Made by a program: the position numbers and the translations under genes. A stretch of DNA of 64,000 nucleotides from Candidatus Poribacteria bacterium (lineage in GTDB: Bacteria; Poribacteria; WGA-4E; JAJDTR01): NCBI GenBank assembly GCA_965222225.1, contig CBDCTK010000002.1, forward strand, positions 5,312,001-5,376,000, written 5' to 3'. This document shows positions 1 through 64,000 of this stretch, in pieces; the first letter of the stretch is position 1; each line of letters starts with the position of its first letter. The notes beneath the pieces were generated by a model. That model had not been told where the DNA came from. It did not search any database and saw only the letters and a list, made by a program, of their open reading frames with translations.

Positions 1-143
1 CGGAGTGGATGGACTGTGGTAAAATTTTAGTAGGAACAGATAAGTTGGCGAGAACTCGAACTTCTCAATCCGTGGATTTGAGGATTGGCAGAGCCTTGAT
101 AAATTCGCAAAAAGCAGAGACGTCACCCGCTATTGGCGGGGTA

Positions 144-713
144 TTACGGCAACCGGCGGAACACATCGCTCAACGGTTTTCGAGGCGAATTTCCAATCAC
201 CGCTGGATAACCCGTATAGAAAAAGCCAATGATGTATTCGCGTGCACTATCAATACCGAGCAAACGATACGTGTTCGGCTCCATCGTAATCTTTCCCGTA
301 CTCCACTGCATACCGATGCCCATCTCCCAGGCGACGAGCTGGACGCTCATCATCGCACAGCACGCAGCCGCATAATCCTCTCGACGCTGTTGTTCGTCAC
401 CGTCCTGAATGCAGGAAACCGCGATGATAGTGGGCTTTGACATCAGTTTTTGAAAACCGGCTTCACCAATCTTCTCCTTGTTCTCTGCACTCACGTGATC
501 TGCCGCTTTCTCTATTTGAATCTCTCGATACCGTTCTGCGAGGGTCAGTTTTGTTTCTTCGCCGACGACCGTGAATCGCCAAGGTTCGGTAAGTTTGTGA
601 TTGGGTGCGAAGATCCCGAAACCCAAGATTTTCTCGATAACATCATTGGGTATTGGATCCGGCTTGAACTTAAAAATCGTGCGACGCGACATAACTGTCT
701 CTGAAACTGTCAT
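144..713 (-). CDS. Nitroreductase family protein
   Basis: Motifs SRRTI, APNHKLTEPWRF, G(I)GMQWSTG; start moved to ATG 713, which follows a GGAGG Shine-Dalgarno. Confidence 0.88.
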   Translation of the reverse strand: MTVSETVMSRRTIFKFKPDPIPNDVIEKILGFGIFAPNHKLTEPWRFTVVGEETKLTLAERYREIQIEKAADHVSAENKEKIGEAGFQKLMSKPTIIAVSCIQDGDEQQRREDYAAACCAMMSVQLVAWEMGIGMQWSTGKITMEPNTYRLLGIDSAREYIIGFFYTGYPAVIGNSPRKPLSDVFRRLP

Positions 714-797
714 GGTCAGATAGCCTCCAACTAAAATGTGCACTATTGCGGATGTTCAATCCTGAAACGTCTGCTAAATTCTAATTCTTAATCTTTA

Positions 798-1595
798 TCA
801 AACCCAACCAATTAACCTCAAATATCCTTTCCACATCCCCTCTCCCCAAAAGAGGTCCAACACCGCCGCAATCGCCAAAAATGGTCCATAAGGAATCGGA
901 TGCTGTCGATTGCGCTCGGTAAATAGGATTAGCAGTACCCCTACGATTGAGCCAATAAGTGCGGATAAAACGACCACAATCAACAGGTGCGGCCACGCGC
1001 CCAGAAACAGCCCAATCAGTGCCATCAACTTGATGTCTCCGCCGCCCATGGCTTCCTTGCGCAAGATCGCCTTTCCTAGGGTTCCTATTAACAACAGAAT
1101 CCCACCACCTGCAACCGTCCCGATTAGATGTTCAAGAAGGTAATACCAATCCTGTTGTTGCACGGATATGGCGACGGTTATCCCTAGGCCTAGCAAGAGT
1201 CCGATGGCGACAATGGCATCGGGGATGATGTACCATCGCGCGTCAATCCATGAAACCGCTATGAGCAGCGCAACGAAAAGACACCCATGAACGAAGTCTA
1301 GCGTTAAGCCGAACCGATAATACATAAACAGAAACAACCCGCCCGTAATCAATTCGACGAACGGGTATGCAATCGAAATTCGGGTTCCGCAATCCCGGCA
1401 TCGCCCGTGCAGGAGGATATAACTTAGGACGGGAATGTTATCGTAGAATCTTATCGTAGCCTGACATTTTGGACAAATCGACCATCGGGGAGAGTTTATG
1501 GTAAGCCCGTCGCGTGGGATACGGTAGATGCAGACATTCAGGAAACTGCCGATCAGCAAACCAAGCACGAAGATTAAGAACGGTGCTACTTCCAC
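798..1595 (-). CDS. pilD: Prepilin peptidase / N-methyltransferase (A24)
   Basis: GSFLNVCIYRIP, two CxxC pairs, MGGGDIKL, IPYGPFLA. Confidence 0.95.
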   Translation of the reverse strand: MEVAPFLIFVLGLLIGSFLNVCIYRIPRDGLTINSPRWSICPKCQATIRFYDNIPVLSYILLHGRCRDCGTRISIAYPFVELITGGLFLFMYYRFGLTLDFVHGCLFVALLIAVSWIDARWYIIPDAIVAIGLLLGLGITVAISVQQQDWYYLLEHLIGTVAGGGILLLIGTLGKAILRKEAMGGGDIKLMALIGLFLGAWPHLLIVVVLSALIGSIVGVLLILFTERNRQHPIPYGPFLAIAAVLDLFWGEGMWKGYLRLIGWV

Positions 1596-2047
1596 CAGTA
1601 CTTGGCTCCTTCCTCTGGGTCCTTATGATACACACGGCTAATCTCCGCAACGCCTCCGTGTTTGTATTTTTCCGGTACGCGGGGATGGTCTGCAAAAACA
1701 CACACCTTGTATATATCCGGCAAGAGTTGATAGCTCCCTCCCCACGGTGTTTGGGGAAGGTCTTCAAGGTAACTTCCCTTCCAGCCTTCAAGTCCGGGGT
1801 TGGTAACCAGATCTTCCAGCCTCATGGGATATGTGTTGGTATGCCTGTGAAATTTCTTAATGACTCCGGCAATCATGTCCACGTCGTTGTCGGCAGACAA
1901 AACTTTTCGGTCATATTCTAGATACGGTGGCAACGAAAGGGCGGCGATAAGAATGACTAGCGCGACCAAAATGAGTAGCTGTACTAGTGTCATGCCGGCT
2001 GCACAAGATCCGAATCTGCTTTTTGCGTTATTCAGAGTATGGTTCAT
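1586..2047 (-). CDS. GspG-like (pseudo)pilin
   Basis: G|MTLVQLLI prepilin-like N-terminus; YPxxLEDLV...GWKGSYL...TPWG resembles the T2SS-G domain; overlaps pilD. Confidence 0.75.
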   Translation of the reverse strand: MNHTLNNAKSRFGSCAAGMTLVQLLILVALVILIAALSLPPYLEYDRKVLSADNDVDMIAGVIKKFHRHTNTYPMRLEDLVTNPGLEGWKGSYLEDLPQTPWGGSYQLLPDIYKVCVFADHPRVPEKYKHGGVAEISRVYHKDPEEGAKYWWK

Positions 2048-3453
2048 CAGTATGGTTCATCATCTGGACGTTTGATGTTGTATTTGGCGAGTTTTTTGTA
2101 GAAATTACTTCTCTCTATTTTCAATTGTTCCGCAGTTTGTTTCACATTCCAGCGGTTAGCCTCGAGCGCTTGGAGAACGAAACTCTTCTCGGCTTCATCG
2201 ACCAACTTTTGTAGTGAGCCGTTTGATTGCGGTTGAAGACTGATGGACGTTGCGTCAATCTCTATTACAGCCTCATGTGCAACTGGGAGGACAGCGGCGA
2301 CATCGTCGGCGATGATGGTTTCACGAGGTACCATGATGAGCAAGCGTTCGACGATGTTCTTCAACTCCCGAATATTGCCCGGCCAGTCGTACGATTGCAT
2401 GACGCGAATTGCCGAAGGGTCGATTGTCTTGATCGAACGCGCATTATCCCGATGAAATCGCTCGACGAAGTGTTGTACCAATAGCGGTAAATCATCCTGC
2501 CGATTCTGTAATGGCGGTACGGAGATAGGCACCACATTTAAGCGATAGTAAAGGTCCTGCCGAAAGCTTCCATTCTCAATCTCTTTATCCAAGGCTTTGT
2601 TGGTCGCTGCGATAACTCTTACGTCAACATGCAGCGTTTGGCTGCCGCCGAGACGCTGAATTTCACCATACTCAAGCACTCGCAATACTTTCGCCTGCGC
2701 CTTCAGGCTCATATCCCCGATTTCGTCGAGAAACAGCGTGCCGCCATCTGCCAGTTCAAATTTGCCGCGGCGCTGGTGCGCTGCCCCGGTGAATGCGCCC
2801 CGTTCGTGTCCGAATAACTCACTTTCAATGAGTTCGTCTGGGAGAGCGGCGCAATTCAGTGGAATGAATGGCTTTCGGTTTCGTTGACTCTGCTGATGGA
2901 TAGCATCGGCGACGAGTTGTTTGCCCGTGCCGTTTTCTCCTGTGATGAGTACGCTCAAGTCACTTGACGCCACCTGCCTAATTTGTGTTCGGAGTTGCTG
3001 TATAGCGCCCCCTGTCCCAATCATCTCATCCTTGACGCCAATCTGAGATTTAAGAACTTCGTTCTCCCGAGATAGGCGTAATAGTTCTAGAAAAGGATTA
3101 ACAGTGTGAAGGATCTCGGATACAGTTTTGGGCTTGACGAGGTAATTCCTTGCGCCAAGTTCCATTGCTTTAACCGCGGTTTCAATGTCCTGTTGCGCGG
3201 ACATCATTACCACATTCAAATCCGGCTGGGTTTTTCTCAGATTCGTTAATGTCTCTATGCCATTCATTCCGCCCGGCATGATTATGTCAAGCAGCACAAG
3301 GTCTACGGCTTTTGAGGCGCAGATTTCCACTGCTTTCTCTCCGCTTGAAGCCGTTAGCGCTGTATAGCCTTCGAGTTTTAGACCTTGCGAGACCGATGCC
3401 AAGGCGTTTTTTTCGTCGTCTACAATTAGAATCGTACCCTTCGTTGATGCCAT
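2047..3453 (-). CDS. Sigma-54-dependent response regulator (NtrC/NtrX family)
   Basis: Receiver domain, GENGTGK Walker A, GAFTGA loop, LFLDEIG, WPGNIREL, Fis-type HTH. Confidence 0.95.
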   Translation of the reverse strand: MASTKGTILIVDDEKNALASVSQGLKLEGYTALTASSGEKAVEICASKAVDLVLLDIIMPGGMNGIETLTNLRKTQPDLNVVMMSAQQDIETAVKAMELGARNYLVKPKTVSEILHTVNPFLELLRLSRENEVLKSQIGVKDEMIGTGGAIQQLRTQIRQVASSDLSVLITGENGTGKQLVADAIHQQSQRNRKPFIPLNCAALPDELIESELFGHERGAFTGAAHQRRGKFELADGGTLFLDEIGDMSLKAQAKVLRVLEYGEIQRLGGSQTLHVDVRVIAATNKALDKEIENGSFRQDLYYRLNVVPISVPPLQNRQDDLPLLVQHFVERFHRDNARSIKTIDPSAIRVMQSYDWPGNIRELKNIVERLLIMVPRETIIADDVAAVLPVAHEAVIEIDATSISLQPQSNGSLQKLVDEAEKSFVLQALEANRWNVKQTAEQLKIERSNFYKKLAKYNIKRPDDEPY

Positions 3454-3642
3454 GTGCGAATACCTCAGAAAAACTCCTTACTGACTACGCAATTCAGATT
3501 GTAGGGAATAAAGATCGTTTCAGCAAATCATCATTTTTGCTTTTTGCGTAAATCCTGTTCATGTGTTTTTGCAGAATCGCACCAAAAATCATCTTGGATA
3601 TAACCTCACACTTGGAACCTTATTCGCTATAAGGGTACATTT

Positions 3643-3664
3643 GTAGGGTGGGCACTGCCCACCC
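3643..3664 (+). repeat. GTAG-type REP hairpin (uninterrupted)
   Basis: GTAGGGTGGGCACTGCCCACCC; related copy at 20940-20960. Confidence 0.8.
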
Positions 3665-3690
3665 TTTCTCGTAGAGACCCCGTAGTGACC

Positions 3691-3808
3691 GATCAGCTGA
3701 GATCAACCGAACGATCAACTGAGTGGATAACGAAGGCGATAGTAAATCCTACAGTGGGGGATCAAGTGAGTGGACAACGAACGCGATAGCTAATCCCGAT
3801 AGAGATCC
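3691..3808 (+). repeat. GATCAA..GCGATAG structured mini-element cluster (2 full copies, 2 partial heads)
   Basis: Full copies start at 3713 and 3760; partial heads at 3691 and 3701. Confidence 0.85.
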
Positions 3809-4001
3809 TTCTCCTGATTGCGAATTTTTGTGGTATCGGCAATCATCAAATCGCCGATTTACTCTTTTAGCAGGGAATCTTCAAGGAGTGGCAACACAAA
3901 AAAACATGGGGCAGACTTCCCTTACACGCACCGAAATTGCTATGCCATATATTTTCAAGCATACCCCTTTTTTCATTAACGGCAAAAATCGCCATCGCCA
4001 C

Positions 4002-5987
4002 CTATCCCTCCTTAAGTTCCCGCTTCAGTTCGGAAATCTGATCTCGCAGCGCCGCTGCCTGCTCAAACTCTAGCCCGGCGGCAGCCTTTTGCATCTGAGA
4101 AGTCAATTGAGTAAGCAACGCTTGGATTTCTTCGGCGCCAACATCCGCCAATGTTGGGACAGCATCAGTTGTTTCTGATTCATCAGGTTTGTCCGTTAAC
4201 TTGGTAATGAGGTCATGGATAGTTTTGTCAATCGTGGTTGGCGTGATGCCGTGTTCCTCGTTATACGCCATCTGAATCTCGCGCCGTCGGTTGGTTTCAT
4301 CAATCGCGTTCCGGATGGCATCCGTGGCTTCATCGGCATACAGCAGCACCTCTCCATCCACGTTCCGAGCGGCGCGCCCCGCAGTTTGAATGAGCGATGT
4401 TTCCGATCGAAGGAAACCCGCGCGATCCGCGTCAAGAATCGCGACAAGCGACACCTCGGGGAGATCCAAACCTTCCCGCAAGAGATTAATTCCCACGATT
4501 ACATTGAAAATACCTTCTCGAAGTTCGCGTAAAATCTGCACGCGTTCAAACGTTTCGACCTCCGAGTGAAGGTAATTTGCCTTAATCCCAGCCTCCGCAA
4601 GATAATCCGTAAGGTCTTCCGCCATGCGTTTGGTGAGTGTTGTCACAATTACGCGCTGATTCTGGGCAACACGTGCGTTGATTACACCAATCAAATGATC
4701 AATCTGCCCTTCTACCGGGTGGACGACAATCTGCGGATCTATTAAGCCCGTTGGACGAATAATCTGTTCAACCACCTGATTGCTGCTGTGCAATTCGTGT
4801 TTTCCGGGTGTGGCTGAAACGAAAATAGCTTGATTGATATAAGAGTCCAACTCTTCAAAGCGCAGCGGACGATTGTCCAGTGCAGAAGGGAGGCGAAAGC
4901 CGTAATCTACGAGGGTTTCCTTACGTGAACGGTCGCCGCGATACATTCCACGTAACTGTGGCACCGTCACATGAGATTCGTCAATGAACATTAGGTAATC
5001 ATCAGCGAAGTAGTCAATCAGACAGTACGGTGGTTGACCCGGTTCTAGACCGGAGAGGTGACGCGAGTAATTTTCGATGCCGGAACAGTAGCCGACTTCA
5101 CGCAGCATCTCAAGATCAAAGCGTGCGCGTTGCTCAATTCGCTGTGCTTCCAGCAGCTTGTTGTTTGCGACAAAGTAGTCAATTCGTTCCTGAAGTTCTG
5201 TTTCGATGTTCACCAATGCTTCGTCAAAGAGTTCCGCGTCCGTCATAAAGTGTTTGGCGGGAAAGATTTCAACGGCGTCATGTGCCGATAATATCTCCCC
5301 TGTCAGTGTATCAATCTCAGTCAGTCGATCCACCTCATCCCCGAAAAGTTCGATTCGGTAAGCAGTGTTCGCATAAGCCGGGAACACCTCAATAACGTCG
5401 CCACGGGCACGGAAATTACCCTGCAAAAATTCGACATCGTTACGCTCATACTGAATAGTGACCAGTGCCCGCAAGAGTTTCTGACGCTTAATCACCTCTC
5501 CCACTTTAACCTCAACCTTATGAAGATCGTACTCCTTCGGCGATCCGATTCCGTAGATACAGGACACGCTGGCGACAATAATGACGTCACGGCGGGAGAG
5601 CAACGACGCCGTCGAGGCGAGCCTCAGGCGGTTAATTTCTTCGTTAATCTGGATATCTTTTTCGATATAGGTATCAGTGGAAGGGATATAGGCTTCCGGC
5701 TGGTAGTAGTTGTAGTAGCTGACGAAGTAATGCACCGCGTTATTGGGAAAGAAATCTCGAAACTCGCTGTACAACTGCGCCGCAAGAGTTTTGTTCGGGG
5801 AGATGACTATCGTTGGACGCTGCATCTCGGCAATTACGTGCGCCATAGTAAAGGTCTTTCCTGAACCTGTGACCCCAAGCAGTGTCTGTAATCGGTCCCC
5901 GTTTTTCAAACCTTTGGTAAGTTGACGAATTCCCTCTGGTTGATCGCCTTGAGGCTCGTAGTCTGAAATTAACTTGAACTCTTGCAT
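4002..5987 (-). CDS. uvrB: Excinuclease ABC subunit B
   Basis: [15 protein letters not shown] beta-hairpin, [15 protein letters not shown]-terminal UVR domain. Confidence 0.98.
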
Positions 5988-6030
5988 GGTGTTTCTTGCC
6001 GGGACGTATGATAGCTCCTATGGACATTGT

Positions 6031-7068
6031 TTACGGTATATCGGATGGACTTAGACAAATCTTGCCGAAATTTTCACGCGCTTCCATTATTCGGTGTGCT
6101 TCGGCGGCTTGGTGCAGAGGCAACACGCGGTCGATTATTGGATGCAACTTTCCCTGCTCCGCGAGACGAATAATCGTGCGTAATTCCGAGGTCGTACCCA
6201 ACGCCGATCCCATAAGTGTCAACTGCTTCTGATACATCTTGCGAATGTCGATTTCACCAATGTTGCCGGTCGTTACACCGCACGAAACGAGTCGCCCCTT
6301 TTTGGCAAGACACGCGATGCTCTTGTCCCACGTCGCCGCTCCAACATGCTCAAATACGACATCAACGCCGCGGTTGCCCGTTTCTTCACGGATAGTCTCG
6401 CTGAAATCTGCCTCCGCGTAATTGATTGTAAAATCGGCGCCCAGTTGTTGCGCGCGTTGCAGTTTCTCGTCGGTGCTTGCGGTCGCAAAAACACGCGCGC
6501 CGCACAACTTGGCAATTTGTAGCCCGGCGCTGCCGACGCCGCTGCCTGCTGATAAAATCAGCACGTCCTCTCCGGGACGAACCCCGGCACGGGCCACTAG
6601 CATGTGCCACGCCGTGAGGTACGCCATCGGCATCGCAGCCGCTTCATAGTAGGAAAGATGGGGGGAGAGTAACGTTGCATTCTCGGCGGGAGCTTTGACG
6701 TATTCGGCGTACCCGCCGTTGGTTTGGAACCCAAGGAGAATCTGCGAGTCACATAAATTCTCATCGCCGTTGAGGCAGTCAACGCACTGACCGCACGGAA
6801 TGCAAGGCGATAAAACAACGCTATCCCCGACAGCTACATTATGCACCTCGGCGCCGACCTCAACCACCTCACCGGCGATATCGGAACCCAGAATATGCGG
6901 GAAAGGTTGCACCTCCGGGCGATCGCGACGTGCACGAATATCAAGGTGGTTGACGGCGCAAGCGCAGACTTTTACCACGATTTCCGACGCAGCGATAGTC
7001 GGATCCGGCACTTCCTCATAACGCAACTTACCGATTCCGCCCTGCTCGTGGAAAACGACTGCTTTCAT
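6031..7068 (-). CDS. Zinc-binding alcohol dehydrogenase / MDR-family oxidoreductase
   Basis: CIPCGQCVDC...C structural zinc site, AGSGVG, ENFGKI. Confidence 0.9.
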   Translation of the reverse strand: MKAVVFHEQGGIGKLRYEEVPDPTIAASEIVVKVCACAVNHLDIRARRDRPEVQPFPHILGSDIAGEVVEVGAEVHNVAVGDSVVLSPCIPCGQCVDCLNGDENLCDSQILLGFQTNGGYAEYVKAPAENATLLSPHLSYYEAAAMPMAYLTAWHMLVARAGVRPGEDVLILSAGSGVGSAGLQIAKLCGARVFATASTDEKLQRAQQLGADFTINYAEADFSETIREETGNRGVDVVFEHVGAATWDKSIACLAKKGRLVSCGVTTGNIGEIDIRKMYQKQLTLMGSALGTTSELRTIIRLAEQGKLHPIIDRVLPLHQAAEAHRIMEARENFGKICLSPSDIP

Positions 7069-7087
7069 GAAGGCCCTTCGCTATGCA

Positions 7088-7426
7088 TCACCCGCTAATC
7101 GCCGCCGCGACAATTAACCCGAGTGCAATCAATAACCCGGCGACTGCCACTCCAGCCGCAGTGTTATTGTCTTCGGCAATCTCGTGATTCAGGTGATAGG
7201 GCGTAACGGCGTCGAATATCTTGTATCCAACTAACAAGACGACTAGACCGACGACGCTGAATACGATGCTTTCGATAACTAAGCCTACGAGAACCTTTAT
7301 GTCAAGCATAGCTGTGCTTCCGGCAGCGGCGACATCGTCGGCACGAGCATGTGTCGCAAGTATTGCCGCAGAAACAATCCAAATAATCGTTAGACAGAAA
7401 GTGATGCGGACGATTTTCTTAGCCAT
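7088..7426 (-). CDS. DUF350-like small membrane protein
   Basis: FDAVTP...EIAEDNNTAAGV...GLIVAAAI pattern. Confidence 0.75.
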   Translation of the reverse strand: MAKKIVRITFCLTIIWIVSAAILATHARADDVAAAGSTAMLDIKVLVGLVIESIVFSVVGLVVLLVGYKIFDAVTPYHLNHEIAEDNNTAAGVAVAGLLIALGLIVAAAISG

Positions 7427-7485
7427 TGGTATCTCCTTATTTGTGGTATGTGAAGTTAGCGCCTAATGAACCATTAAAGAACGAA

Positions 7486-10400
7486 TCACGCTTCCGACTC
7501 CGGGGTTTCGGCTGCTGCTTCATCGTGAGGGCTGCTAGACGAAGTCGCGTCTTCGGCAACTTGTTCTTGCGCCTCCGTGTCTACCTTGGAAGTCTCTTCT
7601 TCTGGAGATGGTACAACCTCAAAGGTTATCTCGTTTTCCACATGTTTGCATTTAACGAAAACGATATCTTTCTCCTGCCGATAAAGCCAGCCGGATTCAG
7701 CCGCTTCCAAATCTTCTACGCAGGGCAGATCCTGACCGAGGGCTCTCACCGCGCTTGGAATACTACCATACCCCGTGATGATAGTGTGGCTTGTTTCATT
7801 GTGTACATAACACAGTTTGAAATCCAACTTTCCGTTGCTGCCCTTGTCGCTGGTTTCTATCTGGGCTCCGCTGCTTAAGTGGATACGCCCGTTCTCATGA
7901 CGTATGATTGACGTGGAGATGTCCGGATCCTGCCCACGCAAAGTGTATAGGTTTGCCATAATGCTACCAGGGTTGATATGCGGTGGGCGTCCCTCTGTAC
8001 AGAATTCATGAAGACTGTCTGGGTATGTTCCTCTGAATTCGCCCTCCGTCCATTGCTGGTGCATACCGCTATGCGTAATGCCTTCGGCAATACCCGTCCA
8101 ATCACATCGCTGGCTATGGCGTGCAAGATGCTGCAAATGGTACGCGAAAACAAGACCACTCCGTTGTGATGCAACCCCAAACCACGCGCGAGTATCGAAG
8201 GTTGTTCCGAATATGGGAACGGAGGCGAAACGCATGGCGGGACGATCCGGCAGATTCCAGTGATAAATGAAAGCCAGCCCGGCTTTTGCCCAATATTCTG
8301 CACATGCAATATGGCGCTTATCATCGGTTATCGTGTAGGCTTCAACATACGCGCCGACAGCATTGGCTGCGGCAAGGAGATTCGGAGTCTTCGGCGGACA
8401 ATCCGACGCTTGAGCGCCGCGCGGAATTTTAAACCGGTCCATGCCCTTTAGCGCCTTTAATCCGGCGTTCAATGAGTTCTCATTCCCCGAGATTCTGGCG
8501 TGCTTTAATAGGATGAAGGCGCAATGCGCACAAATTCCTAGAACTGTGTCGTTGTCTCCTCCGAGTTCTTTCGCGCTTTCAGTTATGGGGCGGTAACGCC
8601 AACGTCCATCATCCTCCTGCGTCTCAATTAAATTCTGGGTTGTTTCTTTAAGGCGTTCTAAGCCCGCTTCGATGTTGCCGAAGTAAAACGGTAGTTCCCA
8701 GTTTAAGCTTTGGCGCTTCACTGCAGCGATCGGCCCTCCTGCCCTCGATTCGCGAACCGTGTTTCCCGCGATGGCAAGGGCGTGTTGCTTCACATCATCG
8801 TTTCGCGTTGCAAGATAGTCGTACCATAGCAGCGTTGCAATCCCTGGGAGGTTCGCTGCCGCCGAATCAACAGTTTGCTGAGGTTCACCGGTATTTTCAT
8901 TCCTCGCCTCCCGCATAATCCCGTCTCGTGAGAGCGCAAGCTGCTCCTCGTGATTCCGCAGAGATTCAAGTGGTTCAGGCGCGCCGTACGTATCGGTCCA
9001 ATGCGAGACAGCATCGGAAATAGAGGCGTTGCCGTCAATAATAATGTGTGCACTAATCGTAAGTTGTCGGTTTGCCTCCAACGTGTACGGCGTAGATGCC
9101 TCTAAGCAATTTTCCTCAACCCAGTCACCCGGTGCCGGAAGAAACAACCCCATCAGATGATTCTGATGCTTTTCATGCCAATTCGGCGAGGCAAAAACAG
9201 CGGATAGCATCGTGTGTTCGCCATCCCAAGTTTCCAATGGGTCCCATGCCAAACCAACCAGCGTTTTCTTGTACTCAACCGCCATCAGAGGAACGGTAAT
9301 CTTATAGGGATGTGGAACGAGACGGTTATTATATGGCGGTGCCGCATCTCGCGTATTTGAGGAAGGTTCATCTGTTCCTAAGAACTCCAGTCCGGGAAAA
9401 AGGGCTGCACTTTTGCCCTCCCCGTAACTACGATCGCCTGCGTGAAGCATCGGGCCATTAAAAGCGAGAATCTCCCGCCGAGCGCTGGTTGAAAGGCAGT
9501 ATTCCGTGCGCACGCGTTTGTCATCCTCGGTCAACGAAAAACGGGCCTCAAAACACCAATTCACACCGTCGGCATCCTGTTGTTCGCCAGCGAGGATAAC
9601 AGTTGACTCCCCAAAGCTATTTCCCGCGAGACGATAGATTGTGGGTATAATACGGAGTTGTTCGGTTTCGTTCTTTGAATTTCGATACCGAATCGTTGTC
9701 ATCGCATGACTTGTGGCAACTTGACGATAGCTCCCGTGTTTGGCGGCAAAAAGCGTGAAATACTCAAACCCGCGTGTACCTTGAACGAAAAGAAGTCGCA
9801 CGTGCTTGTTCCCAATCACTACATGTTCTTGGAGGTTGTATGTGTGTAATTCCGGAACTATCTGAGAAGGGACCTTCGGTGACGCCGGCTGAATTTCAAT
9901 AAAGGTTTCAAGCGTTTGCCGTACCTCGCCCATTGGCGTTTTGTACTTCAGCAAGATGGAAATCTGAGTTGCGGACTCGCGTGAAAATCTGCGGAGATTC
10001 CATACTAATTTGGTTTCGTCGCCGGCATCTAGCGTCTTAATCGGATAGACATGCCGCCCGCGGCGTAGCTTCACCTGGTTAATTGCCACACTCGTTTGAT
10101 TTGCGGGGGAGAGAGCAACCGTTCCCGTGTTACGGAGTGTGCACTGCACCTCAAAATCTTCACTCACGGTAACAATTGCCGTGTTGAGTCCTAAACTTGA
10201 TACCTCTAATTTGGGCAATTCTGTATACAGTGCCACACTGAACTCTTGGGAAGAGAGTTCGGTTGAAAACCCTCTCCTTTGAGTCTCGACAACCATGCGT
10301 TGACCGATTTCGTCGGCAATCTTGGATACAGGTGTTGGTGATTCGTAAGCAAACTCCATGGCGGATATTTTGCCGTTTGGTCCATCGGTTGATTCGTGGA

Positions 10401-11808
10401 CATGAATGCCATCCTCTCCAATCTGCTTCATATCATTGAAACTTCCGATGATGATTCCCTTTATGGCAGTTGGCTCTGTCTTGCTCTTTTCAACGGCGGA
10501 CGATGTACGGGTAAGCTTGAGGATCCGCGGATTGCCCCACAGTGCCGAATTGTTCCCGTCATCTCGACTTTCATCACACGCGGCTAGGAAGGTAACCTGA
10601 ATCTCTCTGCCGGCATGTTTCGAGACATCCATTGCGTGTTCGTTCCATTTGGGTTCGGTGGCAATTCCCTCAAAATGCCGCTCACCCGAGATTTCAATCG
10701 CGAATCGAACACCGCGTGATTTTGTCGATGGGTCGTCAGAATCAATTCCGTCCCGTAGTCCGGTACTAAAATGCAAAATTAGCGTATCTCCGGACTCTAC
10801 TTGAGGCAACGAAAGCTGATATTCGATTCGCGCAACATCCTCCTCTCGCGGCTGCTGAACTATTGCGGGCTTTGCCACGCCGCCTGCGCTATGTTGGCTA
10901 TGCGCTAAAGCCTGATCAGCGCCTTGGGCTGGACTGCTACTAGAAGCATCCGCAAAGTTGTAGATTTCGTCAATGATGCCGAATCCAAGCGGAGTTTCAA
11001 TACTGTCGGAAAAGGTCTTCTGTTCCATAGCTACGGGCTCCGACTGATCGGTTGCTGTCACCCCTGTTTCCACAGGCGATTCCGCCGCCATTGGAATGTT
11101 CGTTTCTGAAGTTTGGCTATCTATCTCTGGAACCTGGTCCGGTTGCGCGTCGGTGACATGTGAAGATGCCGCCTCATCGGCCTCAAATGACTCCGGTGCA
11201 ACGGGATTGGTCGTTTCTGACGCTTGACTGGGTATTTCGGGGGCGTCACTATCTGTTGCTACATCAGCCGGCGGCGTCTCATCGTGGTCCACCACTGCTT
11301 CATCGGTGTTTGTTGCAATATCGTCCGGAGCGTCGGCTGCCTCGTTTGCCAACTCACCGGTGATATCCGTCTCGAATTCGCTTGAAGGTAGAACGTCTTC
11401 GGCCGCCGCGTCAAGACTGTCATCTGATACATCGCGCGTCTCTAATTCAACTGAGGCTATATCTGTTGCGAAGATGCCTGCCTGTCCAACCTCAGCCGTT
11501 GCGTCTGATGCTTCTAGTTCTGTCTCGCTAGTTTCGTCGGCTACAATAGGCAATGGATTAGCGACATCAAAACGTTCCGACTGTTCATTTGCTACCTCCA
11601 AAAATCCCTCCGGTGCTTCAGCAGTCTCATTACCTAAATCTACTCTACCGTAATCGCCTGAAGTAGGATTGATTTCTTCCGCGTTTTCTGATTGGACCTG
11701 CGGTTGTTCCAATTGATTATCTTGTGCCGGTTCGTTAGTTGTGTTGTGTTGATCGTCCTCTGTTGGCTGCGTAACTAGCGATAACAACAGTTGAAAAACA
11801 GTAAGCAT
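7486..11808 (-). CDS. Large multidomain hypothetical protein (acidic disordered N-terminus, beta-sandwich domains, probable alpha/alpha-barrel C-terminus)
   Basis: 1440-aa ORF; first ~290 aa are D/E/A/T/S-rich; domain guesses come from motifs only. Confidence 0.75.
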   Translation of the reverse strand: MLTVFQLLLSLVTQPTEDDQHNTTNEPAQDNQLEQPQVQSENAEEINPTSGDYGRVDLGNETAEAPEGFLEVANEQSERFDVANPLPIVADETSETELEASDATAEVGQAGIFATDIASVELETRDVSDDSLDAAAEDVLPSSEFETDITGELANEAADAPDDIATNTDEAVVDHDETPPADVATDSDAPEIPSQASETTNPVAPESFEADEAASSHVTDAQPDQVPEIDSQTSETNIPMAAESPVETGVTATDQSEPVAMEQKTFSDSIETPLGFGIIDEIYNFADASSSSPAQGADQALAHSQHSAGGVAKPAIVQQPREEDVARIEYQLSLPQVESGDTLILHFSTGLRDGIDSDDPSTKSRGVRFAIEISGERHFEGIATEPKWNEHAMDVSKHAGREIQVTFLAACDESRDDGNNSALWGNPRILKLTRTSSAVEKSKTEPTAIKGIIIGSFNDMKQIGEDGIHVHESTDGPNGKISAMEFAYESPTPVSKIADEIGQRMVVETQRRGFSTELSSQEFSVALYTELPKLEVSSLGLNTAIVTVSEDFEVQCTLRNTGTVALSPANQTSVAINQVKLRRGRHVYPIKTLDAGDETKLVWNLRRFSRESATQISILLKYKTPMGEVRQTLETFIEIQPASPKVPSQIVPELHTYNLQEHVVIGNKHVRLLFVQGTRGFEYFTLFAAKHGSYRQVATSHAMTTIRYRNSKNETEQLRIIPTIYRLAGNSFGESTVILAGEQQDADGVNWCFEARFSLTEDDKRVRTEYCLSTSARREILAFNGPMLHAGDRSYGEGKSAALFPGLEFLGTDEPSSNTRDAAPPYNNRLVPHPYKITVPLMAVEYKKTLVGLAWDPLETWDGEHTMLSAVFASPNWHEKHQNHLMGLFLPAPGDWVEENCLEASTPYTLEANRQLTISAHIIIDGNASISDAVSHWTDTYGAPEPLESLRNHEEQLALSRDGIMREARNENTGEPQQTVDSAAANLPGIATLLWYDYLATRNDDVKQHALAIAGNTVRESRAGGPIAAVKRQSLNWELPFYFGNIEAGLERLKETTQNLIETQEDDGRWRYRPITESAKELGGDNDTVLGICAHCAFILLKHARISGNENSLNAGLKALKGMDRFKIPRGAQASDCPPKTPNLLAAANAVGAYVEAYTITDDKRHIACAEYWAKAGLAFIYHWNLPDRPAMRFASVPIFGTTFDTRAWFGVASQRSGLVFAYHLQHLARHSQRCDWTGIAEGITHSGMHQQWTEGEFRGTYPDSLHEFCTEGRPPHINPGSIMANLYTLRGQDPDISTSIIRHENGRIHLSSGAQIETSDKGSNGKLDFKLCYVHNETSHTIITGYGSIPSAVRALGQDLPCVEDLEAAESGWLYRQEKDIVFVKCKHVENEITFEVVPSPEEETSKVDTEAQEQVAEDATSSSSPHDEAAAETPESEA

Positions 11809-12044
11809 TCAAATTCTCCATTACTCACAGCCTAATCGGCATGTTACTTGACAAAGTACCTTCTCGTCCCCTGTAGCCCGATCTGGTGCAGATTGGCGTG
11901 GAGCATTATGGCTGCAATTAAGAATATCGTCAGGCATTATTATATCATAGATTGTACGGAGATTAAAAGGAAAGAAATCGAAATCTCTAGCCTTTGACCT
12001 GAAGTGGAATGCAAAAGATACATTGCTAGAAGGGTTATTGACAT

Positions 12045-12083
12045 AAAAAAGCCCCAAGACTATTCGTGTCATTGCCTTGGGGC
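12045..12083 (-). terminator. Rho-independent terminator after moeB
   Basis: GCCCCAAG...CTTGGGGC stem followed by T6 on the minus strand. Confidence 0.65.
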
Positions 12084-12118
12084 ATTTGTGATATCGCCGT
12101 TCCGTACTAAAGAAAATT

Positions 12119-12925
12119 CTACCAATGCACCTGGCAAAACTCCTCGTAGTCAATCAGCTCATGGATTGTTGGGTTTTCACCACAGACCGGACACTGAGAA
12201 TCTGCGCGCAGTTTCATTTTCTTGAAGTCCATTCCCAACGCGCTGAACAACAGCAGATGACCAATAAGTGGTTCCCCAATATCAAGTATAACCTTGATAG
12301 TTTCGATGGCTTGCGCAGTTCCCACAATTCCCGGCAAAGCGCCGAACACCCCTGTCTCCTGGCAACTCGGCGCCATCCCCGGAGGTGGCGGTGACGGATA
12401 GAGGCAGCGATAACACGGCCCCTTGCCCGGGTAGAAAATAGTGACCTGACCCTCAAATTGGAAAATACTGCCGTGGACATTCGGTTTGCCCAGCATCACA
12501 CAAGAATCGTTGATCAGATAGCGGGTTGGAAAGTTGTCACATCCGTCAACCACCACATCATATTGACCGATAATACCAAGCGCGTTCTTCGATGAGAGAC
12601 GCTCCCTGTGTTCAACCACGTTCACATCCGGATTCATCTCGACTATGGTTTCCTTGGCAGACTCGGTCTTCGGCCGACCAATGTCACTCATTCCATGGAG
12701 AATTTGACGTTGGAGGTTGCTTAAGTCGACAACATCGTGGTCCATGATGCCCAACGTTCCGATGCCGGCAGCCGCCAGATAAAGCCCCGCGGGTGAGCCA
12801 AGCCCGCCCGCGCCGATGAGAAGCACCCTCGACTCAAGCAACTTGGTTTGTCCCATCCCGCCGACTTCTTTGAGAATGATGTGCCGGCTATAGCGTTCAA
12901 TCTGTTCGTTATTGAAATTATACAT
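12119..12925 (-). CDS. moeB: MoeB/ThiF-family sulfur-carrier adenylyltransferase (no rhodanese domain)
   Basis: RYSRHIIL, GAGGLGS, SNLQRQ, DNFPTRY, CYRC, CPVC. Confidence 0.92.
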   Translation of the reverse strand: MYNFNNEQIERYSRHIILKEVGGMGQTKLLESRVLLIGAGGLGSPAGLYLAAAGIGTLGIMDHDVVDLSNLQRQILHGMSDIGRPKTESAKETIVEMNPDVNVVEHRERLSSKNALGIIGQYDVVVDGCDNFPTRYLINDSCVMLGKPNVHGSIFQFEGQVTIFYPGKGPCYRCLYPSPPPPGMAPSCQETGVFGALPGIVGTAQAIETIKVILDIGEPLIGHLLLFSALGMDFKKMKLRADSQCPVCGENPTIHELIDYEEFCQVHW

Positions 12926-12956
12926 CTGACGCTCTCCCCGTTCGATTGAATTGACT

Positions 12957-13538
12957 CTAATGATTTTCCAAGTTTGTCAGCAACTCCGAAATCTCACTGT
13001 TTGAACTCGCGGAAATGTGAATTGCAAATCGTTTACGCACATCTTCAGATGGGCAATCAAGCGTAAAATTGGCATCTCCGTACATCTGTTCAAGTACAGG
13101 AGCCAATTCTAACTTGATTGCTTCAAACATCTCTGGCGTGTTGGGGGCGATATGCCGGCTGTTAATCATGAACAGGATTTCTCCGCTGGTAAAACGTACT
13201 TCGTTCTCCAGTTCTTCGGCGTTCTCCAATCGTTGACACCTGGTAAGCGTTTCGACGAACGCTCGGCGAATCTTCTCGCGATTCTCACCTTCAATCTTGT
13301 GCTTCCGGTTGTAGAGAAAGCCGTGCCGATTCATCGCGTTATCAATGCTATAGTTGGCACTTTTAGAAATCAGCAACACGCCGGGACCGGAAGAAGTGTG
13401 AGAATAGTCGGCGTAGTTCAGGTAGTCACCCTGATCCGCTTCCTCCATCCATCGGTTGAAGACCTTAATGAAATTCTGATAATTGATATGACTGTCCGCC
13501 GTGGCGAAAACCTTGATGTTGATCTGTTGTAAGTCCAT
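12957..13538 (-). CDS. Conserved hypothetical protein
   Basis: Likely start MDLQQINIK at 13538; ADYSH..GPGVLLI motif; lies directly upstream of moeB. Confidence 0.7.
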   Translation of the reverse strand: MDLQQINIKVFATADSHINYQNFIKVFNRWMEEADQGDYLNYADYSHTSSGPGVLLISKSANYSIDNAMNRHGFLYNRKHKIEGENREKIRRAFVETLTRCQRLENAEELENEVRFTSGEILFMINSRHIAPNTPEMFEAIKLELAPVLEQMYGDANFTLDCPSEDVRKRFAIHISASSNSEISELLTNLENH

Positions 13539-13776
13539 ACGAATTATAACCGTAAATTCCCTTTTCTGTAAATAATTCTGACCCGCGTTTGGCATGTGAT
13601 GAGACAAACAAACCCACCGAGTCAAGATTGCGGTCAAAGATATGGCCAGTGAAGCCAAGTAGTGCTTGCTTTCATCCTCGTGACCAATTGACAGCCTCTG
13701 GCACTTTCTGGATCGTCCTTCCCCACAATTCCGTTCGCCGATAAACCGAAGGTTCTTAAATTGCAAAGTTGGCGGG

Positions 13777-14013
13777 TTAGACAGTGCTCAACAATTCATC
13801 GACATTCCTGCCGATAGTCGAGGGAGGGAGCGCTTTGTTTTCGTGATGAGCTATTGCCAGCCACTCATCAACAATTTCGCATAGCTCCCGATAAACTTCC
13901 ACTTCATCATTGCCGTGACAATACGGCCCGATAATCCCAGGACAGCATCCGATAAAACACTGGTCTTCTTCAGACCATTCAACAATCTTGATGTACCTCG
14001 CGCTGCTAGTCAT
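13777..14013 (-). CDS. HicB-like antitoxin (solo)
   Basis: YIKIVEWSEEDQCFIG..PG....HG...E.....W......LP is the HicB RNase H-like pattern. Confidence 0.75.
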   Translation of the reverse strand: MTSSARYIKIVEWSEEDQCFIGCCPGIIGPYCHGNDEVEVYRELCEIVDEWLAIAHHENKALPPSTIGRNVDELLSTV

Positions 14014-14111
14014 CTTGATGTCTTTTGAAGGCCCCAAATGTAGATGTCCGGGTTTGTCGAAAGGCACAACTCCGTTGCCACCCTGATATAATTCAGACTC
14101 AGAGTGCCGCG

Positions 14112-14366
14112 TCACCTGTTCTTGTCTTCGCTAAAGCCGTCTATTATCCAGTATATAATCTTCGCTATCGCTCTTGGAATAAGAAAGAAGACGATGCTGC
14201 TTGTTACTCCAATGAGAATGCAGAATACAGTCTCCATATCTGACAAATCACCTAGGTTGCCGATTAACGCACCAGACATCCAGAAAACCGGAAACACGGC
14301 TAAGGCGACTGAGCAAGTTAACACGATTCTTCTAACACCGTCAGATCGAGGTTGCTTGGTATTCAT
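14112..14366 (-). CDS. Small two-TM membrane protein
   Basis: AGGAGG SD before MNTKQ; paralogous to the N-terminus of 14506-15348. Confidence 0.65.
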   Translation of the reverse strand: MNTKQPRSDGVRRIVLTCSVALAVFPVFWMSGALIGNLGDLSDMETVFCILIGVTSSIVFFLIPRAIAKIIYWIIDGFSEDKNR

Positions 14367-14505
14367 AGTAAACCTCCTAAGCGTCAGCAAAAAACTGCCT
14401 CTTGCGAGAGCAAGAGAGAACAGATCTGGAGTGCCCAAAAAGTCCATGTTGGGTTAAGACAAGGTGACACAAATATTGACCTTCTCCCAATCTCAAGTTT
14501 TCAGT

Positions 14506-15348
14506 TCAATCTTTTACAGGGGTTTCAACTTTCAGCTTGACGCCAAGTTCGGATGCAATCGTCTCAAGAAGTCGTTTCTTTTCCGCTGTGGTAGTGTTAT
14601 GGATCATTATGTAATACCGACCAGACTTGCGTTGCTTCTCGTGCGACTGAGAAGTTGATATGAGAGAAAAACGCCCCACATTATTTCCAAGGTTCCTCAC
14701 TCGCTCGATCCCCAGCTTCTCTATTGTTTCAACGAAGGTATCTGATGCGGCTCGACGGTCAATCCGTTCTCCATCTTCCATAGTGACGACAAGGCGAGTC
14801 GGTAGTTTTCTACCCGTAGACGTTGCTGTCGGCTCGCTCACTGGCTGGCTTGTCGGAGCGGACGCTTCCTTCGGTTGATTCGGTTGAAACTCAGATCTCT
14901 GCAAGCTTTTCAGGAATTCCAATACTTGTGCCCGAGTTGGTTTGTGACCCTGCAAACTCTTTGCCTTCTCCGCTACTAGGTTGAGCAGTAGGTCATCCGC
15001 ATCCTGCACCAATTTACTCCATGCCTCTGGTAATCCTGTTTCAATCTGGCTCTGACTGGGCACGGATTGAAAATCGTCTTTGGCTACCCGCATTGCCTGC
15101 ATTTCTCGAATCGCTTCACTCGTCGGCGAACCGCCTTTCATCCAAAATACAACTTTGGCTAAAACTCTCGGCATAAGATAAGGAATAACCGCGAGGACGA
15201 CGACACAACCTACCGAGAAGGCGTCAAGTGCCTCGGGTCTTTTACTCAAGTTCCACCCGGCGATGGCTAACCAACAGAGGACTAGCAACACTGAGCAGGT
15301 AGAAACAAACCGACTAACACCTTGAGATTGACGTTGGCTGGTTCTCAA
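14506..15348 (-). CDS. Membrane-anchored hypothetical protein
   Basis: Two N-terminal TM helices, then a soluble region (LPEAWSKLV...LLLNLVAEK...GHKP). Confidence 0.7.
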   Translation of the reverse strand: MRTSQRQSQGVSRFVSTCSVLLVLCWLAIAGWNLSKRPEALDAFSVGCVVVLAVIPYLMPRVLAKVVFWMKGGSPTSEAIREMQAMRVAKDDFQSVPSQSQIETGLPEAWSKLVQDADDLLLNLVAEKAKSLQGHKPTRAQVLEFLKSLQRSEFQPNQPKEASAPTSQPVSEPTATSTGRKLPTRLVVTMEDGERIDRRAASDTFVETIEKLGIERVRNLGNNVGRFSLISTSQSHEKQRKSGRYYIMIHNTTTAEKKRLLETIASELGVKLKVETPVKD

Positions 15349-15477
15349 TGTGACATCTCCTGATCATGAGAAATTCTGCCATGAAAGACAGCGCCGAAAT
15401 GAGCTGGATATATGAATTGTCACAAACGATTAATCAGACCTCGCTCAATCAATACGTACTCCCGCACAGTCTCGGGA

Positions 15478-15717
15478 TCAGTCACTCTCTTTTTCTGTCG
15501 TTGGCAACGAAGTGATAATAGCCCGCAGCACATGATTGACGGCTTCGGTGGTTTTGAATACAGCGGCGACATCCGCATCAAGGCAGACCATCAACTGGTC
15601 TTGTCTAAGCTTACCCGCGAAGCGGTTAGGTTTTGCTTTATTATAGTCGAACGAATACTCATCCTGCATCTCATCTGAGGTGCTATTGACCCGATTAACC
15701 GATTTGATGTTCTTCAT
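15478..15717 (-). CDS. BrnA-like antitoxin
   Basis: DEMQDEYSFDY.KAKPNRFA...LDADVA..F.T.EAVN.VLR; overlaps the end of the toxin. Confidence 0.75.
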   Translation of the reverse strand: MKNIKSVNRVNSTSDEMQDEYSFDYNKAKPNRFAGKLRQDQLMVCLDADVAAVFKTTEAVNHVLRAIITSLPTTEKESD

Positions 15718-15982
15718 AATCTTGACGTTCTCTCCTTGTTGCTTTTCGTGCACTAATAATTCGGATAACATTATCACGCTCGGTGAAGCATACCAAGAGT
15801 AAACGGTTCATGTCAGAGTGACCAATAATAATTTCCCTAGATTCCTCATCCGAGTGCTTTGCATCACCAAAAATCGCGGCAATTGGGCCACAGAATACGG
15901 TGGCAGCTTCTTCAAAACTCACACCGTGCTTTGCTGTGTTACCATTAGCTTTATCAACATTCCATTCAAAGCACCAAGTCAT
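15695..15982 (-). CDS. brnT: BrnT-family ribonuclease toxin
   Basis: FEW...KA..N..KHGVSFEEA.TVF...IRIISARKATRRER. Confidence 0.9.
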   Translation of the reverse strand: MTWCFEWNVDKANGNTAKHGVSFEEAATVFCGPIAAIFGDAKHSDEESREIIIGHSDMNRLLLVCFTERDNVIRIISARKATRRERQDYEEHQIG

Positions 15983-16172
15983 AAGATTAGTATCTAGTCG
16001 TCAATTAGTCGGAACTGATTTCTCAATCAATAAATACTCGCAATCCACTGATGATGTTACATGGAGGCTAACGTTCGACTCAACCGGAACCTATATTCAA
16101 GGTTGAAAACGTAATCTTGAGCCCATGTTGCTCTTGGGATTTACGCCTTCGTGATAGTTAGACATCCAGAAA

Positions 16173-17381
16173 TCAATCAGTTGGAAATTCTTCGATTTTA
16201 TCAATGGTGTAACTTGAGGGCGGAGACCAGATTCGACGTGCATCCTCAAGGTCTGTTTCTGTATAGTTTTCTTTAATCTCGTCTGCTCCAATTACGATTG
16301 CGCTCGACAATCCCAGTAAGCGCGACGGAAAAGTAATTGACACTTGGAATCCGAAGCCGTAAACTCCAAAGTCAAACAAGTTCCAATGAACTTCACTAAT
16401 CAGTTTTAGCCTGACGAACCTTTCTAAATTATCCTGTATTTGTCTTGGGCTCAACTTTGCAAAATAAAAAACCAACCAATTGCTCGTAGACGGATTACAA
16501 ATTGCGAACCGCCGGAATGGTTTGCCACGTATAAAGGACTCCTGGACCTTTTCAATTTTTTCACCCAAATAAGCTCTTTCTCTCCGCGTCATTGAACCAA
16601 GTTCCCACGCGAAATACAACCCCAAAGGGCATTCATCGTGTGGCTTCCTTTGGTCAGTGAAGACATTCTCAAGTTTATCTAGCCACTGAGAATATTGATT
16701 GTGAGCATTGCGTGCTGCAATTTGTTCAACCATGGAGACTCTGTATGTTTCCAGAAAGGATTGGGAATCAAAATCGATCGGCGAGTTTGAGAATCGATTA
16801 GATTGGCTTTTGTAATATCCTAAGGTCTCAAGTTCCTTATTAAGCGGAATGTCAGAGACCTTTAGGTATTCAAACCGATCCTTCAAGTAGTAGCAAAAAT
16901 CAGGAACGGTGTCTATCTCTTCTGTCATTTCAAATAGGGCATTGCCGGAGAAAACATGTATGGGTATTTCCTGATTGTAGATTTCCTTAGTCGTTTGTGA
17001 CGGTAGAAGGGCAATATCCCCATCATGAATCAAAACTATTATTCCAACCACCTCCGAAACGCCTTCGCAGTCAAGTTGGGTATGATAGTATGAATTGTGC
17101 AGGAATATTTGTTCCCTTGCTTTGATTCGCCCGTAATTTTTCTTGATTTGTACTAAGGCTTCTCGAATCCGTGATTCTGCCCAAGATTCAACCGGAACTT
17201 TGCTTCGATCTCGAGTTTTGACTTCAATTAGGAACACCGTCCTATTCATCCAGACGAGCACATCTGCAACTTCAGCGTTTGACTTTGTCTTGGGATTGGG
17301 AAAGGAAAAAACCTTTGAGAAATGCTTATCAAAGAATTTTGCGACAAGCTTTTCGCCAACTGTTCCGTTATTATCGTCCAT
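16173..17381 (-). CDS. Hypothetical protein with N-terminal NERD / PD-(D/E)XK nuclease-like domain
   Basis: GE...EVADVLV...VFLIEVK motif; visibly more AT-rich than flanking genes. Confidence 0.65.
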   Translation of the reverse strand: MDDNNGTVGEKLVAKFFDKHFSKVFSFPNPKTKSNAEVADVLVWMNRTVFLIEVKTRDRSKVPVESWAESRIREALVQIKKNYGRIKAREQIFLHNSYYHTQLDCEGVSEVVGIIVLIHDGDIALLPSQTTKEIYNQEIPIHVFSGNALFEMTEEIDTVPDFCYYLKDRFEYLKVSDIPLNKELETLGYYKSQSNRFSNSPIDFDSQSFLETYRVSMVEQIAARNAHNQYSQWLDKLENVFTDQRKPHDECPLGLYFAWELGSMTRRERAYLGEKIEKVQESFIRGKPFRRFAICNPSTSNWLVFYFAKLSPRQIQDNLERFVRLKLISEVHWNLFDFGVYGFGFQVSITFPSRLLGLSSAIVIGADEIKENYTETDLEDARRIWSPPSSYTIDKIEEFPTD

Positions 17382-17429
17382 AGTATGAATCTTCGAGAAA
17401 CCGGATTCTCAGGGATAAATCATTCTATT

Positions 17430-17558
17430 TTAATTTTTTCTAACAATAAACGCCGACGACTGGTTAGGATCCCTGTACCCATCTAGTTGAGTCGGAGCAA
17501 ATTTATCACGGAGACGCTTGAGGTCCCTTGCGAAACTGCTTCTGAACTCAACTTTCAA
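17430..17558 (-). pseudogene. Truncated RelE/ParE-family toxin
   Basis: TTG start overlaps the upstream stop; MKVEFRSSFARDLKRLRDK then unrelated sequence; stop at 42 aa. Confidence 0.6.
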
Positions 17559-17764
17559 GATTTACTTTCTAAGATTTGGAAGACTTGATTTATGTCTACA
17601 ATCTCAGTGTTTTCCTCTTCTTTGATTGAGTTCACCAGAGCGATGTCTTCAAGAACCTCGGAAAAAACATCATACAGCAAGGCTCTTTGCTCCTGTAATA
17701 ATTCAGCGAATGCTTGTTTAATCACTTCCTTGAGTTGATTCTCGTCATCAATTACTTGTTGCAT
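17555..17764 (-). CDS. Putative antitoxin partner of the RelE fragment
   Basis: 69-aa acidic helical protein translationally coupled to the RelE-like fragment. Confidence 0.55.
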   Translation of the reverse strand: MQQVIDDENQLKEVIKQAFAELLQEQRALLYDVFSEVLEDIALVNSIKEEENTEIVDINQVFQILESKS

Positions 17765-17783
17765 CGCACACTCATGATTTTCC

Positions 17784-17829
17784 AAAAAATAAAGCGTGAC
17801 GAACCCAGCTTCAGTCCACCACGCTTTAT
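17784..17829 (-). terminator. Rho-independent terminator after sulfite reductase
   Basis: ATAAAGCGTG...CACGCTTTAT stem followed by a T-run on the minus strand. Confidence 0.6.
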
Positions 17830-17849
17830 CTTGACGACACCTGACTCTA

Positions 17850-20303
17850 TTATTCGACCTTGCGAATCACGAGACGGTAGTGTTGCCCAATCTTCTTCGT
17901 GTCTGTAATCTCGTGACCATCATTCGTTAGGCTTTTGGGCACGTTTTCAATCGGTTCGCCATCATCAATGGTGATTTCCAGAAGTTGACCGACATCCATC
18001 GTTTCCAAACGGATTTTCGCTCGCACGTAGTTGAATGGACACGCCACACCTTTCAGGTCAAGGCTGTCCACAATTTCCTCAACTGCTTCAACTTTCGACG
18101 GAGCGTCCGGGATACGTGCGGGGCTTGCCTCGCGCCGTTTCCGCTCGCCTCGACTTTGTTGCTGCTCCTCTTCCTGACGAATCTGCATACGATTATAGAC
18201 GTTGTGCGCTTCCTCGATAAAGAGCGTCGCCTCCTCAACCCGCTGATGTGTCAATTCGGCGTTGAGATTATCCGTTCCCTCCTCAACGGCTTTGAAGATG
18301 TGTGCGCCAAAACCGGCAAAGACAATTCGCGGCTCGAAAAACCGGTTCCGAAATTCCGAAACCGTTGTTTCATCGTCAACGTATTGCAAACCTTCTGTCG
18401 TCAGCAAACCATCGGCAGCCCGAATCATTCCTTCAAAGGCGCGTGTAGCAGATTCGACGAACTCCTCTCGTTCGAGCAGCAGCCCGGCTTCATAAAGCAG
18501 ACGATCGGCTTCCTCAAGTTTGAACGAAACTAGCCCAACTAACTTCCCTGCACATTCACCAACACCGGTCTTCAGCTGGAACTCCTTCGTATCACCGGTG
18601 TCAACGTAGTAACTCGGGTCCTCCTCGTAGGTCGGAATCTTGTCGTACTTCAAGAGGACTTTCTTGATTTCAGCTTTCCCCAACCGCCCAATGAAAGCGG
18701 TGAAGGTTTCGTCCTCACCTCGCTCGTCAAGATACCTATCCGTCATTTCCTTGATAAACTCGGGGATATACTTTCCGTGAATCTTGCCGTTGGGAAGTCC
18801 ATAAGAGCCTGCATTATCAACGGCATGACCACCCAAGAGCACCTGATAATACGGCGCGATGTGGTCCCCAAATCGCCGAGATGAGCCAAAGAAACCGATG
18901 TTGGCGATGTGGTGTTGGCCGCACGAGTTTGGGCAACCGCTAATCTTGATTCGCAGGTCGTCGAGTTCAGATTTCACGCCGGTCTGGATGAAATGGTCTC
19001 TCAGGTGTGCTGCCAAACCGCGAGAAGACGACACTCCTAATTTGCAAGAATCGGTGCCCGGGCAAGCCGTAATATCAACCGTAGATTCCGCACCCGGATC
19101 GCCCAAACCGACGGCTTTCAATTCACGATAGAGTGCGGGAAGGTCGGTCATCGTGACCCAACGCAGCACAAGATTCTGCTCTACAGTCGTGCGAACCGTC
19201 TCCTTCACATATCGACGGGCAATGTCCGCCAGCGCCCGCGTTTGGTCGGCGGTGATGTCTCCCAGCGGAAGTGTGACAGTGACGAATGCATAACCAAGCT
19301 GACGCTGTGAACGAACGTTTGAGGCGTACCACTCCTCGAATCCTTCCGGCTTTGTGACTCCGTTCAGTTGCGTCGGCGGCTTCAGCGGCTCTTCGTCATA
19401 CGCATTGAGATTTTCAAGATAACTTGTCCATGCGGGGTCATGTCGCAGTTTCTCACGTTCTTCAAGCACCAAGTGTCGGAACTCGTCAATCCCAAGTTTC
19501 CCGACAACGAACTTCATCCGTGCTTTGTTGCGGTTTTTCCGCTCGCCAAGCCGAGTAAATACTTTGGCAATCGCCTGTGAAATCGGGAGCAACTCCTCCT
19601 CCGGTAAAAACTCATCGAAAACCTTTGCCTGATGGGGTACCGCACCAAGACCGCCGCCAACGAGAAGTTTGAACCCTCGTTTTGGTTTGCCATCGACCTC
19701 TTTCATAACCGCAACTGCCCCGATGTCGTGCATGTATCCCAAACCACAGGCATGTTCATGGCAACCGGAGAACGCAATCTTAAATTTCCGTCCGAAATCT
19801 TGGGCATCGGGGTGACCCAACATAAACGCGGAGAGTGCCTGCGAATGCGGAGTCACGTCAAACGCCTCATCATGGCATACACCGGAAAGCGGACAAGCTG
19901 TTACATTTCGAACCGCATTCCCGCACGCTTCCTTTGTGGTAATGCCGACAGACGCGAGCCGTCGCATCAACTCCGGCGCGTGATTGATGTCAACGTAGTG
20001 ATATTGCACATCTTGGCGCGTAGTAATGTGGATAATATTGTCCGACATCTCCTCGGCGATATCAGCGAGCATCTCAAGTTGCGCCGCATTCAATCCGCCG
20101 AACGGAATCTTCACACGAATCATTTGTGATTGATTGTCGCGTTGTCCGTATACTCCGTGACGCAATCTGAACTCGGTGAAAAGTTCCTCCGGCACGTCGC
20201 CATCTTGGAAGCGATTAAGCTGTGTTTCAAAAATCTCAATCGCGCGGCCAACGTCCTCGGGAATCGTGTCTATGTTATAAGGTATTGCCGCTCCCGTCGC
20301 CAT
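17850..20303 (-). CDS. Siroheme/4Fe-4S nitrite/sulfite reductase with HEPN-like and C-terminal TusA/SirA domain
   Basis: HITTRQD, RKFKIAFSGC, CPGTDSC...SGCPNSCGQH; C-terminal LDLKGVACPFNYV. Confidence 0.9.
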   Translation of the reverse strand: MATGAAIPYNIDTIPEDVGRAIEIFETQLNRFQDGDVPEELFTEFRLRHGVYGQRDNQSQMIRVKIPFGGLNAAQLEMLADIAEEMSDNIIHITTRQDVQYHYVDINHAPELMRRLASVGITTKEACGNAVRNVTACPLSGVCHDEAFDVTPHSQALSAFMLGHPDAQDFGRKFKIAFSGCHEHACGLGYMHDIGAVAVMKEVDGKPKRGFKLLVGGGLGAVPHQAKVFDEFLPEEELLPISQAIAKVFTRLGERKNRNKARMKFVVGKLGIDEFRHLVLEEREKLRHDPAWTSYLENLNAYDEEPLKPPTQLNGVTKPEGFEEWYASNVRSQRQLGYAFVTVTLPLGDITADQTRALADIARRYVKETVRTTVEQNLVLRWVTMTDLPALYRELKAVGLGDPGAESTVDITACPGTDSCKLGVSSSRGLAAHLRDHFIQTGVKSELDDLRIKISGCPNSCGQHHIANIGFFGSSRRFGDHIAPYYQVLLGGHAVDNAGSYGLPNGKIHGKYIPEFIKEMTDRYLDERGEDETFTAFIGRLGKAEIKKVLLKYDKIPTYEEDPSYYVDTGDTKEFQLKTGVGECAGKLVGLVSFKLEEADRLLYEAGLLLEREEFVESATRAFEGMIRAADGLLTTEGLQYVDDETTVSEFRNRFFEPRIVFAGFGAHIFKAVEEGTDNLNAELTHQRVEEATLFIEEAHNVYNRMQIRQEEEQQQSRGERKRREASPARIPDAPSKVEAVEEIVDSLDLKGVACPFNYVRAKIRLETMDVGQLLEITIDDGEPIENVPKSLTNDGHEITDTKKIGQHYRLVIRKVE

Positions 20304-20399
20304 TTCTTTCTCCTTAGTTTTTTGCGGTAATGATGGAAAGAGAAACTGTCCTCTGCAAATCTCAAAATTGGATTGTGCAAGCCTGCCGATAAAAGATTG

Positions 20400-20423
20400 A
20401 AGGTGACCAATGTAGTCGGATTT
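20400..20423. promoter_or_regulatory. Putative Rrf2-family (IscR/CymR-like) operator
   Basis: TGAC-CAATGTA-GTCGG has the GAC-N7-GTC spacing; upstream of sulfite reductase; TTGATT-18-TATACT promoter on the minus strand nearby. Confidence 0.4.
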
Positions 20424-20539
20424 ACGTATAAAATTTTAGACCAATTTGATTATATTTAGATCGGCTATAGTATAATACAATTTAGAGTAGCAAATCAAAC
20501 TTTATTTGGTCTGCAGGACAATCGCCCCAGACCCTAGAA

Positions 20540-20604
20540 GATTAACCGACCGGATAGCGAATGCGACAATACTTCCATAGAGATCTCAGTGCGATAGCAA
20601 CCCC
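20540..20604 (+). repeat. GATCAA..GCGATAG mini-element (degenerate copy plus extra tail)
   Basis: GATTAACCGACCGGATAGCGAATGCGACAA...GCGATAGCAACCCC. Confidence 0.7.
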
Positions 20605-20916
20605 GATGACCAAGCCGTCGATTGTCCCTAATTATCTTGTCATTCAATCGTTGCTCCTTTCTTCAACTAAGTCAGTGGAAATCAAGAAAGGTAATCCTAC
20701 AAAATTTACGCACCGACCTACGTCAAGAAAAGATGAACTTCGCATGGGGGAGGCAGATGTATTGAAAACACGAAAGTCACAGCAATGGGCAGGACAAGGT
20801 TTAAGGTTTGATGGCGTGCAAACCATCAGCAACTGTTCAGAATTGGTTCGCGCACATTGTTTTATTCTTGAATAACCGCTGACATCCTATCGACAAATAA
20901 ATCGTCGTAACCCTAA

Positions 20917-21196
20917 GAGCCTGTTTGAAAAGTACATTTGTAGGGTGCGCACTGCGCACCAACCTCTAAAAGCCCCAGAGTGGGATCAAGGGAGCGAATA
21001 GCGACTGCGATAGAGATCCATGAAGGTGTATAGAAACGCCAAAACCCCGTGCACCTAAGCCCCAGCGGGGATCAAACGAACGGATAGTGAGTGCGATAGC
21101 AATCCCATAGGTACGTAGCAGGCAACAATTAAGACATGGAAGAACTTCCCACAAATGACCAAAAATGGCTTTCCTATCGATTATTCAAACAGGTTC
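20917..21196. mobile_element. IS5-like MITE carrying a REP and two mini-element copies (20984, 21070)
   Basis: Terminal inverted repeats GAGCCTGTTTGAA / TTCAAACAGGTTC, flanked by TAA on both sides. Confidence 0.7.
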
Positions 21197-21248
21197 TAAA
21201 CGAAGACCGGGGGAATGGATGCAGAGAATTGCAACTCGCCTCAATTCC

Positions 21249-22010
21249 CTACCATGTTGCGAAGTCCCTGAGAAATAAGACTACCTCTGCTGTAATGGCG
21301 TTCAGTAAAGATTCGCCCTTTTCCGCAGTCGCGTGTTGAGGTCCTCCCATTGCGCCGGTTGGTGTCCAAGTATTCATCCGTTTGGCGACATTGACTCGCC
21401 CGCCCTGTTCGCTATGGAAGAACGGCGAGTCCACTAGAGGGGGGCTTGACGTGACTCTGTCCATCCGCATAATCTCGCCGTGCAACGATAACATCATGGA
21501 GGTCTCGTATTCGCAGGCGTGTGATAACTGTTTCGTCTGCATGCCGTGGTTTTCCGCCGCCATGACGGGCGATGCGACTGACCAATAGGACGCCAGTGCC
21601 ATCCAGAGATTGTTGTACACTTCGGATTCGGTAGACAACTCCGTAATCGCCTGTGTGCCTGGAATGACATTGCCGCCGTGACCGTTCAGGAAGAAAATCC
21701 GTTGAAATCCCGCTTTGCTAATAGAACGTACGATGTTCTTAATGATTAATGTATAAACATGATTGGGAACGCTCGTCGTTCCGGGCAAATCAAGATGATG
21801 ATCTGATGCGCCAAGCCACAGCGTCGGTAGAAAGTACGTCTGCTCACGAAGCTCTTGTTCGACACGTTCGGCGACCACGGTGACCAAATACGTGTCCGTT
21901 AGGAGCGGGGAATGGTGGCCGTGCTGCTCCATTGAACCAAGCGGAACCACAACAACTTTATTCTTGTCCGCTTGCTCAATATCCACCCAACAACCATCAC
22001 CATATTTCAC
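21249..22010 (-). CDS. Creatininase / creatinine amidohydrolase family protein
   Basis: PLGSMEQHGHHSP..TD, NGHGGN, HACEYETS. Confidence 0.9.
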   Translation of the reverse strand: MKYGDGCWVDIEQADKNKVVVVPLGSMEQHGHHSPLLTDTYLVTVVAERVEQELREQTYFLPTLWLGASDHHLDLPGTTSVPNHVYTLIIKNIVRSISKAGFQRIFFLNGHGGNVIPGTQAITELSTESEVYNNLWMALASYWSVASPVMAAENHGMQTKQLSHACEYETSMMLSLHGEIMRMDRVTSSPPLVDSPFFHSEQGGRVNVAKRMNTWTPTGAMGGPQHATAEKGESLLNAITAEVVLFLRDFATW

Positions 22011-22077
22011 AGTATCTTTCCTCCTCGCCCACGTTCGAGGGCGCGATTAAATTTCATCGTGTGTCGCAACACGCATT

Positions 22078-23883
22078 TCATTCTGTATCATCTTCACCGT
22101 AAATGGCGTTAATTTCACCGCTGAAGTGATCGAGAATAACTTGACGCTTCAGTTTAAGAGTGGGCGTCATCTCATCCTCTTCTTGTGTAAATTCTCGACT
22201 TAGCACGGCGAACATTCTAGGGCGTTCAAAGTCTGCAAAGTCTACCACGAGCCGATTGATTTCTCCTCGGATGAGTTGTCGAACTTCCTTGGTTTCAACC
22301 AGCGTCGCATTATTCCCCGTATCCAAGCCTTGCTCTTTCCCGTATTCTCCGAGTGCGTCGAAATTCGGGACAACCAGCGCGGCAACGCTTTTCTGTCCAT
22401 CCCCGATTAACATAACCTGACTGATATAATCGCTTTGTACAAGTTGGCTTTCAATCGGTTGCGGTGCGACATTTTTCCCGTTGGACAACACGAGAATGTT
22501 CTTCTTTCGGTCTGTAATCTTCAGAAATCCGCCTTCATCAAACAGACCAATGTCTCCGGTGCGGAACCAGCCATCGGGGCCAATTGCCTCTGACGTATCC
22601 TCGGGTCGATTGTAATATCCTTTCATGATATGTGGTCCCCTAGATAGGATTTCGCCATCTTCGGCAATTTTGACTTCAACACCGGGAATGGGTTTGCCAA
22701 CGGTGCCAAATTTCCAAGCGTTTGGGCAATTTACGGAAATCACCGGCGAGGTTTCAGTCAAGCCATATCCTTCAAGAATCAGAATACCAGCCGCATGGAA
22801 GAATTCTGCAATGGATTGGGGCAAGGCGGCGCCACCCGACACAAAAAATCGCAATCGTCCGCCTACTCTGGCTAGAATTTTCCCGAAAACCAATTTGTTT
22901 GCAAGTCCCATTTTCAGCTTCAATAGGAAAGACGGTTCCTTGTGCGCCTGTATAGCCTGACTCACCTTTTTGCCGGTTTCTACCCCCCAGCCGAATATCT
23001 TCTGTTTAACGGGCGAGCCCTCTTTCACTGCACGAAGAATCCGCTCATGCATCGTCTCATAGAGACGAGGAACACTCGCCATAACAGTAGGACGTACCTC
23101 CCCCAAGTTTTTAGCGACCGTAAACGGGCTTTCCGCATAGGCAATGGTCGAGCCACAAGTAAGTGGCAAATAATGTCCTGCCATTCGCTCAAACACGTGT
23201 GATAGAGGTAAAAATGACAGAAGTACATCCTCTTGGCTAATGCCTATAAGCTCAACACAGGCGCTGGCATTGAACATGAAGTTGTGATGGGTAAGCATTG
23301 CCCCTTTTGGATCGCCGGTTGTCCCTGAAGTATAAATGATTGTGACAAGATCGTCGGCGTTTGCCGCTTCGCTTGCTTCTTGGTAAATTTGAGTTCCATT
23401 CTCGACCTTCTTGCCGAGGTCGCACACTTCCTCAAAGCTCAAATCTTGACCATCTGTGTCCGACTTTGTGGCGTCAAAAACAATGACTCGCTCAAGATGT
23501 GATACGTTCTCTCGGAATGCCTCAATCTTTTTCAACTGGTTTTCATTTGATACACATACGATTTTGGCTCCTGAATCTTTCACTATATACTCTACTTGGG
23601 CGGGTGTCAGCGTTGGAAACATGGGTACATTCACGCCGCCCGCAGCAATAATCGCCAAGTCTGTAATTGCCCATTCTGGACGGTTCTCGGACAATAATAC
23701 AACGCGGTCACCTCGTTCCATACCAAGCTCGACGAGTCCTAAAGCGAAGTTTTCCACACGCTCTCCGAGTTCGGCGTAGGAGATAGCTTGATAACTACCG
23801 TCAATCTTGCTAGAGAGTGCCGCTTTCGATCCGTAATGACGAATCGAATTCGCAAGCATTTCATTAATGGTCATTTTATCCAT
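22078..23883 (-). CDS. fadD: Long-chain fatty acid-CoA ligase (AMP-dependent)
   Basis: YTSGTTGDPKG, EGYGLTETSP, TGDIG, TPTLKLKR. Confidence 0.92.
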   Translation of the reverse strand: MDKMTINEMLANSIRHYGSKAALSSKIDGSYQAISYAELGERVENFALGLVELGMERGDRVVLLSENRPEWAITDLAIIAAGGVNVPMFPTLTPAQVEYIVKDSGAKIVCVSNENQLKKIEAFRENVSHLERVIVFDATKSDTDGQDLSFEEVCDLGKKVENGTQIYQEASEAANADDLVTIIYTSGTTGDPKGAMLTHHNFMFNASACVELIGISQEDVLLSFLPLSHVFERMAGHYLPLTCGSTIAYAESPFTVAKNLGEVRPTVMASVPRLYETMHERILRAVKEGSPVKQKIFGWGVETGKKVSQAIQAHKEPSFLLKLKMGLANKLVFGKILARVGGRLRFFVSGGAALPQSIAEFFHAAGILILEGYGLTETSPVISVNCPNAWKFGTVGKPIPGVEVKIAEDGEILSRGPHIMKGYYNRPEDTSEAIGPDGWFRTGDIGLFDEGGFLKITDRKKNILVLSNGKNVAPQPIESQLVQSDYISQVMLIGDGQKSVAALVVPNFDALGEYGKEQGLDTGNNATLVETKEVRQLIRGEINRLVVDFADFERPRMFAVLSREFTQEEDEMTPTLKLKRQVILDHFSGEINAIYGEDDTE

Positions 23884-24059
23884 AATTTTATCCTTGCATT
23901 CTAGACTGGACGTTAGGAATCTGGAGCTTATTAGTGGTTTTCGTTACTCAAGAAAATGAGATGGATTTATGTGAAAATGCGTTCAATTGCGTTCAATACA
24001 GATAGCTTATTCTAAAAAAATGGGACCGTAAATGCCGTTTGAATTCCAAAGCGCGATTG

Positions 24060-24890
24060 TTAGCGGCTAACCCGCTTACGTCTTCCCGCAACATGCGATG
24101 CTGGGACGCCTACCTCCTCCACAGGACTGGAAGACCTCCGTGCAGTTCCATAAATAATCCAACTACCAACGATTGCCAATGCAATACTAATTAGTTGTGC
24201 TGTCGTCAACCCGGCGATGACACGCTCACTCGCCCGCCAGAACTCGGCAATGAAACGTTCAACTCCCGCCGCTACAAGTCCCGCGCCCACCAGCCACCCG
24301 GCTATCCCCTCTTTCTTTTTACGGATTGACCATAGTAGTGCAAAACCGACGAGCGACAATCCAAATTCATACAGGGGCGTTGGGTGAACGGGCACGTTTA
24401 TGGGAACCGTGCCTCTTGGAAATGGCATTGCCCAAGGCAAATCCGATGGCGGACCATAGTCACCATCCCCAGAGAGGAAACATCCGATTCGTCCAATGCC
24501 ATATCCGAGTAAAAGTAGAGGAGCAAGAGCGTCAAGCGTTGGCAAGAGAGGGTCGGAAGATCGATGTATGACCCAGATCGCGGCTGCAAACCCTCCAATT
24601 AGACCACCATACCACACAAGCCCGCTGTTTGAGAACAATTCTCTTAATGAAAGGCTGCCATCTTGCAGGGATGAATAAAGTTTTGCGCCAATGATACCGC
24701 CTAAAGCGCCCCATAAAATAATAGATGAGGCAAGCCTAGGCTCAAGTCCTTTTCGTTTGAACTCGCGTTGCCCCATATACATACAAGTAAGGAAGGCAAG
24801 CGCCATCATCAACCCATAACTGTGTACCGCTATAGGTAGGTGGATCGGGCCAAGGTGTAGGGTTGGTAACTCAAATATGGTTGGATACAT
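24060..24890 (-). CDS. lgt: Prolipoprotein diacylglyceryl transferase
   Basis: SYGL, YGG, GRIGCFL.G, HPTPLYE, RF..EF.R. Confidence 0.93.
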   Translation of the reverse strand: MYPTIFELPTLHLGPIHLPIAVHSYGLMMALAFLTCMYMGQREFKRKGLEPRLASSIILWGALGGIIGAKLYSSLQDGSLSLRELFSNSGLVWYGGLIGGFAAAIWVIHRSSDPLLPTLDALAPLLLLGYGIGRIGCFLSGDGDYGPPSDLPWAMPFPRGTVPINVPVHPTPLYEFGLSLVGFALLWSIRKKKEGIAGWLVGAGLVAAGVERFIAEFWRASERVIAGLTTAQLISIALAIVGSWIIYGTARRSSSPVEEVGVPASHVAGRRKRVSR

Positions 24891-25240
24891 GATTCATCAC
24901 GAAAAAGAGAGATGGTTGTCTCATTCACCCGCAGCAACATCTTTTAAAGGTAGGCAAAACATCCAAAGCACAACCGAAACTGTGTGCTAAAATCCTAATA
25001 TCCACCCAAACCGCTACTGCGCCATTAGAATATTCGACCCCCTAAAAAATGTCAAGCAGAATCTCGCTCCTAATTCGTCTGTTTTTTTTGAAAAAGGCTT
25101 TGCAAACTTTTCTGAAATGTGCTATACTTGGCGCATCCAACTTCCGAGAGACGCTAGGAGCGTTATACCGCAAGGGTTTTCCTCTGTTTTGTAGTATTCT
25201 CTGCAACGTGCCTCAGGTATTGGAAAGGGTAGCAGCATTT

Positions 25241-26113
25241 ATGACTCGACGGGAACTCTGGTTGGCGCTTGCATCGGTTGAAGGCATCGGCCCGATTCGA
25301 ATTAATCGGCTCTTGGCTCGCTTTGGAAGCGTGGAAAAAGTTTTTGATGCCGAATGCTCGGAAATCGCTTGTCTTCCGCTTTTCAATCCGGTTTTAGCGT
25401 CGCGTGTTTTGGAAACTCGAGAGCGCCTCGGTAAATTTCGACGCCAAATGGAGTGGCTCAAGAGTCAAGGCGTTGAGGTTTTGTGCTTGGAAGATGCAAA
25501 TTACCCTGATAAGTTGAGGGTCATTTCCAACGCTCCGCCAATTCTTTATAAAAAAGGTAAATTGACGGGAGTCAGTCGGAAGGCTATAGCAATCGTTGGT
25601 TCGACTCAGCCGACACAGATGGGCATTCTGACAACCTTGGAGTTGTCGAAGTCTCTCGCTCAGGCAGGTTTCACGGTTGTTAGTGGCTTTGCCAAGGGGA
25701 TTGACACTTCTGCCCATTTTGGCGCGCTTTCGGTGGGTGGAAAGACCGTGGGGGTGTTTGGTGGGGATCTTTTTTCGATATACCCCACAGAAAATCGACC
25801 GCTTGCAGCGCAAGTTTGTAAAAGTGGCATGCTCCTGTCTGAACATCCGTTTGATAAGCGGCCCACACCCGCAAATCTAATTCTACGTAACCGAATTATC
25901 AGTGGGCTGTCAATTGCGACAATTGTAGTTGAAGCCAGAGAAAACGGCGGCGCGGTGCGCACGGCAGGCTATGCCCTCGAACAAGGACGTGCGGTTTTCG
26001 CTTACGACTGGCAAAAAAGTCATCGCTTGAGCGAGGGCCCTCGCCATCTTCTTCAACGAGGGGCAATACCAATCACTCTTGGACGGCTGAGGATATTCAG
26101 AATCGTCTATTAA
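25241..26113 (+). CDS. dprA: DNA-processing protein DprA (probable frameshift near 26085; alternative end at 26178)
   Basis: AIVGS, VVSGFAKGID..AH, RNRIISGLS, VVEA. Confidence 0.9.
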   Translation: MTRRELWLALASVEGIGPIRINRLLARFGSVEKVFDAECSEIACLPLFNPVLASRVLETRERLGKFRRQMEWLKSQGVEVLCLEDANYPDKLRVISNAPPILYKKGKLTGVSRKAIAIVGSTQPTQMGILTTLELSKSLAQAGFTVVSGFAKGIDTSAHFGALSVGGKTVGVFGGDLFSIYPTENRPLAAQVCKSGMLLSEHPFDKRPTPANLILRNRIISGLSIATIVVEARENGGAVRTAGYALEQGRAVFAYDWQKSHRLSEGPRHLLQRGAIPITLGRLRIFRIVY

Positions 26114-26508
26114 ATCCGGAACTGTTCACGGAGCAACCGAGGAATAGTTCTCTAGTTGAGCAAATGGAACTGTTTTAGGAGGTGTTTTTGAAGACTTAAG
26201 AACTTCGGTAGGCAAAAAATTTGGAAAAATGTGCAGGTTTTTCTTTACAACAATCGGAAATTCTGGTAGACTATAATCTACCTTGCACGAATTAAGTCAA
26301 AAACATGCGGATGCTTGGTTGATTGAAAGCATTACAACACTTGGCATGTTCTTGAGGTTTGACATTGGCGCTGCTGCTAACGGGATTGAAAATCTATTGA
26401 ATACTTCACCCTTCGGGCACATATGCCGATTTTGATTGCGAGGACTGATTTAGGCTGTCTAGCTAAACCTAGATGTTTTTATACGCAAATTAAAAAGGAG
26501 TAGAAATA

Positions 26509-27147
26509 ATGCACAAGCTCTTTCGAACCTTAGCTTTGGTAATGACTGCGATGTTGGTTTCCTACGTAGTTGGATGCGGTGGTGGTGAGACGGAACCGGA
26601 TGGTCCTGCGTCGGCTACGACCGTTACGGCTGATCCACCGAGTGGATCTACGGTTCCGTCAAATGCCGTAATCAAGCTTACCCTCGATCAGGCGGTTGAT
26701 GCTGTTGCAGGCGCAACGGGCTCAGGGAAAAACTGGGAGGTTGCGGCGGCCGGTAACTTGAGCGTGACTTGGACCAACAAGGATGGATCTGCTGGAGGAC
26801 CTGAGACCTTCACCTACACGCTTCAAGCTCCGGATAATGATGCGCCGAAGATTACCGGCGGCACGGTAACCAATGGAGCTAAAGATGTTGATCCCGGACC
26901 TATAAATGCGGATAAGATTCAAATCACGTTCGATGAGGATGTTACCGGTACAGCCGAATTGAACTTTGAGGACAATACATCTGCTGGTTGGCAAGGGGCG
27001 GTTACGGGCATGAATGCCGAACTTACCCCTGTTGCAGGGAAGGAACTCGCCAACTCGGTGACCTATGTAGTCGTGCTCAACGTTAGCGATAAGGCAGGGA
27101 ATAAGGCTGCGTTCATGGTCGAGTTTACTACCAAGGCAAAAGAATAG
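26509..27147 (+). CDS. Lipoprotein with bacterial Ig-like (Big_5-type) domains
   Basis: Lipobox VVGC, strong AAGGAG SD, I.ITFDE.V...Y.V....V.D.AGN. Confidence 0.8.
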   Translation: MHKLFRTLALVMTAMLVSYVVGCGGGETEPDGPASATTVTADPPSGSTVPSNAVIKLTLDQAVDAVAGATGSGKNWEVAAAGNLSVTWTNKDGSAGGPETFTYTLQAPDNDAPKITGGTVTNGAKDVDPGPINADKIQITFDEDVTGTAELNFEDNTSAGWQGAVTGMNAELTPVAGKELANSVTYVVVLNVSDKAGNKAAFMVEFTTKAKE

Positions 27148-27184
27148 GTGTTTTAGCCACCCGGTTCGTTGAAATGCTGTTTTC

Positions 27185-27219
27185 AAGGCAACACGTTATA
27201 GAACGTGTTGCCTTTTTTT
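27185..27219 (+). terminator. Rho-independent terminator
   Basis: AAGGCAACACGTT-ATAG-AACGTGTTGCCTT followed by a T-run. Confidence 0.9.
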
Positions 27220-27255
27220 GTTCCATTTTCAAGAGAAAGCTGCACATTCTGAGGC

Positions 27256-27474
27256 TATAGTCATGTCCATTCATGTGTACCCATATTAATGAGAGAAATT
27301 AGCGACTTGATTGTTGAAGATTGTTACGACAAACTTACTGTAGGAGCGATCTCCCGATCGCGACCGCCTGTCGCTAGGAAAGCTCGCTCCTACAGAAGAC
27401 GCGCAATAAATTGCACTACGATGAATCAAACTGCATAAATCCTATATGTGTAATTCTCAGTTGTAATGACTATA
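27256..27474. mobile_element. MITE containing a REP doublet (REPIN, 27340-27393)
   Basis: Ends TATAGTCAT/ATGACTATA; an inverted relative at ~50908-51082 shares GTTTGTCGTAACAATCTTCAA and the REP doublet. Confidence 0.6.
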
Positions 27475-27679
27475 ATTGTAGGGGACGGCCCCCCCCATGG
27501 TTGTAAAGGACAACCATGACTGTGCCGAGGCGGCGGCGTGCAATCTTCTCGGAGACCGATTGGGAGGTATCTGTTGCGAGAGGATGAACTCAGGGAAGGA
27601 TTCCGGCTAAGGGAGGAAATCGGCGATTTGATGATCGCGCAGATTCCACACAGAAACAGGGGTGATTTTATCCGCTAGT

Positions 27680-27759
27680 GATTAACTGAGCGAATAGATC
27701 AAACGACTGAACAAGGAGTGTGATAGAGATTCCGAGGCGATAGCAATCCCATAGATATC
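27680..27759 (+). repeat. GATCAA..GCGATAG mini-element, nested pair
   Basis: Inner copy at 27697 interrupts an outer copy starting at 27680. Confidence 0.8.
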
Positions 27760-27813
27760 GGTAAAACCCAACTATCTACCATCGATAACGTAGGGACATG
27801 TGCTCAATCGAAT

Positions 27814-28461
27814 TTAAATCAGATGTAGCCAATCATGCAATAGAAAATCAACGCGCTGAATCAAGAGCGAAACACGCCCCATTACGGTATTGCCAAAAGC
27901 TGAGCCGAATCCGACCATGAGGAAGATAATCCCCACCTTTGAGATTCCACCAACAGCGCCCCGATGTTCAATTGAGAAGAAGAAGTATGTCAGCGTACAG
28001 ATTACGCCGACAAGCATCAAGATTACGCCGAAAATCTCAAAAGGCCCCAGAGCTCCGGCATGAATCTGCCCGAACGGCGTTAATGTGCCGTGCACCTGGC
28101 GGAAGATGCTAGTTTCCATAACATTGGGGATGGCTTGTCCTGAACTGATTCCGATAAGAATGGCGATCGGATATCGGATTAACCAACTGTACTTCGGAAC
28201 AAGACGAGCAAAGAACAGTAGGCCAATGGCAATCGGAATGAGTTTGAGAAGTCCCATGAATTCACGTTTCGTGACAGCTTCCCAGAACGGATCCCATGCA
28301 AACGGGATTAATCCTTGATGGATTGAGAACACAATTCCGTAGCCGACCGAGAGTCCTACAAAGAGATGTTCGGCGAAACGGTAAAATGGATTGTCACGAT
28401 AAAGAAAACTATAAATGCACAGCGTAAAAAATGCAGCGACCCAAATTCCAAGGACTTCCAC
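27814..28461 (-). CDS. Multi-pass membrane protein (gene 4 of uncharacterised module)
   Basis: About 6 TM helices; YSFLYRDNPFYRFAEH, GFGSAFGNTVMGR. Confidence 0.8.
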   Translation of the reverse strand: MEVLGIWVAAFFTLCIYSFLYRDNPFYRFAEHLFVGLSVGYGIVFSIHQGLIPFAWDPFWEAVTKREFMGLLKLIPIAIGLLFFARLVPKYSWLIRYPIAILIGISSGQAIPNVMETSIFRQVHGTLTPFGQIHAGALGPFEIFGVILMLVGVICTLTYFFFSIEHRGAVGGISKVGIIFLMVGFGSAFGNTVMGRVSLLIQRVDFLLHDWLHLI

Positions 28462-28473
28462 CTCGTAAACCTC

Positions 28474-29289
28474 CTATTGCGTCCTGCGTCGTTGGATAAA
28501 GAAGGCAACATTTCCTATAATGACCAAGGCGAAAACCAGCAGATGAACAAACGATTGGACACTCATTCCCGCCGTTGCTTTTTCAGGCGTGTCAATTAAC
28601 GTTTCATATTCGGCTGCACCCAAAAGCCCGGGCATCAACCCGACCAACTGCCCTGTTTGTATGTAGGGGTATAGCTCGGACACCATAACTCCTGTTACTC
28701 CAGCCGCTACTTGTTGTTTGTACTTGGCGTTCGTATAAGTAATCCATGCAACCGGCGTCGCCGACGAAGCCAAATCGAGGACCAGTGCAATTTGGTCATA
28801 ATTCTTTACTTCCTGCATCATCGGAATCTCCGACAACGGCTTTCCTTGATAATCAGCGCCAAAAACGCTGTCAATCGCTGACCCCATTCCGAGGATGACT
28901 TGTGTGCCGCCGGGCCGAAAACCGAGAAATACATAATCCTCTCCATCCACCGCTTCCATCTCCGCCGCGGTATTGCCCATGACCTTGTCCCCCAACCTGG
29001 CCCCAACGTTAAATAGTGTCATACCAATGATTCTAACATTTTTCCTGAAACAGTGCCGCAAAACCGCAGTCGCCATTGGTTCCAGCTCCGCGAGCGATGA
29101 AGGCCCATAATTGAACGCCATGAGAATTGTGGATTCGGCCGGCAGTTCATCTATATAGTCATATATGCTACGAGTAGGCTGCGAGACAGTAATGGGAAAA
29201 CTGACTCTCAAGAATGAAGGAATGATCACTGCTAACGCCACAAAGATAAAAATAATGCGCCGGTCAATCCCCATCAATATTTCTAGCAC
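28474..29289 (-). CDS. Membrane-anchored alpha/beta protein (gene 3 of module)
   Basis: N- and C-terminal TM helices; GEDYVFLGF, GQLVGL..GLLGAAEYE. Confidence 0.8.
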   Translation of the reverse strand: MLEILMGIDRRIIFIFVALAVIIPSFLRVSFPITVSQPTRSIYDYIDELPAESTILMAFNYGPSSLAELEPMATAVLRHCFRKNVRIIGMTLFNVGARLGDKVMGNTAAEMEAVDGEDYVFLGFRPGGTQVILGMGSAIDSVFGADYQGKPLSEIPMMQEVKNYDQIALVLDLASSATPVAWITYTNAKYKQQVAAGVTGVMVSELYPYIQTGQLVGLMPGLLGAAEYETLIDTPEKATAGMSVQSFVHLLVFALVIIGNVAFFIQRRRTQ

Positions 29290-29293
29290 GGCT

Positions 29294-29977
29294 TCAATCC
29301 CCTCCTCCTAGATAGGAGCGCTCGATTCCAAAGATAATCCGTATAGACTGAGAAATCACGCCAAGGCTTACGCCAAGAATTATTCCCCGTCGAGATGAGA
29401 GATTTGGATTATCCAAGATCCACTGTCTCGCCGTTGATGGGAAATAATCTCCTATAGGTATTGTCTTGATTACAGGTATCTTCTCGATCCAGACAGGAAT
29501 TGTCTTGTTCCAGATAAGATCGCCGATGGGAGCGTTGCCAATCATCACAATAAGCGCGGCGACAAGGAGAAGCGTAGCTTCAAGCGTGCGGGCGCGGAAA
29601 GCGCGGTACGAAGCTGATGCGATGAAAAATGCAAGCAGGGAAAACATCGTTGCTTCCATCGGCACTTGAACATTGTCGAAAAGCCATTCGAATACTTTGT
29701 CCTTGGGGCCATTGGGAAGTCCGAAAGCAACCATCACGATTATTCCGATGAAAACCAAGTAGCTATACTGCCAATGCTCAACACGCCGTTTTATTCGTAT
29801 CAAATGGTTATGTACAAGTGTAACTACGCCAATGACAAGTGCGAATGGACCGATAATCAGTGACCAGTTAATGATTTCTGCTCGCAGTCCTTCGGAAAAA
29901 GGGTGCGGACTAAACTCGACGAGCATCATCACAATGCCGAATAGGAAACACAGGATTAGCGGAACTTGTCGTCTCAT
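29294..29977 (-). CDS. Multi-pass membrane protein (gene 2 of module)
   Basis: TMFSLLAFFIASASYRAFRAR, R.IFGIER. Confidence 0.8.
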   Translation of the reverse strand: MRRQVPLILCFLFGIVMMLVEFSPHPFSEGLRAEIINWSLIIGPFALVIGVVTLVHNHLIRIKRRVEHWQYSYLVFIGIIVMVAFGLPNGPKDKVFEWLFDNVQVPMEATMFSLLAFFIASASYRAFRARTLEATLLLVAALIVMIGNAPIGDLIWNKTIPVWIEKIPVIKTIPIGDYFPSTARQWILDNPNLSSRRGIILGVSLGVISQSIRIIFGIERSYLGGGD

Positions 29978-30004
29978 AATACCTCAACGTGGTCAAATGT
30001 CCAA

Positions 30005-31003
30005 CTACTGAACTCCTCGAAAGAACGTAGACATCCAGGTGATTCCTGCCAGTTCCAAAATTACACCAAGGATAATGCCAGCGAACAGTATAATCTTCCC
30101 ATAATCTTGCCCTTTCAAACTGCCGAGCAACATGGGTTCGCGAGACAAATAGGCGCTCGCTGCGTAAAGCTCTTCGCCAATTAACGTATAGTCGCATGCT
30201 GTGATGAAAAATGGCAACTGTGAATCCGAGTCGCTTCCTGCTATCTGAATTGCGCCCACAGAATTTCCCGTCTCGGCAAGAATCAGTGATTCAGCATAGA
30301 AAGTGCCCTGCATAAACACGGCTGCTGGCTTCTCTCGCACCATCATTCCGTCTACCGCTGCCGCATAAGCGAATTGGCTCTCTGTGACAAAGAAAATGTT
30401 GTCTTCACTGTACGCATCAGGGCGCCCTTCACCAAGATAAGCGGCCTTCACCATCTCGCGAACAACATTCATTACAATCGGATCATTACACGGCACGCGA
30501 AGCGGCGTTTCGTAATCAGCCGTTTTTCTTGCAACTTGACTGAGAATGTTCATGCTCGCAATAGTTGCAACGTCACCGATGCCGCCTAATCCTAGGATGT
30601 ACAGTATTGGACGCCCCATTTCTGTTGATCTGCCAATGGCCTCGTCCACGGCCTCCAAACCGGCGATACGGCGAATAAAAATGTCGCCGCCGCCTCGCGC
30701 GTGATAGATAGAGTAGATGACAGCGACCGAGAAAAGGACAACCGATACAAAAATCCCGGTTTTTTCCACATCAAACCATTTCTGGAAGAACTGGAGTACC
30801 CATTTTAGAAAAAGCCATTGAAACCATTGGGTTCCTGTTGCTGCGGCTGTTTCTTGGGCGAACGCAAGATTGCCGCTGCAGCCAAGAATAACCACCAGAA
30901 GAACCAAAAGCGGTATCATTTTTTTTAAAATCATTAAGAAGTTGTATCCTTTCACCTGCTCCAAACCGGGGGACAACCTATCACACCCTACATGATAATA
31001 CAA
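30005..31003 (-). CDS. DUF6754-like membrane protein (gene 1 of module)
   Basis: IRRIAGL.A..EAIGR.TEMGRP...LIGEELYAASAYL; true start probably ~30933; DUF label from memory. Confidence 0.7.
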   Translation of the reverse strand: MYYHVGCDRLSPGLEQVKGYNFLMILKKMIPLLVLLVVILGCSGNLAFAQETAAATGTQWFQWLFLKWVLQFFQKWFDVEKTGIFVSVVLFSVAVIYSIYHARGGGDIFIRRIAGLEAVDEAIGRSTEMGRPILYILGLGGIGDVATIASMNILSQVARKTADYETPLRVPCNDPIVMNVVREMVKAAYLGEGRPDAYSEDNIFFVTESQFAYAAAVDGMMVREKPAAVFMQGTFYAESLILAETGNSVGAIQIAGSDSDSQLPFFITACDYTLIGEELYAASAYLSREPMLLGSLKGQDYGKIILFAGIILGVILELAGITWMSTFFRGVQ

Positions 31004-31063
31004 GGGAAAATAACCTGATAACTTTTATTTCTACGGGCGTTCTATTGCGTCAGAATGCGTGTC

Positions 31064-31621
31064 TCACCAGCGCATTGCCGCCTCGCGGTAGAGAAGGATT
31101 TGCTGCATATTTCGCGGAATGGTTAGCTGGATCGATTTACGCTTTCGATTGGCATCCTTTAGGATAATCGGTGTGCGAATCATATTGGTCATGGTTACCA
31201 GCTTTGATTGATAGAAAACCCAGAAGCGTTGTTCGGTGTAAGGATTGATGATATATTCCGAACCTGAAAACCGTTCGTGCTTTGGGTATTCTAGGGGAAT
31301 TGTCTTATCGTGTCCTTCTAAGAACAACTCGGACGGGGGCTCTTTCGGAGAGTAGCCACTCAATTTACAATTTCTTAAGCGAATCGGCATTCCGGATTTG
31401 TTAGTCAGATGGAGGGATACGACAATCGCCAACCTGTGGTTATCGTCGCGGTTGATAAACCATGTATCATCTTCGATGTTCTCGACAGTAAGTCCCGGAA
31501 TCTGCCGCTGACGATGATAAACTATGGCTAACACAACAAAACCCGCAAGCCCGGTCAGTGTCCACACCCCTGCCGATGTCGACAGGAATTGCTGCAACTC
31601 CTTCAATAGTTCCTGTAGCAC
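31064..31621 (-). CDS. Single-TM hypothetical protein
   Basis: GGAGAG SD before GTG 31621; one TM helix then a beta-rich domain. Confidence 0.65.
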   Translation of the reverse strand: MLQELLKELQQFLSTSAGVWTLTGLAGFVVLAIVYHRQRQIPGLTVENIEDDTWFINRDDNHRLAIVVSLHLTNKSGMPIRLRNCKLSGYSPKEPPSELFLEGHDKTIPLEYPKHERFSGSEYIINPYTEQRFWVFYQSKLVTMTNMIRTPIILKDANRKRKSIQLTIPRNMQQILLYREAAMRW

Positions 31622-31874
31622 ATGCTCTCCTTTGTGCGAAAATCTGGGCACAATTATGTCATAGAAACCATGAAGGCGCAAGGAAATTCATCTTGCGCAC
31701 TGCCATCGTATATGATATTATCTTGCGTTCGTGCATTCGCTGTAGCCGTCAACAAAACCAAACGCAAAGATGTTTTGAACTGTAGCAGAATTGCAACCGA
31801 GCGGTTTCAAAAAGACTGCACAAACTCCTTCCATTTGCACTGTTGCCCGAGTTTTGAGTGCGCCATAGTTTAGC

Positions 31875-31890
31875 TGGCACAGTGTTTGCG
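31875..31890 (+). promoter_or_regulatory. Sigma-54 (-24/-12) promoter
   Basis: TGGCAC-AGTGT-TTGC is an exact consensus match, 76 nt upstream of ATG 31966. Confidence 0.7.
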
Positions 31891-31965
31891 CTCCGGTGAT
31901 TGGTTTTGATTGAAGTTAAATTCACAAAAACCTGAACCGTACATGTTCTGGAAGGAGACGAATTC

Positions 31966-32764
31966 ATGTTTGTGCAAACACATCATACTTTCCCGGTAGT
32001 CTTTCTGACCCTCTCGCTAATCTGGACATTCGGTTGTGAGATAAACGACTCGGTTGAACCTGACACGGAGCCGGCTGCAATTCCACGTGGTGTGGTGAGC
32101 ATCACTGGGAATGGGCGAATAACCGTTGAGTGGTTCCCTAATGGCGAGCGGGATCTCGCCGGCTATAAAGTTTGGCGAAGTCATGACGACAGGGAATATG
32201 ACTTATTGGCAGACCTTTCAGCCGACGCGTTTCGATATGTGGACGATGATGTGAGAAACGGCAGCACCTATTTCTATGCGGTTTCGGCGTACGATTACGA
32301 TGGCAACGAGAGCGAATTGAGTCCGGAACAGGTGTACGATGCGCCGCGGCCATCCGGAAATAGTATTACACTGGATGATTTTGCCCTTGTCCCAGCCCGG
32401 AGCGGGTTTGATTTCTCGCGACCTGAGCGAGGGTCGATTCCATGGGATTCGCGTGCGGCGGATGTCTATTTTGGATGGGACACACTGGTCAATGTTGCCT
32501 ACCTGTATTCGGACAACTTAACCAAAATGCAGGACATGGGTTACCACAAGAAATTTAGCGAGGTTGATGTTTCACCACAAGCGGGCTTTACGGGGGAGTT
32601 TGTTGAACTCATTTAAGGGCACATCTATAGTGTTTTACACGCCTGACGGAAATTACGCAAAAATCCGCACGACTGCGGTTTCCGATAGCTACGTGACATT
32701 TGATTGGGCGTACCAGACCGATCGGAACAATCCTGAGTTAGCGCCGCCTGCTCCGAGAAACTAA
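31966..32764 (+). pseudogene. FN3-domain lipoprotein interrupted by a stop (32614) and a +1 frameshift (~32629)
   Basis: Lipobox TFGC; FN3 motif Y.D..V.NG.TYFYAVSAYD..GNES; repaired frame reads ELI[E]GHIYVFYTPDGNYAKIR. Confidence 0.7.
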
Positions 32765-32965
32765 ATTCATTACGCAATCTGAAATCTCATCTAGCATTAC
32801 CTCTCGGTTGTGTTGTTTGTGCCAATTTTCAACCCCTCGCGGCCGATCCGCTTTGCGACATTAAAGTCAATGAGCGGTCAATATGTAGGGATAGGACGAA
32901 GATTTTCAGCGCGGATGCAACAAAAAGATAGCAAGAGGAAATCACCCGTTTCCCAGGAGATTGCG

Positions 32966-33751
32966 ATGTTGCATCCTACCGAAATCGTGCGATTGAGCCG
33001 CCAACGGATCGGGGCATCAGTTCTGGCTTGGCTTGCGTTGTGGTGTATACCGTGTGGTGCATCAACACACCTGTCACTACTTGATGCAAAAGACTTGGAG
33101 CCGTTTCCGATTAGAATCGGAGAAATTCTGACTTATACGGTCAAAATTGCGGGCATATCTGCCGGAAAACAAGTTACTAAGGTGGTTGAACAGACCACAT
33201 TGGATGGACATGAAGTTTATCGTTTGACATCGGAATCACGGACGGACTCGCTGTTTGCAAAGTTTTACCATTTCCAAGATTTAAAAGAAAGTTACATTAC
33301 GACAGATCAATTTTATCCTGTTCGATTCACGAAGAACCTTGAAGACCGTAGCTACCAGGCACGCGTCAAAGTCAACTTTTTCTGTGAGGACGGTGCTACC
33401 GAGTATTCTAAGAATGAGGCCTGTAAGAAGATTAAGGCTCCGATTGGTACACAAGATGAGTTATCAATGGTTTATTTTGTCCGATCCAAAGATTTCAAAG
33501 TTGGGCAGACATATTCTTTTCCGGTATTGATAAAAGACGCCGTTCAAGATGTTGTTCTCACTGCCTATCGCCGCGAGGTGATAAAGACGGAAGCCCTTGG
33601 ACGGGTGGAAACCATTGCATTGCGCACATCGCACGGTTATTTGATATGGTTGACCAACGACGAGCATCGTTTTCCTGTGCGTATTGAGGCGGAAACCCGC
33701 GCGGGTAGTAAATTAGTTGGAACACTTAAGAGCGTTGATTTTGCCGAGTAG
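32966..33751 (+). CDS. DUF3108-like exported protein
   Basis: GE.LTY, QDELS..YF.R, IWLTND..R.PV.I; AGGAG SD. Confidence 0.75.
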   Translation: MLHPTEIVRLSRQRIGASVLAWLALWCIPCGASTHLSLLDAKDLEPFPIRIGEILTYTVKIAGISAGKQVTKVVEQTTLDGHEVYRLTSESRTDSLFAKFYHFQDLKESYITTDQFYPVRFTKNLEDRSYQARVKVNFFCEDGATEYSKNEACKKIKAPIGTQDELSMVYFVRSKDFKVGQTYSFPVLIKDAVQDVVLTAYRREVIKTEALGRVETIALRTSHGYLIWLTNDEHRFPVRIEAETRAGSKLVGTLKSVDFAE

Positions 33752-33760
33752 GTTGAGGGC

Positions 33761-36700
33761 GTGTTAGATTTGCTGCAACAAACAGATACTTATCAGAAGC
33801 TCATTGAGATTCTTACAAGTCATCTCCCGAGTTCCGAGACCAGATCAGTTACGAGCGGAAAAGAAAATTCGGTCCTACCTTGGTTAACAGGAGTGCATGG
33901 ACCATCCCTCTCCTACCTGCTGGCAGCGTTGGCGAAAGACGCTCCCGAAACGTCCTTTCTAGTTGTCCTGCCCTCCCTTCAAGAGGCCGAAAAAGTCGTT
34001 CAAGATTTACCGGCATACGGCTTTGAAGATGCCCAGTTTTTCCCCGACCTTCAGAATTTTCTATACGATGGCGTTGCCCCGTCAAAAAGAGTTACCGCGG
34101 AGCGAATGAATTGCCTCCATAGCCTTATGGGCGGAAAACGTACGATCGCCATTACTTCCGTAAAGGCATTGATGCATAGAGTTCTCCCCAAGGCTATTCT
34201 GGAGTCGGCGTTTCTTCGGGTAAGTGTGGGAGATGAAATTAGTCCTGACAAGATTGTTGAGGTATTGGTGCATAGCGGCTATCAGCGGACTGATCTGGTT
34301 GAGGTCAAAGGGGAATTCGCCCGTAGAGGGGATATTTTGGACGTGTATCCGCTTGTTTCTGACGAACCAATCCGTATCGAATTTTTTGGGGACGAAGTCG
34401 ATATAATTCGCGTGTTCGATCCGACTTCGCAACGATCGGTTAAGGTACTGAAATCGGTTATGTTCAGTCCGATGCGTGAAATGCTGATTACCGACGAGGC
34501 GATTGAAGCATGGCGGACACAAGCGAATCAGCTTATAGAAGATGATACATCGACAAAGTTTCGGAGCGAAATTCAGGGAATTACGGAACGCTTGGAAAGC
34601 GGAATAAACCTGGATGGACTTGAAGCGTTACTTCCAATCCTATATCCGAACGCGAGCGTTCTTTCCGAATACCTGTCGGGCAGAATTGTCACACTTCTGG
34701 TTGAGCCGACGTGGCTTGAGCGCGAAGCCGATCGAATTGTTGAAGGAGCGAACGGATTGTATGAAAAGAGAAAAGCCTTAAATCAATTCATGGTGTCACC
34801 CGATCAGATGTTTGTTCCGTTTGAGACGCTAATGTCCGTACTCAAAACTCGACCGACTCTGCAAGTGTCTTCCTCGCCACTCCCCGAGGCCGGATCCGAA
34901 GAACCTTTAGATTTCGGTATGCAACCTCTCAGCCTTTATCGAGGCAACTATCAAGTGGTCATAGACCAAATAAAGGAATGGACTGACGCGGGCTACTTCG
35001 TCAACATCTTCTCCGAAACTCCGAAACAAGCAACGCGAATGCAAAGCATCCTAGGCGATCACGGTCTTCCCGATACCCAGACGACTGTGAGTGTTGGTGG
35101 CATCAGTGAAGGTTTTCTGAATAAGTTCCTCAAGCTCGCTATTTTGTCCGAAGATGAGATATTTGGGCGGGAGCGTCGATTGCCTCAGCGTCATTCTACG
35201 TTCAAAGAAGGGGCGCCAATCCTTAGCCTCATCGATCTCAAAGAAGGCGACTATATAGTGCACGTTTCGCACGGAATCGGGATTTACGAGGAGATGCGGC
35301 GCCTTGATATTGATGGAAAATCTCAGGATTTTCTGGTGTTGAAATATGCGGATGGCGACATACTGTACGTTCCAACCTATCAAATCGACTTGGTGCAAAA
35401 ATATATTGGCGGCGGGGGTGAAGAAAGACGTGGACCTCGGCTCGACAAGATCGGCGGAACTTCGTGGCAACGCAGGAAGGCACGCGTCAAAGCCTCGATT
35501 GAGCAAATGGCGGATGAACTTCTTCGCCTATACGCAATACGCGAATCCGGTGAAGGGCATTCATTTTCTGCTGATGTACCGTGGCAAGTCGAGTTTGAAG
35601 CCACGTTTCCCTTTGAGGAAACTCCCGATCAGTTGAAAGCCATTGAGGACGTTAAGGGTGATATGGAACGTGCCCGTCCTATGGATCGATTGGTCTGCGG
35701 TGATGTGGGGTACGGAAAAACGGAGGTCGCCCTTCGCTCGGCGTTCAAAGCCGTGATGGACGGGAAGCAGGTCGCTGTTCTTGTTCCAACGACTATTCTT
35801 GCGCTACAGCATTATAACACGTTTGTGGAGAGATTTAGTCCATTCCCTATTCAGGTCGAAATGCTGACGCGTTTTCGCACGGCAAAGGAGTTGGCAGCTG
35901 TCAAGCAGGGATTGGCTGAGAGCACGGTTGATATTGTGATTGGGACACATAGTTTGCTCTCCGATAACGTAGAGATTCACGACCTTGGATTGCTCGTGGT
36001 TGACGAAGAGCATCGCTTTGGGGTCAAGCATAAGGAAAAGATTAAGCAACTCAAAAAGACGGTGGATGTCCTGACCCTGACAGCGACGCCAATACCACGC
36101 ACATTGCACATGTCACTCGTCGGGATTCGTGATTTCAGCGTCATCAATACACCGCCCGAAAACCGCATGCCCATTAAGACCTACGTGATGGAGTATGACT
36201 CCGCCGTGATTCAGGACGCAATTCTGCGCGAGATGGAACGTGGCGGGCAAATCTTTTTTGTTCACAATCGTGTAGAAAGCATTGCAAGCATTGCGAAGTC
36301 CATCCGAGAGCTCGTTCCGCAAGCGCGAGTCGCCATCGGACATGGGCAGATGTCTGAGCGACAACTCGAAACGGTCATGATCGATTTTGTTCAGTACAAG
36401 TACGATGTTTTGGTCTGCACCATGATTATCGAATCGGGACTGGACATTCCCAATGTCAACACGATTCTGATCAATCGCGCCGATGCTTTGGGGCTTGCTC
36501 AGCTCTATCAGTTGCGTGGGCGAGTTGGACGCGCACAACAGCAGGCTTACGGTTTCCTTTTCTATCCGCAAGGGCGAGTTATCACCGAAGGGGCGCAGAA
36601 ACGGCTGCGGGTAATTGAGGAGTTCACGGAGCTTGGTTCTGGATTCAAAATTGCCCTCCGAGACCTTGACATTCGCGGTACCGGAAATATTCTCGGAGCG

Positions 36701-37240
36701 GAACAGCACGGTTACATCGCCACGATCGGCTATGAAATGTATTGTAAGCTGCTTAATGAAACGGTGAAGACCGTATCCGGCGAGGAGGTCAAAGAGTCGG
36801 TTGAAACGCGAATTAACCTACCGGTTGAGGCGTATCTGCCGGATGAATATGTTCCGGATAGTCGTCAGAAAGTTTCTCTCTATAAGAAAATTGCTGGCAT
36901 AGAGACGGCGACGCGCCGAGCAGACCTCGAAGCCGAGATAAATGACCGTTACGGAAAAATTCCGGAACCTGTCGAGATATTGCTCGAAATTGCTCAATTG
37001 AAGCATCTGAGTAAAGAATTGGGTATTCAGACCATCGCCGCCGGTGATGAACAGATTAAGATTACATTTGACGATGCGAAGTCGCAGGTGGATCCGACAC
37101 GGTTAATCCAACTTATTCGGCAAGATCGACGCCTCCGGCTCGCGCCCCCTGCGCGGTTGATGGTAAATATGCAGGGGCTGGCTGGAAAGACGCTAGTGTT
37201 GGCAGTCAAAGCGATTCTAAAGCGCCTGATTGAAAATTAA
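33761..37240 (+). CDS. mfd: Transcription-repair coupling factor
   Basis: RID domain, [29 protein letters not shown] motif. Confidence 0.98.
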
Positions 37241-37679
37241 ACTGTAGCGGCGTGTCTAAATCGGGTAAACGAACGACCCAAACAGAATTTCCAGTCAACG
37301 CTCTTATCGCCTACGTTGGCATATAGTGCGAGAAGAAATAACCAATCGGTTTGATTTAAGACGAGCGGGAACCCGGTTGGAAACCTTCTGTTCATGAAAA
37401 ACGTACTAATCCATGGTGAAAGTCTCTCAACATATACTTTTCTGTTGCTAGATTTGCCTAAATCTTGCACAAAGTTGCCGGACGACAACGAGGTATTTCA
37501 ATTAAAGCATGCTAAACTTATGCAAGTCTTTGTGAATATTTGTAGGTTGGGCGTGCGCAAATGGATTATTCGCTTCGAGAGCCCAAAATGCGTAAGTCCT
37601 ATGCCATATATTCTTAGCGAATAAACCAGTAAACTATCACACACTAAATCTATCCATAAAGGAAAAGGAGATACATATT

Positions 37680-38708
37680 ATGAAGAAGACTCTCTTGATG
37701 TCGGTTATGATTCTTGCGGTCTGCTTCTGTAGTTGGCAAATTGCGTTCTCGCACGGAGGAGACTCGGATCATGAGGTGGCAGATGAAGTAGATGAGAGCA
37801 AGGTAAGCATTGCCGAATATAGCTGGAATGGTGAACAATTCTCCGTCTCGTTGGCGGACCTCAATGCAAAGATTGAGGATTTGTCCTCATATCGCCAACG
37901 TAAACTGCGGGCGAGGGAAAGCAAGGAAGAATTTCTCACGGAACTCATTGAAGACAAGCTGAAAATCCTTGCCGCAGCGGAAAAACGGTATGACGAAGAT
38001 CTGGAGCACCTTGAACAATGCGAGGACTATAAGCACCAGCTTATGGTTGAAAGAATCTCTGAAGCGGAAGTCGATGAAAAAATCAACGTTACAGAGGAAG
38101 AGCTTATGCAATATTACGAGGAACACAAAAGTGAATCCACGTATATTGAAGAAGCGCGGTGCAAGGCGACCTGCATCTCCGTGATAGATAAGGAGCTTGC
38201 GCAAACGACGTTTGATGAAATCAAAGCGGGTAAGGATATTCTTGAAGCGGCAAAGGAACTGGCTGAGAAGAATAAACTCAAGGGGCCCGGAGCTGGAACG
38301 CGGTCCCCGGGGAACACAGGCAACTTTACAAAAGACGTTGCCCCGAGCTGGCAGCCCTTCATCGATGCGGTTTTCGAGCAAGAAATCGGCGAGATGACGG
38401 ATACAATCCTTGAAATCGAAGTCGAGGGGACAACCTACTATCTAATCTTCCGAAAAGAAGAATACAAACCTGAGCGACAGAAGGAGTTCGACGAAGTTCG
38501 AGAAAGAATTCAGCGGAGGGTTGAGCGTGAGAAAAAGCAGGAACGAATCAAGATCTGGATTGAGGAAATATCGGCGGCAAGCAAACTCAAAACATTCCCG
38601 GATCTTATTCCCGAACCTCCCGCTGATGAAACGGATCAACAAGAGGATGGAGGTAGCAACGCAGAGACCTCGGAAAACGCAGAATCTACGGAATCAGACC
38701 AACAGTGA
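37680..38708 (+). CDS. Exported PpiC/PrsA-like peptidyl-prolyl isomerase/chaperone
   Basis: Signal peptide, SurA-N-like helices, degenerate parvulin domain, F.EVRE.I. Confidence 0.75.
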   Translation: MKKTLLMSVMILAVCFCSWQIAFSHGGDSDHEVADEVDESKVSIAEYSWNGEQFSVSLADLNAKIEDLSSYRQRKLRARESKEEFLTELIEDKLKILAAAEKRYDEDLEHLEQCEDYKHQLMVERISEAEVDEKINVTEEELMQYYEEHKSESTYIEEARCKATCISVIDKELAQTTFDEIKAGKDILEAAKELAEKNKLKGPGAGTRSPGNTGNFTKDVAPSWQPFIDAVFEQEIGEMTDTILEIEVEGTTYYLIFRKEEYKPERQKEFDEVRERIQRRVEREKKQERIKIWIEEISAASKLKTFPDLIPEPPADETDQQEDGGSNAETSENAESTESDQQ

Positions 38709-38736
38709 TTTTTTCCCATATTTAGGAGGCGAAATT

Positions 38737-39783
38737 ATGAAAAGCCAGATGTCTGGGTTAGCAAGTTTAATGTTGATTGGAATTGTTGCTACCTGTGTTG
38801 TGTTCAACGGATGCGGTGGCAGCGCGACCGCCGCTGAAGGGACAGTTATCGCGGAATTCGAGTGGGACGGAAAACACCAAATCACCCTCGAAGAGATGAT
38901 GCAAGAGATTGCTGAATTACCAGAGTACAAGCAGAAAAAGTACAAAGACAAAAGCGGACTTGAAGAATATATGACCTTGATGGCGGAAAGCCGCTTAATC
39001 CTCAGCCTCGCCAAGGACCGAAATCTCGACGAAGATGAAGAAATCCTGAAGAAAGTCAGAGATCATCTTCACAAATTAATGGTCGATAAAATCACCGATA
39101 CTGAAGTCGAGGAAAAACTCGTGTTAACGGAGGAAGATTATCGGCTCTACTACGAATCCAATAAAGAGGATTACATTGATACGGAGAACGTTGAGTTGAC
39201 ATGTATTGCCCTCGATGACGAAGAGCGTGCCACGGAAATATTTGAGGAACTCAAAGGTGGTAGAGACATGATTGAACTCGCCACGGAGTTGTCCGATCAC
39301 GGTGACTTGGTGGGTCCCGGCTCTGACGCTCAGAATCCAGGCCAACCGGGCAAGATTCGCCGAGGCGCCTTTCCGGAAGGAACCGAGCCATTCGTGGATG
39401 CCGCTTTTGCGGCAGCGGTTGGTGAGTTTCATGATGGTGTAATCAAAATCACTGTTCGCGGCAAAAATTACTTCATCATCTTCCGCAAAGACAAACATAA
39501 TGAAGAACGGCAAAAGACATTCGACGAAGAAGGTGTCCGCAGCAATGTCGAACGAGCCGCTAAACGGCAAAAGCGCAAAGAACTCATGGCGCAATGGCTT
39601 ACCCAACTTCGAGATCGGGCAAAGATTCAAATCCACAGTGAACTCATTCCCGAGACGCCGGCGGAAGAAGAAGAGGCCGAGGAAGAACAGGTGAACGAGG
39701 AAGATTCGACAGAGTCGGAGGAAAATCAGCAGGAGCTGGACGAAAGCATGGCGCCTAACGAAGAAGCCACGACGCCAGAGTAA
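38737..39783 (+). CDS. Lipoprotein PpiC/PrsA-like foldase (paralog of the preceding gene)
   Basis: AGGAGG SD, lipobox FNGC; shares GPG...PG..G and YFIIFRK with 37680-38708. Confidence 0.78.
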   Translation: MKSQMSGLASLMLIGIVATCVVFNGCGGSATAAEGTVIAEFEWDGKHQITLEEMMQEIAELPEYKQKKYKDKSGLEEYMTLMAESRLILSLAKDRNLDEDEEILKKVRDHLHKLMVDKITDTEVEEKLVLTEEDYRLYYESNKEDYIDTENVELTCIALDDEERATEIFEELKGGRDMIELATELSDHGDLVGPGSDAQNPGQPGKIRRGAFPEGTEPFVDAAFAAAVGEFHDGVIKITVRGKNYFIIFRKDKHNEERQKTFDEEGVRSNVERAAKRQKRKELMAQWLTQLRDRAKIQIHSELIPETPAEEEEAEEEQVNEEDSTESEENQQELDESMAPNEEATTPE

Positions 39784-39841
39784 GCGCTGTGCATTGCTCA
39801 CATTAACTCGGAACTACCACGGGTGAATCGACAAGCAGGTT

Positions 39842-39877
39842 TGCCGTTCAAGGGTTATAACAATCTCTTGAACGGCA
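39842..39877. terminator. Hairpin / possible terminator
   Basis: TGCCGTTCAAG...CTTGAACGGCA; no clear T-tract. Confidence 0.45.
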
Positions 39878-40098
39878 GAATCTGGGAGTTTGTTTGAAAC
39901 TTTATTTTGGGTAGAGTCATTTGCCTTGAAATCAATCATGGGAATCGATAGTAATTGCGATAGAGCTCCTATAGAGATTCGGAATTAGTAGCTTGTAGCT
40001 TTTAGACTGACGACAAACATAAAACTTGGTACCCTGTCGTAAATCTTTTCGTCGCACGTAGATGTCCATAGTGACTATTCTTCTCGTAGGAGTTTGCT

Positions 40099-40953
40099 AT
40101 GGACATTTTGAATCTTATGAAAGAGTTTCCAAATCAAGAATCTTGTCTCAGATTTATAGAGGAAAAACGTTGGAAGGACGGTGTTTGCTGTATCCACTGT
40201 GGCAGTGAAAAAGTTGGACGCAAGAACAGAAACGACATTACTACTGGTTGGAATTGCTACGATTGTGAATCTAGCTTTTCGGCTACAGCAGGAACCATCT
40301 TCCATGGTACCAAGATACCTCTCCAGAAATGGTTTTTGGCTATCTCAATCCTTTCCAATGCCAAGAAAAACATATCGAGTTGTCAGCTTGCTCGTGACTT
40401 GGACATGAATCAAAAGTCCGCTTGGTATATGGCAATGCGCCTCCGTGAGAAAATGAGTGATAGTGATGAATTGCTGAAAGGGATAGTTGAAGCGGACGAA
40501 ACCTATGTCGGCGGCAAACCCAGAGCAAAATCTAAGAGAGGTAGAGGCACAAATAAATCTCCCGTCATCGGCGTAGTCGAGAGAGGCGGTCGGGTGGTTG
40601 CTAAATTCATGAAGGTTCTATCTGGTGAAAATATCAGAGAATTCATCCTTAGCAATGTCTCACCCGATGAGTCTATTCTTATGACTGATGAATTTCGCTC
40701 TTACAATAGTCTGGACGAAGATATCGAAAGACATGTTATCCATCACCAAGAGAGATATGTTTCTGAGGACGGCGTAACTCACACCAATACCATCGAGTCG
40801 GTTTGGGCTTGTGTCAAGAGGTCATTCTACGGAACGCATCATCACTACAGCAAGAAGTGGCTGCCACTGTATATCATGGAGTCTTGCTGGAAATATAATC
40901 GCAGAAAAGATGATGAGATTTTCATAAGATTTTTTGATGAATGCTTCACCTGA
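40099..40953 (+). CDS. IS1595-family transposase
   Basis: Zn ribbon C..C/C..C, VEADETYVGG, MTDE, HTNTIES.W. Confidence 0.95.
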   Translation: MDILNLMKEFPNQESCLRFIEEKRWKDGVCCIHCGSEKVGRKNRNDITTGWNCYDCESSFSATAGTIFHGTKIPLQKWFLAISILSNAKKNISSCQLARDLDMNQKSAWYMAMRLREKMSDSDELLKGIVEADETYVGGKPRAKSKRGRGTNKSPVIGVVERGGRVVAKFMKVLSGENIREFILSNVSPDESILMTDEFRSYNSLDEDIERHVIHHQERYVSEDGVTHTNTIESVWACVKRSFYGTHHHYSKKWLPLYIMESCWKYNRRKDDEIFIRFFDECFT

Positions 40954-40971
40954 GCCACATGAATTGTTTGG

Positions 40972-41094
40972 CTATCGGTATATTCTGTCAACGACAGCAT
41001 CATGGTATGATGTAAATCCCATAGTGTTGGAAATTAAAATCCCGCAGATAACCCGCAATGCTCCCGCGAGCATGTACAAACGCTTGGTCAACAT
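40972..41094 (-). CDS. Putative 40-aa passenger peptide in IS copy 1
   Basis: GGAGG SD; MLTKRLYMLAGALRVICGILISNTMGFTSYHDAVVDRIYR. Confidence 0.4.
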   Translation of the reverse strand: MLTKRLYMLAGALRVICGILISNTMGFTSYHDAVVDRIYR

Positions 41095-41228
41095 GATATG
41101 CCTCCATTTCTCTCTTATAGAGATGTATTTTAGTGTGAATCAAGATTCCGAACACTGTCTAAAGTTATTGTACATTAAGAAAAGAAAAGCAAGCAAATCA
41201 ACCAAAAAGCAGTTAACTACTAAGTCCC

Positions 41229-41372
41229 TAGAGATTTCCTCAAACGAGTGACTAGATCAATCGACTGAATAAAGAACACGGTAGAAATCGCGCTGTAATA
41301 GGGTTCCCATAAAAATTTTCACCAGCCTTTGAAAGGCCCTGCGTGAGATCAAGCGAGCGGATAGCGATTCCC
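41229..41372 (+). repeat. Mini-element copies (41255, 41347), continuing the repeat tract split by the IS
   Basis: Left part is GCGATAGAGCTCCTATAGAGATT at 39957-39979. Confidence 0.7.
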
Positions 41373-41514
41373 TAGGTGTATAGCAATACTAAGTCACTTC
41401 ACATCAAATTCCAGGCGGGGCGGCAAGTGTATAACAACTGAGGTAAGTGTTTGTGCCGTTTTCTTGGATAGCTCCCGCTGCCGACCCTTGGTTCCAGAGA
41501 ATAAAACAGAGGAA

Positions 41515-41659
41515 CGACATGCTGCACGGTGTCGGAAACCGCTGTCAACTATTTAAATGGTCAATCAACAAGGCCAGATAATCGAAATCTTCCCTGCTTT
41601 TGTTCAACGCTTGATTGGCGCTGTATGTTGTGCCGTTCGAATGTAAAGAGTCGAGCTAA
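41515..41659. repeat. MITE/IS remnant, right part (homologous to 60716-60863)
   Basis: Shared ~150 bp ending in ATGTA(A/C)A(G/A)AGTCGAGCTAA. Confidence 0.6.
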
Positions 41660-41675
41660 TACCTTATGAGAAATT

Positions 41676-42980
41676 ATGATGCTCTCTAGACAGATATTCC
41701 GCATAGTTTTCATCTCTATACTGATTGTGTGCGCGGTGGATTCGGCGCGATCACGCACATTCGATCAAATTATCGCCTATGTCAATGACGAAGTCATAAC
41801 GAATTGGGAACTTGAAAACTTGGTGAAGCAGCGTGCCCTCGAACTTATCCAAATCCACAATTTTAGTAAGCGTGAAGCAGCCGAAAAAGCGCGACAAGAA
41901 CGACATGAACTGCTGGATCGCTTGATTCGCCAGATGCTTCTTGTGGAAACAGCCCTGACCTTGAAGGTTGAAATTACTAACGAAGAATTGGAGATGCATA
42001 TCAAAACCTTCAAGCAACGAGCAAAGATCGAGACACAAGAAGAATTCGTCAAGCAATTGAAAGAGGAAGGTTATACCCTAACCGGTTTCCGTGAACAGTC
42101 CAAGCGAAACCTGATGGCAGAACGACTTCTGGAAAGGCGAATTTTTCCAAGATTGCAGGTCAGGGATAGCGATGTCTTAAAGTTTTTTGAAGAAAACCGC
42201 GATCGATTTACAACCAAATCGGATAACCTGCAGCTGAGGCACATCCTTATTGCGTTTAAGCCCTCCGAAGCCGATCGAGAGGAGGCATTAAATAAGGCGG
42301 AGGTCGCTTTTCAAGCAGCTAAAGACGGAGCCGATTTCGAGGCGCTTGCAAAACGCTATTCTAAAGGGCAGCACGGGGACCTAAAGCCGGGGCCTGCGAT
42401 CGAATTAACGATTGATGATGTCGATACACTCCCTAAGCCGTTTCGCGAATCGCTCCAAATGCTAAATGAAAACGACATTGGCGATCCGGTTGAAGACAAG
42501 AATGAAATCTTTATTTTCAAGATAGAACGCAAGACCGTCCAAACTGTTGAATTCCGCTATCTTGTCATCAGGTTAACCGTGGGGGAAGAAGCTATCCAAG
42601 CTGCTCAAGAGCGCGCCGATCTTGTTTATCAGAAACTTATACAAGGGGAAGATTTCAATGCCTTGGCAAGCCGCTACTCGGACGATACACAAACAAAAGC
42701 GAATGGCGGAGATCTCGGCAGTCATTCAATTAATAAGTTGGCTCCCGAAACGCGAAACGTAGTAGAAAAACTCGAAGTCGGAGAGTTTCAAGCCCCTGTC
42801 AAAATGAAGTTTGGCTTCCAAATCTTTAAAGTCGATGCTCGGACGCCGCCAGAATTGAACGATGTAGAAAAAGATCAAATCCGTTCGATGCTGCGTCAAC
42901 AGAAATTCGAGGAAGAATGGAAAGTGTACACGGACATGCTGCTTGGGAACGCCTATGTAAAAATCAAACCCCTTGACTAA
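41676..42980 (+). CDS. surA: SurA-like periplasmic chaperone/PPIase
   Basis: DQIIAYVNDEVIT, SurA-N domain, two parvulin domains (RHILI, LASRYSDD...GGDLG). Confidence 0.85.
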   Translation: MMLSRQIFRIVFISILIVCAVDSARSRTFDQIIAYVNDEVITNWELENLVKQRALELIQIHNFSKREAAEKARQERHELLDRLIRQMLLVETALTLKVEITNEELEMHIKTFKQRAKIETQEEFVKQLKEEGYTLTGFREQSKRNLMAERLLERRIFPRLQVRDSDVLKFFEENRDRFTTKSDNLQLRHILIAFKPSEADREEALNKAEVAFQAAKDGADFEALAKRYSKGQHGDLKPGPAIELTIDDVDTLPKPFRESLQMLNENDIGDPVEDKNEIFIFKIERKTVQTVEFRYLVIRLTVGEEAIQAAQERADLVYQKLIQGEDFNALASRYSDDTQTKANGGDLGSHSINKLAPETRNVVEKLEVGEFQAPVKMKFGFQIFKVDARTPPELNDVEKDQIRSMLRQQKFEEEWKVYTDMLLGNAYVKIKPLD

Positions 42981-43133
42981 GCGGTTTATTTTCTAAGTAT
43001 TTAAGGCTTACGGGACTAGCACAACAGACTAGTTCCGCAACCCCTGCAGGACAAGTTTCCAGTTCGCCCCCGGAGATCTGCCACTTAACTACGGAGGCAT
43101 ATAATACTGCTACAAGCGTTTCGCTCCAGCGGA

Positions 43134-43336
43134 GATCAAAGGAGTGAATAACGACTGCGATAGGGATCTTCCATTTTACCCTGTCTTAGTAGTCTATTCT
43201 CCAGCTAGTTAATACTTACGACTGCCACAAGAGACATGTTTCGCAACCCCTACGAGCCTTTACGCATAGCCAGTTCTAATCCGTGAAATCCTTTAATCCG
43301 ATCAACTGACTGGACAAGGAAGGCGATAGGGAATCC
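43134..43336 (+). repeat. Two mini-element copies (43134-43172, 43300-43336)
   Basis: GATCAAAGGAGTGAATAACGACTGCGATAG and GATCAACTGACTGGACAAGGAAGGCGATAG. Confidence 0.85.
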
Positions 43337-43570
43337 TGATTCAGACAATTAGTAAAATTCGCATGCCTCATACCTTATACTTTTAACGAATCGACCACTG
43401 AGGTCAGTTGGGGACTTGGCTGAAGTAGCAGATGGGAGAAGACCATTACTGTTGATTGTCACTAATCTTGGACTCCGACACTCGCGGCGGTTTGACCTAT
43501 CATATCAACGGCATGTTGAAGAAGGATGGGGAGTTTGTAGCGCTTGTAAATGGCATAAAGTAGGCAGGAA

Positions 43571-46500
43571 ATGAGGAAGCGAGGAAGGCGGAGTATTGAA
43601 CTAGGAAGCAGGCAACGCAACCAGTCAAACCAAAGTTGGGGCATTCAATTCCACGTCTTGGGGTTCAACCTCTATCTTCCACATCGCGTCCTGCTCAGAG
43701 TTCATCACCTTCTGCCGAAGATATTCTCCTTCTATCATGTTGTCTCTTGTGCGTTTGGCAATGCACAACACCTGATATTACGAGTTTTTCTGAAGCCCGC
43801 GTTCTTGGTCGGGTTTGCTTGCCTATTCCTCCCGATTGATACCGTCCTCGCCCAAGTTCAATCCACCCCTCCAAACGATGCAAGCGAAGTATCCACTTCC
43901 TCTCCAGAAGACCCATCTAAAACAGATGAAGCCGCGAATCTCTCGTTAACTGACGTAGAGAAATCTTCCACCGCCAGGCTGGATCCGAGGGGTACTGCGC
44001 CTGAGAAGGAAACCGTTATCGGAGACGGTGATAAGATGTTCATGTCAGATAACTTCGTCCAAATTCACGGCAACGCGTTGATAAAATCCGAAGATGTTGT
44101 ACTATATGCCGATCACATCTGGGCAGATTTCGACGACAACATCATGCGCGCCACGGGAAATGTGAGGCTCATTGTCGGTAAAGAGGAGACTTTTGCCGAT
44201 GAACTAATCTTTGATCTTGAAACGAAAAAAGGTATCGCACGCGATGGATTCACGTTTGATGATCCATGGTATTTTGGCGGCTCCGAAATCTTCAAGATTG
44301 AAGACGACGAGTCCTACATCCGCGGAGGCAGGTTGACAACCTGTTCCTTGAAGCAGCCGCATTTTTATTTCTCCGCATCCCAAATCATCGTCAAAATCAA
44401 TAAGGAGTTGATTGCTAAGAACATTGTGCTAAACGTCGGAGGGGTACCGCTTTTCTACTTCCCTCTAATTCGTCGTGACCTTCGAAAAAAGGACAAACTT
44501 GCCAAAATCATTGTTAAACTCGGCACCGATAGTTATCAAGGCCCCTACCTTAGTATCATTCTACCAGTTTTTCGCCATTACCGGTATTCGGCGGAACTGC
44601 TGTTCGAGCAGAGCACCAGACGCGGTAGTGGAGGAGGAACGCAAGCCAAATACCGTGTGAACGATGTTAAATTCCAAGAACTTTTCATTCCGGTTCCGCC
44701 TGAAGCAACGCCGGGGCAGCGAGCGCAACTTAAGGAAAAGGCGGATGAACTTTCGGATCGCTTGCGAGGAGAATACGATAGATTCAAGCTGCGCGAAGTT
44801 TTCTTGAAGTATCAAATCAAAGACATAGATATTGAACGGGCACGTGAGAGTGTTGAGACTGTATACAGCCAACTCCGGGAGGAAAACGTAGATTTCGGCG
44901 AGATTGCTCAGCAACAGTCAGACCATCAAGAATCGCGCTATCGGCAGGGCGATATGGGCTTCCTCGTCCCGGGCGAACGCGACAAGGAAGGTAGGCTGAA
45001 GCTGGAACCCGCTCTTGAGCAAGTGGCGTTCCGTCTCCAGCCAGGCGAAATGAGCCCGATTCTGCGAACCGATTTTGCCTTTCACATTCTCAAGATAGAC
45101 CAAGTGCTTGATATTTATGGGGAACGCGAAGTTCAAGTGCGGCGCATTGACATCGCTATCAAACCAAGCGAGGAAACTCGAGACGCTATTCGAGCGGTCG
45201 GGAAAGAGCTTCAAGAGCGGGCAACCGCCGGTGAGCCGCTTGAAGGACTTGTCGCCGAATTCGATGGCGCCGAGATAGATGTTGTAAATGGTGGAGAATT
45301 GACACACTTGAACGAAATGGATCAGCGGTGGCGACATTCGGTTCGACGCCTAAAGCAGCCCGGTGAAATTACGCTGCCAGTCAATACCGACCGGGGTGTC
45401 CATATCTTTCAACTGATTGAGAGGGAATCCACACCCACATTTGAACAGGTCGCTCGGCAATTTGAAGCGGAATGGGAAGTGCTAAAACAGGAATTGCCTG
45501 CCCTAGAAACAAAGCCGAATCCAGACAAGGATGAGGGAAGGTTTGAAAGTACAAGGCGTGTTGAAAGTTCCGCGTATGCAAAAGGTGACTCGGACAGTGC
45601 CGAAGCTCTCTCGGAAGATGGAGAAGAGGAGGAAGAGATACAGGTCTATCAACAACACGGCTTCCGTGGCAAGTGGGAAGATCCGCAGGCAGTTGCGACG
45701 CAGGCACAAAGGCTTGATCGCGGAGAAACTAGCCGCGTCATCAAAGCCCCCGACGGATTTCGCCTGATAAAAGTGGAAAAAAAACGAGCCTATCGTGGCG
45801 ATTTTCTATTCCTGTCCCAAGATAAATACTCGGGATCGCGCCGAGAGCCAATCAAAACCGGGCAACAATGGACAATGCGATGGGGACACCATCATAAAAT
45901 CTTTACGCCTTGGGATAATCGACAGGAGGGACGGAGTCCGTTGAGTTTCAACGGACGTATGGCATGGTATGCGAGAACCTTCAAAGAGGGATACGGCACG
46001 CCCGAATCGACCATCAATTCCTTCGGGGTCTTCACATGGGGATCTGCCCTGACGGGGGTAGATTCTCATGACCTTGATCCCGATGAGAATCTCAAATTTT
46101 CGCGCAAGCGATTTGGGTCTTTTCTCTCGCGCCTTGAGGTCAAACACACATTGGATCTCACGGGCGAAGGTACGACAATTCTCCAGAAACTGCCCCAACT
46201 AACGATGCAATTTTCCCAAATGCAATTCGATCAACTTCCACTGTTCAAAACAGTCAATTCCGGGTTGACCAAGGCTGCCAAAAAACTGGATACGGATTTT
46301 CCAGTCCTTTCGATGTTTGCTTTTCCGACCCTCGACAATACACGCTTCGACCTTGACGTTGAATTTGGCAATTTCTTCAAGCAGCGATTCCGAGATGAAA
46401 GGGATATTTTCTTGCAAACGCTGGATCTTGGATTCGATCTTACAAAACAAACCACGATTCAGATAACGCCGTACCGAGAATTCCGCTTTGATTTGAGCTA

Positions 46501-47449
46501 CGATAGCAACCTGATTTGGCATGCGAAAGATACTGAGGGCAATCGGAACATCATCCGTGGCGTTCATAGTTTGAGAGCGAGAGGCAGTAACACCCTGTTT
46601 AGAATTTATGACATCAGCTTTATCCCGGGTGCGCGACGCATGCGCCATCAAATCCAGTCGAGCCTTTCGTTTGATTATCAACCCCCTGTCGACAGGGACA
46701 ACAACCTATATCAATTTGCGCCAAGCACGTTCTTCTTTGAGAGAAAGAGGCTCTCCTATAATTTCCGTACCAGTTTTGAAGTAAAAACTCGGCGTAGCAA
46801 AAGACCCTTGTCCCTGCTTGATTTCGATACAAGGCTACGGGCAGATTTTAGCGAGAACACCGTGAGGGGGCGCACATATGAACCAATCAGAAGCGACGTA
46901 ACGATTACACCGTTGGCGAGCCGTAACCTACGAATTAGTTTTAACATGACCAACGACCCGAATCTAGATCCTGCAAACGGCAAGCGCTTCAAAATGGTCG
47001 AATTCGCATCTAACGTCCGTTATAGTCGTAAGAAGTGGAACATGAGTCTCGGAAGTTCCTTCAGTAAGCGGCTTGCCTCAACGCGAGCATCGCGGAACAT
47101 TATTGGAAGCTTCCGCTTTGCGCCGAACCGGTTACTGAATCTCAGTGCTAGTCTCACATATAACTGGATTGAACGTCAGTTTTACCGCCAACAGATATCC
47201 ATTCAGCGAAATCTGCACGATTGGAATCTGCGCTTGTCGTGGTATCGTATCGGCATCAAGCGCAGCGCATCTGCCAATAATGTACGACAAGATTTCACAC
47301 TTCAACTGAATTTAATCGCGGATCCCACCGCATCGGTCGGGTTCGGCTACGACGCCACGACGGAGACGTGGGGCTTCAGGACATTACCCGCCGGTGTACC
47401 CTACAACGCCTTCAGCGCTCGGAACGCGCTTAGCAGATCCTATTTCTAA
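43571..47449 (+). CDS. lptD: LptD-like outer-membrane protein with inserted parvulin domains (start uncertain)
   Basis: OstA-like jellyroll, TTCSL..PHF, GGVPLFYFP, barrel strands, C-terminal RNLHDW; rotamase motifs at ~44660-45800. Confidence 0.82.
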   Translation: MRKRGRRSIELGSRQRNQSNQSWGIQFHVLGFNLYLPHRVLLRVHHLLPKIFSFYHVVSCAFGNAQHLILRVFLKPAFLVGFACLFLPIDTVLAQVQSTPPNDASEVSTSSPEDPSKTDEAANLSLTDVEKSSTARLDPRGTAPEKETVIGDGDKMFMSDNFVQIHGNALIKSEDVVLYADHIWADFDDNIMRATGNVRLIVGKEETFADELIFDLETKKGIARDGFTFDDPWYFGGSEIFKIEDDESYIRGGRLTTCSLKQPHFYFSASQIIVKINKELIAKNIVLNVGGVPLFYFPLIRRDLRKKDKLAKIIVKLGTDSYQGPYLSIILPVFRHYRYSAELLFEQSTRRGSGGGTQAKYRVNDVKFQELFIPVPPEATPGQRAQLKEKADELSDRLRGEYDRFKLREVFLKYQIKDIDIERARESVETVYSQLREENVDFGEIAQQQSDHQESRYRQGDMGFLVPGERDKEGRLKLEPALEQVAFRLQPGEMSPILRTDFAFHILKIDQVLDIYGEREVQVRRIDIAIKPSEETRDAIRAVGKELQERATAGEPLEGLVAEFDGAEIDVVNGGELTHLNEMDQRWRHSVRRLKQPGEITLPVNTDRGVHIFQLIERESTPTFEQVARQFEAEWEVLKQELPALETKPNPDKDEGRFESTRRVESSAYAKGDSDSAEALSEDGEEEEEIQVYQQHGFRGKWEDPQAVATQAQRLDRGETSRVIKAPDGFRLIKVEKKRAYRGDFLFLSQDKYSGSRREPIKTGQQWTMRWGHHHKIFTPWDNRQEGRSPLSFNGRMAWYARTFKEGYGTPESTINSFGVFTWGSALTGVDSHDLDPDENLKFSRKRFGSFLSRLEVKHTLDLTGEGTTILQKLPQLTMQFSQMQFDQLPLFKTVNSGLTKAAKKLDTDFPVLSMFAFPTLDNTRFDLDVEFGNFFKQRFRDERDIFLQTLDLGFDLTKQTTIQITPYREFRFDLSYDSNLIWHAKDTEGNRNIIRGVHSLRARGSNTLFRIYDISFIPGARRMRHQIQSSLSFDYQPPVDRDNNLYQFAPSTFFFERKRLSYNFRTSFEVKTRRSKRPLSLLDFDTRLRADFSENTVRGRTYEPIRSDVTITPLASRNLRISFNMTNDPNLDPANGKRFKMVEFASNVRYSRKKWNMSLGSSFSKRLASTRASRNIIGSFRFAPNRLLNLSASLTYNWIERQFYRQQISIQRNLHDWNLRLSWYRIGIKRSASANNVRQDFTLQLNLIADPTASVGFGYDATTETWGFRTLPAGVPYNAFSARNALSRSYF

Positions 47450-47571
47450 ACCGGATTTCGCAGCATGTCGAATGCCTCATCACCAGCAGGTTTCCCTCCC
47501 CGGTACAAACGACATAACAGGAAACCATCGACACTGGACTATAATCATTGATAGAGATTTTATAGTCCGCT

Positions 47572-47831
47572 GTAGGAGCGATCAAGCGACCGATTAGGGA
47601 GTGCGATAGGAATCCTCTTCAAATCGCGACCGCGATACAGCTCCCATAGAGATGGCGCCACACCGCCTGTAGGCGAGGATTGAACGAGTGAATAACGAGT
47701 GTGCGATAAAGATTCCCTCAAGTGACTTAATAGGACCAACTGAGTGAATAACGAAGGAGCAACTGACCGATAGGGGAGGCGCTAGAGTTCCCATAGAAAA
47801 TCCCACGCGATAGAAGGCCTAGGGCGATAGC
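47572..47831 (+). repeat. REP plus mini-element cluster (47580, 47678, 47734 with a nested copy)
   Basis: GTAGGAGC[GATC...]..AATCGCGAC host; several heads and tails. Confidence 0.8.
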
Positions 47832-48009
47832 TTTTCTCCGAAATTCAAGCCATTAATGCACTGTCATTTTAAAGAAATGGTATAATATATCGGAATTAGT
47901 AGCTTGTAGCTTTTAGACTGACGACAAACATAAAACTTGGTACCCTGTCGTAAATCTTTTCGTCACACGTAGATGTCCATAGTGACTATTCTTCTCGTAG
48001 GAGTTTGCT

Positions 48010-48864
48010 ATGGACATTTTGAATCTTATGAAAGAGTTTCCAAATCAAGAATCTTGTCTCAGATTTATAGAGGAAAAACGTTGGAAGGACGGTGTTTGCT
48101 GTATCCACTGTGGCAGTGAAAAAGTTGGACGCAAGAACAAAAACGACATTACTACTGGTTGGAATTGCTACGATTGTGAATCTAGCTTTTCGGCTACAGC
48201 AGGAACCATCTTCCATGGTACCAAGATACCTCTCCAGAAATGGTTTTTGGCTATCTCAATTCTTTCCAATGCCAAGAAAAGCATATCGAGTTGTCAGCTT
48301 GCTCGTGACTTGGACATGAATCAAAAGTCCGCTTGGTATATGGCAATGCGCCTCCGTGAGAAAATGAGTGATAGTGATGAATTGCTGAAAGGGATAGTTG
48401 AAGCGGACGAAACCTATGTCGGCGGCAAACCCAGAGCAAAATCTAAGAGAGGTAGAGGCACAAATAAATCTCCCGTCATCGGCGTAGTCGAGAGAGGCGG
48501 TCGGGTGGTTGCTAAATTCATGAAGGTTCTATCTGGTGAAAATATCAGAGAATTCATCCTTAGCAATGTCTCACCCGATGAGTCTATTCTTATGACTGAT
48601 GAATTTCGCTCTTACAATAGTCTGGACGAAGATATCGAAAGACATGTTATCCATCACCAAGAGAGATATGTTTCTGAGGACGGCGTAACTCACACCAACA
48701 CCATCGAGTCGTTTTGGGCTTGTGTCAAGAGGTCATTCTACGGAACGCATCATCACTACAGCAAGAAGTGGCTGCCACTGTATATCATGGAGTCTTGCTG
48801 GAAATATAATCGCAGAAAAGATGATGAGATTTTCATAAGATTTTTTGATGAATGCTTCACCTGA
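48010..48864 (+). CDS. IS1595-family transposase
   Basis: 3 aa differences from copy 1. Confidence 0.95.
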   Translation: MDILNLMKEFPNQESCLRFIEEKRWKDGVCCIHCGSEKVGRKNKNDITTGWNCYDCESSFSATAGTIFHGTKIPLQKWFLAISILSNAKKSISSCQLARDLDMNQKSAWYMAMRLREKMSDSDELLKGIVEADETYVGGKPRAKSKRGRGTNKSPVIGVVERGGRVVAKFMKVLSGENIREFILSNVSPDESILMTDEFRSYNSLDEDIERHVIHHQERYVSEDGVTHTNTIESFWACVKRSFYGTHHHYSKKWLPLYIMESCWKYNRRKDDEIFIRFFDECFT

Positions 48865-48882
48865 GCCACATGAATTGTTTGG

Positions 48883-49005
48883 CTATCGGTATATTCTGTC
48901 AACGACAACATCATGGTGTGCTGAAAATCCCATAGTGTTGGAAATTAAAATCCCGCAGATAACCCGCAATGCTCCCGCGAGCATGTACAAACGCTTGGTC
49001 AACAT
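48883..49005 (-). CDS. Putative 40-aa passenger peptide in IS copy 2
   Basis: MLTKRLYMLAGALRVICGILISNTMGFSAHHDVVVDRIYR. Confidence 0.4.
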   Translation of the reverse strand: MLTKRLYMLAGALRVICGILISNTMGFSAHHDVVVDRIYR

Positions 49006-49149
49006 GATATGCCTCCATTTCTCTCTTATAGAGATGTATTTTAGTGTGAATCAAGATTCCGAACACTGTCTAAAATGATTGTACATTAAGAAGAGAAAAG
49101 CAAGCAAATCGACCAAAAAGCAGTTAACTACTAAGTCCCTAATATATTC

Positions 49150-49230
49150 ATGCCGAAAGACTTCGATTCCTCTTCAATTGTCACATGGCGCGCCGTGTTG
49201 ATTGGTCTCCTCTTGAATCCCGACAACAAT
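49150..49230 (+). pseudogene. 5' fragment of a membrane-protein gene
   Basis: MPKDFDSSSIVTWRAVLIGLLLNP, then the frame runs into repeat DNA. Confidence 0.4.
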
Positions 49231-49300
49231 CTCTCTCCGTTTCAACGCGGTTTTCTGCCTCTAGGTTCTATTGGCATCTATGTTAGGCGCGTGCATAATC

Positions 49301-49624
49301 GTAGGAGGATCAAAGGAATGAATAATGACTGCGATAGAACTCCCATGGAGGTCCCCACGCCCATCGGGTTGGGAGACCCAACGCCTTCGGATGCCGGTGC
49401 ATGCCTACCGATGGTTTGGGCCCTCGTCTCCCTCCAACGGATTAAGCTGTGTCTATATGCCAAAAGCACAGAGAGAACCCGTAGGAGCGGGGATCAACTG
49501 AGCGAATAGCGAAGGCGATAGAGATTTCCTCAAATGCGATCAAGCGACTGAACAAGGAGCGATCAAACGAGTGGATAGCGAGTGCGATAGAACTCCCATA
49601 GAAATCCCCTCTCCTGATCGCGAC
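49301..49624 (+). repeat. REP plus mini-element cluster (49308, 49492, 49538, 49561)
   Basis: Host GTAGGAGCG[...]CTCTCCTGATCGCGAC is split by three copies. Confidence 0.85.
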
Positions 49625-49719
49625 AGCCCATAGGTTGGGTTGAACCCCGTGAAACCTAACAATCAAGCTGTTCTCAATGACCGCCGGAATCCCGTGCCAA
49701 TGCACGTGATTCCCCATAG

Positions 49720-50910
49720 AAAACGGATCTGTCTATAGAAAACCTGGGTACTGCTAAATGTCCAAACGACGAGATTTTCTGGTCTAAGCTCCGGGCAGAA
49801 TTCCAAATTCGTTTCGATCCAATATACCTTAACACCGGTTCCCTTGGGCTTTTGCCTGTTCAAATCGCTGATGCCGTGGCACAATACTATCGACTCTACA
49901 CGGCGCAAGGTCATGAGGCGCAATTCAGCACGGCGGAACAGCAGGCGAATGCTCGTCGTCGACTTGCAACCTTCATAGGTGCTGACGAAGACGAGATTGC
50001 TTTCACGCGAAATGCGACTGAGTCAATAACCGCCGTAATTGACGGCATCAAGTTGAATCCGGAAGACGAGGTCCTTACCACCGCGCACGAGTACCCCGCT
50101 GTGATATGCCGCTGGAAAAGGAGAGCAGGACGCTTTGGTATCAGGATTCGCACCGTAGACATACCGGGCCCGCCGGATAGTCCGGAACACATTGCAGACC
50201 TGTTTAAGCAAGCCATTACAAAGCGAACCAGAGTCATTGTTTTCTCCCACATTACCCGTGGTCGCGGCTTGTTGTACCCCGCAAAAGCGCTCTGCCAGCT
50301 TGCACGTGAACATGGACATATCTCTGCCATTGATGGCGCTCAGGTCGTCGGTATTCACCCCTTGGATTTACACGACATCGGCTGAGATTTTTACGCGAAC
50401 AGTTTGCACAAATGGGCGCTGGCGCCATCGGATTGTGGGGTTCTATACGTGCGACGAGACATCCAGCGACAATTGTGGCCCCGTGCTGGAGGCGCTCCAC
50501 CATGGGACGAGTCGGTGCAAGGATTCGGGCTTGTCGAGGACATTGGGAGCTACGCGGTGCCATTGTGGCTCGCCGTCGGCGATGCCCTGAATCTTATCGA
50601 CCAAATCGGTTTTGAACAGGTTGTCGCACGCGCGCGTATGTTATCACGCTACCTAAAAACCGAACTAATTAAGCGTCCCTATGTTCGGCTGGCGACATCG
50701 CTATTGCCCGACCTCTCTGGCGCGGGACTGACTTCGTTCGCTCATCGGCGTTTTACCGGAGAGATGGTACGCGAAGGAATCAACCGAAAACAGCGGTTCG
50801 TGACAAGCGGGGATTGGGATGGAGGTGTTGACAACACCTGTGTGTCAACACACTTCTACAACACGAAAGAAGAAATAAATCTATTTCTGGAGGCGCTTGA
50901 TAATCTGTAG
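49720..50910 (+). pseudogene. Class V PLP aminotransferase (cysteine desulfurase / isopenicillin N epimerase-like) with in-frame TGA at 50383 and no clear start
   Basis: DEIFW..LRAEF, YLNTGSLG, DGAQ, DLHDIG*DFYANSLHKW. Confidence 0.8.
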
Positions 50911-50954
50911 TCATAGGATTTGCACGGTGACAGGAGGTGACACGGTAGGCGCCG

Positions 50955-51008
50955 GTAGGAGCGATATCCCGATCGCGACTTCCTGTCGCGAGTAAAACTT
51001 GCTCTTAC
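50955..51008. repeat. REP doublet (REPIN)
   Basis: GTAGGAGCGATATCCCGATCGCGAC ... GTCGCGAGTAAAACTTGCTCTTAC. Confidence 0.7.
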
Positions 51009-51423
51009 AATTGGTTTGTCGTAACAATCTTCAATCATCAAACTGCAAAGAGAATCTTCAAGGTGAATAGCAGGAGACTACAATAACATGAAAATGCCCA
51101 ACCCCAAATTACCCAAAGTAGCTATGTCTATTATTCAAACAGACTCTAAATGGTATTTTCGCTAAGTAATTATCGTAAAACTTATACGGTTGAGCGACGT
51201 TCCCCCTTGACAAGGGGGTTGGTATGCATCTTACGTCCGATGGCTTTAGAATTACTACTGCCACTATACACTTACAATCAAGGTAATCCCAAAATCCCAT
51301 GAATCACTGTTCAGACAATGTTAGCTACCGACACTCAACACTTACCATATATTCTTAGATCGACTTTGTACATTTGTAGGATGGAATCGGCGACCATCAA
51401 TTCCCGATTTCCCCTCTTACTGA

Positions 51424-51611
51424 GATCAAGCGAACGAATAGTGAGTACGGTAGAACTCCGATAGAGTTCCCACCAGCACCGTAGGCGGGGATCAAATGAA
51501 CGAATAGCGATCAACACCGACCGGATAGTGGGGGATCAAGCGAGTGAATATCGAGTGCGATAGAACTCCCATAGACAATCCCGTGCGATATAGAGATCCC
51601 CTTGCCCCGCC
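51424..51611 (+). repeat. Mini-element cluster, including an apparent triple nest inside a GTAGGCGGGG..CTTGCCCCGCC REP
   Basis: Heads at 51424, 51490, 51509, 51534; stacked tails. Confidence 0.85.
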
Positions 51612-51667
51612 TTCGCCGCCACCACATAACGAATGCGTTAGAAAGCCTGCTGCGATAGCGATCCCCT

Positions 51668-52384
51668 TCAACGTAACGTCAGCCCACCATCAATGTATAG
51701 GACATTCCCCGTAGCATGTGGATTCCGCATCAAGTATAAAATCGTTTGAGCAACATCTTCGGCTTGAGCGATGCGCTTGGCGGGGAGTGTTTCGGCAGCA
51801 GATTCAAACATCTCGCTACGCTGTTTTCCCGGAAGTGAGTTGAATCTCGGGGTGTCGACTAACCCCGGCGAAACGACATTCACACGAATCGGCGACAACT
51901 CAACAGCCAGCGCTCGCCCCAACCCTTCAACCGCGCTGTTGATTGACGCCTGTGGCACGGCGCCCGGCTCGGGGTGTTGGCTGTATGCCCCCGCCATGAG
52001 AACAATCGAGCCGTCTTCTCGAATATTTGGTACGCCATACTTCACGGCTTGATACTGTCCCCAGAATTTGCTGTCAAACCCTCGCCGTGCGATTTCAACG
52101 TCAAGTTCTAGGAATGGCCCCAATGCACCCTCGTTTCCCGGTGTCGTTAAGTGGTCAAATTCACCGGCGATATCGAAAAGTCGCTGAATTGATCCTGAAT
52201 CTCGCACATCAACGGTGACAATGTGGACATCTTCCTGTATCCGATCTCTTGCCCGTGCTAATTTCTCCTGTGAGCGACTGGCGATGACAACCGTTGCCCC
52301 TTCTACGGTGGCGGCTTGAGCAGTCGCGAAGCCAATTCCTGAACTACCTCCGATGACAATAATCTTCTTGCCCGATAAACTCAT
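51668..52384 (-). CDS. SDR-family oxidoreductase (atypical; lacks YxxxK)
   Basis: GGSSGIG, IRVNVVSPG, IDGG. Confidence 0.9.
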   Translation of the reverse strand: MSLSGKKIIVIGGSSGIGFATAQAATVEGATVVIASRSQEKLARARDRIQEDVHIVTVDVRDSGSIQRLFDIAGEFDHLTTPGNEGALGPFLELDVEIARRGFDSKFWGQYQAVKYGVPNIREDGSIVLMAGAYSQHPEPGAVPQASINSAVEGLGRALAVELSPIRVNVVSPGLVDTPRFNSLPGKQRSEMFESAAETLPAKRIAQAEDVAQTILYLMRNPHATGNVLYIDGGLTLR

Positions 52385-52487
52385 TGCGCGTTCCTTTCTA
52401 TCAAATCAATCTTGGAAAACATCAAATCTCGGAGGAAGAAATATTAGAGGGAGGAAGGTTCAAGAGGAAAAACTTGAAAATTTGGGG

Positions 52488-53861
52488 TTAAATCGAATAA
52501 ATCATACGGCTGGCTTCTTCATATTCCGATTTCATGGGATCGGTTGAAAGGAATAGCTTCTGATAAGGTTCATAAAGCTGGATATAACTCCAATTAACAC
52601 CGCAAAGAATCTTCCTTTCATTTGCCAGCTTTACAAAACGACCGCGAAACTTCGCGCGCGTAGTTTCTGGCGGGAGATGCATCGCTTTGTCAACCTGTTC
52701 GTCGGTGACAATCCGCTCGACCTGATCTTTTCTTTCCAGTTTATAATATAGTCCGGTTTTCTTTTTTTCTCCTTCTTTCCGAATATTGTGATACTGAAGA
52801 TCCAGCATTGATACGTCAGCAGAATCCCAATTGAGATTTCGACTGGCAACATAAGTCTCGATTAGTTTTTTCTTGATAACCCAGTCAAGTTCCCGATCGA
52901 GAGATGATGGATCTCTTGCCAGATGCTTCAATACATATTCCCATCTTTTCATTACCTGCTCGGTGATTGGATCTGACTCTGCTTGTTCAAAATACTGTTT
53001 GGCGCACTCGAAATATTGCCATTGAAGTTCGACTGCGGAGAGCCGTTTCCCGTTCTCCAACTCAATCTTGTGTGTGCACGTCGTATCTTTTGAAATCTCC
53101 CAAATAGCTTTGACAGAGTTTCGCAATGCGAGGCGTTGTCTAATGAAATTGTCCTCTATCATGCGCAGGACGATGGCGGTTGTTCCCACCTTGAGAAAGG
53201 TGGAAAATTCGGACATGTTGGAATCGCCAACGATAACGTGCAATCGTCTGTACTTTTCCCGGTCGGCATGTGGCTCATCCCGTGTGTTGATGATGCCGCG
53301 TGCCGTCGTTGTCGCGATAGAGATTTCCTCGCGTATATGTTGGGCGCGTTGGGAGATGACGTATTTGCCGCGGTCAGTGCGTATGGCTTTACCGGCACCG
53401 GTGAAAACCTGGCGTGTTACGAAGAAGGGGATAAGCTGCGAGGCGAGTTGGCGGAAACTAACTCGGCGATCCATTAAATAGTTCTCATGACAACCGTAGG
53501 TATTTCCGGGGGTATCGGTATTGTTTTTGAAAACCGAGATTTTCCCGTAAAAGCCGTCAATCCGCATTTTTCTTTCGGCAGTGACGGAGAGCCGCTCGAT
53601 TATCCGTTCGCCAGCTTTATCATGTGTGACCAGTTCGCGTACATTGTCACATTCGGGGGTGGCATATTCGGGGTGGCAGCCGATATCTTGATAAAATCGA
53701 GCCCCATTTTCGAGGAACACATCCGGATACATTCTCCCCGAGATTATCTCTCGGAATAGGTACATCACCGCATTCTGAATCGAGAGCGCTTTTCCGCCGC
53801 TCCGCTCCGGAGTGCAGATGAGGCCATATTCGCTTTCTAGTCCGTAAATCCTACGGTCCAT
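52488..53861 (-). CDS. pafA: Pup-protein ligase
   Basis: MDRRIYGLESEYG, GCHENY, DEPHAD, RRLHVIVGDSNMSE. Confidence 0.95.
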   Translation of the reverse strand: MDRRIYGLESEYGLICTPERSGGKALSIQNAVMYLFREIISGRMYPDVFLENGARFYQDIGCHPEYATPECDNVRELVTHDKAGERIIERLSVTAERKMRIDGFYGKISVFKNNTDTPGNTYGCHENYLMDRRVSFRQLASQLIPFFVTRQVFTGAGKAIRTDRGKYVISQRAQHIREEISIATTTARGIINTRDEPHADREKYRRLHVIVGDSNMSEFSTFLKVGTTAIVLRMIEDNFIRQRLALRNSVKAIWEISKDTTCTHKIELENGKRLSAVELQWQYFECAKQYFEQAESDPITEQVMKRWEYVLKHLARDPSSLDRELDWVIKKKLIETYVASRNLNWDSADVSMLDLQYHNIRKEGEKKKTGLYYKLERKDQVERIVTDEQVDKAMHLPPETTRAKFRGRFVKLANERKILCGVNWSYIQLYEPYQKLFLSTDPMKSEYEEASRMIYSI

Positions 53862-53864
53862 GCC

Positions 53865-54581
53865 CTAAAACATTTTCTCGAGCTCTTCGGGAAGAAGGCG
53901 TCGAAACCTACGTCGTTCCAGTTCTTCATCAAGTAATGCGACCTCAATGGTACCAGCCACAATTTCATACCGGGGCTCTTCCGAATTTTCTTCGTCAACG
54001 TCCTCTTCAATTGTTTCGAAGGCTTTGATTCCGAGACGAATAGCATCCTCTAACGCCATTCCCTCCCTGTGTTCTTGTTCAAGAATTTCAACAATTGAAT
54101 CAGCACGCCCGCCGATAACTGCATACTGCTCCTCTTCTCCGAAGGTGCCATCGAAAGACAGATGATATATTCGATTGTTCGAGGAGGCGTCGCCTTTCAC
54201 TTCGCACACCAACAACTCGACTTCAAGCGGTTTTACATCCCATTCCCGGAAAATGGCCCCGATGCGTTGCGAGTACACTGTTGTAAGCCATTTAGCCGTG
54301 ACGTCCTCACGATTGTAGGTAAACCCTTTGATCTCCGCCTGTTCGATCCCATAAAACCTCAAGGCTTCATATTCTGGTGACAGCCCCGTTGCCGCTAAGG
54401 CAATCCGATCATACACCTCGGAAATCTTGAAAACCGTTGTCAATGGATTTTCGGCGACCATCACGATGCCACTGTTATACTCCAAAGCAATTACCTCTTT
54501 CGCCTGTTCAATGCCGCGCTGGGCAAGGTCGCGCTTATCTTGTATAATTTGCTCCGGTGACACGTAATACGGTGAGGACAT
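53865..54581 (-). CDS. prcA: 20S proteasome alpha subunit
   Basis: PYYVSPEQ..., KISEVYDRI, KPLEVELLV.EV. Confidence 0.95.
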   Translation of the reverse strand: MSSPYYVSPEQIIQDKRDLAQRGIEQAKEVIALEYNSGIVMVAENPLTTVFKISEVYDRIALAATGLSPEYEALRFYGIEQAEIKGFTYNREDVTAKWLTTVYSQRIGAIFREWDVKPLEVELLVCEVKGDASSNNRIYHLSFDGTFGEEEQYAVIGGRADSIVEILEQEHREGMALEDAIRLGIKAFETIEEDVDEENSEEPRYEIVAGTIEVALLDEELERRRFRRLLPEELEKMF

Positions 54582-54605
54582 TCTCACCTCCTTCAATTGA
54601 CGTAG

Positions 54606-55430
54606 TTAATCTTTCAATCTTTCAATCAATTCCGTGTAAAGCGATTTGACTTCGGAATCCGGGATGTCCGTAATACCTCCCTGATCGATCGCCTTGATTG
54701 TTGGAAAGATGCCTCGAATCAAATCAGGTCCGCCGGTCCCCAAATCCTCATCGGCGGCATCCCAAAGTGCTTCGGACACAATTTCCAAGATTTCATCGCG
54801 GGACATGCCAGGCCGATAAAGCTTTTTTAGCGTGGATCGCGCATCTTTACCTCCGGATCCGATGGCGTGATAAGTACTTTCGTCATAGCGTCCGCCAATT
54901 GCGTCATACTTGAAGATTCGCCCTTGCGCCTGCTTTGAATCGTAACCGGCGAAAATTGGGATAACAATCAAACCTTCCAGAGCCATATTAAGGTTCGCTC
55001 TTAGCCAGTTTGACAGAAAATTCGCCTTGCCATCCAGGCTCAACATGGTTCCTTCAACCTTTTCGTAAAACTCGACTTGAACCTGGAACAACCTTGCCAT
55101 CTCAATCGCTAAACCGGCGACGCCGGCGATAGCAATGGCGGAAGATTTGTCAATTTTAAAAACCTTTTCAATGCGTCGCTCGCCGACTTGAAAGCCGTCT
55201 GTCGCCTGGCGATCTCCGGCGATGACAACCCCTTCGTCATAAACGGCGGCTAATACCGTAGTCCCTTCAAGAAGGTCCAAAGATGAATTGGAGGAGGGGC
55301 CCGAAAGCAGGGCTGTTTGATGCGAATGTGTAGGCGGGTTTCCTGTATGAAACGGTGCTAATAAATCTGGGCGTTTCTGCCTGAGCACCTCAATAAAGTC
55401 AGAGGAGCTGTAATCGCGATCGTCGAACAC
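54606..55430 (-). CDS. prcB: 20S proteasome beta subunit (with propeptide)
   Basis: G|TTVLA catalytic Thr, AGDR, GSGG, D..TGGPD..R. Confidence 0.95.
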   Translation of the reverse strand: MFDDRDYSSSDFIEVLRQKRPDLLAPFHTGNPPTHSHQTALLSGPSSNSSLDLLEGTTVLAAVYDEGVVIAGDRQATDGFQVGERRIEKVFKIDKSSAIAIAGVAGLAIEMARLFQVQVEFYEKVEGTMLSLDGKANFLSNWLRANLNMALEGLIVIPIFAGYDSKQAQGRIFKYDAIGGRYDESTYHAIGSGGKDARSTLKKLYRPGMSRDEILEIVSEALWDAADEDLGTGGPDLIRGIFPTIKAIDQGGITDIPDSEVKSLYTELIERLKD

Positions 55431-55432
55431 GA

Positions 55433-55633
55433 CTACTGTCCTCCCCTTTGAATGTAATTCTCGACAAATTCTTCGGAATCTTCTTCTAAGATTTCATCAA
55501 TCTCATCAAGAATTTGGTCAAGGTCTTCCGAGAGTTCTTCGCCCTGCTCGGCGAGTTCGGCATCCGGTTGAATGTCCTCAATATCCTGAGGCCTCTTATC
55601 TCGCTGCTCCTTCTCTTGTTTTTCGGATCGCAT
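55433..55633 (-). CDS. pup: Prokaryotic ubiquitin-like protein Pup
   Basis: LDEIDEILE...EEFV..YIQRGGQ C-terminus. Confidence 0.95.
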   Translation of the reverse strand: MRSEKQEKEQRDKRPQDIEDIQPDAELAEQGEELSEDLDQILDEIDEILEEDSEEFVENYIQRGGQ

Positions 55634-55796
55634 TTTGCCCCCTTTCGGATTCTGCAATCGAGAATAATATCAGCTAATAAGGAAAAATAGATCTGGGACT
55701 GGCACGACGCAACTGAGAAACTTCAACCCAATGGTTGACAACACTGAAAGCCCTCGCTTTCAGCCCAAAACGTGAGTTGCGTGGCTCAATAGTTTA

Positions 55797-55867
55797 GAGC
55801 CCGTTTTCTACACTACAATCCCTGTAGGAGCAATCTCCGGATCGCCACCTCATTTTCAAACAGACTC
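55797..55867. mobile_element. 71-bp IS5-like mini-MITE containing a REP
   Basis: GAGCCCGTTTT...TTTTCAAACAGACTC flanked by TTA on both sides; REP at 55824-55848. Confidence 0.55.
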
Positions 55868-57376
55868 TTACGGGGATTTGGCGGATATCTCCTGCACAAC
55901 CTCCTCGGCGCACCTGTTATTCAAAAGACTACCAACAATTTCTTGAGTCCCAAAATGAGGTCGATCCATCATAATCTTGTCCAGAGATGACCCATTAAGG
56001 CAAAAAATCATTGAGTTCCAACTCGCGCTGTGAATCTCGTTGGGAAACCTTTTTAGACAGGTGCCGCGGAAATAGGCGCGCGTATCCACAGGTGGATTCG
56101 TGATTGCATGGACTATTTCCTCTCGATTAACAAACCGTTTCACACGTCCATTCTTGAGCAGACGTGCATATAGCCCTTTGTCTGGTCGGATATCGTGATA
56201 CTGCAGGTCCAACATGCGGACGCGCGAATCTGACCATTTAAAACCGTGACGTTGGATATAAGCGTCAATAAGCCTCTTTTTGGTTACCCAATCTAAAACT
56301 CCATTCAGGCTCATCGGGTCTGCTTCAAGTCGATCTAACACGAACTCCCATCTCTCCATCACGTCGGTCATGGTGGGCGATGGACCGACTTCGGAAAGAT
56401 GGTCTCGTGCCAAGCCGAGATATTCACGTTGGATTTCAATTGATGTCCGCCTTCGTCCATCTTCCAAAACCAGCGGAGTTTTACACGAAAGATCGCGCGA
56501 CACTTTTTTGATGTCGGTTACGGGTTCCGAGAGTTTGAATCTGTCTCCAAGGATGCCCTTCTCAATAAGTTGGAGTGTGAGGCACGTGATTCCAACCTTC
56601 AGGTAGATGGCAAGTTCGGACATATTTGAGTCCCCCACGATGACATGTAGGCGACGGAAAAGTTTTTCATCGGCGTGCGGTTCATCACGCGTATTAATGA
56701 TTGGACGCGCTACCATCGTGCTTAATCCTATTTCCTTTTCAAAGAAATCGGCGCGTTGCGAAATCTGATAGTCGGTTTCTTCCGTACCGTTCTCGGCGCC
56801 TATCTTGCCGCTACCCGTAATAATCTGACGGGTAACCAAAAACGGAGTCAACCCGTCAACGATATCCTGAAACGGAACCGTCCGAGACATCAAATAGTTT
56901 TCATGATATCCGTAACTGTGTCCTTTATAATCTGTATTGTTTTTGTAGATAATAATCTCTTGATTGTTGGGCAAGAGTTCTTCGGCGGCAAGGCGGCTCA
57001 AATCGAGAATCAGCTCCCCCGCCTTCTCGTAGATAACGAGGTCGCGTGGATTGGTGCATTCCGGCGTGCAATATTCCGGATGCGCGTGATCGACGTAATA
57101 CCTGCCGCCATTGATCAGGATGTCATTAATCAAGCTGTTGTTTTCCCGGTCTGGCGTGTCGCTCTCGCCTTCAGACATGAAGCCTCGGGCATCCATCAGC
57201 GGGGTTTCCTGATCGTAATCCCACGTAACCCCTTTTAACTCCCGATCCTTGTAAGCGTTCACAACCAGCGTTGAAGCTGCAACGGGATCCTGGTCACGTG
57301 CATTCTTGACCGAAATGCCGTATTCGGTCTCTGTACCCATGATCATCGGTGTCGTCATAATCGGTTCGTGATTCAA
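55868..57376 (-). CDS. dop: Pup deamidase/depupylase
   Basis: MGTETEYGI, YVDHAHPEY, SQRADFFE. Confidence 0.95.
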   Translation of the reverse strand: MNHEPIMTTPMIMGTETEYGISVKNARDQDPVAASTLVVNAYKDRELKGVTWDYDQETPLMDARGFMSEGESDTPDRENNSLINDILINGGRYYVDHAHPEYCTPECTNPRDLVIYEKAGELILDLSRLAAEELLPNNQEIIIYKNNTDYKGHSYGYHENYLMSRTVPFQDIVDGLTPFLVTRQIITGSGKIGAENGTEETDYQISQRADFFEKEIGLSTMVARPIINTRDEPHADEKLFRRLHVIVGDSNMSELAIYLKVGITCLTLQLIEKGILGDRFKLSEPVTDIKKVSRDLSCKTPLVLEDGRRRTSIEIQREYLGLARDHLSEVGPSPTMTDVMERWEFVLDRLEADPMSLNGVLDWVTKKRLIDAYIQRHGFKWSDSRVRMLDLQYHDIRPDKGLYARLLKNGRVKRFVNREEIVHAITNPPVDTRAYFRGTCLKRFPNEIHSASWNSMIFCLNGSSLDKIMMDRPHFGTQEIVGSLLNNRCAEEVVQEISAKSP

Positions 57377-57406
57377 GGCGAGTCGGTCCGCGCCGTTTCC
57401 TCAAGA

Positions 57407-59218
57407 TTAAAGATAAGCGCCGCCTTTGATTACCCTCACGTCCTTCCGTTTGTTACGCTCCGATTCATTGACCAAGGCTCTGATGTTGACAATCTTCTCA
57501 CCTTTACGGCCAGAGATTTTCGCCCAATCGTCAGGATTCGTGGTGTTAGGCAAATCTTCGTTCTCCTTATATTCCTCATGGATGGCGTCCTTGAGATTTT
57601 CGAACGTTATGCCCTTTTCCTTCCCATTGGAACTAATCAGCCTTTTGATTGCCATTTTCTTCGCACGTGAAACGATGTTTTCAATCATTGCTCCGCTAAC
57701 GAAATCCTTGAAGTAAAGAACATCGCGCTCGCCGCGGGCGTAGGTCACCTCAATGAATTTATTTTCTTCGGTAGTTGCATACATCTCATCGATTGCTTGA
57801 TCGATAAGATGTTGGACTGTTTTCCCGCTATCGTTACCGAATCGTTCGAGTTCGGACGGAGCGATGGGTAAATCCGAAGCCAGATACTTGGCAAAGATAT
57901 CTTTCGCGCCTTCCGCTGTGGGGCGATCTATCTTAATCTTGATATCCAATCTCCCGGGACGCAGCACGGCTGGATCCAAAAGGTCTTGTCGATTACTAGC
58001 GCCGATGACAACCACATCCCGCAGACTCTCGACCCCGTCAATCTCGGCTAGAAATTGAGGTACCAAAGTCGATTCCATATCCGACGAGATTCCCGTACCC
58101 CTTGATCGGAAAAGAGAGTCCATCTCATCAAAGAATATAATAACGGGCACCCCTTCTTTGGATTTCTCGCTTGCTTTCTGAAAAACCTCGCGAATCTTGC
58201 GTTCTGTCTCGCCGACATACTTGTTCAGCAACTCAGGTCCCTTGATGTTAATGAAATAGCCCTTAATATCATCCCTTCCGGTTTGCTGGCGCACCCTCGC
58301 GGCTAAGCTGTTTGCAACCGCTTTGGCGATCAAAGTTTTGCCGCACCCCGGCGGACCGTAAAGTAGAATGCCTTTCGGGGGTGTCAGGGCAAACTCTTTG
58401 TATTCGTCGGGATAAATGTACGGTGTCTCTATTGCGTCGCGAATCGCTTCGATTTGCTCGTCTAATCCGCCAATATCCGAGTATCTGATGTCTGGCACAG
58501 TTTCGAGCAAGAGATCTTCCACTTCGGTTTTGGGGAGTTTTTCCATAATCATCCCCGTACCTTGATTCAGTAGGACATTATCGCCGAGTTTCAACTTTTC
58601 AGCCTTAAGTGGTTCGGAAATCTCTACGACGCGCTCCTCATCGGCGCGAAGGCTAACAATCGTACGAGATTCATCAAGCACTTCCTTGACTTTAACGACT
58701 TCCCCACGCTGGTCAAACTCTCGAATCCCCACGACATTTAAAACACCGTTGACAATTACCTCCTGCCCCTTTTTAAGTTCATCGACGTTGATATCCGGAT
58801 CGGACTTGACTTTCCATCTTTTACCGCCAAGATCAATATCAATGGTGTCATCATCATTTACGCCAAGAAAAACACCGTAGTTGTTGGGTGGAGCGCTTAG
58901 TTGTTCCACCTTCTCCTTCAGGTGCTCAAGTTTCTCTTTCGCCTCTTGAAGTGTACTCGTCAGTTTCCGATTCCGCCGATGGGCTTGCATCAATTCGCGG
59001 GTCATTTCGTAGAGACGAACGTCTGCATCGTCGGAGGGAGCAGCGTTAAGACGCCTTCTCAAGTCATCGTTCTCGTTTTCCAAAGATTCGATCATGAACT
59101 CCATTTCACGAATCTGTTTCTGATTATAGGATTTGCGATCCGATGAACTTGCTGTTGGCTTAGATTCATCCCGGATTTCTTCAAATGGCCCTACGGTGTC
59201 TCTTTTCTTGATGGACAT
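57407..59218 (-). CDS. arc: Proteasome-associated AAA ATPase (ARC/Mpa)
   Basis: N-terminal coiled coil, GPPGCGKT, LPNTTNPDDWA.ISG.KGE, HbYX-type tail GAYL. Confidence 0.96.
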   Translation of the reverse strand: MSIKKRDTVGPFEEIRDESKPTASSSDRKSYNQKQIREMEFMIESLENENDDLRRRLNAAPSDDADVRLYEMTRELMQAHRRNRKLTSTLQEAKEKLEHLKEKVEQLSAPPNNYGVFLGVNDDDTIDIDLGGKRWKVKSDPDINVDELKKGQEVIVNGVLNVVGIREFDQRGEVVKVKEVLDESRTIVSLRADEERVVEISEPLKAEKLKLGDNVLLNQGTGMIMEKLPKTEVEDLLLETVPDIRYSDIGGLDEQIEAIRDAIETPYIYPDEYKEFALTPPKGILLYGPPGCGKTLIAKAVANSLAARVRQQTGRDDIKGYFINIKGPELLNKYVGETERKIREVFQKASEKSKEGVPVIIFFDEMDSLFRSRGTGISSDMESTLVPQFLAEIDGVESLRDVVVIGASNRQDLLDPAVLRPGRLDIKIKIDRPTAEGAKDIFAKYLASDLPIAPSELERFGNDSGKTVQHLIDQAIDEMYATTEENKFIEVTYARGERDVLYFKDFVSGAMIENIVSRAKKMAIKRLISSNGKEKGITFENLKDAIHEEYKENEDLPNTTNPDDWAKISGRKGEKIVNIRALVNESERNKRKDVRVIKGGAYL

Positions 59219-59468
59219 AATCTCATCCTATGTTATTAGAATTTGATTAATAATATGGAATACGTTCAGAAGATTATTGCGAATCTCTACTAGACGCCCA
59301 AAAAAGACAGAGGCTATATGGGTTTCCAAACCACGCCTTGAAGTCATCTGGCGGGGTAAGCCTAACAGGATTATAGCACTTCCGCGAAAATTCTGTCAAG
59401 GATAATGTCCCTGTATAGCATTGCCCAACTCGCCACGGTAGCATTGCGTTTGCTTAATTTTGCGCCTG

Positions 59469-60515
59469 CTATTCGCTCGTAGCCTCTTCAACTTCGCTAG
59501 GAATTGAAGCCGCGGTTGACTGTGAGGGCATCCCCAAGTCTTCCCGGATCTTGCCCTCAATCTCGGCGGCAAAATGAGGGTTCGTTTTCAAATACTCTTT
59601 AGCGCTATTCCTGCCCTGTCCTAGTCGTTCGTCGTTATACGAAAACCAAGATCCTTTTTTCTGGATAATTCCTCGATCAACCGCCACATCCAAAATATTT
59701 CCCTCTTTGGAAATTCCCTCACCGAATATCAGATCGAATTCCGCTTCTCGGAACGGCGGAGCCACTTTGTTCTTGGCAACTTTGACTCGGACGCGGTTCC
59801 CTACCATTTGGTTCCCCTCCTTTAGCGTCTCGACACGGCGCATCTCAAGCCTTACGGAAGTATGAAATTTGAGGGCGAGTCCACCCGGCGTCGTCTCCGG
59901 ATTGCCAAACATAACTCCAATCTTTTGGCGAATCTGATTCGTAAAAATGACGCATGTTCTAGACTTATTGGTCACGCCGGACAGCTTTCGCAACGCTTTG
60001 GACATGAGACGTGGTAATAAGCCGACATGCGCATCACCCATATCGCCTTCGATTTCCGCCTGCGGGGTTAAGGCTGCGACCGAATCAATCACTACAATAT
60101 CAATCGCACCACTTCGGATAAGCGTTTCGACAATTTCTAACGCCTGTTCACCCGTATCCGGTTGTGAGATTAACACGTTCGCCATGTTTACGCCGATTTT
60201 CTTGGCATAGGAAATATCCAGCGCATGTTCAACATCAACGAACGCGGCGACGCCCCCCAATTTCTGGGCTTCGGCAACTATGTGAAGTGCAAGGGAGGTT
60301 TTGCCGGTAGCTTCGTGACCAAAGATTTCGATTATTCGGCCACGCGGGAGGCCGCCGACCCCGAGCGCAATGTCAAGTGAAAGTGCCCCTGTTGGAATTG
60401 ACTCCACGGGAACAACATCTTTATCCGTTAAACGCATAATCGCGCCTTTTCCATGATCTCGCTCAATTTGCGATATTGCGTTATTGATAGATCCTTTTTT
60501 TTCATCTGATGTCAT
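59469..60515 (-). CDS. recA: Recombinase A
   Basis: GLPRGRI.EI.G....[31 protein letters not shown]. Confidence 0.98.
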
Positions 60516-60569
60516 AATCGGTTAATTTCCCTATGAATGCAGTCGAGAAGTAGAATGCCGAGTAATCTA

Positions 60570-60861
60570 AACTCGACTTTGTACAAACGTACAACAGTTG
60601 GGTTGAGCGGAAAGCCGTACAGCACCAAATCCGTAGGCGGGAATCAAGGGAGTGAATAACGACCGCGATAGAGATCTCCTTGCCCCGCCGTGCAGCATCA
60701 AGATTCAAGCGAAATCCAACACGTTCTGCATGGTAGCAGAAACCACTGCCGACTTTTTCAATGGTCAACCAACAAGACCAGATGGTTAAAATCTCTTCCA
60801 CTTTTCTTCAACGCTTGATTGACACCATCTGTTATCCCGCTTAAATGTACAAAGTCGAGCT
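60570..60861. mobile_element. MITE with CTCGACTTTGTACA inverted ends, carrying a REP plus a mini-element (60642-60678)
   Basis: CTCGACTTTGTACA / TGTACAAAGTCGAG; another left end at ~51357. Confidence 0.65.
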
Positions 60862-60863
60862 AA

Positions 60864-61098
60864 AAACTTGTTTGAAAATTAATTCGTAGCAACACCATTT
60901 GCTCTGAAACCAAGTTTTTCATCAGCGCTCATGTAGGTGCACACCGCGATCAAGGCAACGAGCATCAACTGCGATTGAGATTCTACCAGCCTTTGCCCCG
61001 TGGATTATACTCTTTTGGAGCGAACTCCAGCTCGCGAAAAAACTCGCTCAACGCAAATGACCAAAGATAGCTTCGCCATCTATTATTCAAACAAGCTC
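60864..61098. mobile_element. IS5-like MITE (same family as 20917-21196) carrying a degenerate mini-element (60948)
   Basis: CTTGTTTGAA / TTCAAACAAGCTC ends, TAA flanks, shared CAAATGACCAAA subterminal sequence. Confidence 0.65.
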
Positions 61099-61127
61099 TA
61101 AGCCGCTGAAAGTGCCTAATAATTGTG

Positions 61128-61778
61128 CTATGTTGTAGAACGACTGTTGAAACAGCAAGTTTCTAAGGGAGTGTAAACTGCCCCGCTTTGTCGAAGGTGG
61201 CTTTGGACAACTCGGATCTCATTGACGACCATGGTGGCGCCATTGATTGTATCATATTGTTGGAACACGTCAACGAGAGGTTTCAAATCAATTCGATGTT
61301 TGAGCCGGGAAAGAGTTAAATGTGGACTGGACGGCTTCTCATCACGCTCATATCCATGGCGACTTAGTCCTATATCGATTTCTCTGGCAATGGCAATGAT
61401 CTCATCTGCGCCGGTTTTCACGCCTGCCCAAATAATCCTTGGACGAGTCAAGTTTGGGAAGGCGCCAATACCCCCTATCTCCATTGAAAAAGGTGACCGA
61501 GTATCCGCCACCTGTTCAATCGCATTTTTGATTACGCTAATTTGATTTGGGGCGACATCTCCAAGGAATTTCAAGGTCAGATGAATGTTTCCGCGCTTTA
61601 CCCATGAGGCTCCGCGGATGTCCTTCCTGAGTTCCTCCTGAGCGGAAGTTAGCAGCGTCTGAATCGCTTCGGGAATCTCAATTTCGACAAAGCACCGTAT
61701 CTGTTCTTGGTTCACACTTTCTATGGGGATTTGGTTCGGGTTCAAGCCAACGGACTGCTTGATTTTCAACCTGACCAA
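61128..61778 (-). CDS. thpR: RNA 2',3'-cyclic phosphodiesterase (2H family); real start probably GTG ~61715
   Basis: HLTLKFLG and PHLTL motifs. Confidence 0.92.
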   Translation of the reverse strand: MVRLKIKQSVGLNPNQIPIESVNQEQIRCFVEIEIPEAIQTLLTSAQEELRKDIRGASWVKRGNIHLTLKFLGDVAPNQISVIKNAIEQVADTRSPFSMEIGGIGAFPNLTRPRIIWAGVKTGADEIIAIAREIDIGLSRHGYERDEKPSSPHLTLSRLKHRIDLKPLVDVFQQYDTINGATMVVNEIRVVQSHLRQSGAVYTPLETCCFNSRSTT

Positions 61779-61780
61779 GG

Positions 61781-62386
61781 TTAAAAATCATCTCCCGAAT
61801 CAAAGAGATCAGTTGATCGCATCACGGAATACAGCGCTTTGCGATTCCCGTACACAAACTCTAATCCCGATATCACAGTTAGGACAAGAGGTGCGTACAT
61901 CATGAAATAGATCGGCCTAAACTGTTCAATCCATTCATCCCCCACTCCATGCCCATGGAACACTAGCAGAATCAGGCTCATGAAGATAACAACCATCTGC
62001 GAGGTAGCCTTATATTTTCCCCACTTGTTCGCTGCAACAACAGAACCCTGTGTGGCGACAAAAAGCACCCGCAACCCTGTCACAACCAATTCGCGTCCCA
62101 TGATTGTTAGAACCATCCAGCCTGGGATAAGTTTTTCACCGAACAGGCAGATGAGTGCTGCGCCCACTAGCAACTTGTCCGCAAGCGAGTCAACAAATTT
62201 GCCGAAACTCGTTACCCCGTGTTTGCGAGCAATTCGCCCATCAAGGAGATCGGTTAATGCCGCCACTCCAAAAATAATTGCGGGCAGCAAACGGTAATAT
62301 CGAAAAGAAATCATGAGTGGAGGAATCATCAAGATGCGCGAAACCGTCAAACCGTTCGCCAAATGTTGGAGCGTGCGAAAGTACAT
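61781..62386 (-). CDS. pgsA: CDP-diacylglycerol--glycerol-3-phosphate 3-phosphatidyltransferase
   Basis: TDLLDGRIAR....T.FGKFVD..ADK. Confidence 0.92.
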   Translation of the reverse strand: MYFRTLQHLANGLTVSRILMIPPLMISFRYYRLLPAIIFGVAALTDLLDGRIARKHGVTSFGKFVDSLADKLLVGAALICLFGEKLIPGWMVLTIMGRELVVTGLRVLFVATQGSVVAANKWGKYKATSQMVVIFMSLILLVFHGHGVGDEWIEQFRPIYFMMYAPLVLTVISGLEFVYGNRKALYSVMRSTDLFDSGDDF

Positions 62387-62442
62387 CGTTCAATCACTTA
62401 TCCATCAAGGCAATCGTACCTGATTCTAAACTAGGCACTCTT

Positions 62443-62498
62443 GTAGGGTGCGCACTGCGATCAAGGGAGTGAGTAGCGACCAGGATAGAGATCCCACC
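62443..62498 (+). repeat. REP hairpin split by one mini-element (62459-62493)
   Basis: GTAGGGTGCGCACTGC[GATC...GATC]CCACC versus the intact REPs at 3643 and 20940. Confidence 0.85.
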
Positions 62499-62639
62499 AG
62501 CCTTTGAAAACTCTAGCGGACGACAGGTAGTATGGTAGCGGAAACTTCGAATGTACACAGCCGATTCGAGAGAAACACGGACAAACTACAAGCAAATCCC
62601 CATCCTTCCCGACTTCCGCCCTTTGAGCGCCTCCCTGAA

Positions 62640-63359
62640 TCATTCCTCAGGTGAGATGTCGATGACCTCGGCACCATCCGGAATGTCAAAGTTGAAAAAC
62701 CCTTCGTCAAGTTTTCGATTTCGTTTGATGTTCGTCAGCGATATGATTCCACTTACATCGCTTTCAGCATCGTTCTGTAGTTTGTACCCAAACTGAATCG
62801 GCAACCAATCCTTTGCCTGAATCCACATTTCCAGAGTCTCGCGAGGCAATTGCCTACCGTCCACAGGTTTGGACAGCATATGGGGTTTGGGAGTCAATTC
62901 AATTTGATAAACGCCTTTCTGGTTAGCAACTTCATCAACAACAAGCTTCATGTCGTAATTCTTTTGAACATCTTGCAATGAAGCGTCAATTCCTGGCAAT
63001 AACGGTTCGTGTTCCGGCTTGTTCAGTTTCATCTTGTTGACTTGATTCAGCATAGGGGTATATGCCCACGAATAGGTGCCATCCAAGACGATGAGCTGCA
63101 CAAGTTGAGTCGAATCTTTTTGGCTGACGGTTCTTTTTCGAAGTAAATTGGGCTTGCTAAAGGTCAATTCCCCTCGGGAAGAACCTTTCACGCCATCGCG
63201 AAAAATGGTCTCCTCAAACTCTGCACTGAAGTTTCGAGATTCGTTGTAAGCCTTCCTGAAATTCTCGAAAACTTCATTGACCGTGTACGTGTAGCCGAAT
63301 GGTACATTCGTACTTAACAACAAAAATGGGAAAACAATTCCACCAAAAACCAACCTCAT
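62640..63359 (-). CDS. lolA: LolA-family outer-membrane lipoprotein carrier
   Basis: F.A.F.E, G.L.F.KPN.LR, DG...W.Y.P..NQV, F.F.IP.GAEVID. Confidence 0.8.
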   Translation of the reverse strand: MRLVFGGIVFPFLLLSTNVPFGYTYTVNEVFENFRKAYNESRNFSAEFEETIFRDGVKGSSRGELTFSKPNLLRKRTVSQKDSTQLVQLIVLDGTYSWAYTPMLNQVNKMKLNKPEHEPLLPGIDASLQDVQKNYDMKLVVDEVANQKGVYQIELTPKPHMLSKPVDGRQLPRETLEMWIQAKDWLPIQFGYKLQNDAESDVSGIISLTNIKRNRKLDEGFFNFDIPDGAEVIDISPEE

Positions 63360-63410
63360 CGCAGCCTCCGTCATCAACAGCAACAATCGGCAGTATAGCA
63401 CCTGCCGCAG

Positions 63411-63905
63411 TTAGTTGTCAACGCTCTTTTCCTGCCGCAAAAGCAACTCTTGGTCGACAATTTCCCGCACTTCGTTAGCTGTCACATGTATCCTCGACCA
63501 ATCCGAGAGGAATACTTCCGCTTCGTTCGGCTTTTCCAACGCATGTTGAACAAACCGCTCGAGAAGTCTTGAAACCTCCTCATTCCTAAAGATACCCTGA
63601 AACCAATTTGAGAACTCCTTGATGGCATCTGGGTCTACGGAAAACGCCCAGAAATTCAATTGGCAGAAATCCAATCCCTCTTCACATGTCTTCTGTGAAA
63701 TCCACACCGTCTCGGGGAAACTCTCCAATATAGGGAAGAGATCTATCAATAGGCAACACAAGCGGTCATCCAAGTAGGAAATTGCCGGCAGAATGTCAAA
63801 CCGAACACTCAGTTTGTGTGCGTGGAGTGGTATTGGATCGCCTTTCGCGTGGGCATCTGTGCCCTTAATGTCGATAATTTGCTCTTTTTTGCTTCTGAAT
63901 AACAA
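63411..63905 (-). CDS. Hypothetical protein
   Basis: 164-aa ORF with a GGGGG SD and a TATAAT upstream. Confidence 0.6.
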   Translation of the reverse strand: MLFRSKKEQIIDIKGTDAHAKGDPIPLHAHKLSVRFDILPAISYLDDRLCCLLIDLFPILESFPETVWISQKTCEEGLDFCQLNFWAFSVDPDAIKEFSNWFQGIFRNEEVSRLLERFVQHALEKPNEAEVFLSDWSRIHVTANEVREIVDQELLLRQEKSVDN

Positions 63906-64000
63906 AACTTACAATCCCCCAAATGTTGACTATTTGCTCATTCTCGACGTTACTCTCGTCGGTTATTATACTCACCGTTTTTCGGGCAATGCAATGAGAA

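Follow-up and report, generated by a model that had tools for sequence, protein, structure and literature searches.

The locus raises the question of what maintains a short intergenic sequence that recurs many times on one strand while its variable bases change together, and what might act on it. The sequence was characterized in the window, which is the whole 64-kb stretch of DNA analysed, and across the sponge-symbiont, Poribacteria-type genome to which it belongs. There, a genome-wide search gave a total of 1,087 copies of a 36-base hairpin-forming DNA module.

Element Unit and Predicted Fold

Comparison of filled sites with empty paralogues defined a unit of about 36 nt, composed of ATCAA, the hairpin, GCGATAG and ARATCC(C), with the consensus 5'-ATCAA ab GA cd GRAYA d'c' GA b'a' GCGAT AG ARATCC(C)-3'. 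The first-pass annotation had given a length of about 35-47 nt and had included the leading G of GATCAA; the unit is more closely bounded than that, and the G belongs to the target. The top strand of the element forms a 27-nt hairpin whose Watson-Crick blocks (ATC/GAT, ab/b'a' and cd/d'c') are all short. Between the blocks lie invariant purine-purine 2x2 loops, namely AA/GC and tandem G.A/A.G, and the hairpin is capped by a pentaloop closed by G...A. The core positions are at least 97% invariant. Using RNA folding parameters, which credit tandem G.A, one identical structure,.(((..((..((.....))..))..))).., was predicted for 9 of 10 window cores, with an ensemble frequency of 0.76-0.89 in these nine. 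When nine copies were folded together with their flanks under DNA nearest-neighbour parameters, one of them gave the hairpin, and z-scores ranged from -1.4 to +1.2. A search of Rfam with the element gave no match, even at E<=1, and a literature search found no published description of it.

Covariation of the Stem Pairs

Covariation was analysed in 859 copies with at most one mismatch, which reduced to 446 distinct cores (numbered from G1 of GATCAA). Positions 7-23 were paired in 410 of the 446 cores (231±9 when shuffled), 8-22 in 404 (247±7), 11-19 in 421 (215±9) and 12-18 in 425 (357±5), and 338 cores formed all four stem pairs. The same four pairs were the only ones to stand out in a mutual-information scan that took in every pair of columns between -20 and +60. 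The non-Watson-Crick positions were near-invariant (G9.A21 in 415, A10.G20 in 430 and G13.A17 in 429 of the 446 cores), in agreement with what had been reported earlier for the GA...GA positions. In a cross-species alignment, 93.4% of the cells were paired against 61.1±1.5% after shuffling, a value reached by none of 500 shuffles; double-change cells numbered 230 against 36±6, and slid controls were 22-58% paired. Structure, not sequence, is conserved at the four stem pairs, and on this point the shuffles and the mutual-information scan bear out the first-pass annotation, as they do its claim of stem-pair covariation. Among the distinct cores, G.T/T.G wobbles greatly outnumbered A.C/C.A mismatches (219 to 37, approximately 6:1), which indicates that one defined strand of the element folds. 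The first-pass statement that something recognises this folded strand is too strong and is an inference only.

Copies in the Window

A covariance model was trained on 128 copies, including 13 from the window. With filters off, it returned 23 window matches at E<=1, all on the + strand and none on the - strand, of which 17 had E<0.001. The previously proposed consensus, allowing up to three mismatches, gave 17 window matches, all +, and none in 100 dinucleotide-preserving shuffles. The model, a check suggested beforehand, thus agrees with the earlier count of about 23 copies and recovered 22 of the 23 heads then listed; the other, 49538, belongs to a nested pair, in which it forms the truncated outer head. 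All 23 copies are + irrespective of the strand (+ or -) of the neighbouring genes.

The full copy at 3713..3749 consists of the target G and the 36-nt unit, without a consensus mismatch (model 56.2 bits, E 7.9e-10). Two truncated heads at 3691-3712 lie just before it. The next full copy, at 3760..3796 (0 mismatches, E 3.5e-9), is followed by a second tail, GATAGAGATCC. Further full copies found by consensus and model were located at 20984..21020, inserted after CCCCAGAGTGG|G (E 2.8e-10), at 21070..21106, inserted after CCCCAGCGGG|G (E 1.5e-10), and at 27697..27733 (1 mismatch, E 3.1e-8), as well as at 43300..43336, 47580..47616 (after GTAGGAGC|G), 49308..49344 (after GTAGGAG|G), 49492..49528 and 51534..51570, the last being followed by two further tails that are outer-copy remnants. 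Consensus and model also identified the full intergenic copy at 43134..43170, upstream of a 1292-aa PPIase gene, whose orthologous region is without the element in two sibling species (G005 and G003), and the full copy at 60642..60678, in the loop of a GTAGGCGGG...CTTGCCCC hairpin. Contigs of four runs join 60641 to 60679 by GCAT, and these most likely come from empty paralogues.

The copy at 51424..51460 carries two mismatches (E 2.3e-6). Degenerate copies were observed at 20540..20576 (3 mismatches, E 4.7e-4), at 41255..41291, adjoining the right end of an IS1595 copy (2 mismatches, E 0.12), at 47672..47719, with an indel (E 5.3e-5), and at 62459..62495, after GTAGGGTGCGCACTGC|G in the context GCACTGCG| (3 mismatches, E 4.9e-5). 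Only head and loop remain at 41341..41374 (E 0.021), a stack of truncated heads occupies 51484..51520 (E 0.46), and 47751..47795 is a degenerate or nested remnant (E 0.023) in the same stack as the earlier head 47734. The matches at 39928..39973 (18.4 bits, E 0.078; absent from the earlier list) and 60942..60987 (E 0.42) are weak and degenerate. The nested pair at 49538..49609 comprises an outer head (49538-49561), an inner full unit (49562-49597) and an outer tail (49598-49609) reading ATAGAAATCCC(C), and the outer copy is without the CG of its GCGATAG. One filled/empty pair (e261) has the same architecture. The repeated ATAG-NNN-TCCC tails and stacked heads of the first-pass annotation derive from copies nested in one another.

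Insertion Sites and Nesting

An empty paralogue was found for 117 of the 1,087 copies. The left edge of the insert was G1 or the preceding base in 68 of these, the right edge fell after position 37 in 46, and the net insert measured 33-36 nt in 65. As the empty sites are mostly paralogues, with junctions differing by 0-4 nt, the positions of the cuts are defined only to within about 2 nt. The element lies directly 3' of a G, and target duplication is absent; the last three 5' bases were GGG in 245 copies, GCG in 244, AGG in 112 and ACG in 95 (of 1,087).

Its hosts include REP-like GTAG hairpins, which enclose it, a further hairpin repeat, which carries it at the foot, and other copies of the element, in which it is nested. 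The main host is the REP-like hairpin GTAG-GGTGGGCA-C-TGCCCACC, found unfilled in the window at 3643..3663 (+), and 322 GTAGGGTGSG sites of this family were counted. The nested context accounted for 124 of the 1,087 copies, while 634 lay outside defined host contexts. The element ends were alike and sharp whether the host was the element itself or one of at least five unrelated contexts. GTAG occurred upstream in 243 copies against 24 for CTAC, and CCCAG.G in 82 against one for its reverse complement; insertion is strand-specific relative to the host hairpins. Identical alleles recurred across contexts; for example, one set of 16 identical cores was spread over 12 different 5' contexts, and another set of 14 likewise over 12. 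None of 46 near-identical IS1595 copies was interrupted, and there is therefore no sign of very recent activity.

Distribution and Candidate Enzymes

The element was detected in 17 of 151 Poribacteria genomes, essentially in two genera, and four genomes of genus g4 carry 133-154 copies. The hairpin downstream of a Y1 gene was filled in three species (G000, G001 and G005) and empty in G002, G009, G004, G012 and four genomes of genus g6, and in orthologous regions the intergenic copies turn over between species. The first-pass annotation had raised an assembly artefact; this is ruled out, because the element recurs in independent assemblies of related genomes (15 of 41) and in public runs (20, from seven studies).

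Five Y1 matches were obtained in the genome, and the family is present in 137 of the 151 Poribacteria genomes. In three genera, it is another repeat, GCCCCAGnGGGGC-GACAGGTG, that flanks the intact IS200-like gene (L001 type). The gene occurs in all seven genomes of a genus without the exact element pattern and was not found in two of the four element-bearing g4 genomes. The RAYT-like genes (L002 and L004 types) are patchy across genomes. No TnpB gene was detected, and the analysis identified no cognate enzyme and no binding or cleaving protein.

Orientation, Genes and GC Skew

Crude open reading frames cover 82% of the genome, yet contain only 197 of 1,084 copies. In co-directional intergenic regions, 308 copies were sense and 259 antisense, and no type of region was preferred (convergent 103/579 and divergent 95/588 occupied). 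This independence of gene direction points to a folded single-strand DNA rather than an mRNA element.

Element orientation correlated with GC skew (Spearman -0.55, p 8e-6) and not with gene strand (-0.08). After gene correction, bins of positive skew held 152 + and 298 - copies, and bins of negative skew 404 + and 159 -, so that for 69% of copies the strand that folds is the C-rich one; the host REP-like families have the same bias (74-76%). Strand runs reach tens of kb (355 runs against 538±16 expected; 197 against 284±12 at the level of intergenic regions). Three-point smoothing abolishes the skew signal, even in G000. In G001, the association was seen in counts (41/97 vs 72/77, Fisher 0.0016), with a Spearman value of -0.17 that was not significant, and none was seen in G012; the association replicates weakly across genomes. 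Among the checks of skew polarity, gene-strand bias was uninformative, and the single rRNA operon shares its strand with the local copies.

Comparison with Known Systems

REPs and GTAG-tagged repeats are described as intergenic hairpins, 20-40 nt long, that number in the hundreds and are believed to move as single-stranded DNA through the action of Y1 enzymes (PMC3733652; PMC3116915; PMC6006769). One source further describes REP sub-families with alternative complementary stem residues, a conserved unpaired G-A in the stem of some REPs, and the insertion of some inside other palindromes (PMC3733652). The element is likewise a small intergenic hairpin with stem-residue variants, G-A in the stem and a location within palindromes. 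Given these described features, this kind of element is not unprecedented (PMC3733652); the earlier statement that it matches no recognised family holds for Rfam and does not extend to its kind, and the first-pass interpretation is partly supported overall. Compared with REP/RAYT systems (REPtrons), the unit itself is without a GTAG or CGTC tag, GTAG belonging to its hosts, and its helices are 2-3 bp blocks between invariant purine-purine loops rather than a 6-9 bp stem. Moreover, neighbouring copies are mostly direct (260 direct, 69 inverted), and the element does not flank any Y1 gene in the manner of a cognate repeat.

IS200/IS605 elements such as IS608 and ISDra2 are recognised as single-strand hairpins, insert strand-specifically and directly 3' of a short target without duplication, and have an orientation coupled to replication. 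The element resembles them and their miniature derivatives in its hairpin strand, strand-specific insertion 3' of a target, absence of duplication and orientation bias. However, it is one hairpin of 36 nt in all, whereas IS200/IS605 have separate left and right ends; its target is only a loose SG|, and no TnpB gene was found. Its enrichment on the C-rich strand is opposite to IS608 if the leading strand has G>C, as is the usual rule. In integron attC sites, structure is likewise conserved over sequence, one folded strand is recognised, and orientation relative to replication matters. The element shares the structural conservation, the single folding strand and the orientation bias, but at 36 nt it has no cassette array or regular gene-by-gene spacing and is nested in other repeats. 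The small dispersed repeats (SDR) of Nostocaceae (Elhai et al. 2008) are very small modules described as mobile, and SDR5 is reported to insert precisely after GCG of GCG|ATCGC (PMC4390886; PMC5861425). Similarly, 244 of the 1,087 element copies follow GCG|, and the unit begins with ATC. The host of the element is no cyanobacterium and belongs to a different phylum from that of the SDRs. No HIP1 enrichment was detected in the genome (117 sites against 86 expected).

Interpretation

The element is, on balance, probably a very small mobile hairpin of single-stranded DNA that resembles REPs and IS200-like elements in kind, is non-autonomous and depends on an activity provided in trans. Orientation that follows GC skew, strand runs over tens of kb and the near-invariant core would also suit a host-serving cis element on DNA, with each copy under selection and its orientation reflecting a role in replication and not the mode of spread. 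Proteins of the nucleoid or of replication or repair could bind there, or the element could serve as a polar architecture signal like KOPS or Chi. The bias shared with the host REP-like families and the persistence of the element in genomes where the L001-type gene was not found are consistent with this. We nevertheless consider it unlikely: the patchy distribution speaks against a core role in the cell, copies are truncated and lie within one another, orthologous sites differ between species, and the bias is only about 69% and does not clearly replicate in genus g4.

It is equally improbable that larger composite intergenic repeats contain the 36-nt stretch as a variable module, immobile alone, with presence and absence arising through recombination, slippage or gene conversion among them. 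Many copies do lie within repeat units of 100-150 nt, and 27 of 45 copies of the commonest allele share one context, which indicates host amplification; the variable paralogue junctions and the stacked truncated heads without matching tails fit as well. On the other hand, the uniform ends in unrelated contexts and inside the element itself, the identical alleles in 12 contexts, the 634 copies beyond defined hosts and the one-sided orientation relative to hosts speak for a unit of its own. More doubtful still is an element acting as RNA, as a motif, bound by protein or affecting the stability of transcripts, of tandem sheared G.A and a GNRA-like pentaloop, whose DNA copies spread through an RNA intermediate. 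The fold predicted by RNA parameters and the tolerance of G.U-type wobbles on one strand only agree with such a role, and metatranscriptome contigs, which may include DNA carry-over, span element-bearing stretches (e.g., 49563-50996). Against it stand the near-random orientation relative to co-directional genes, the uniformly + window copies, the lack of a preferred intergenic-region type, the negative Rfam search and the presence in the genome of only one, weak reverse-transcriptase-like gene.

Under the preferred reading of a mobile single-stranded-DNA hairpin, the element would move, or have moved, in single-stranded form. An enzyme provided in trans, most plausibly an HUH/Y1 protein of the IS200-like or RAYT-like type, would recognise it by shape and make one cut at the hairpin's 5' foot and another 9 nt beyond its 3' end. 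The element may land preferentially on other REP-type hairpins, at loops and feet that lie exposed. The diversity of the stems would then reflect that mutated copies could be mobilised only where pairing was kept or restored.

Conserved pairing and fold of the hairpin

Covariation was analysed on the 859 copies with at most one mismatch in the window's genome, which correspond to 446 distinct 30-nt cores (numbered from G1 of GATCAA). Pair 7-23 was formed in 410 of the 446 cores, against a shuffled expectation of 231 ± 9, pair 8-22 in 404 (expected 247 ± 7), pair 11-19 in 421 (215 ± 9) and pair 12-18 in 425 (357 ± 5). All four pairs were formed in 338 cores, and each of them used three or four pair types. 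The non-Watson-Crick positions were near-invariant, namely G9.A21 (415/446), A10.G20 (430/446) and G13.A17 (429/446). When mutual information was calculated for every column pair from −20 to +60, exactly the same four pairs stood out (1.23, 1.06, 0.83 and 0.47 bit), with all other column pairs at or below 0.44 bit (adjacent columns). No covariation in a fixed register was observed for an outer stem between the flanks (GGGAT/ATCCC) or for complementarity between tail and target.

The same picture emerged from a second alignment, in which 13 window copies were combined with 115 from other assemblies (128 in total). Pairing was observed in 93.4% of its cells versus 61.1 ± 1.5% after shuffling (none of 500 shuffles was as high), 230 cells held double changes versus 36 ± 6 in the shuffles, and sliding the partner by 1-3 columns reduced pairing to 22-58%. 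The first-pass annotation had proposed that the structure rather than the sequence is maintained, and this holds, as the four pairs covary in both the genome and the 128-copy alignment. The pairing was also strand-specific: the 446 cores contained 219 G.T/T.G cells versus 37 A.C/C.A cells, the latter being what wobbles would look like if the opposite strand folded. GA was never directly preceded by A or directly followed by T, and the loop-closing pair was always Y-R; these forbidden bases fit the Y-GA-R context, which favours sheared tandem G.A pairs.

RNA folding parameters, which give credit to tandem G.A loops, returned one shared minimum-energy structure,.(((..((..((.....))..))..))).., for nine of ten window cores, with an ensemble frequency of 0.76-0.89. 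On the basis of this structure, the invariant ATC (2-4) and GAT (26-28) are predicted to pair as a third helix, with AA/GC as one more 2x2 loop. DNA nearest-neighbour parameters recovered the hairpin in one of nine flanked copies with unremarkable z-scores, and the fold would therefore be marginal without its non-canonical pairs. A structure recognised by a protein would match such a marginal DNA fold better than a hairpin that is simply stable.

Copy number and distribution

A search of the window with GATCAA-NN-GA-NN-GRAYA-NN-GA-NN-GCGATAG, allowing up to three mismatches, identified 17 matches, all on the + strand, while 100 dinucleotide-preserving shuffles gave none. A covariance model run with filters off, whose training set included 13 window copies, returned 23 window matches at E ≤ 1, all on the + strand and none on the − strand, 17 of them with E < 0.001. 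It recovered 22 of the 23 heads counted in the first-pass annotation; the exception, 49538, belongs to a nested pair, of which it is the truncated outer head. Across the genome (5.70 Mb in two contigs, with the window at C2:5312001-5376000), a regular-expression scan located 1,087 copies, comprising 556 exact matches and 303, 139 and 89 copies with one, two and three mismatches, respectively. The chromosome carried 597 on the + strand and 487 on the − strand, and three further copies were found on a 63-kb contig. Although crude ORFs span 82% of the chromosome, 887 of its 1,084 copies were located outside them and 197 inside, and 606 of 4,070 intergenic regions contained at least one copy.

Among 41 relatives scanned, the exact pattern occurred 402-937 times in each of the ten genomes from the window's genus, 133-155 times in each of the four from one genus of another family, twice in the sister genus and not at all in 26 other genomes; a reversed control pattern had no match in any of the 41. 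The covariance model matched 17 of 151 Poribacteria genomes (22 genera), which were essentially the same two genera. Minor matches amounted to four in the sister genus and one each in two genomes, while one genus had 22 matches in a single genome and none in its other 18 sampled genomes. The largest Poribacteria family had no match in 100 genomes. The element is thus essentially restricted to two Poribacteria genera, which is new.

With one genome taken per species, the exact pattern was present in at least 104 stretches, and 77 of the 80 matches listed came from records with the title 'Candidatus Poribacteria bacterium'. Three listed matches lay elsewhere: L018 (Omnitrophota) and L087 (Bryobacterales) had unpaired stems and were rejected as chance matches. 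The third, L038, an 11-kb contig of a metagenome-assembled genome labelled 'uncultured Clostridium sp.', held a perfect, fully paired copy at 3608-3653 (−), and is probably mis-binned Poribacteria. The element was found in short-read and long-read assemblies of different projects and in Logan contigs of 20 public runs from seven studies, and is therefore not an assembly artefact. Contigs in four public runs skipped 60642-60678, with GCAT in between, and these are probably empty paralogous host repeats rather than a polymorphism. Contigs of RNA libraries spanned element-bearing stretches, where carry-over of DNA is possible.

The genes of the window encode Mfd, UvrB, a Pup ligase and a proteasomal AAA ATPase, the last two side by side as a pupylation-proteasome cluster (55868-59218, −), together with a sigma-54 activator (2047-3453). 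A 1440-aa ORF at 7486-11808 (−) had no Pfam match at E ≤ 0.001.

Ends of the unit, target sites and nesting

Each copy with its 120-nt flanks was compared with the rest of the genome, and a paralogous 'empty' site, lacking the unit, was obtained for 117 of the 1,087 copies. Homology on the left stopped at G1 or the preceding base in 68 of the 117 and restarted on the right after position 37 in 46. The net extra length was 33-36 nt in 65 cases and 65-70 nt in 15, the latter consistent with double nests. The empty-site junctions held 0-4 other bases, mostly C, CA, CG or CAT, and no target duplication was observed between the filled and empty sites of these 117 copies. From these limits of homology, the unit extends from A2 to C37, starting with ATCAA and ending with ATCC(C), so that the leading G is part of the target. 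Among all 1,087 copies, the three bases 5' of the unit were GGG in 245, GCG in 244, AGG in 112, ACG in 95 and CCG in 75.

The hosts were other hairpin repeats. With slashes setting off the bases at the junction, they included GTAG-GGTGCG/CA/CTGCGCACC, a repeat that was also cut at CACTGCG/C/ACC; GTAGGCGGGG/CAT/CTTGCCCCGCC; the 3' foot of GCCCCAGnGGGG/C-GACAGGTG; and, in 124 copies, the 36-nt unit itself, where insertion is behind the G adjoining its 3' stem. Head-head-tail-tail patterns, with repeated ATAG-NNN-TCCC tails and stacked heads, are attributable to self-insertion (window example 49538-49609). Stacks of truncated heads without matching tails were also present. Insertion was one-sided with respect to the asymmetric hosts, since GTAG was located at most 16 nt upstream of 243 copies versus CTAC upstream of 24, and CCCAG.G preceded 82 copies versus its reverse complement one. 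Neighbours within 250 nt were direct in 260 cases versus inverted in 69. The same allele was found in many contexts: 12 distinct 5' contexts were occupied by the 16 copies of one core, and 12 by the 14 copies of another. The commonest allele had 45 copies, of which 27 shared one context, indicating that hosts also amplify together with their insert. That the 36-nt unit inserts alone into other hairpin repeats and into itself, a further new feature, is the best explanation of these junctions.

The main host is a REP-like family, GTAG-GGTG(C/G)GCA-C-TG(C/G)CCACC (window example 3643-3663), and GTAGGGTGSG has 322 sites in the genome. The window also contains intergenic repeats of about 100-145 nt at 51261-51360, 41515-41658 and 49139-49609, distinct from the 36-nt unit, which recur at 75-92% identity at many sites in sibling genomes.

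Sites also differed between species. One such site is a hairpin immediately downstream of a Y1 gene of the IS200-like type: three species of the window's genus have the unit in it, and the hairpin is uninterrupted (CACCTGTC-GCCCCnCTGGGGC) in three further species, throughout the second genus and in four third-genus genomes. The orthologous copies at this hairpin carried G7.T23 versus A7-T23, which is one step along the wobble path. Upstream of the window gene at 43571, the copy number and the allele varied between species and two species had no copy; these intergenic regions are too diverged to place an orthologous empty site at nucleotide resolution.

Orientation relative to transcription and replication

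Between co-directional genes, 308 copies were sense and 259 antisense, and convergent, divergent and tandem intergenic regions were occupied alike (13-18%). In the window, all 23 copies lie on the + strand though the neighbouring genes change strand twice. Orientation is thus independent of transcription. It was coherent by region, with 355 strand runs versus 538 ± 16 expected, or 197 versus 284 ± 12 when counted by intergenic region. In 100-kb bins it followed GC skew (Spearman −0.55, p = 8e-6) and not gene strand (−0.08). With a corrected skew, measured inside genes, averaged over both coding strands and taken in 50-kb bins, the positive bins held 152 '+' and 298 '−' copies and the negative bins 404 '+' and 159 '−' (Spearman −0.55, p = 1e-8). 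The G-rich folding strand was therefore on the C-rich strand in approximately 69% of copies. The host GTAG hairpins displayed the same bias (74-76%), with the GTAG strand on the C-rich strand at 76% of GTAGGGTGSG sites. That the whole REP-like repertoire of this genome shares the strand bias is likewise new.

The dnaA gene is located at 2.61 Mb, where the skew switches from negative to positive, as expected under the usual polarity of a leading strand richer in G than in C. The single LSU rRNA match of the assembly (G000:C2:1075-4095, −; G000 being the window's genome and C2 its chromosome) lies on the strand called lagging by the corrected skew; this only rRNA operon shares its strand with the 13 copies nearby, a hint of the opposite polarity. 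Gene-strand bias was unrelated to the corrected skew in this genome, so that gene strand does not calibrate the polarity independently.

The skew result was replicated only partially elsewhere. In 60 sampled 20-kb stretches per genome, the window's genome, as positive control, gave 31/62 versus 68/20, and the sibling species G001 gave 41/97 versus 72/77 (Fisher 0.0016; Spearman −0.17, not significant). The second-genus genome G012 gave 21/22 versus 13/14, which was not significant. With three-point smoothing, the skew signal was lost in all three genomes, the control included.

Candidate enzymes

Five matches to the Y1 family (PF01797) were found in the window's genome. This family was present in 137 of 151 Poribacteria genomes, and its near ubiquity means that it cannot discriminate the carriers of the element. 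The L001 type is an intact 157-aa IS200-like gene (NF033573, 65.8 bits), which in the window's genome has copies of the element on either side. In genera g1, g4 and g6, genes of this type (L006-L016, for example G000:C2:3080258-3080728) are flanked by inverted GCCCCAGnGGGGC-GACAGGTG(TATAG...) repeats, sometimes in tandem arrays, a REPtron-like arrangement. The 36-nt copies beside the gene are secondary insertions into that repeat. The gene was found in all seven genomes of a genus without the exact pattern, and was not found in two genomes holding 133-154 copies. As its flanking repeat differs and its distribution departs from that of the element in both directions, it was rejected as the specific cognate transposase. 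Its motif, YIKNQEAHH, is that of 'subclass 1.2' in PMC6006769, a subclass for which the table there gives no associated REP.

The L002 type, a 247-aa RAYT-like gene, was full length in two species only and a fragment in a third, with no element copy within 3 kb of L002. The L004 type (L004:1134-1779) is RAYT-like and extends over two overlapping frames in the window's genome, an apparent frameshift, with unbroken frames of 221-235 aa in four relatives. Both types were rejected as partners on account of their patchy distribution. L003 and L005 are Y1 fragments. No TnpB gene was found in the search of the genome, and there was one weak reverse-transcriptase match.

The window itself holds two copies of an IS1595-family insertion sequence of about 1.25 kb (39979-41230 and 47881-49152), encoding a 284-aa DDE transposase. 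Of its 46 near-full genome copies, most of those tallied were at least 99.76% identical, indicating a recent burst. The hairpin unit lay near an end of seven of the 46 and interrupted none; this gives no indication that the hairpin was active very recently, nor any connection with IS1595. On these grounds, and with its DDE enzyme, this insertion sequence was rejected as either driver or target.

Relation to known repeats and interpretation

The first-pass annotation had recognised no known RNA family, and Rfam 15 agreed, with no match at the gathering score in the whole window and none at E ≤ 1 in 49150-51700. A full-text literature search on Poribacteria extragenic repeats and intergenic hairpins returned nothing relevant to the unit. 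The novelty holds in a narrower form than first claimed. The 2-bp/2x2-loop 'G.A zipper' architecture is new; the kind of element is already known among REPs, which, like the 1,087 copies here, are short (20-40 nt), palindromic, mainly intergenic and of high copy number. Passages of PMC3733652 describe REP families with sub-families of alternative complementary stem residues, comparable to the three to four pair types per pair of the unit, one family with a conserved unpaired G-A in the stem, and REPs lodged inside other small palindromes; part of PMC3116915 mentions that REPIN hairpins show compensatory changes. Unlike REPs, however, the unit carries no GTAG or CGTC end tag, the upstream GTAG of 243 copies being that of the host repeats. 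Unlike REPINs, it does not occur as inverted doublets, and, unlike REPtrons, no Y1/RAYT gene is flanked by inverted copies of it. For these three reasons it was classed as a REP-like variant and not as a member.

Two other classes were compared. Miniature elements derived from IS200/IS605 insert strand-specifically, 3' of a fixed short target and without target duplication. The 36-nt unit shows no duplication, always follows a G and is inserted strand-specifically, but its target, as judged from junctions at paralogous sites, is loose (GGG, GCG, AGG, ACG and others). It has a single hairpin in place of distinct left-end and right-end hairpins akin to those of a resident tnpA-bearing IS, and no tnpA gene has the unit as its ends. 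If the polarity is standard, its preference for the C-rich strand is the reverse of the IS608 rule. The small dispersed repeats (SDRs) of Nostocaceae are the closest analogy in size and behaviour, as likened through second-hand descriptions. SDR5 is reported to insert after the GCG of HIP1 in an excerpt of PMC4390886, and SDRs are said in part of PMC5861425 to be absent outside Nostocaceae. A cyanobacterial SDR5 in HIP1 was rejected as an identity, as the HIP1 site GCGATCGC was not enriched in the window's genome (117 versus 86 expected) and the element-bearing records are titled Candidatus Poribacteria.

A non-autonomous element that is recognised by its shape and that moves, or has moved, in the form of single-stranded DNA is the explanation that best fits the observations. 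The sharp 36-nt ends, the absence of duplication and the place directly 3' of a G argue for this, as do the one-sided host orientation, the nesting, the same allele in many contexts and the turnover between species, together with a fold defined on one strand and the independence from transcription. The stem diversity would arise as copies mutate and renewed copying is limited to those whose pairing is kept or restored, with G.T intermediates tolerated on the active strand. The nearest mechanistic models may be the Y1/HUH systems, REP-RAYT and IS200/IS605, enzymes of which families are encoded in the genome. The stacks of truncated heads without matching tails, the lack of a specific partner gene among the Y1 types found and, if the polarity is standard, the preference for the C-rich strand would not follow from this reading. 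We tentatively suggest, at somewhat less than even confidence, a fuller form of this reading: a self-contained 36-nt 'nano-transposon', read purely by its G.A-zippered single-stranded DNA hairpin, that has other REP hairpins as its hosts and sits in their loops and feet as a hyperparasite. An enzyme acting in trans would move it, either a Y1/HUH protein with repeats of its own that the unit invades or a member of some class so far without a known role in transposition. Relative to replication, the strand preference of the unit would be the reverse of that of IS200/IS605.

If this is true, the unit would rank with the smallest pieces of DNA for which independent insertion has been shown, and the approximately 1,000 variants per genome would map which hairpin positions must pair and which must stay G.A. 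A DNA enzyme that reads structure, of the kind used in HUH tags and single-strand DNA tools, would thereby have its specificity already charted. Such elements can fill a sizeable share of intergenic DNA and confound assembly and annotation. Should the elements instead serve the host, they would represent a new polar chromosome signal; if they are mobile as proposed, repeats would parasitise repeats in this uncultivated sponge-symbiont phylum.

Follow-up and report, generated by a model that had tools for sequence, protein, structure and literature searches.

A strand-specific hairpin repeat of Candidatus Poribacteria whose orientation follows replication-type strand asymmetry

The analysed window, a stretch of 64,000 nucleotides from a Candidatus Poribacteria genome (GCA_965222225.1, CBDCTK010000002.1:5312001-5376000), contains dispersed copies of a short repeat that reads from GATCAA to GCGATAG. 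A search of the window with the pattern GATCAANNGANNGNNNANNGANNGNGATAG, allowing at most 2 mismatches, identified 16 copies, 16/16 on the + strand, while 0.00 were expected from shuffled sequences. Loosening the pattern to at most 4 mismatches yielded 23 copies on + and 0 on -, and a search with the 23-nt core yielded 21 and 0, respectively. In ORF-based gene calls, the copies at 3713, 3760, 20984, 21070, 60642, and 62459 had minus-strand genes on both sides, those at 41255-49561 plus-strand genes, and those at 27697, 51424, and 51534 convergent genes, which matched the contexts given in an earlier note on this DNA. The following copies were annotated:

3713..3742, + strand: hairpin repeat copy (pattern search), with a truncated 12-nt unit just before it (3701-3712)
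3760..3789, + strand: hairpin repeat copy (pattern search)
20540..20569, + strand: degenerate copy with 3 mismatches (loose search)
20984..21013, + strand: hairpin repeat copy (pattern search)
21070..21099, + strand: hairpin repeat copy (pattern search)
27697..27726, + strand: hairpin repeat copy in a convergent-gene gap (pattern search and gene calls)
41255..41284, + strand: hairpin repeat copy with 2 mismatches, adjoining an IS1595-like copy (pattern search)
43134..43163, + strand: hairpin repeat copy (pattern search); intergenic region empty in several congeners
43300..43329, + strand: hairpin repeat copy (pattern search), in the variable intergenic region shared with the 43134 copy
47580..47609, + strand: hairpin repeat copy (pattern search), immediately 3' of the word GTAGGAGC (GTAG-tagged repeat)
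47734..47756, + strand: degenerate 23-nt core unit (core search)
49308..49337, + strand: hairpin repeat copy (pattern search), the commonest variant (45 identical 30-mers on contig C2)
49492..49521, + strand: hairpin repeat copy (pattern search)
49538..49590, + strand: two stacked units, a 23-nt core and then a full 30-nt copy, with a common GCGATAG end
51424..51453, + strand: hairpin repeat copy with 2 mismatches (pattern search)
51490..51512, + strand: degenerate 23-nt core unit (core search)
51534..51563, + strand: hairpin repeat copy in a convergent-gene gap (pattern search and gene calls)
60642..60671, + strand: hairpin repeat copy with 1 mismatch (pattern search)
62459..62488, + strand: hairpin repeat copy with 1 mismatch (pattern search), immediately after the word GTAGGGTG at 62443

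The repeat unit, 30 nt in its core and about 40 nt once its tail is included, is a strand-specific hairpin, and the GATCAA...GCGATAG strand is the one that folds. A short outer stem (A2-T28, T3-A27, C4-G26) encloses two 2-bp helices (pairs 7-23 and 8-22, and 11-19 and 12-18) whose sequence is free but complementary. A conserved tandem G.A/A.G lies between these helices and the hairpin loop, GRATA, is closed by G.A. Mutual information was 1.14 bits for 11-19, 0.96 for 8-22, 0.77 for 7-23, and 0.40 for 12-18, and 0.21 for the next-best pair. The four covarying pairs were Watson-Crick in 70-92% of copies, with an additional 24% G.T at 7-23 and 14% at 12-18. The earlier note's claim that the G.A and G.T pairs are possible on + alone held genome-wide for the folding strand of 1051 copies, in which G.T/T.G outnumbered A.C/C.A by 460 to 68 at the four variable pairs and the G.A pairs were kept in 93-96%. 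These copies comprised 628 distinct 30-mers and 258 stem combinations, the latter drawn from 8 outer and 6 inner dinucleotides. With RNA parameters, 976 of 1051 copies folded more stably as the GATCAA strand than as the complement (mean folding energy -4.63 versus -2.00 kcal/mol); with DNA parameters, 800 did, with 182 ties. In a logo of the 1051 copies, GATCAA was preceded by A/G/(C or G) and GCGATAG was followed by ARATCCC, with neither GTAG nor CGTC at the foot of the hairpin; GTAG words in the vicinity are parts of other repeats. A search of both strands of the window against Rfam 15 at gathering score gave 0 matches.

Contig C2 carried 1051 copies, 584 on the + and 467 on the - strand, and contig C1 carried 0 and 3, respectively. 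The earlier claim that all copies lie on one strand was therefore correct for the window and incorrect for the chromosome. The window falls within the longest one-orientation run of the chromosome, which comprises 23 clusters, all +, between 5.251 and 5.446 Mb. Copies were predominantly intergenic (995 of 1050 classified copies, ~95%) and, rather than being evenly spread, were clumped and nested, with 0 to 71 copies in each 100 kb. Of neighbouring copies separated by less than 400 nt in G000, the genome of the window, 279 were direct, 61 convergent, and 20 divergent; in genome G015, the counts were 13, 15, and 1, respectively. As the earlier note had it, orientation bore essentially no relation to the direction of transcription: where the flanking genes were co-directional, 371 copies ran with them and 314 against them, and no correlation of copy orientation with gene-strand fraction was found (rho 0.07, -0.04, and -0.12). 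Convergent-gene regions showed no excess of copies (134 in 455 regions, and 176 in 456 divergent regions).

Orientation was compared with gene-corrected GC skew, with shuffling and 2000 circular shifts at the cluster level as controls. Spearman's rho was -0.53 for 85 bins of 50 kb, -0.58 for 54 bins of 100 kb, and -0.67 for 29 bins of 200 kb. In G000, 71% of 479 clusters had their folding strand on the C-rich strand, a share reached by 0 of 2000 circular shifts; agreement rose to 100 of 118 clusters at |r| 0.03-0.05. Use of third codon positions only, of genes of at least 900 nt, or of a 500-nt mask around copies left agreement at 68-71%. In G015, which belongs to another family, 67 of 87 clusters (77%) and 108 of 148 copies agreed (correlation -0.64, 0 of 2000 shifts). 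Agreement was weak in a partial sample of G002 (15 of 25 clusters, p = 0.42) and in 8-kb loci from other MAGs (52 of 86, p = 0.066). The bias is not a composition effect: the element favours the C-rich strand in spite of being G-rich itself, and GGGAGGG, a G-rich control word, was found on that strand in only 191 of 481 cases. These results indicated that orientation is tied to replication-type strand asymmetry. The replication-linked orientation envisaged in the earlier note was thus recovered in two families, as a bias of about 70-77% and not as an absolute rule.

The strongest cluster of DnaA boxes (8 in 1 kb, next best 4) was located at 2.6095 Mb, between dnaN and dnaA, and corrected skew was positive to its right. 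Copy orientation switched near oriC/dnaA in both G000 and G015. If the leading strand is G-rich, a common rule that the position of oriC backs here, and oriC lies at dnaA, the C-rich strand would be the leading-strand template. The folding strand would then lie on the leading-strand template, instead of on the lagging-strand template as expected from the IS200/IS605 rule that the note had invoked. Independent markers of polarity were ambiguous, because the sense strands of the single 16S rRNA gene (in both genomes) and of rpoB lay on the C-rich strand and that of the L2 cluster did not; gene strand bias, tested as a further marker, was absent. The sign of GC skew flips many times along both chromosomes, so that present-day fork direction cannot be assigned domain by domain. 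Bias was 65-73% in every age-proxy class, and such flat values do not separate insertion bias from loss bias.

GTAG-tagged REPs of the same genome showed the same polarity (REP1 150 of 193; GTAGGTTGGGTTGA 87 of 121). GTAG-REP1 is a near-perfect palindrome of which both strands fold equally. Where a GTAG word occurred within 300 nt, 432 copies were co-oriented with it and 94 were not; the bias persisted (300 of 437) in copies with no GTAG word within 1 kb. Copies were nested inside other copies and inside GTAG REPs, and 23-nt units were stacked on one common GCGATAG end. The intergenic region at 42981-43405 of the window was missing in several congeners, in which the flanking genes abutted, and held one or two copies in others. 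Between species, copies have been both gained and lost. All 9 genomes of the genus and all 4 of a second genus contained the element, whose copy number varied from about 200 to 1300 between genera; it was not found in 16 further members of the order. In a library scan, only Candidatus Poribacteria records were among the matches listed.

Five Y1_Tnp matches were detected in the genome, none of them part of repeat units; one RAYT gene has its own GTAG REP on its flanks. Inverted flanking copies occurred at loci L001, L005, L257, L263, and L266, and homologues of the genes at inverted-copy loci were, in other genomes, unflanked or flanked by their own GTAG repeat. The Y1 genes at L001 and L005, copy-flanked in G000, could not be assigned as cognates: their homologues elsewhere were unflanked or resided in element-free genomes. 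A YIHYNP-type RAYT sits where the element is most densely clustered in G000 and G015; in a genome without the element, however, it is flanked by a different repeat of its own, GTAGGTTGGGTTGA. When Y1/RAYT genes and their homologues were compared across genomes, no HUH gene was tied to the element, and no RAYT gene was consistently flanked by it. REP/RAYT systems occur in the genome and share the polarity of the element, which makes a Y1/HUH enzyme working in trans the leading candidate.

We consider it somewhat probable (roughly 0.55) that the element is a small mobile REP/SDR-like repeat that spreads strand-specifically, with an orientation set or filtered as single-stranded DNA at the fork. 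Copies would insert into intergenic DNA, including other copies and GTAG-tagged REPs, and would be oriented, or sorted by orientation, during the single-stranded phase at the fork. The outcome would be a folding strand on the C-rich strand in about 70-77% of cases; with a G-rich leading strand, this would be the leading-strand template. A single-stranded DNA stage and involvement of a fork strand are thereby implied. Because the polarity reverses that of insertion-biased IS200/IS605, a 'survivor' bias, in which copies with the folding strand on the lagging-strand template are preferentially excised or lost, is favoured. A much more tentative extension is that Poribacteria harbour a class of single-stranded DNA hairpin micro-elements, based on sheared G.A pairs, whose polarity, common to the GTAG REPs, is opposite to that of every known single-strand transposon. 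Their entry into the nascent lagging strand, or into the leading-strand template, might follow an undescribed mechanism, or fork-coupled excision might sort them; either way they would form a genome-wide recorder of replication direction in a phylum without cultured members.

Filtering might also proceed without an enzyme, if copies insert either way, a stable hairpin is deleterious or readily deleted when on the lagging-strand template, and the copies that present their weakly folding complement there survive. In E. coli, hairpins on the lagging-strand template are preferentially deleted. The difference in stability between the strands fits this explanation, the polarity observed, with the stable strand on the leading-strand template, is as it predicts, and Di Nocera 2013 discusses instability of hairpin repeats. 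However, GTAG-REP1 is equally biased although its strands fold equally, the bias does not grow with age proxies, and the hairpin is short, with 7 canonical pairs. Enzyme-free filtering is judged unlikely.

We regard it as quite unlikely that the element functions as RNA, as a transcribed hairpin for protein binding, transcript stabilisation, or termination, with only an indirect link to skew. G.U pairs, tandem sheared G.A pairs, and GNR(N)A-type loops are common RNA motifs, and the hairpin combines a GNRA-like pentaloop with tandem G.A pairs. According to PMC3733652, an RNA role is often assumed for REPs. In four metatranscriptome libraries, contigs extended from flanking genes into copies, but they lack strand information and could include DNA. 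Indifference to flanking-gene direction, the lack of an excess between convergent genes, the lack of an Rfam family in the window, and an orientation that tracks DNA-level asymmetry in two genomes all argue against such a function.

Passive history, in which local duplication makes co-oriented clusters and the skew link reflects segments inverted together with their copies, appears improbable. It accommodates the mostly direct close neighbours in G000 and the many skew sign changes, which suggest rearrangements, but inversions preserve an association and cannot create a consistent sign; the sign was constant over 479 clusters, in a second family, and in copies far from other repeats, and shuffling and circular-shift controls were exceeded for clusters, not just for single copies. 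Least probable is a polar host signal with KOPS/Chi-like logic, by which a host protein reads replication or segregation direction from one strand: about 1000 chromosome-wide copies, a polarity switch near oriC, and protein-contact-like positions conserved across two families fit it, but copies are clumped and nested, vary widely in number between genera, are not found in most of the order, and fill orthologous sites in some species that are empty in others, and signals of this kind typically show a bias stronger than 70%.

The preferred reading of a mobile repeat oriented at the fork bears on REP-like repeats, which are among the commonest bacterial non-coding features and whose mode of spread is largely unsettled. 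The strongly strand-asymmetric fold allows the fork strand to be asked, a question symmetric REPINs cannot answer. The answer, consistent in two families and in GTAG REPs, is the reverse of the IS200/IS605 rule, and this reversed polarity shifts models of how RAYT/REP systems move from biased insertion towards biased excision. For uncultured sponge symbionts, with their weak GC skew and its many sign changes, repeat orientation also offers a practical guide to replication direction and to past inversions. With its conserved G.A/GRATA architecture and free stems, the hairpin provides a clean substrate for structural and binding studies.

Among known systems, REP/BIME/REPIN sequences mobilised by RAYT (TnpA-REP, Y1 HUH) are likewise intergenic imperfect palindromes of 20-40 nt with hundreds to thousands of copies. 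As in the element, their stem positions vary between subfamilies with complementarity kept, according to PMC3333891. The host genome itself has GTAG REPs and RAYT genes, and element copies nest in, and co-orient with, those REPs. In contrast to REP/RAYT systems, the element has no GTAG or CGTC at the hairpin foot and no consistently flanked RAYT gene; it keeps G.A pairs and has combinatorial stems, whereas REPs have a few master sequences, and its neighbours in G000 are mostly direct, unlike the inverted pairs of BIMEs and REPINs. No report of replication-linked orientation of REPs was found in the literature searched.

In IS200/IS605 elements, the active strand is on the lagging-strand template and orientation is coupled to the replication fork, as described in PMC3333891, PMC3971601, and PMC5027513. 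IS608 and ISDra2 share with the element strand-specific hairpins, there recognised as single-stranded DNA, and a fork-coupled orientation. Their active strand would lie on the G-rich strand, whereas the folding strand of the element lies on the C-rich strand, as assigned from oriC and skew. The element also differs in its 30-40-nt units without ORF, transposase gene, or cargo, and in its weaker bias.

The SDR1-8 repeats of Nostocaceae, which Elhai and co-workers are said to have described in 2008, are reportedly 21-27 nt long and form a hairpin with compensatory changes. They are also said to insert into themselves and other short repeats and to occur in one coherent genome group, and RNA intermediates were reportedly proposed for them. 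We know of no reported replication-linked polarity of SDRs. Insertion of SDR5 in HIP1 is described in PMC5861425. The element resembles SDRs in its very small size (23-nt core or 30-nt unit), a hairpin backed by compensatory changes, nested insertion into itself and other repeats, and restriction to one coherent group of genomes. This likeness is drawn by description, not sequence, and spans different phyla; unlike the RNA intermediates proposed for SDRs, the data on the element favour a DNA-level asymmetry.

In the window, every copy of the hairpin element lay on the + strand: all 16 matches to GATCAANNGANNGNNNANNGANNGNGATAG with up to two mismatches (shuffle expectation 0.00), 23 of 23 with up to four mismatches, and 21 of 21 for the 23-nt core by itself. 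ORF-based gene calls bore out that these copies occur between minus-strand, plus-strand and convergent genes alike. The claim of the earlier note that all copies lie on the + strand thus holds within the window but not chromosome-wide. The 5.64-Mb contig of the source genome (G000:C2) carried 584 + and 467 − copies, indicating that the one-strand pattern is a local fact; the 63-kb contig C1 carried no + and three − copies. The chromosome's longest stretch of uniform orientation (5.251–5.446 Mb; 23 clusters, all +) contains the window, and gene-corrected, replication-type GC skew (r) in the window was weak (−0.03 to +0.01).

A logo of 1051 copies yielded the consensus [A]G[C/G] GATCAA nn GA ny G RATA rn GA nn GCGATAG ARATCCC, with GCGAT/HIP1-like ends. 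Its four variable dinucleotides covaried, with mutual information of 1.14 (positions 11–19), 0.96 (8–22), 0.77 (7–23), and 0.40 bits (12–18), and 0.21 bits for the next best pair. Watson-Crick pairing at the four variable pairs amounted to 70–92%, with additional G.T pairing at 7–23 (24%) and 12–18 (14%). The two short helices are separated by a conserved tandem, G9.A21 (982/1051 copies) and A10.G20 (1013/1051). The GRATA loop is closed by G13.A17 (1013/1051), and the outer stem comprises A2-T28, T3-A27, and C4-G26, plus G1.A29. The variable pairs of the 1051 copies included 460 G.T/T.G versus 68 A.C/C.A combinations, showing selection for folding on the GATCAA strand only. Nearest-neighbor models, which give no credit to G.A pairs, agreed: the GATCAA strand was the more stable one in 976/1051 copies with RNA parameters and in 800/1051 with DNA parameters (182 ties). 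The proposal that the G.T and G.A pairs work only on this strand was confirmed. Stem variation was combinatorial, without a few master sequences, as eight outer and six inner dinucleotides occurred in 258 combinations and 628 distinct 30-mers. No Rfam family matched at gathering score. In many copies, short-unit tandem runs of the ATAGNNNNTCCC type lie immediately beyond the GCGATAG end (e.g., window 47600–47830 and 49590–49620).

When one genome per prokaryotic species was searched, the exact pattern was found in at least 101 stretches, and all 80 of those listed belonged to Candidatus Poribacteria MAGs. A cyanobacterial origin, suggested by the GCGAT/HIP1-like ends, was accordingly rejected. 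Among 30 relatives examined with at most one mismatch, all nine genomes of the same genus carried ca. 650–1300 copies each, and all four genomes of one genus in another family carried ca. 200 copies each. One of the remaining relatives had four copies, and the element was not found in 16 of the 30. Of the 1050 copies classified, 995 were intergenic. Comparison of orthologous loci in nine congeners showed 12 copies oriented as in the window and one in the opposite orientation. The intergenic region at window 42981–43405 contained one or two copies in congeners G001, G004, and G006 and in the source genome itself, was short and copy-free in four other congeners, and was missing in G005 and G009, where the flanking genes abut.

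Copies also occurred stacked and nested. At window 49538–49590, 23-nt units were stacked before one single GCGATAG end, and nesting in GTAG-tagged REPs included the forms GTAGGGTGC(copy)...CTGCGCACCAGCC and GTAGGAGC(copy)GATC.... Neighbors less than 400 nt apart in G000 were in the same orientation in 279 cases, convergent in 61 and divergent in 20. In G015, the genome from the other family, 15 of 29 such pairs were convergent, commonly 40–71 nt apart. Convergent pairs on G015:C1 are REPIN-like (e.g., 1755271/1755319, 1979592/1979640, and 2087440/2087489), and direct arrays dominate in G000. Every copy begins with GATC, and a second GATC lies one base past the end in 290/1051. A GATC target-site duplication, to which some filled and empty GTAGGAGC^GATC sites pointed, was not general, with GATC in place in only these 290 tails. 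A search for empty GTAGGGTGCGATCC sites found none.

The window further contains two copies (47883–49139 and 39979–41230) of a larger mobile element, an insertion sequence of 1.26 kb that carries a 284-aa ORF. The ORF encodes a putative IS1595/ISXO2-type zinc-ribbon DDE transposase. The insertion sequence is present in at least 35 copies with 99–100% identity on C2. In four RNA-library runs, contigs connect 47882 directly with 49140, sharing eight bases, which indicates a site without this insertion sequence in other strains.

A cis role of the element in mRNAs is unlikely. In co-directional gene contexts, 371 copies ran with the genes and 314 against them, and binned orientation showed no correlation with the share of plus-strand genes (rho 0.07, −0.04, and −0.12). 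The proposed independence of orientation from transcription direction was thus upheld. There were 134 copies across 455 convergent regions and 176 across 456 divergent ones. Metatranscriptome data from two studies (eight runs) contained 41–79% of sampled words of window 42500–52000. In four of these runs, contigs, which are strandless and possibly include DNA, led from a gene into a copy and ended there; assemblies end at repeats.

To separate replication-type skew from the coding component, copies were masked and the skew of plus-strand genes was averaged with that of minus-strand genes to give r. Orientation of the element along G000 was clustered beyond single intergenic regions, with 164 switches among 479 2-kb clusters, compared with 238 ± 11 (minimum 203) in shuffles. 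Orientation and r were anticorrelated, with Spearman coefficients of −0.53 (85 bins of 50 kb), −0.58 (54 of 100 kb), and −0.67 (29 of 200 kb). The folding strand was the C-rich strand in 71% of clusters, a value reached in none of 2000 circular shifts (maximum 63%). Orientation therefore follows replication-type skew as the earlier note had anticipated, but as a bias rather than an absolute rule. From the lowest to the highest class of |r|, agreement was 60/104, 81/117, 73/103, 100/118, and 21/30 clusters. The bias remained at 68–71% with third codon positions only, with genes of at least 900 nt, and with a 500-nt mask around each copy.

Base composition does not account for this link. The association with skew runs against composition: the element itself is rich in G, and GGGAGGG, a G-rich control word, was on the C-rich strand in just 191/481 cases. 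Plain GTAG was on that strand in 48% and GCGATAG far from copies in 49%. The bias was unchanged across age proxies (pattern mismatches, stem integrity, and 30-mer copy number), which could not distinguish biased insertion from biased loss. In relative terms, the assignment of the folding strand to the C-rich strand is firm.

Orientation was compared with corrected skew in two chromosomes and a fragment of a third. For G015, a single 4.69-Mb contig, all 148 exact copies were listed (69 +, 79 −) and r was estimated from 100 sampled 20-kb stretches. With three-window smoothing, the folding strand was on the C-rich strand in 67/87 unmixed clusters and 108/148 copies, a level of agreement reached by none of 2000 shifts; the correlation was −0.64. 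Agreement was 57.5% without smoothing (reached by 70/2000 shifts) and 72% with five-window smoothing (4/2000). Loci of 8 kb from other MAGs pointed in the same direction without reaching significance (52/86; p = 0.066), as did the first 1.07 Mb of G002, with 15/25 clusters (p = 0.42) and 20/45 copies.

GTAG-tagged REPs shared the bias. REP1 (GTAGGGTGSGCAYYGCSCACC) was present in 206 copies in G000 at up to one mismatch (window sites 3643–3663, 20940, and 62443) and in 139–363 copies in all nine other genomes of the genus. Elsewhere it had at most one match per genome, G015 included; the bias in G015 is therefore independent of REP1. At least two further GTAG families, GTAGGAGCGATCYCC and GTAGGTTGGGTTGA, occur in G000. 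The GTAG-reading strand was on the C-rich strand in 150/193 REP1 copies (51/73 among those with no hairpin element within 1 kb), 87/121 copies of GTAGGTTGGGTTGA, and 86/145 of GTAGGAGCGATCYCC. The unrelated repeat word AAAACTCGGTTTC showed no strand bias (114/214). Hairpin copies with a GTAG word within 300 nt were co-oriented with it in 432 cases and opposite in 94, and the bias persisted in hairpin copies more than 1 kb from every GTAG word (300/437). Because REP1 is a nearly perfect palindrome, its bias cannot stem from unequal hairpin stability. The more economical common cause of the bias of both repeats would be a strand-specific enzyme.

No cognate enzyme of the hairpin element could be established among the Y1 genes of G000 and the relatives examined. 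G000 contained five Y1_Tnp matches. Locus L004 (G000:C2:3726239–3729466) encodes, at 1020–1860 of the locus, a RAYT-like Y1 protein (NHVH ... YIMKNP), apparently frameshifted into two ORFs. This gene was rejected because a GTAG REP of its own (GTAGTAGGCAYAC...GTRTGCC) lies on either side, as in a classical REPtron. Locus L001 (G000:C2:3080255–3080728, minus strand) encodes a 157-aa Y1 protein with the HuH motif DHIH and YIKNQEAHH. By comparison with the motifs in Table 1 of PMC6006769, its sequence fits a subclass 1.2-like Y1 protein (Quentin et al., 2018), a subclass not reported to have an associated repeat. The G000 gene is flanked by hairpin copies, and such copies lay within 20–41 nt of the gene in five of nine congeneric loci, which are possibly orthologous and hence non-independent. 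Homologs occurred in element-free genera and were not found in two of four genomes of the second element-bearing genus, and this candidate was rejected. Inverted copies flank the RAYT fragment at locus L005, but full-length homologs in five congeners were unflanked, and this candidate was likewise rejected. A YIHYNP-type RAYT lies within the densest element cluster of G015, and in G000 the densest cluster (40 copies within 21 kb) contains a fragment of a relative. The YIHYNP-type candidate was discarded as its ortholog in an element-free genome is flanked by GTAGGTTGGGTTGA repeats, probably its own REP.

Assignment to fork strands relied on the origin. The strongest DnaA-box cluster of the G000 chromosome lies between dnaN and dnaA (2.6095 Mb; eight boxes per kb, next best four). 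Corrected skew was +0.03 to +0.05 over 150 kb to the right of oriC and negative from 60 kb to its left. Leading strands are usually G-rich. The sign of the skew at oriC matches this polarity and would place the folding strand on the leading-strand template, with the sequence of the nascent lagging strand. In G015, r and copy orientation both switched ca. 35–45 kb to the left of dnaA (1.876 Mb). The chromosome-wide map suggested by the earlier note thus showed a switch near oriC/dnaA in both genomes; the fork strand itself we could only infer.

Other potential markers of the leading strand gave a mixed picture. GC skew was weak, with many sign changes along G000:C2 and G015:C1. Cumulative skew of G000 peaked near 0.85, 3.1, and 4.7 Mb and reached its low points near 2.5, 4.2, and 5.5 Mb. 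Genes showed no overall strand bias (49–51%). The sense strand of the single 16S rRNA gene was the C-rich strand in G000 and G015. The sense strand of rpoB was likewise the C-rich one, and the L2 cluster had its sense strand on the G-rich strand. An apparent strand bias of long genes (141/364) was at least in part artefactual, given the lower sense-strand skew of such genes; leave-one-out skew gave 41–45%. Sense-strand GC skew on G000:C2 fell from 0.071 in ORFs of 300–600 nt to 0.042–0.044 in those of at least 1500 nt. Such length dependence can bias skew-based strand estimates where long genes dominate a window. Second DnaA-domain genes were present far from oriC in G000 (C2:602775–603212; 393-aa open frame, 135.8 bits to Bac_DnaA) and at 1,080,779 in G015.

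The description that fits the element best is a small mobile repeat of REP/SDR-like type that folds in a strand-specific manner. Its orientation is coupled to the asymmetry of the replication strands, as is that of the GTAG REPs in the same genome. We favor processing as single-stranded DNA at the replication fork, in which the bias would arise from preferential excision or loss of copies with the active strand on the lagging-strand template. Excision or loss is favored because the polarity reverses that of insertion-biased elements. In open-access article text, no description of these repeats in Poribacteria was found, nor any report of replication-linked orientation of REP-like repeats. The finding is of interest to the field of REP/RAYT and single-strand transposition, and the element can serve to indicate replication direction in uncultured genomes. 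The earlier note had expected the lagging-strand-template rule of IS200/IS605 elements; instead, the folding strand was on the C-rich strand, the probable leading-strand template. According to PMC3333891, PMC3971601, and PMC5027513, orientation of IS200/IS605 is the reverse. Given a G-rich leading strand, the Poribacteria element and IS200/IS605 would therefore have opposite fork-strand polarities.

Follow-up and report, generated by a model that had tools for sequence, protein, structure and literature searches.

The spread of repeats the size of repetitive extragenic palindromes (REPs) has been argued largely from one Escherichia coli enzyme, and we know of no mechanism of movement for elements of less than 40 nt, such as the cyanobacterial SDRs. 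Small dispersed repeats SDR4 to SDR6 of Nostoc, reportedly described by Elhai et al. in 2008, are said to be 21 to 27 nt long, mobile, and nested in other repeats. According to PMC5861425, SDR5 may insert at HIP1, GCGATCGC. The E. coli RAYT enzyme, as described in PMC3333891, acts on single-stranded DNA only, requires a REP that bears both a GTAG tag and a mismatch in its stem, and cuts with low sequence specificity on either side of the REP, transferring strands. IS608 is reported to favor the lagging-strand template (PMC3333891 and PMC6006769).

The DNA analyzed here, a stretch of 64,000 nucleotides (the window), comes from the chromosome of a sponge-symbiotic Candidatus Poribacteria bacterium, and its relatives are likewise Poribacteria. 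It carries a repeat unit of 34 to 37 nt with the consensus GATCAA-NN-GA-NN-GRATA-NN-GA-NN-GCGATAG-ARATCC. Using an nhmmer profile built from 18 window copies, we obtained 24 matches in the window (E < 10), every one on the plus strand, and 1,034 matches across the genome (E < 0.01). An exact 35-mer of the element is expected zero times by chance in shuffled sequence, and the degenerate element pattern occurs 486 times in the genome but not once when the pattern is reversed. The copies form one family, with invariant unpaired GATCAA, GA/GA, GRATA, and GCGATAG and four freely covarying pairs; there are 307 hairpin barcodes across 1,027 copies. The unit has no terminal inverted repeats, its only terminal symmetry being GATC..GATC. 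Its 570 genomic clusters include 220 with several copies and 72 of mixed orientation. About 95% of copies lie outside open reading frames of at least 150 amino acids, 41 of the 1,024 ungapped copies on contig C2 falling within such frames. Rfam gave no match at the gathering threshold in the 64-kb window, and we found no published description of the element in the literature on Poribacteria or repetitive extragenic palindromes.

The four N-N pairs of the unit (8-24, 9-23, 12-20, and 13-19) were the top four column pairs by mutual information among the 1,027 ungapped copies. They were standard (Watson-Crick plus G.T) in 93 to 97% of copies, against 52 to 80% predicted from column compositions, and covaried almost to saturation on either side of a tandem G.A/A.G, with positions 10.22 and 11.21 being G.A and A.G in 94 to 96% of copies. 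G8.T24 was present in 258 copies and T13.G19 in 141, while the mirror-image wobbles were absent. Because the four pairs hold only on the GATCAA strand and the G.T wobbles run one way, the selected form is a single strand, in which each unit has one hairpin containing a G.A mismatch pair. Pairing held in 93.4% of cells across 61 distinct copies, taken from the window and from loci in several related genomes, compared with 62.0% after shuffling; none of 500 shuffles reached this value, and slid controls gave 22 to 58%. With DNA energy parameters the hairpin was not predicted (z of -0.5 to +1.5 in five of five copies), with RNA parameters it was the minimum-energy fold in five of six copies, and with either set no copy differed from shuffles in folding energy. 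Since the energy models give no credit for sheared G.A in DNA, folding neither supports nor refutes the hairpin.

All copies and host repeats in the window described here are on the plus strand. Three copies (60642, 60947, and 62460) occupy the recA/LigT-family phosphoesterase and CDP-alcohol phosphatidyltransferase/LolA-like spacers: a 35-nt insert, ATCAAGG..GATCC, at 62460 to 62494 in the 3' arm of a REP1 hairpin (62443 to 62498); a copy at 60642 to 60678, its leading G mutated to A, which fills the REP3 hairpin GTAGGCGGG..CTTGCCCCGCC (60633 to 60689); and a degenerate copy at 60947 to 60983 (nhmmer E of 9.9e-05) in a REP1-like unit running from 60933 to 60990. REP1 also stands empty, as GTAGGGTG(G/C)GCACTGC(C/G)CACC, at 3643 to 3663 and 20940 to 20960. 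Further full copies, matched by the profile and read in sequence, lie at 51424 to 51459 in a long REP1-like composite starting at 51376; at 49308 to 49343, 3 nt after a GTAG tag (GTAGGAG followed by GATCAA); at 43134 to 43168, directly after a CTCCAGCGGAG hairpin of REP5 type; at 43299 to 43335 in an AATCC..TGATTCAGACAA context; at 27697 to 27732, with leftover 3' halves after it; and at 20984 to 21019, after a GCCCCAGAGTGG hairpin (REP5 composite). The last of these has a sister copy at 21070 to 21105, with a weak copy at 20540 to 20585; the copies at 20984, 21070, and 43134 follow GCCCCAG(C/A)G(G/T)GG and CTCCAGCGGAG hairpins.

Several hosts hold more than one unit. In the REP3 starting at 51481, nested units at 51490 to 51600 comprise two 5' halves, a full unit (51534 to 51569), and matching 3' halves, split at positions that are self-targets genome-wide. 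REP2, GTAGGAGCG..TCTCCTGATCGCGAC, is found as empty doublets at 27340 to 27394 and 50955 to 51009, is filled at 47572 by a full copy (47579 to 47615) followed by degenerate units to about 47830, and at 49481 contains nested units at 49492 to 49596, full at 49492 to 49526 and 49560 to 49596 and partial at 49537 to 49560. Two adjacent full copies (3712 to 3747 and 3760 to 3793) span 3712 to 3793. Profile matches also mark a diverged copy at 39934 to 39969 beside an IS1595 copy and, on the far side of that IS1595, copies at 41255 to 41289 and 41347 to 41369 (partial). Rereading confirmed the sequences from which a sequence-only reading had set empty against filled REP1 (3643 and 20940 versus 62443 and the degenerate 60933) and REP2 (27340 and 50955 versus 47572 and the several nested units of 49481), and had seen copies filling REP3 (60633 to 60689 and 51481), at palindromes (20984, 21070, and 43134), and in the AATCC..TGATTCAGACAA repeat (43299). 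It had also placed no copy in a credible window gene, and the four overlapping small open reading frames indeed all lack a Pfam match.

Filled and empty sites could be compared both between species and within the genome. In a related species, the orthologous position in locus L006 is occupied by an empty REP1, GTAGGATGCGCACTGCG^CACCAGCC, in which G and C are directly adjacent, and the window has 35 extra bases (62460 to 62494) exactly where this REP is empty; the sequence-only reading had let its case hang on empty alleles in relatives, and L006 supplies one. The empty 24-mer of the 62460 REP1 site occurs 25 times in the genome. Genome-wide, an exact 24-nt empty counterpart exists for 75 of 1,027 copies, and these reduce to 63 unique events of 34 to 37 nt. 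Target duplication is absent in all 63 pairs, and the pairs span at least seven host kinds, among REP1, REP2, two more GTAG-type REPs, the GGGAATAACGA..TCGTTATTCCC palindrome, and three element-internal positions. The REP1 site TGCG^CAC alone received seven different inserts, and at least one copy has entered a real gene in frame, adding 11 residues in one of five aligned repeat-protein homologues. Junctions are ambiguous by 1 to 3 nt, the cut register shifts by one base, and the 3' end varies (ATC, ATCC, ATCCC); the products invariably have (C/G)GATCAA at the left junction and ATCC(C) at the right one, regardless of which side gave the shared bases. The inserted unit starts with (G)ATCAA, and single units are what inserts. 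The unit goes in whole at (C/G)G^C or CGA^N and duplicates no target bases. The orthologous empty site, the 63 exact pairs, the seven inserts at one REP1 position, and the in-frame gene insertion bear out the proposal that a tiny, non-autonomous element has other repeats as its targets. It is a 34- to 37-nt non-autonomous mobile DNA element whose identity resides in a single-stranded mini-hairpin.

Other orthologous comparisons were coarser. Contigs from four of four public runs skip 60642 to 60678, one of them (X5) recording GCAT instead; because REP3 is multicopy, these contigs may be paralogues. RNA-library contigs cover this region, which does not in itself demonstrate transcription. Locus L007 has an empty REP3 with the loop GCATCTTG. 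The spacer of the 39934 copy measures 128 to 130 nt, with no repeat, in five related genomes and about 1.9 kb, including an IS copy, in the window. For four more window spacers compared with orthologues, both anchors were found in 7, 2, 1, and 0 genomes, and since orthologous spacers differ wholesale, these yielded no further single-unit junction.

The position of copies within their hosts is strongly biased. GTAG lies at most 41 nt upstream of 416 of the 1,027 copies and CTAC of only 86; distances from GTAG to the copy peak at 0 to 5 and at 12 nt, with 20 to 46 different hairpin variants per peak. In REP1, 90 copies are on the GTAG strand versus at most 2 on the opposite strand, despite a palindrome that offers TGCG^CA on both. 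The favored landing place is the first 0 to 12 nt 3' of the REP GTAG tag, on the GTAG strand, together with three places inside the element. Because these three targets are part of the element's own sequence, copies nest like dolls, and 30 copies sit within an inverted copy of the element. The unit itself carries no GTAG, which the host repeat supplies in the 416 copies; the context of 335 of 1,027 copies, about a third, was assigned neither to a REP nor to another copy. The genome shows no enrichment of GCGATCGC, with 120 copies in 5.7 Mb, and its relatives belong to the Poribacteria; we therefore rejected a cyanobacterial origin or link to HIP1.

Orientation was analyzed along the chromosome. 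Clusters of one orientation are on the C-rich strand in 338 of 498 cases (p of about 1e-15) and divide 238 versus 260 with respect to the local gene majority; the flanking-gene classes +E+ and -E- number 344 and 295. Empty REP1 copies have a GC-skew bias in the same direction (80 versus 30). Element orientation tracks the sign of GC skew, like that of the host REPs, and is independent of transcription direction. The hairpin strand is mostly the C-rich strand; if the G-rich strand is the leading strand, the hairpin would lie on the leading-strand template.

The sequence-only reading had stated that no candidate enzyme is encoded in the window. This holds for Y1_Tnp, all five genomic matches lying elsewhere, but two IS1595-family transposase genes are present. 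It had also suggested a search for RAYT or other HUH genes near copies: Y1 genes do exist in the genome, though no particular one of them can be linked to the element. The RAYT profile has six matches in this genome, the best of which carries an in-frame TAG. With the exception of the gene at L044, in whose flanks no REP was recognized, each inspected Y1 gene has a REP family of its own on its flanks, with the element inside these REPs; apart from RAYT/Y1 genes, which bear the element only inside their own REPs, no genes adjoining copies were found. An IS200-like Y1 gene, P0001 (C2:3080255-3080728), was considered as the cognate transposase, since element copies flank both this gene and an inverted, truncated paralogue. 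We rejected it because its true flanks are another repeat, which borders genes of this type at all 30 loci compared, drawn from many genera; near them, copies of the element are confined to the interior of that repeat and to element-bearing genera. GTAG-type REPs border the other Y1 genes. TnpB had no match in the genome, and the sole RVT_1 match (26.8 bits, below the 29.6-bit cutoff) belongs to a protein that looks like a defense-type protein and has no element copy nearby. Among 151 Poribacteria genomes, 128 have RAYT-profile matches and 98 have P0001 relatives, whereas the exact element pattern occurs in 17 and is abundant in only two genera, which belong to different families; a third genus contributes one genome with 13 copies. 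The exact pattern had no match in viral contigs or in JGI metagenome contigs.

Our best guess, which we hold about as readily as we doubt it, is single-strand mobilization in trans by REP-bound Y1 (RAYT) transposases. The element would move as single-stranded DNA, and Y1 HUH transposases of the RAYT type, sitting on the REP in cis, would excise and paste it. On this reading it would be a parasite of the REP/RAYT system, its G.A-mismatched hairpin mimicking the REP body. A RAYT or HUH nuclease as mobilizing agent, proposed in the sequence-only reading, is plausible. Several observations count against it: no enzyme is tied to the element, RAYTs being near-universal and the element patchy; the best RAYT-profile match carries an in-frame TAG; the hairpin would be on the leading-strand template if the G-rich strand is the leading one, in contrast to the lagging-strand preference reported for IS608; folding with DNA energy parameters misses the hairpin; and about a third of copies are in unassigned contexts. 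Its junctions are also less exact than those of IS200/IS605, so that copying from a template would fit too. A more specific form, which we put forward tentatively, adds a third trophic level: a tagless, enzymeless 35-nt single-stranded hairpin, with two 2-bp stems around tandem sheared G.A that would be closed by a G.A-capped triloop. Landing beside the host REP's GTAG, it would thereby borrow both that tag and the REP-bound Y1 transposase.

The patchy occurrence of the element, in two genera plus 13 copies in a third, against nearly universal RAYTs would be more natural if a dedicated, unrecognized enzyme of the element-bearing lineages (an HUH protein, another nuclease, or a recombinase) moved it, with REPs good targets by virtue of their exposed hairpins; the invariant unpaired bases also resemble a specific protein footprint. 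We nevertheless regard such an enzyme as unlikely, for the only genes found next to copies are RAYT/Y1 genes with the element merely inside their REPs, and strict co-orientation with GTAG is more directly explained by an enzyme that reads GTAG. It is quite unlikely that the unit is copied in, by target-primed copying or by template switching in replication, with a free 3' end in ..CG or ..CGA annealing over 1 to 3 nt to an RNA or single-stranded DNA copy of the element and being extended, the hairpin marking the template. The ambiguous junctions and variable 3' ends do leave room for a unit written in at breaks, as the sequence-only reading had also offered, and the microhomology-like ambiguity at both junctions, the shifting register, the constant (C/G)GATCAA and ATCC(C) whatever the source of shared bases, and the RNA minimum-energy fold would all suit copying. 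However, the only RVT_1 match is subthreshold, defense-like, and without a nearby copy; orientation is independent of transcription; and passive template switching leaves unexplained both the strand choice of 90 versus at most 2 and the roughly 1,000 complete units.

Some composites have clearly multiplied as units: the left flank TGTAGGGTGC is common to 42 copies, most of which, among 15 listed, carry one hairpin variant, and a particular 30-mer is found 45 times, for the most part within one REP1 composite. It is nonetheless highly improbable that the unit never moves alone, REP-unit composites having formed once and then been amplified by the RAYT of the host REP. The sequence-only reading had named this as what would overturn it, and although such amplification is seen, the diversity of inserts at one REP1 site cannot be explained by it; the 63 unique pairs in at least seven host kinds, the 307 barcodes, the orthologous empty site, and the in-gene insertion point the same way. 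Composite amplification is contradicted as a complete explanation and survives only as a second route of spread. We also think it very unlikely that the unit is a functional motif spread by host selection, for example, a hairpin bound by a protein of the nucleoid or of replication, or by an RNA-binding protein. A structure conserved in about 1,000 copies, an orientation that follows replichore-like skew, and a family that persists in two genera would fit such a role, but arrival at new sites would be left unexplained, copies nest destructively in each other and in REPs, orthologous spacers of sister species lack copies, and Rfam has no match.

The element provides a clean data set, with about 1,000 copies per genome and dozens of exact filled/empty pairs that fix junctions to the base, together with a recognizable single-strand structure, hundreds of compensatory variants, and a marked bias toward the GTAG side of REPs. 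Together these properties connect a mini-element with REP-bound Y1 transposases in a concrete and testable way. The insertions show that nested invasion can build REP clusters, and they reshape intergenic spacers between sister species and can add an 11-residue loop to a protein. If the three-level reading is true, the element would be a parasite of a parasite, near the smallest self-defined mobile DNA in bacteria, and its four pairs, covarying almost to saturation, would amount to a natural mutational scan of the enzyme's readout.

Compared with the small dispersed repeats SDR4 to SDR6 of Nostoc, the element is similarly far below 100 nt, gene-less, dispersed, nested, without a known mechanism, and like them reported as mobile. 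Its target CGA^TC falls within the HIP1 word, which PMC5861425 gives as a possible insertion site of SDR5. The SDRs are cyanobacterial and reportedly 21 to 27 nt long, whereas the element belongs to Poribacteria and is 34 to 37 nt long.

Like REP, BIME, and REPIN repeats with their RAYTs (PMC3116915, PMC3333891, and PMC3733652), the element is a mostly intergenic, high-copy hairpin repeat of 20 to 40 nt, and both have compensatory stem changes, a stem mismatch by design, processing of one strand, and clusters and mosaics. A REP has a conserved GTAG/CGTC tag at the foot of its hairpin and flanks a cognate RAYT gene, usually present in single copy; the element has neither tag, its own being GATCAA, and it is not the principal flanking repeat of any RAYT gene. 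Its insertions are in REPs of several families, not beside them, and its stem, 2 + 2 bp around tandem G.A with pairs near-saturated with variants, is unlike that of a REP. REPINs replicate as inverted doublets; of the element's 570 clusters, 72 are of mixed orientation, 30 copies lie in an inverted copy, and single units are inserted.

The element resembles IS200/IS605 and the gene-less PATEs in lacking terminal inverted repeats and target duplication, in inserting 3' of a short word with strand specificity, in hairpin recognition, and in the presence of a Y1 HUH enzyme in its genome. Those elements have separate left- and right-end hairpins and exceed 100 nt, while ours has one hairpin in 35 nt and variable cuts; its GC-skew polarity is apparently opposite to that of IS200/IS605. 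A PATE inserts 3' of a fixed short word without target duplication; the 63 pairs here show no duplication and a loose target, (C/G)G^C or CGA^N, with a register shifting by one base. Unlike a PATE the element has no parent IS, there being no TnpB match, and the sole IS200-like gene has other flanks. Finally, MITEs such as Nezha, Correia, and ERIC (reviewed in PMC3184786) are likewise non-autonomous, with filled and empty sites in relatives. Unlike them, the element has neither terminal inverted repeats matching a transposase-bearing IS nor a direct-repeat footprint, and it is three to ten times smaller; a gene-less element of about 35 bases, it is among the smallest mobile DNAs seen in bacteria.

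The genome that holds the window comprises 5.70 Mb in two contigs with a G+C content of 49.8%; the records of its close relatives all carry the name Candidatus Poribacteria, a phylum of sponge symbionts. The sequence-only reading had described a tiny element that interrupts REP hairpins and other repeats; we re-read all of its sequence statements, and all were correct. Within 60633-62498, element copies lie in two spacers, the one separating recA from a LigT-family phosphoesterase gene and the one separating genes for a CDP-alcohol phosphatidyltransferase and a LolA-like protein. A profile made from 18 window copies yielded 24 matches in the window (E<10), every one of them in + orientation; searched across the whole genome, it gave 1034 matches with E<0.01. 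The degenerate pattern GATCAANNGANNGRATARNGANNGCGATAG occurred 486 times in the genome, while the reversed pattern did not occur there. Alignment of 1027 ungapped copies, in which model position 1 is the base preceding GATC, gave GATCAA at positions 2-7, NN at 8-9, GA at 10-11, NY at 12-13, GRATA at 14-18, RN at 19-20, GA at 21-22, NN at 23-24 and GCGATAG at 25-31, followed by a tail of 6 or 7 nt, mostly ARATCC(C).

Among the column pairs examined, mutual information was highest for 8-24, 9-23, 12-20 and 13-19; standard pairing held there in 93-97% of copies, where column compositions alone predict 52-80%. Positions 10.22 and 11.21 were G.A and A.G, respectively, in 94-96% of copies. G8.T24 was present in 258 copies and T13.G19 in 141, and the mirror orientation was absent; the complementary strand would show C.A and C.T/T.C mismatches at these positions. 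Because G.T pairing is one-directional and the opposite strand is mismatched, the structural constraint acts on the GATCAA strand in single-stranded form. In a set of 61 distinct copies, taken from the window and from loci in several related genomes, the share of paired cells was 93.4%, compared with 62.0% in shuffles (0 of 500 reached the observed value) and 22-58% when the partner was slid by 1-3 columns. Among the 1027 copies we counted 605 distinct 30-mers, 307 barcodes and 66 different combinations in the 5' half, and nearly all permitted stem combinations are present. A never directly preceded either GA, T never directly followed either GA, and the loop-closing pair was Y-R without exception, three restrictions that we take to fit stacked sheared G.A pairs, including G14.A18 above a three-base loop. 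Standard DNA energy parameters did not predict the hairpin in any of five copies (z ~0); with RNA parameters it was the minimum-energy fold in five of six copies, yet no better than shuffles.

Empty sites were found both in a related species and within the genome. Upstream of the phosphatidyltransferase gene, a related species (locus L006) has an empty REP at the orthologous position, GTAGGATGCGCACTGCG^CACCAGCC, and the window has 35 additional bases at the caret (62460-62494). In two closer relatives a larger composite occupies this position, one relative lacks the REP, and five were not alignable. Within the genome, 75 of the 1027 copies had an exact 24-nt match to their own joined flanks; removal of tandem-array artefacts left 63 unique filled/empty events, with a net insert of 34-37 nt and no target duplication. 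Seven distinct inserts occupied a single site, TGCG^CACC of REP1, and the remaining events were in REP2, in two more REPs of the GTAG type, in a GGGAATAACGA..TCGTTATTCCC palindrome and in copies of the element. One copy (C2:3738216-3738252) lies in frame within a gene at 3736518-3738572 and adds RSSEGTASAIE, 11 residues absent from four homologues in other genomes; the gene belongs to a large, hugely expanded repeat-protein family with 37 matches in this genome and 27-87 in relatives. Further copies lie deep within open reading frames of 2419, 531, 769 and 639 amino acids and are read through. Contigs from four of four public runs skipped 60642-60678, and run X5 recorded this stretch as replaced by GCAT, the empty REP3 form, although in both cases paralogues may be involved.

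Amplification of ready-made composites would be another way to spread the element, and the sequence-only reading had named it as an explanation that could undo its own. Some REP-element composites have indeed multiplied as units: 42 copies share one common REP1 flank, and among those listed most carry one hairpin variant. This is a second route of spread and not the whole story, given the 63 pairs, the many different inserts, as at TGCG^CACC, and the empty site at L006; amplification alone is highly improbable.

Insertion targets fell into two classes, ..(C/G)G followed by C, which takes ATCAA..ATC(C), and ..CGA, which takes TCAA..ATCCC; the left junction of every product therefore reads (C/G)GATCAA and the right one ATCC(C). 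Both ends allow a one-base shift of register, and an ambiguity of 1-3 nt was frequent. Since the element itself contains three targets (after 22, in the loop after 15, and between 25 and 26), nests arise at 49481-49620 and 51481-51625, in which a single full unit stands between 5' halves and 3' halves. GTAG was found upstream on the same strand within 41 nt of 416 of the 1027 copies; the distance peaked sharply at 0-5 nt (214 copies) and at 12 nt (39 copies), and the main peaks contained 20-46 different hairpin variants; CTAC lay upstream of 86 copies without a comparable peak. The REP1 palindrome offers TGCG^CA on either strand, and 90 copies were on the GTAG strand against at most 2 on the other. 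At C2:1578411-1578563, 38-nt units follow one another head to tail; each element ends in ..GCGATAGTCTTGTAG and abuts the next GATCAA, so that a GTAG tag directly precedes every unit. A 157-nt direct repeat (60721-60877 and 41517-41673; 75% identity) adjoins element-bearing REP3 units, and REP3 thus belongs to a larger repeated module.

Relative to flanking genes, element orientation was unbiased (+E+ 344, -E- 295), and clusters were split 238 to 260 relative to the local majority gene direction. In 100-kb windows, the C-rich strand carried 338 of 498 single-orientation clusters (p ~1e-15); where absolute 200-kb skew exceeded 0.015, the split was 206 to 77. Empty REP1 copies showed the same bias (80 to 30). 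GC skew of the chromosome (C2) changed sign about ten times in 200-kb bins, which suggests many large inversions or assembly joins and leaves the replichores without clean definition.

We searched 151 Poribacteria genomes for the exact element pattern. It was present in all nine genomes of the window's genus (274-752 copies each), in all four of a second genus from another family (110-125 each), in one genome of a third genus (13 copies) and in three others (1-2 each). It was not found in the remaining 134, including all 100 of the largest family, and had no matches in viral and JGI metagenome collections. In the second genus the tail reads TCTTC.. rather than AGATCC. One genome of that genus has a RAYT gene (L088) flanked by GTAGGTTGGGT..ACCCAACCTAC repeats, some with the loop AGAGATCAA, which resembles the 3' end of the element running into its 5' end.

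The genome gave five Y1_Tnp and six RAYT-profile matches, and no RAYT gene was flanked primarily by the element. The best IS200-like protein, P0001 (C2:3080255-3080728; 157 aa; NF033573, 65.8 bits against a 55-bit cut-off), and its truncated paralogue have element copies on their flanks in inverted orientation. We rejected P0001 as the element's own enzyme, since at 30 loci from many genera (L049-L078) the true flanks of such genes are inverted AAGCCCCAG(C/A)GGGGCGACAGGTGTATAG repeats, within which the element is nested solely in element-bearing genera. These repeats have covarying stems, GCACC/GGTGC and GTCCC/GGGAC, and lack a 5' GTAG tag; the layout is a RAYT-like arrangement kept across the phylum. 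At other Y1 genes the flanking repeats are REPs of the GTAG type, and these likewise carry the element. The best RAYT-profile match (L045, C2:3088913-3089326; 133.9 bits) contains one in-frame TAG and is flanked by REP2 copies, one of them with an element nested inside; this gene may be a RAYT in decay. P0001 relatives occurred in 98 and RAYT-profile matches in 128 of the 151 genomes, and neither family co-occurred with the element. TnpB was not found in the genome, and its single RT-like protein scored below the Pfam cut-off, with no element copy near. The window also contains two copies of an IS1595-family insertion sequence (47882-49150 and 39979-41250), whose DDE transposase has 284 aa and a zinc ribbon; the chromosome carries about 30 copies at scattered places, 99-100% identical, so this insertion sequence appears to have been active recently.

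The element inserts as a unit without duplication at a loose, short target, has a structure specific to one single strand, is co-oriented with GTAG and follows GC skew. We consider the chances about even that it is moved as single-stranded DNA by REP-bound Y1 transposases acting in cis. Such an enzyme would carry the element as a small passenger between REPs and leave mosaics and junctions that shift by one base. One study describes an E. coli enzyme that uses only single-stranded substrates and depends on GTAG and on a mismatch in the stem; its cleavage, on either flank of REP and in linkers, calls for little beyond one dinucleotide, and it reaches over hundreds of bases and performs strand transfer (PMC3333891), a property set that would give exactly this picture. 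Against Y1-mediated movement stand the lack of co-occurrence, the junction ambiguity, which template copying would also fit, the third of copies that are not beside a recognised repeat, and a polarity apparently opposite to that reported for IS608 in PMC3333891 and PMC6006769. A dedicated, as yet unrecognised enzyme is a fairly unlikely mover. Copying from a template is unlikely overall, and it is very unlikely that the element is a host-selected motif.

Our literature searches found no description of this element family, which is neither a MITE nor a PATE. It behaves most like REP, yet two of the defining REP features that we tested are missing: the element itself carries no tag, and it is not the primary flank of a cognate RAYT gene. 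The nearest described phenomenon is probably the cyanobacterial SDR family. According to one report, SDR5 may insert at GCGATCGC (PMC5861425), and the element target CGA^TC falls inside this insertion word.
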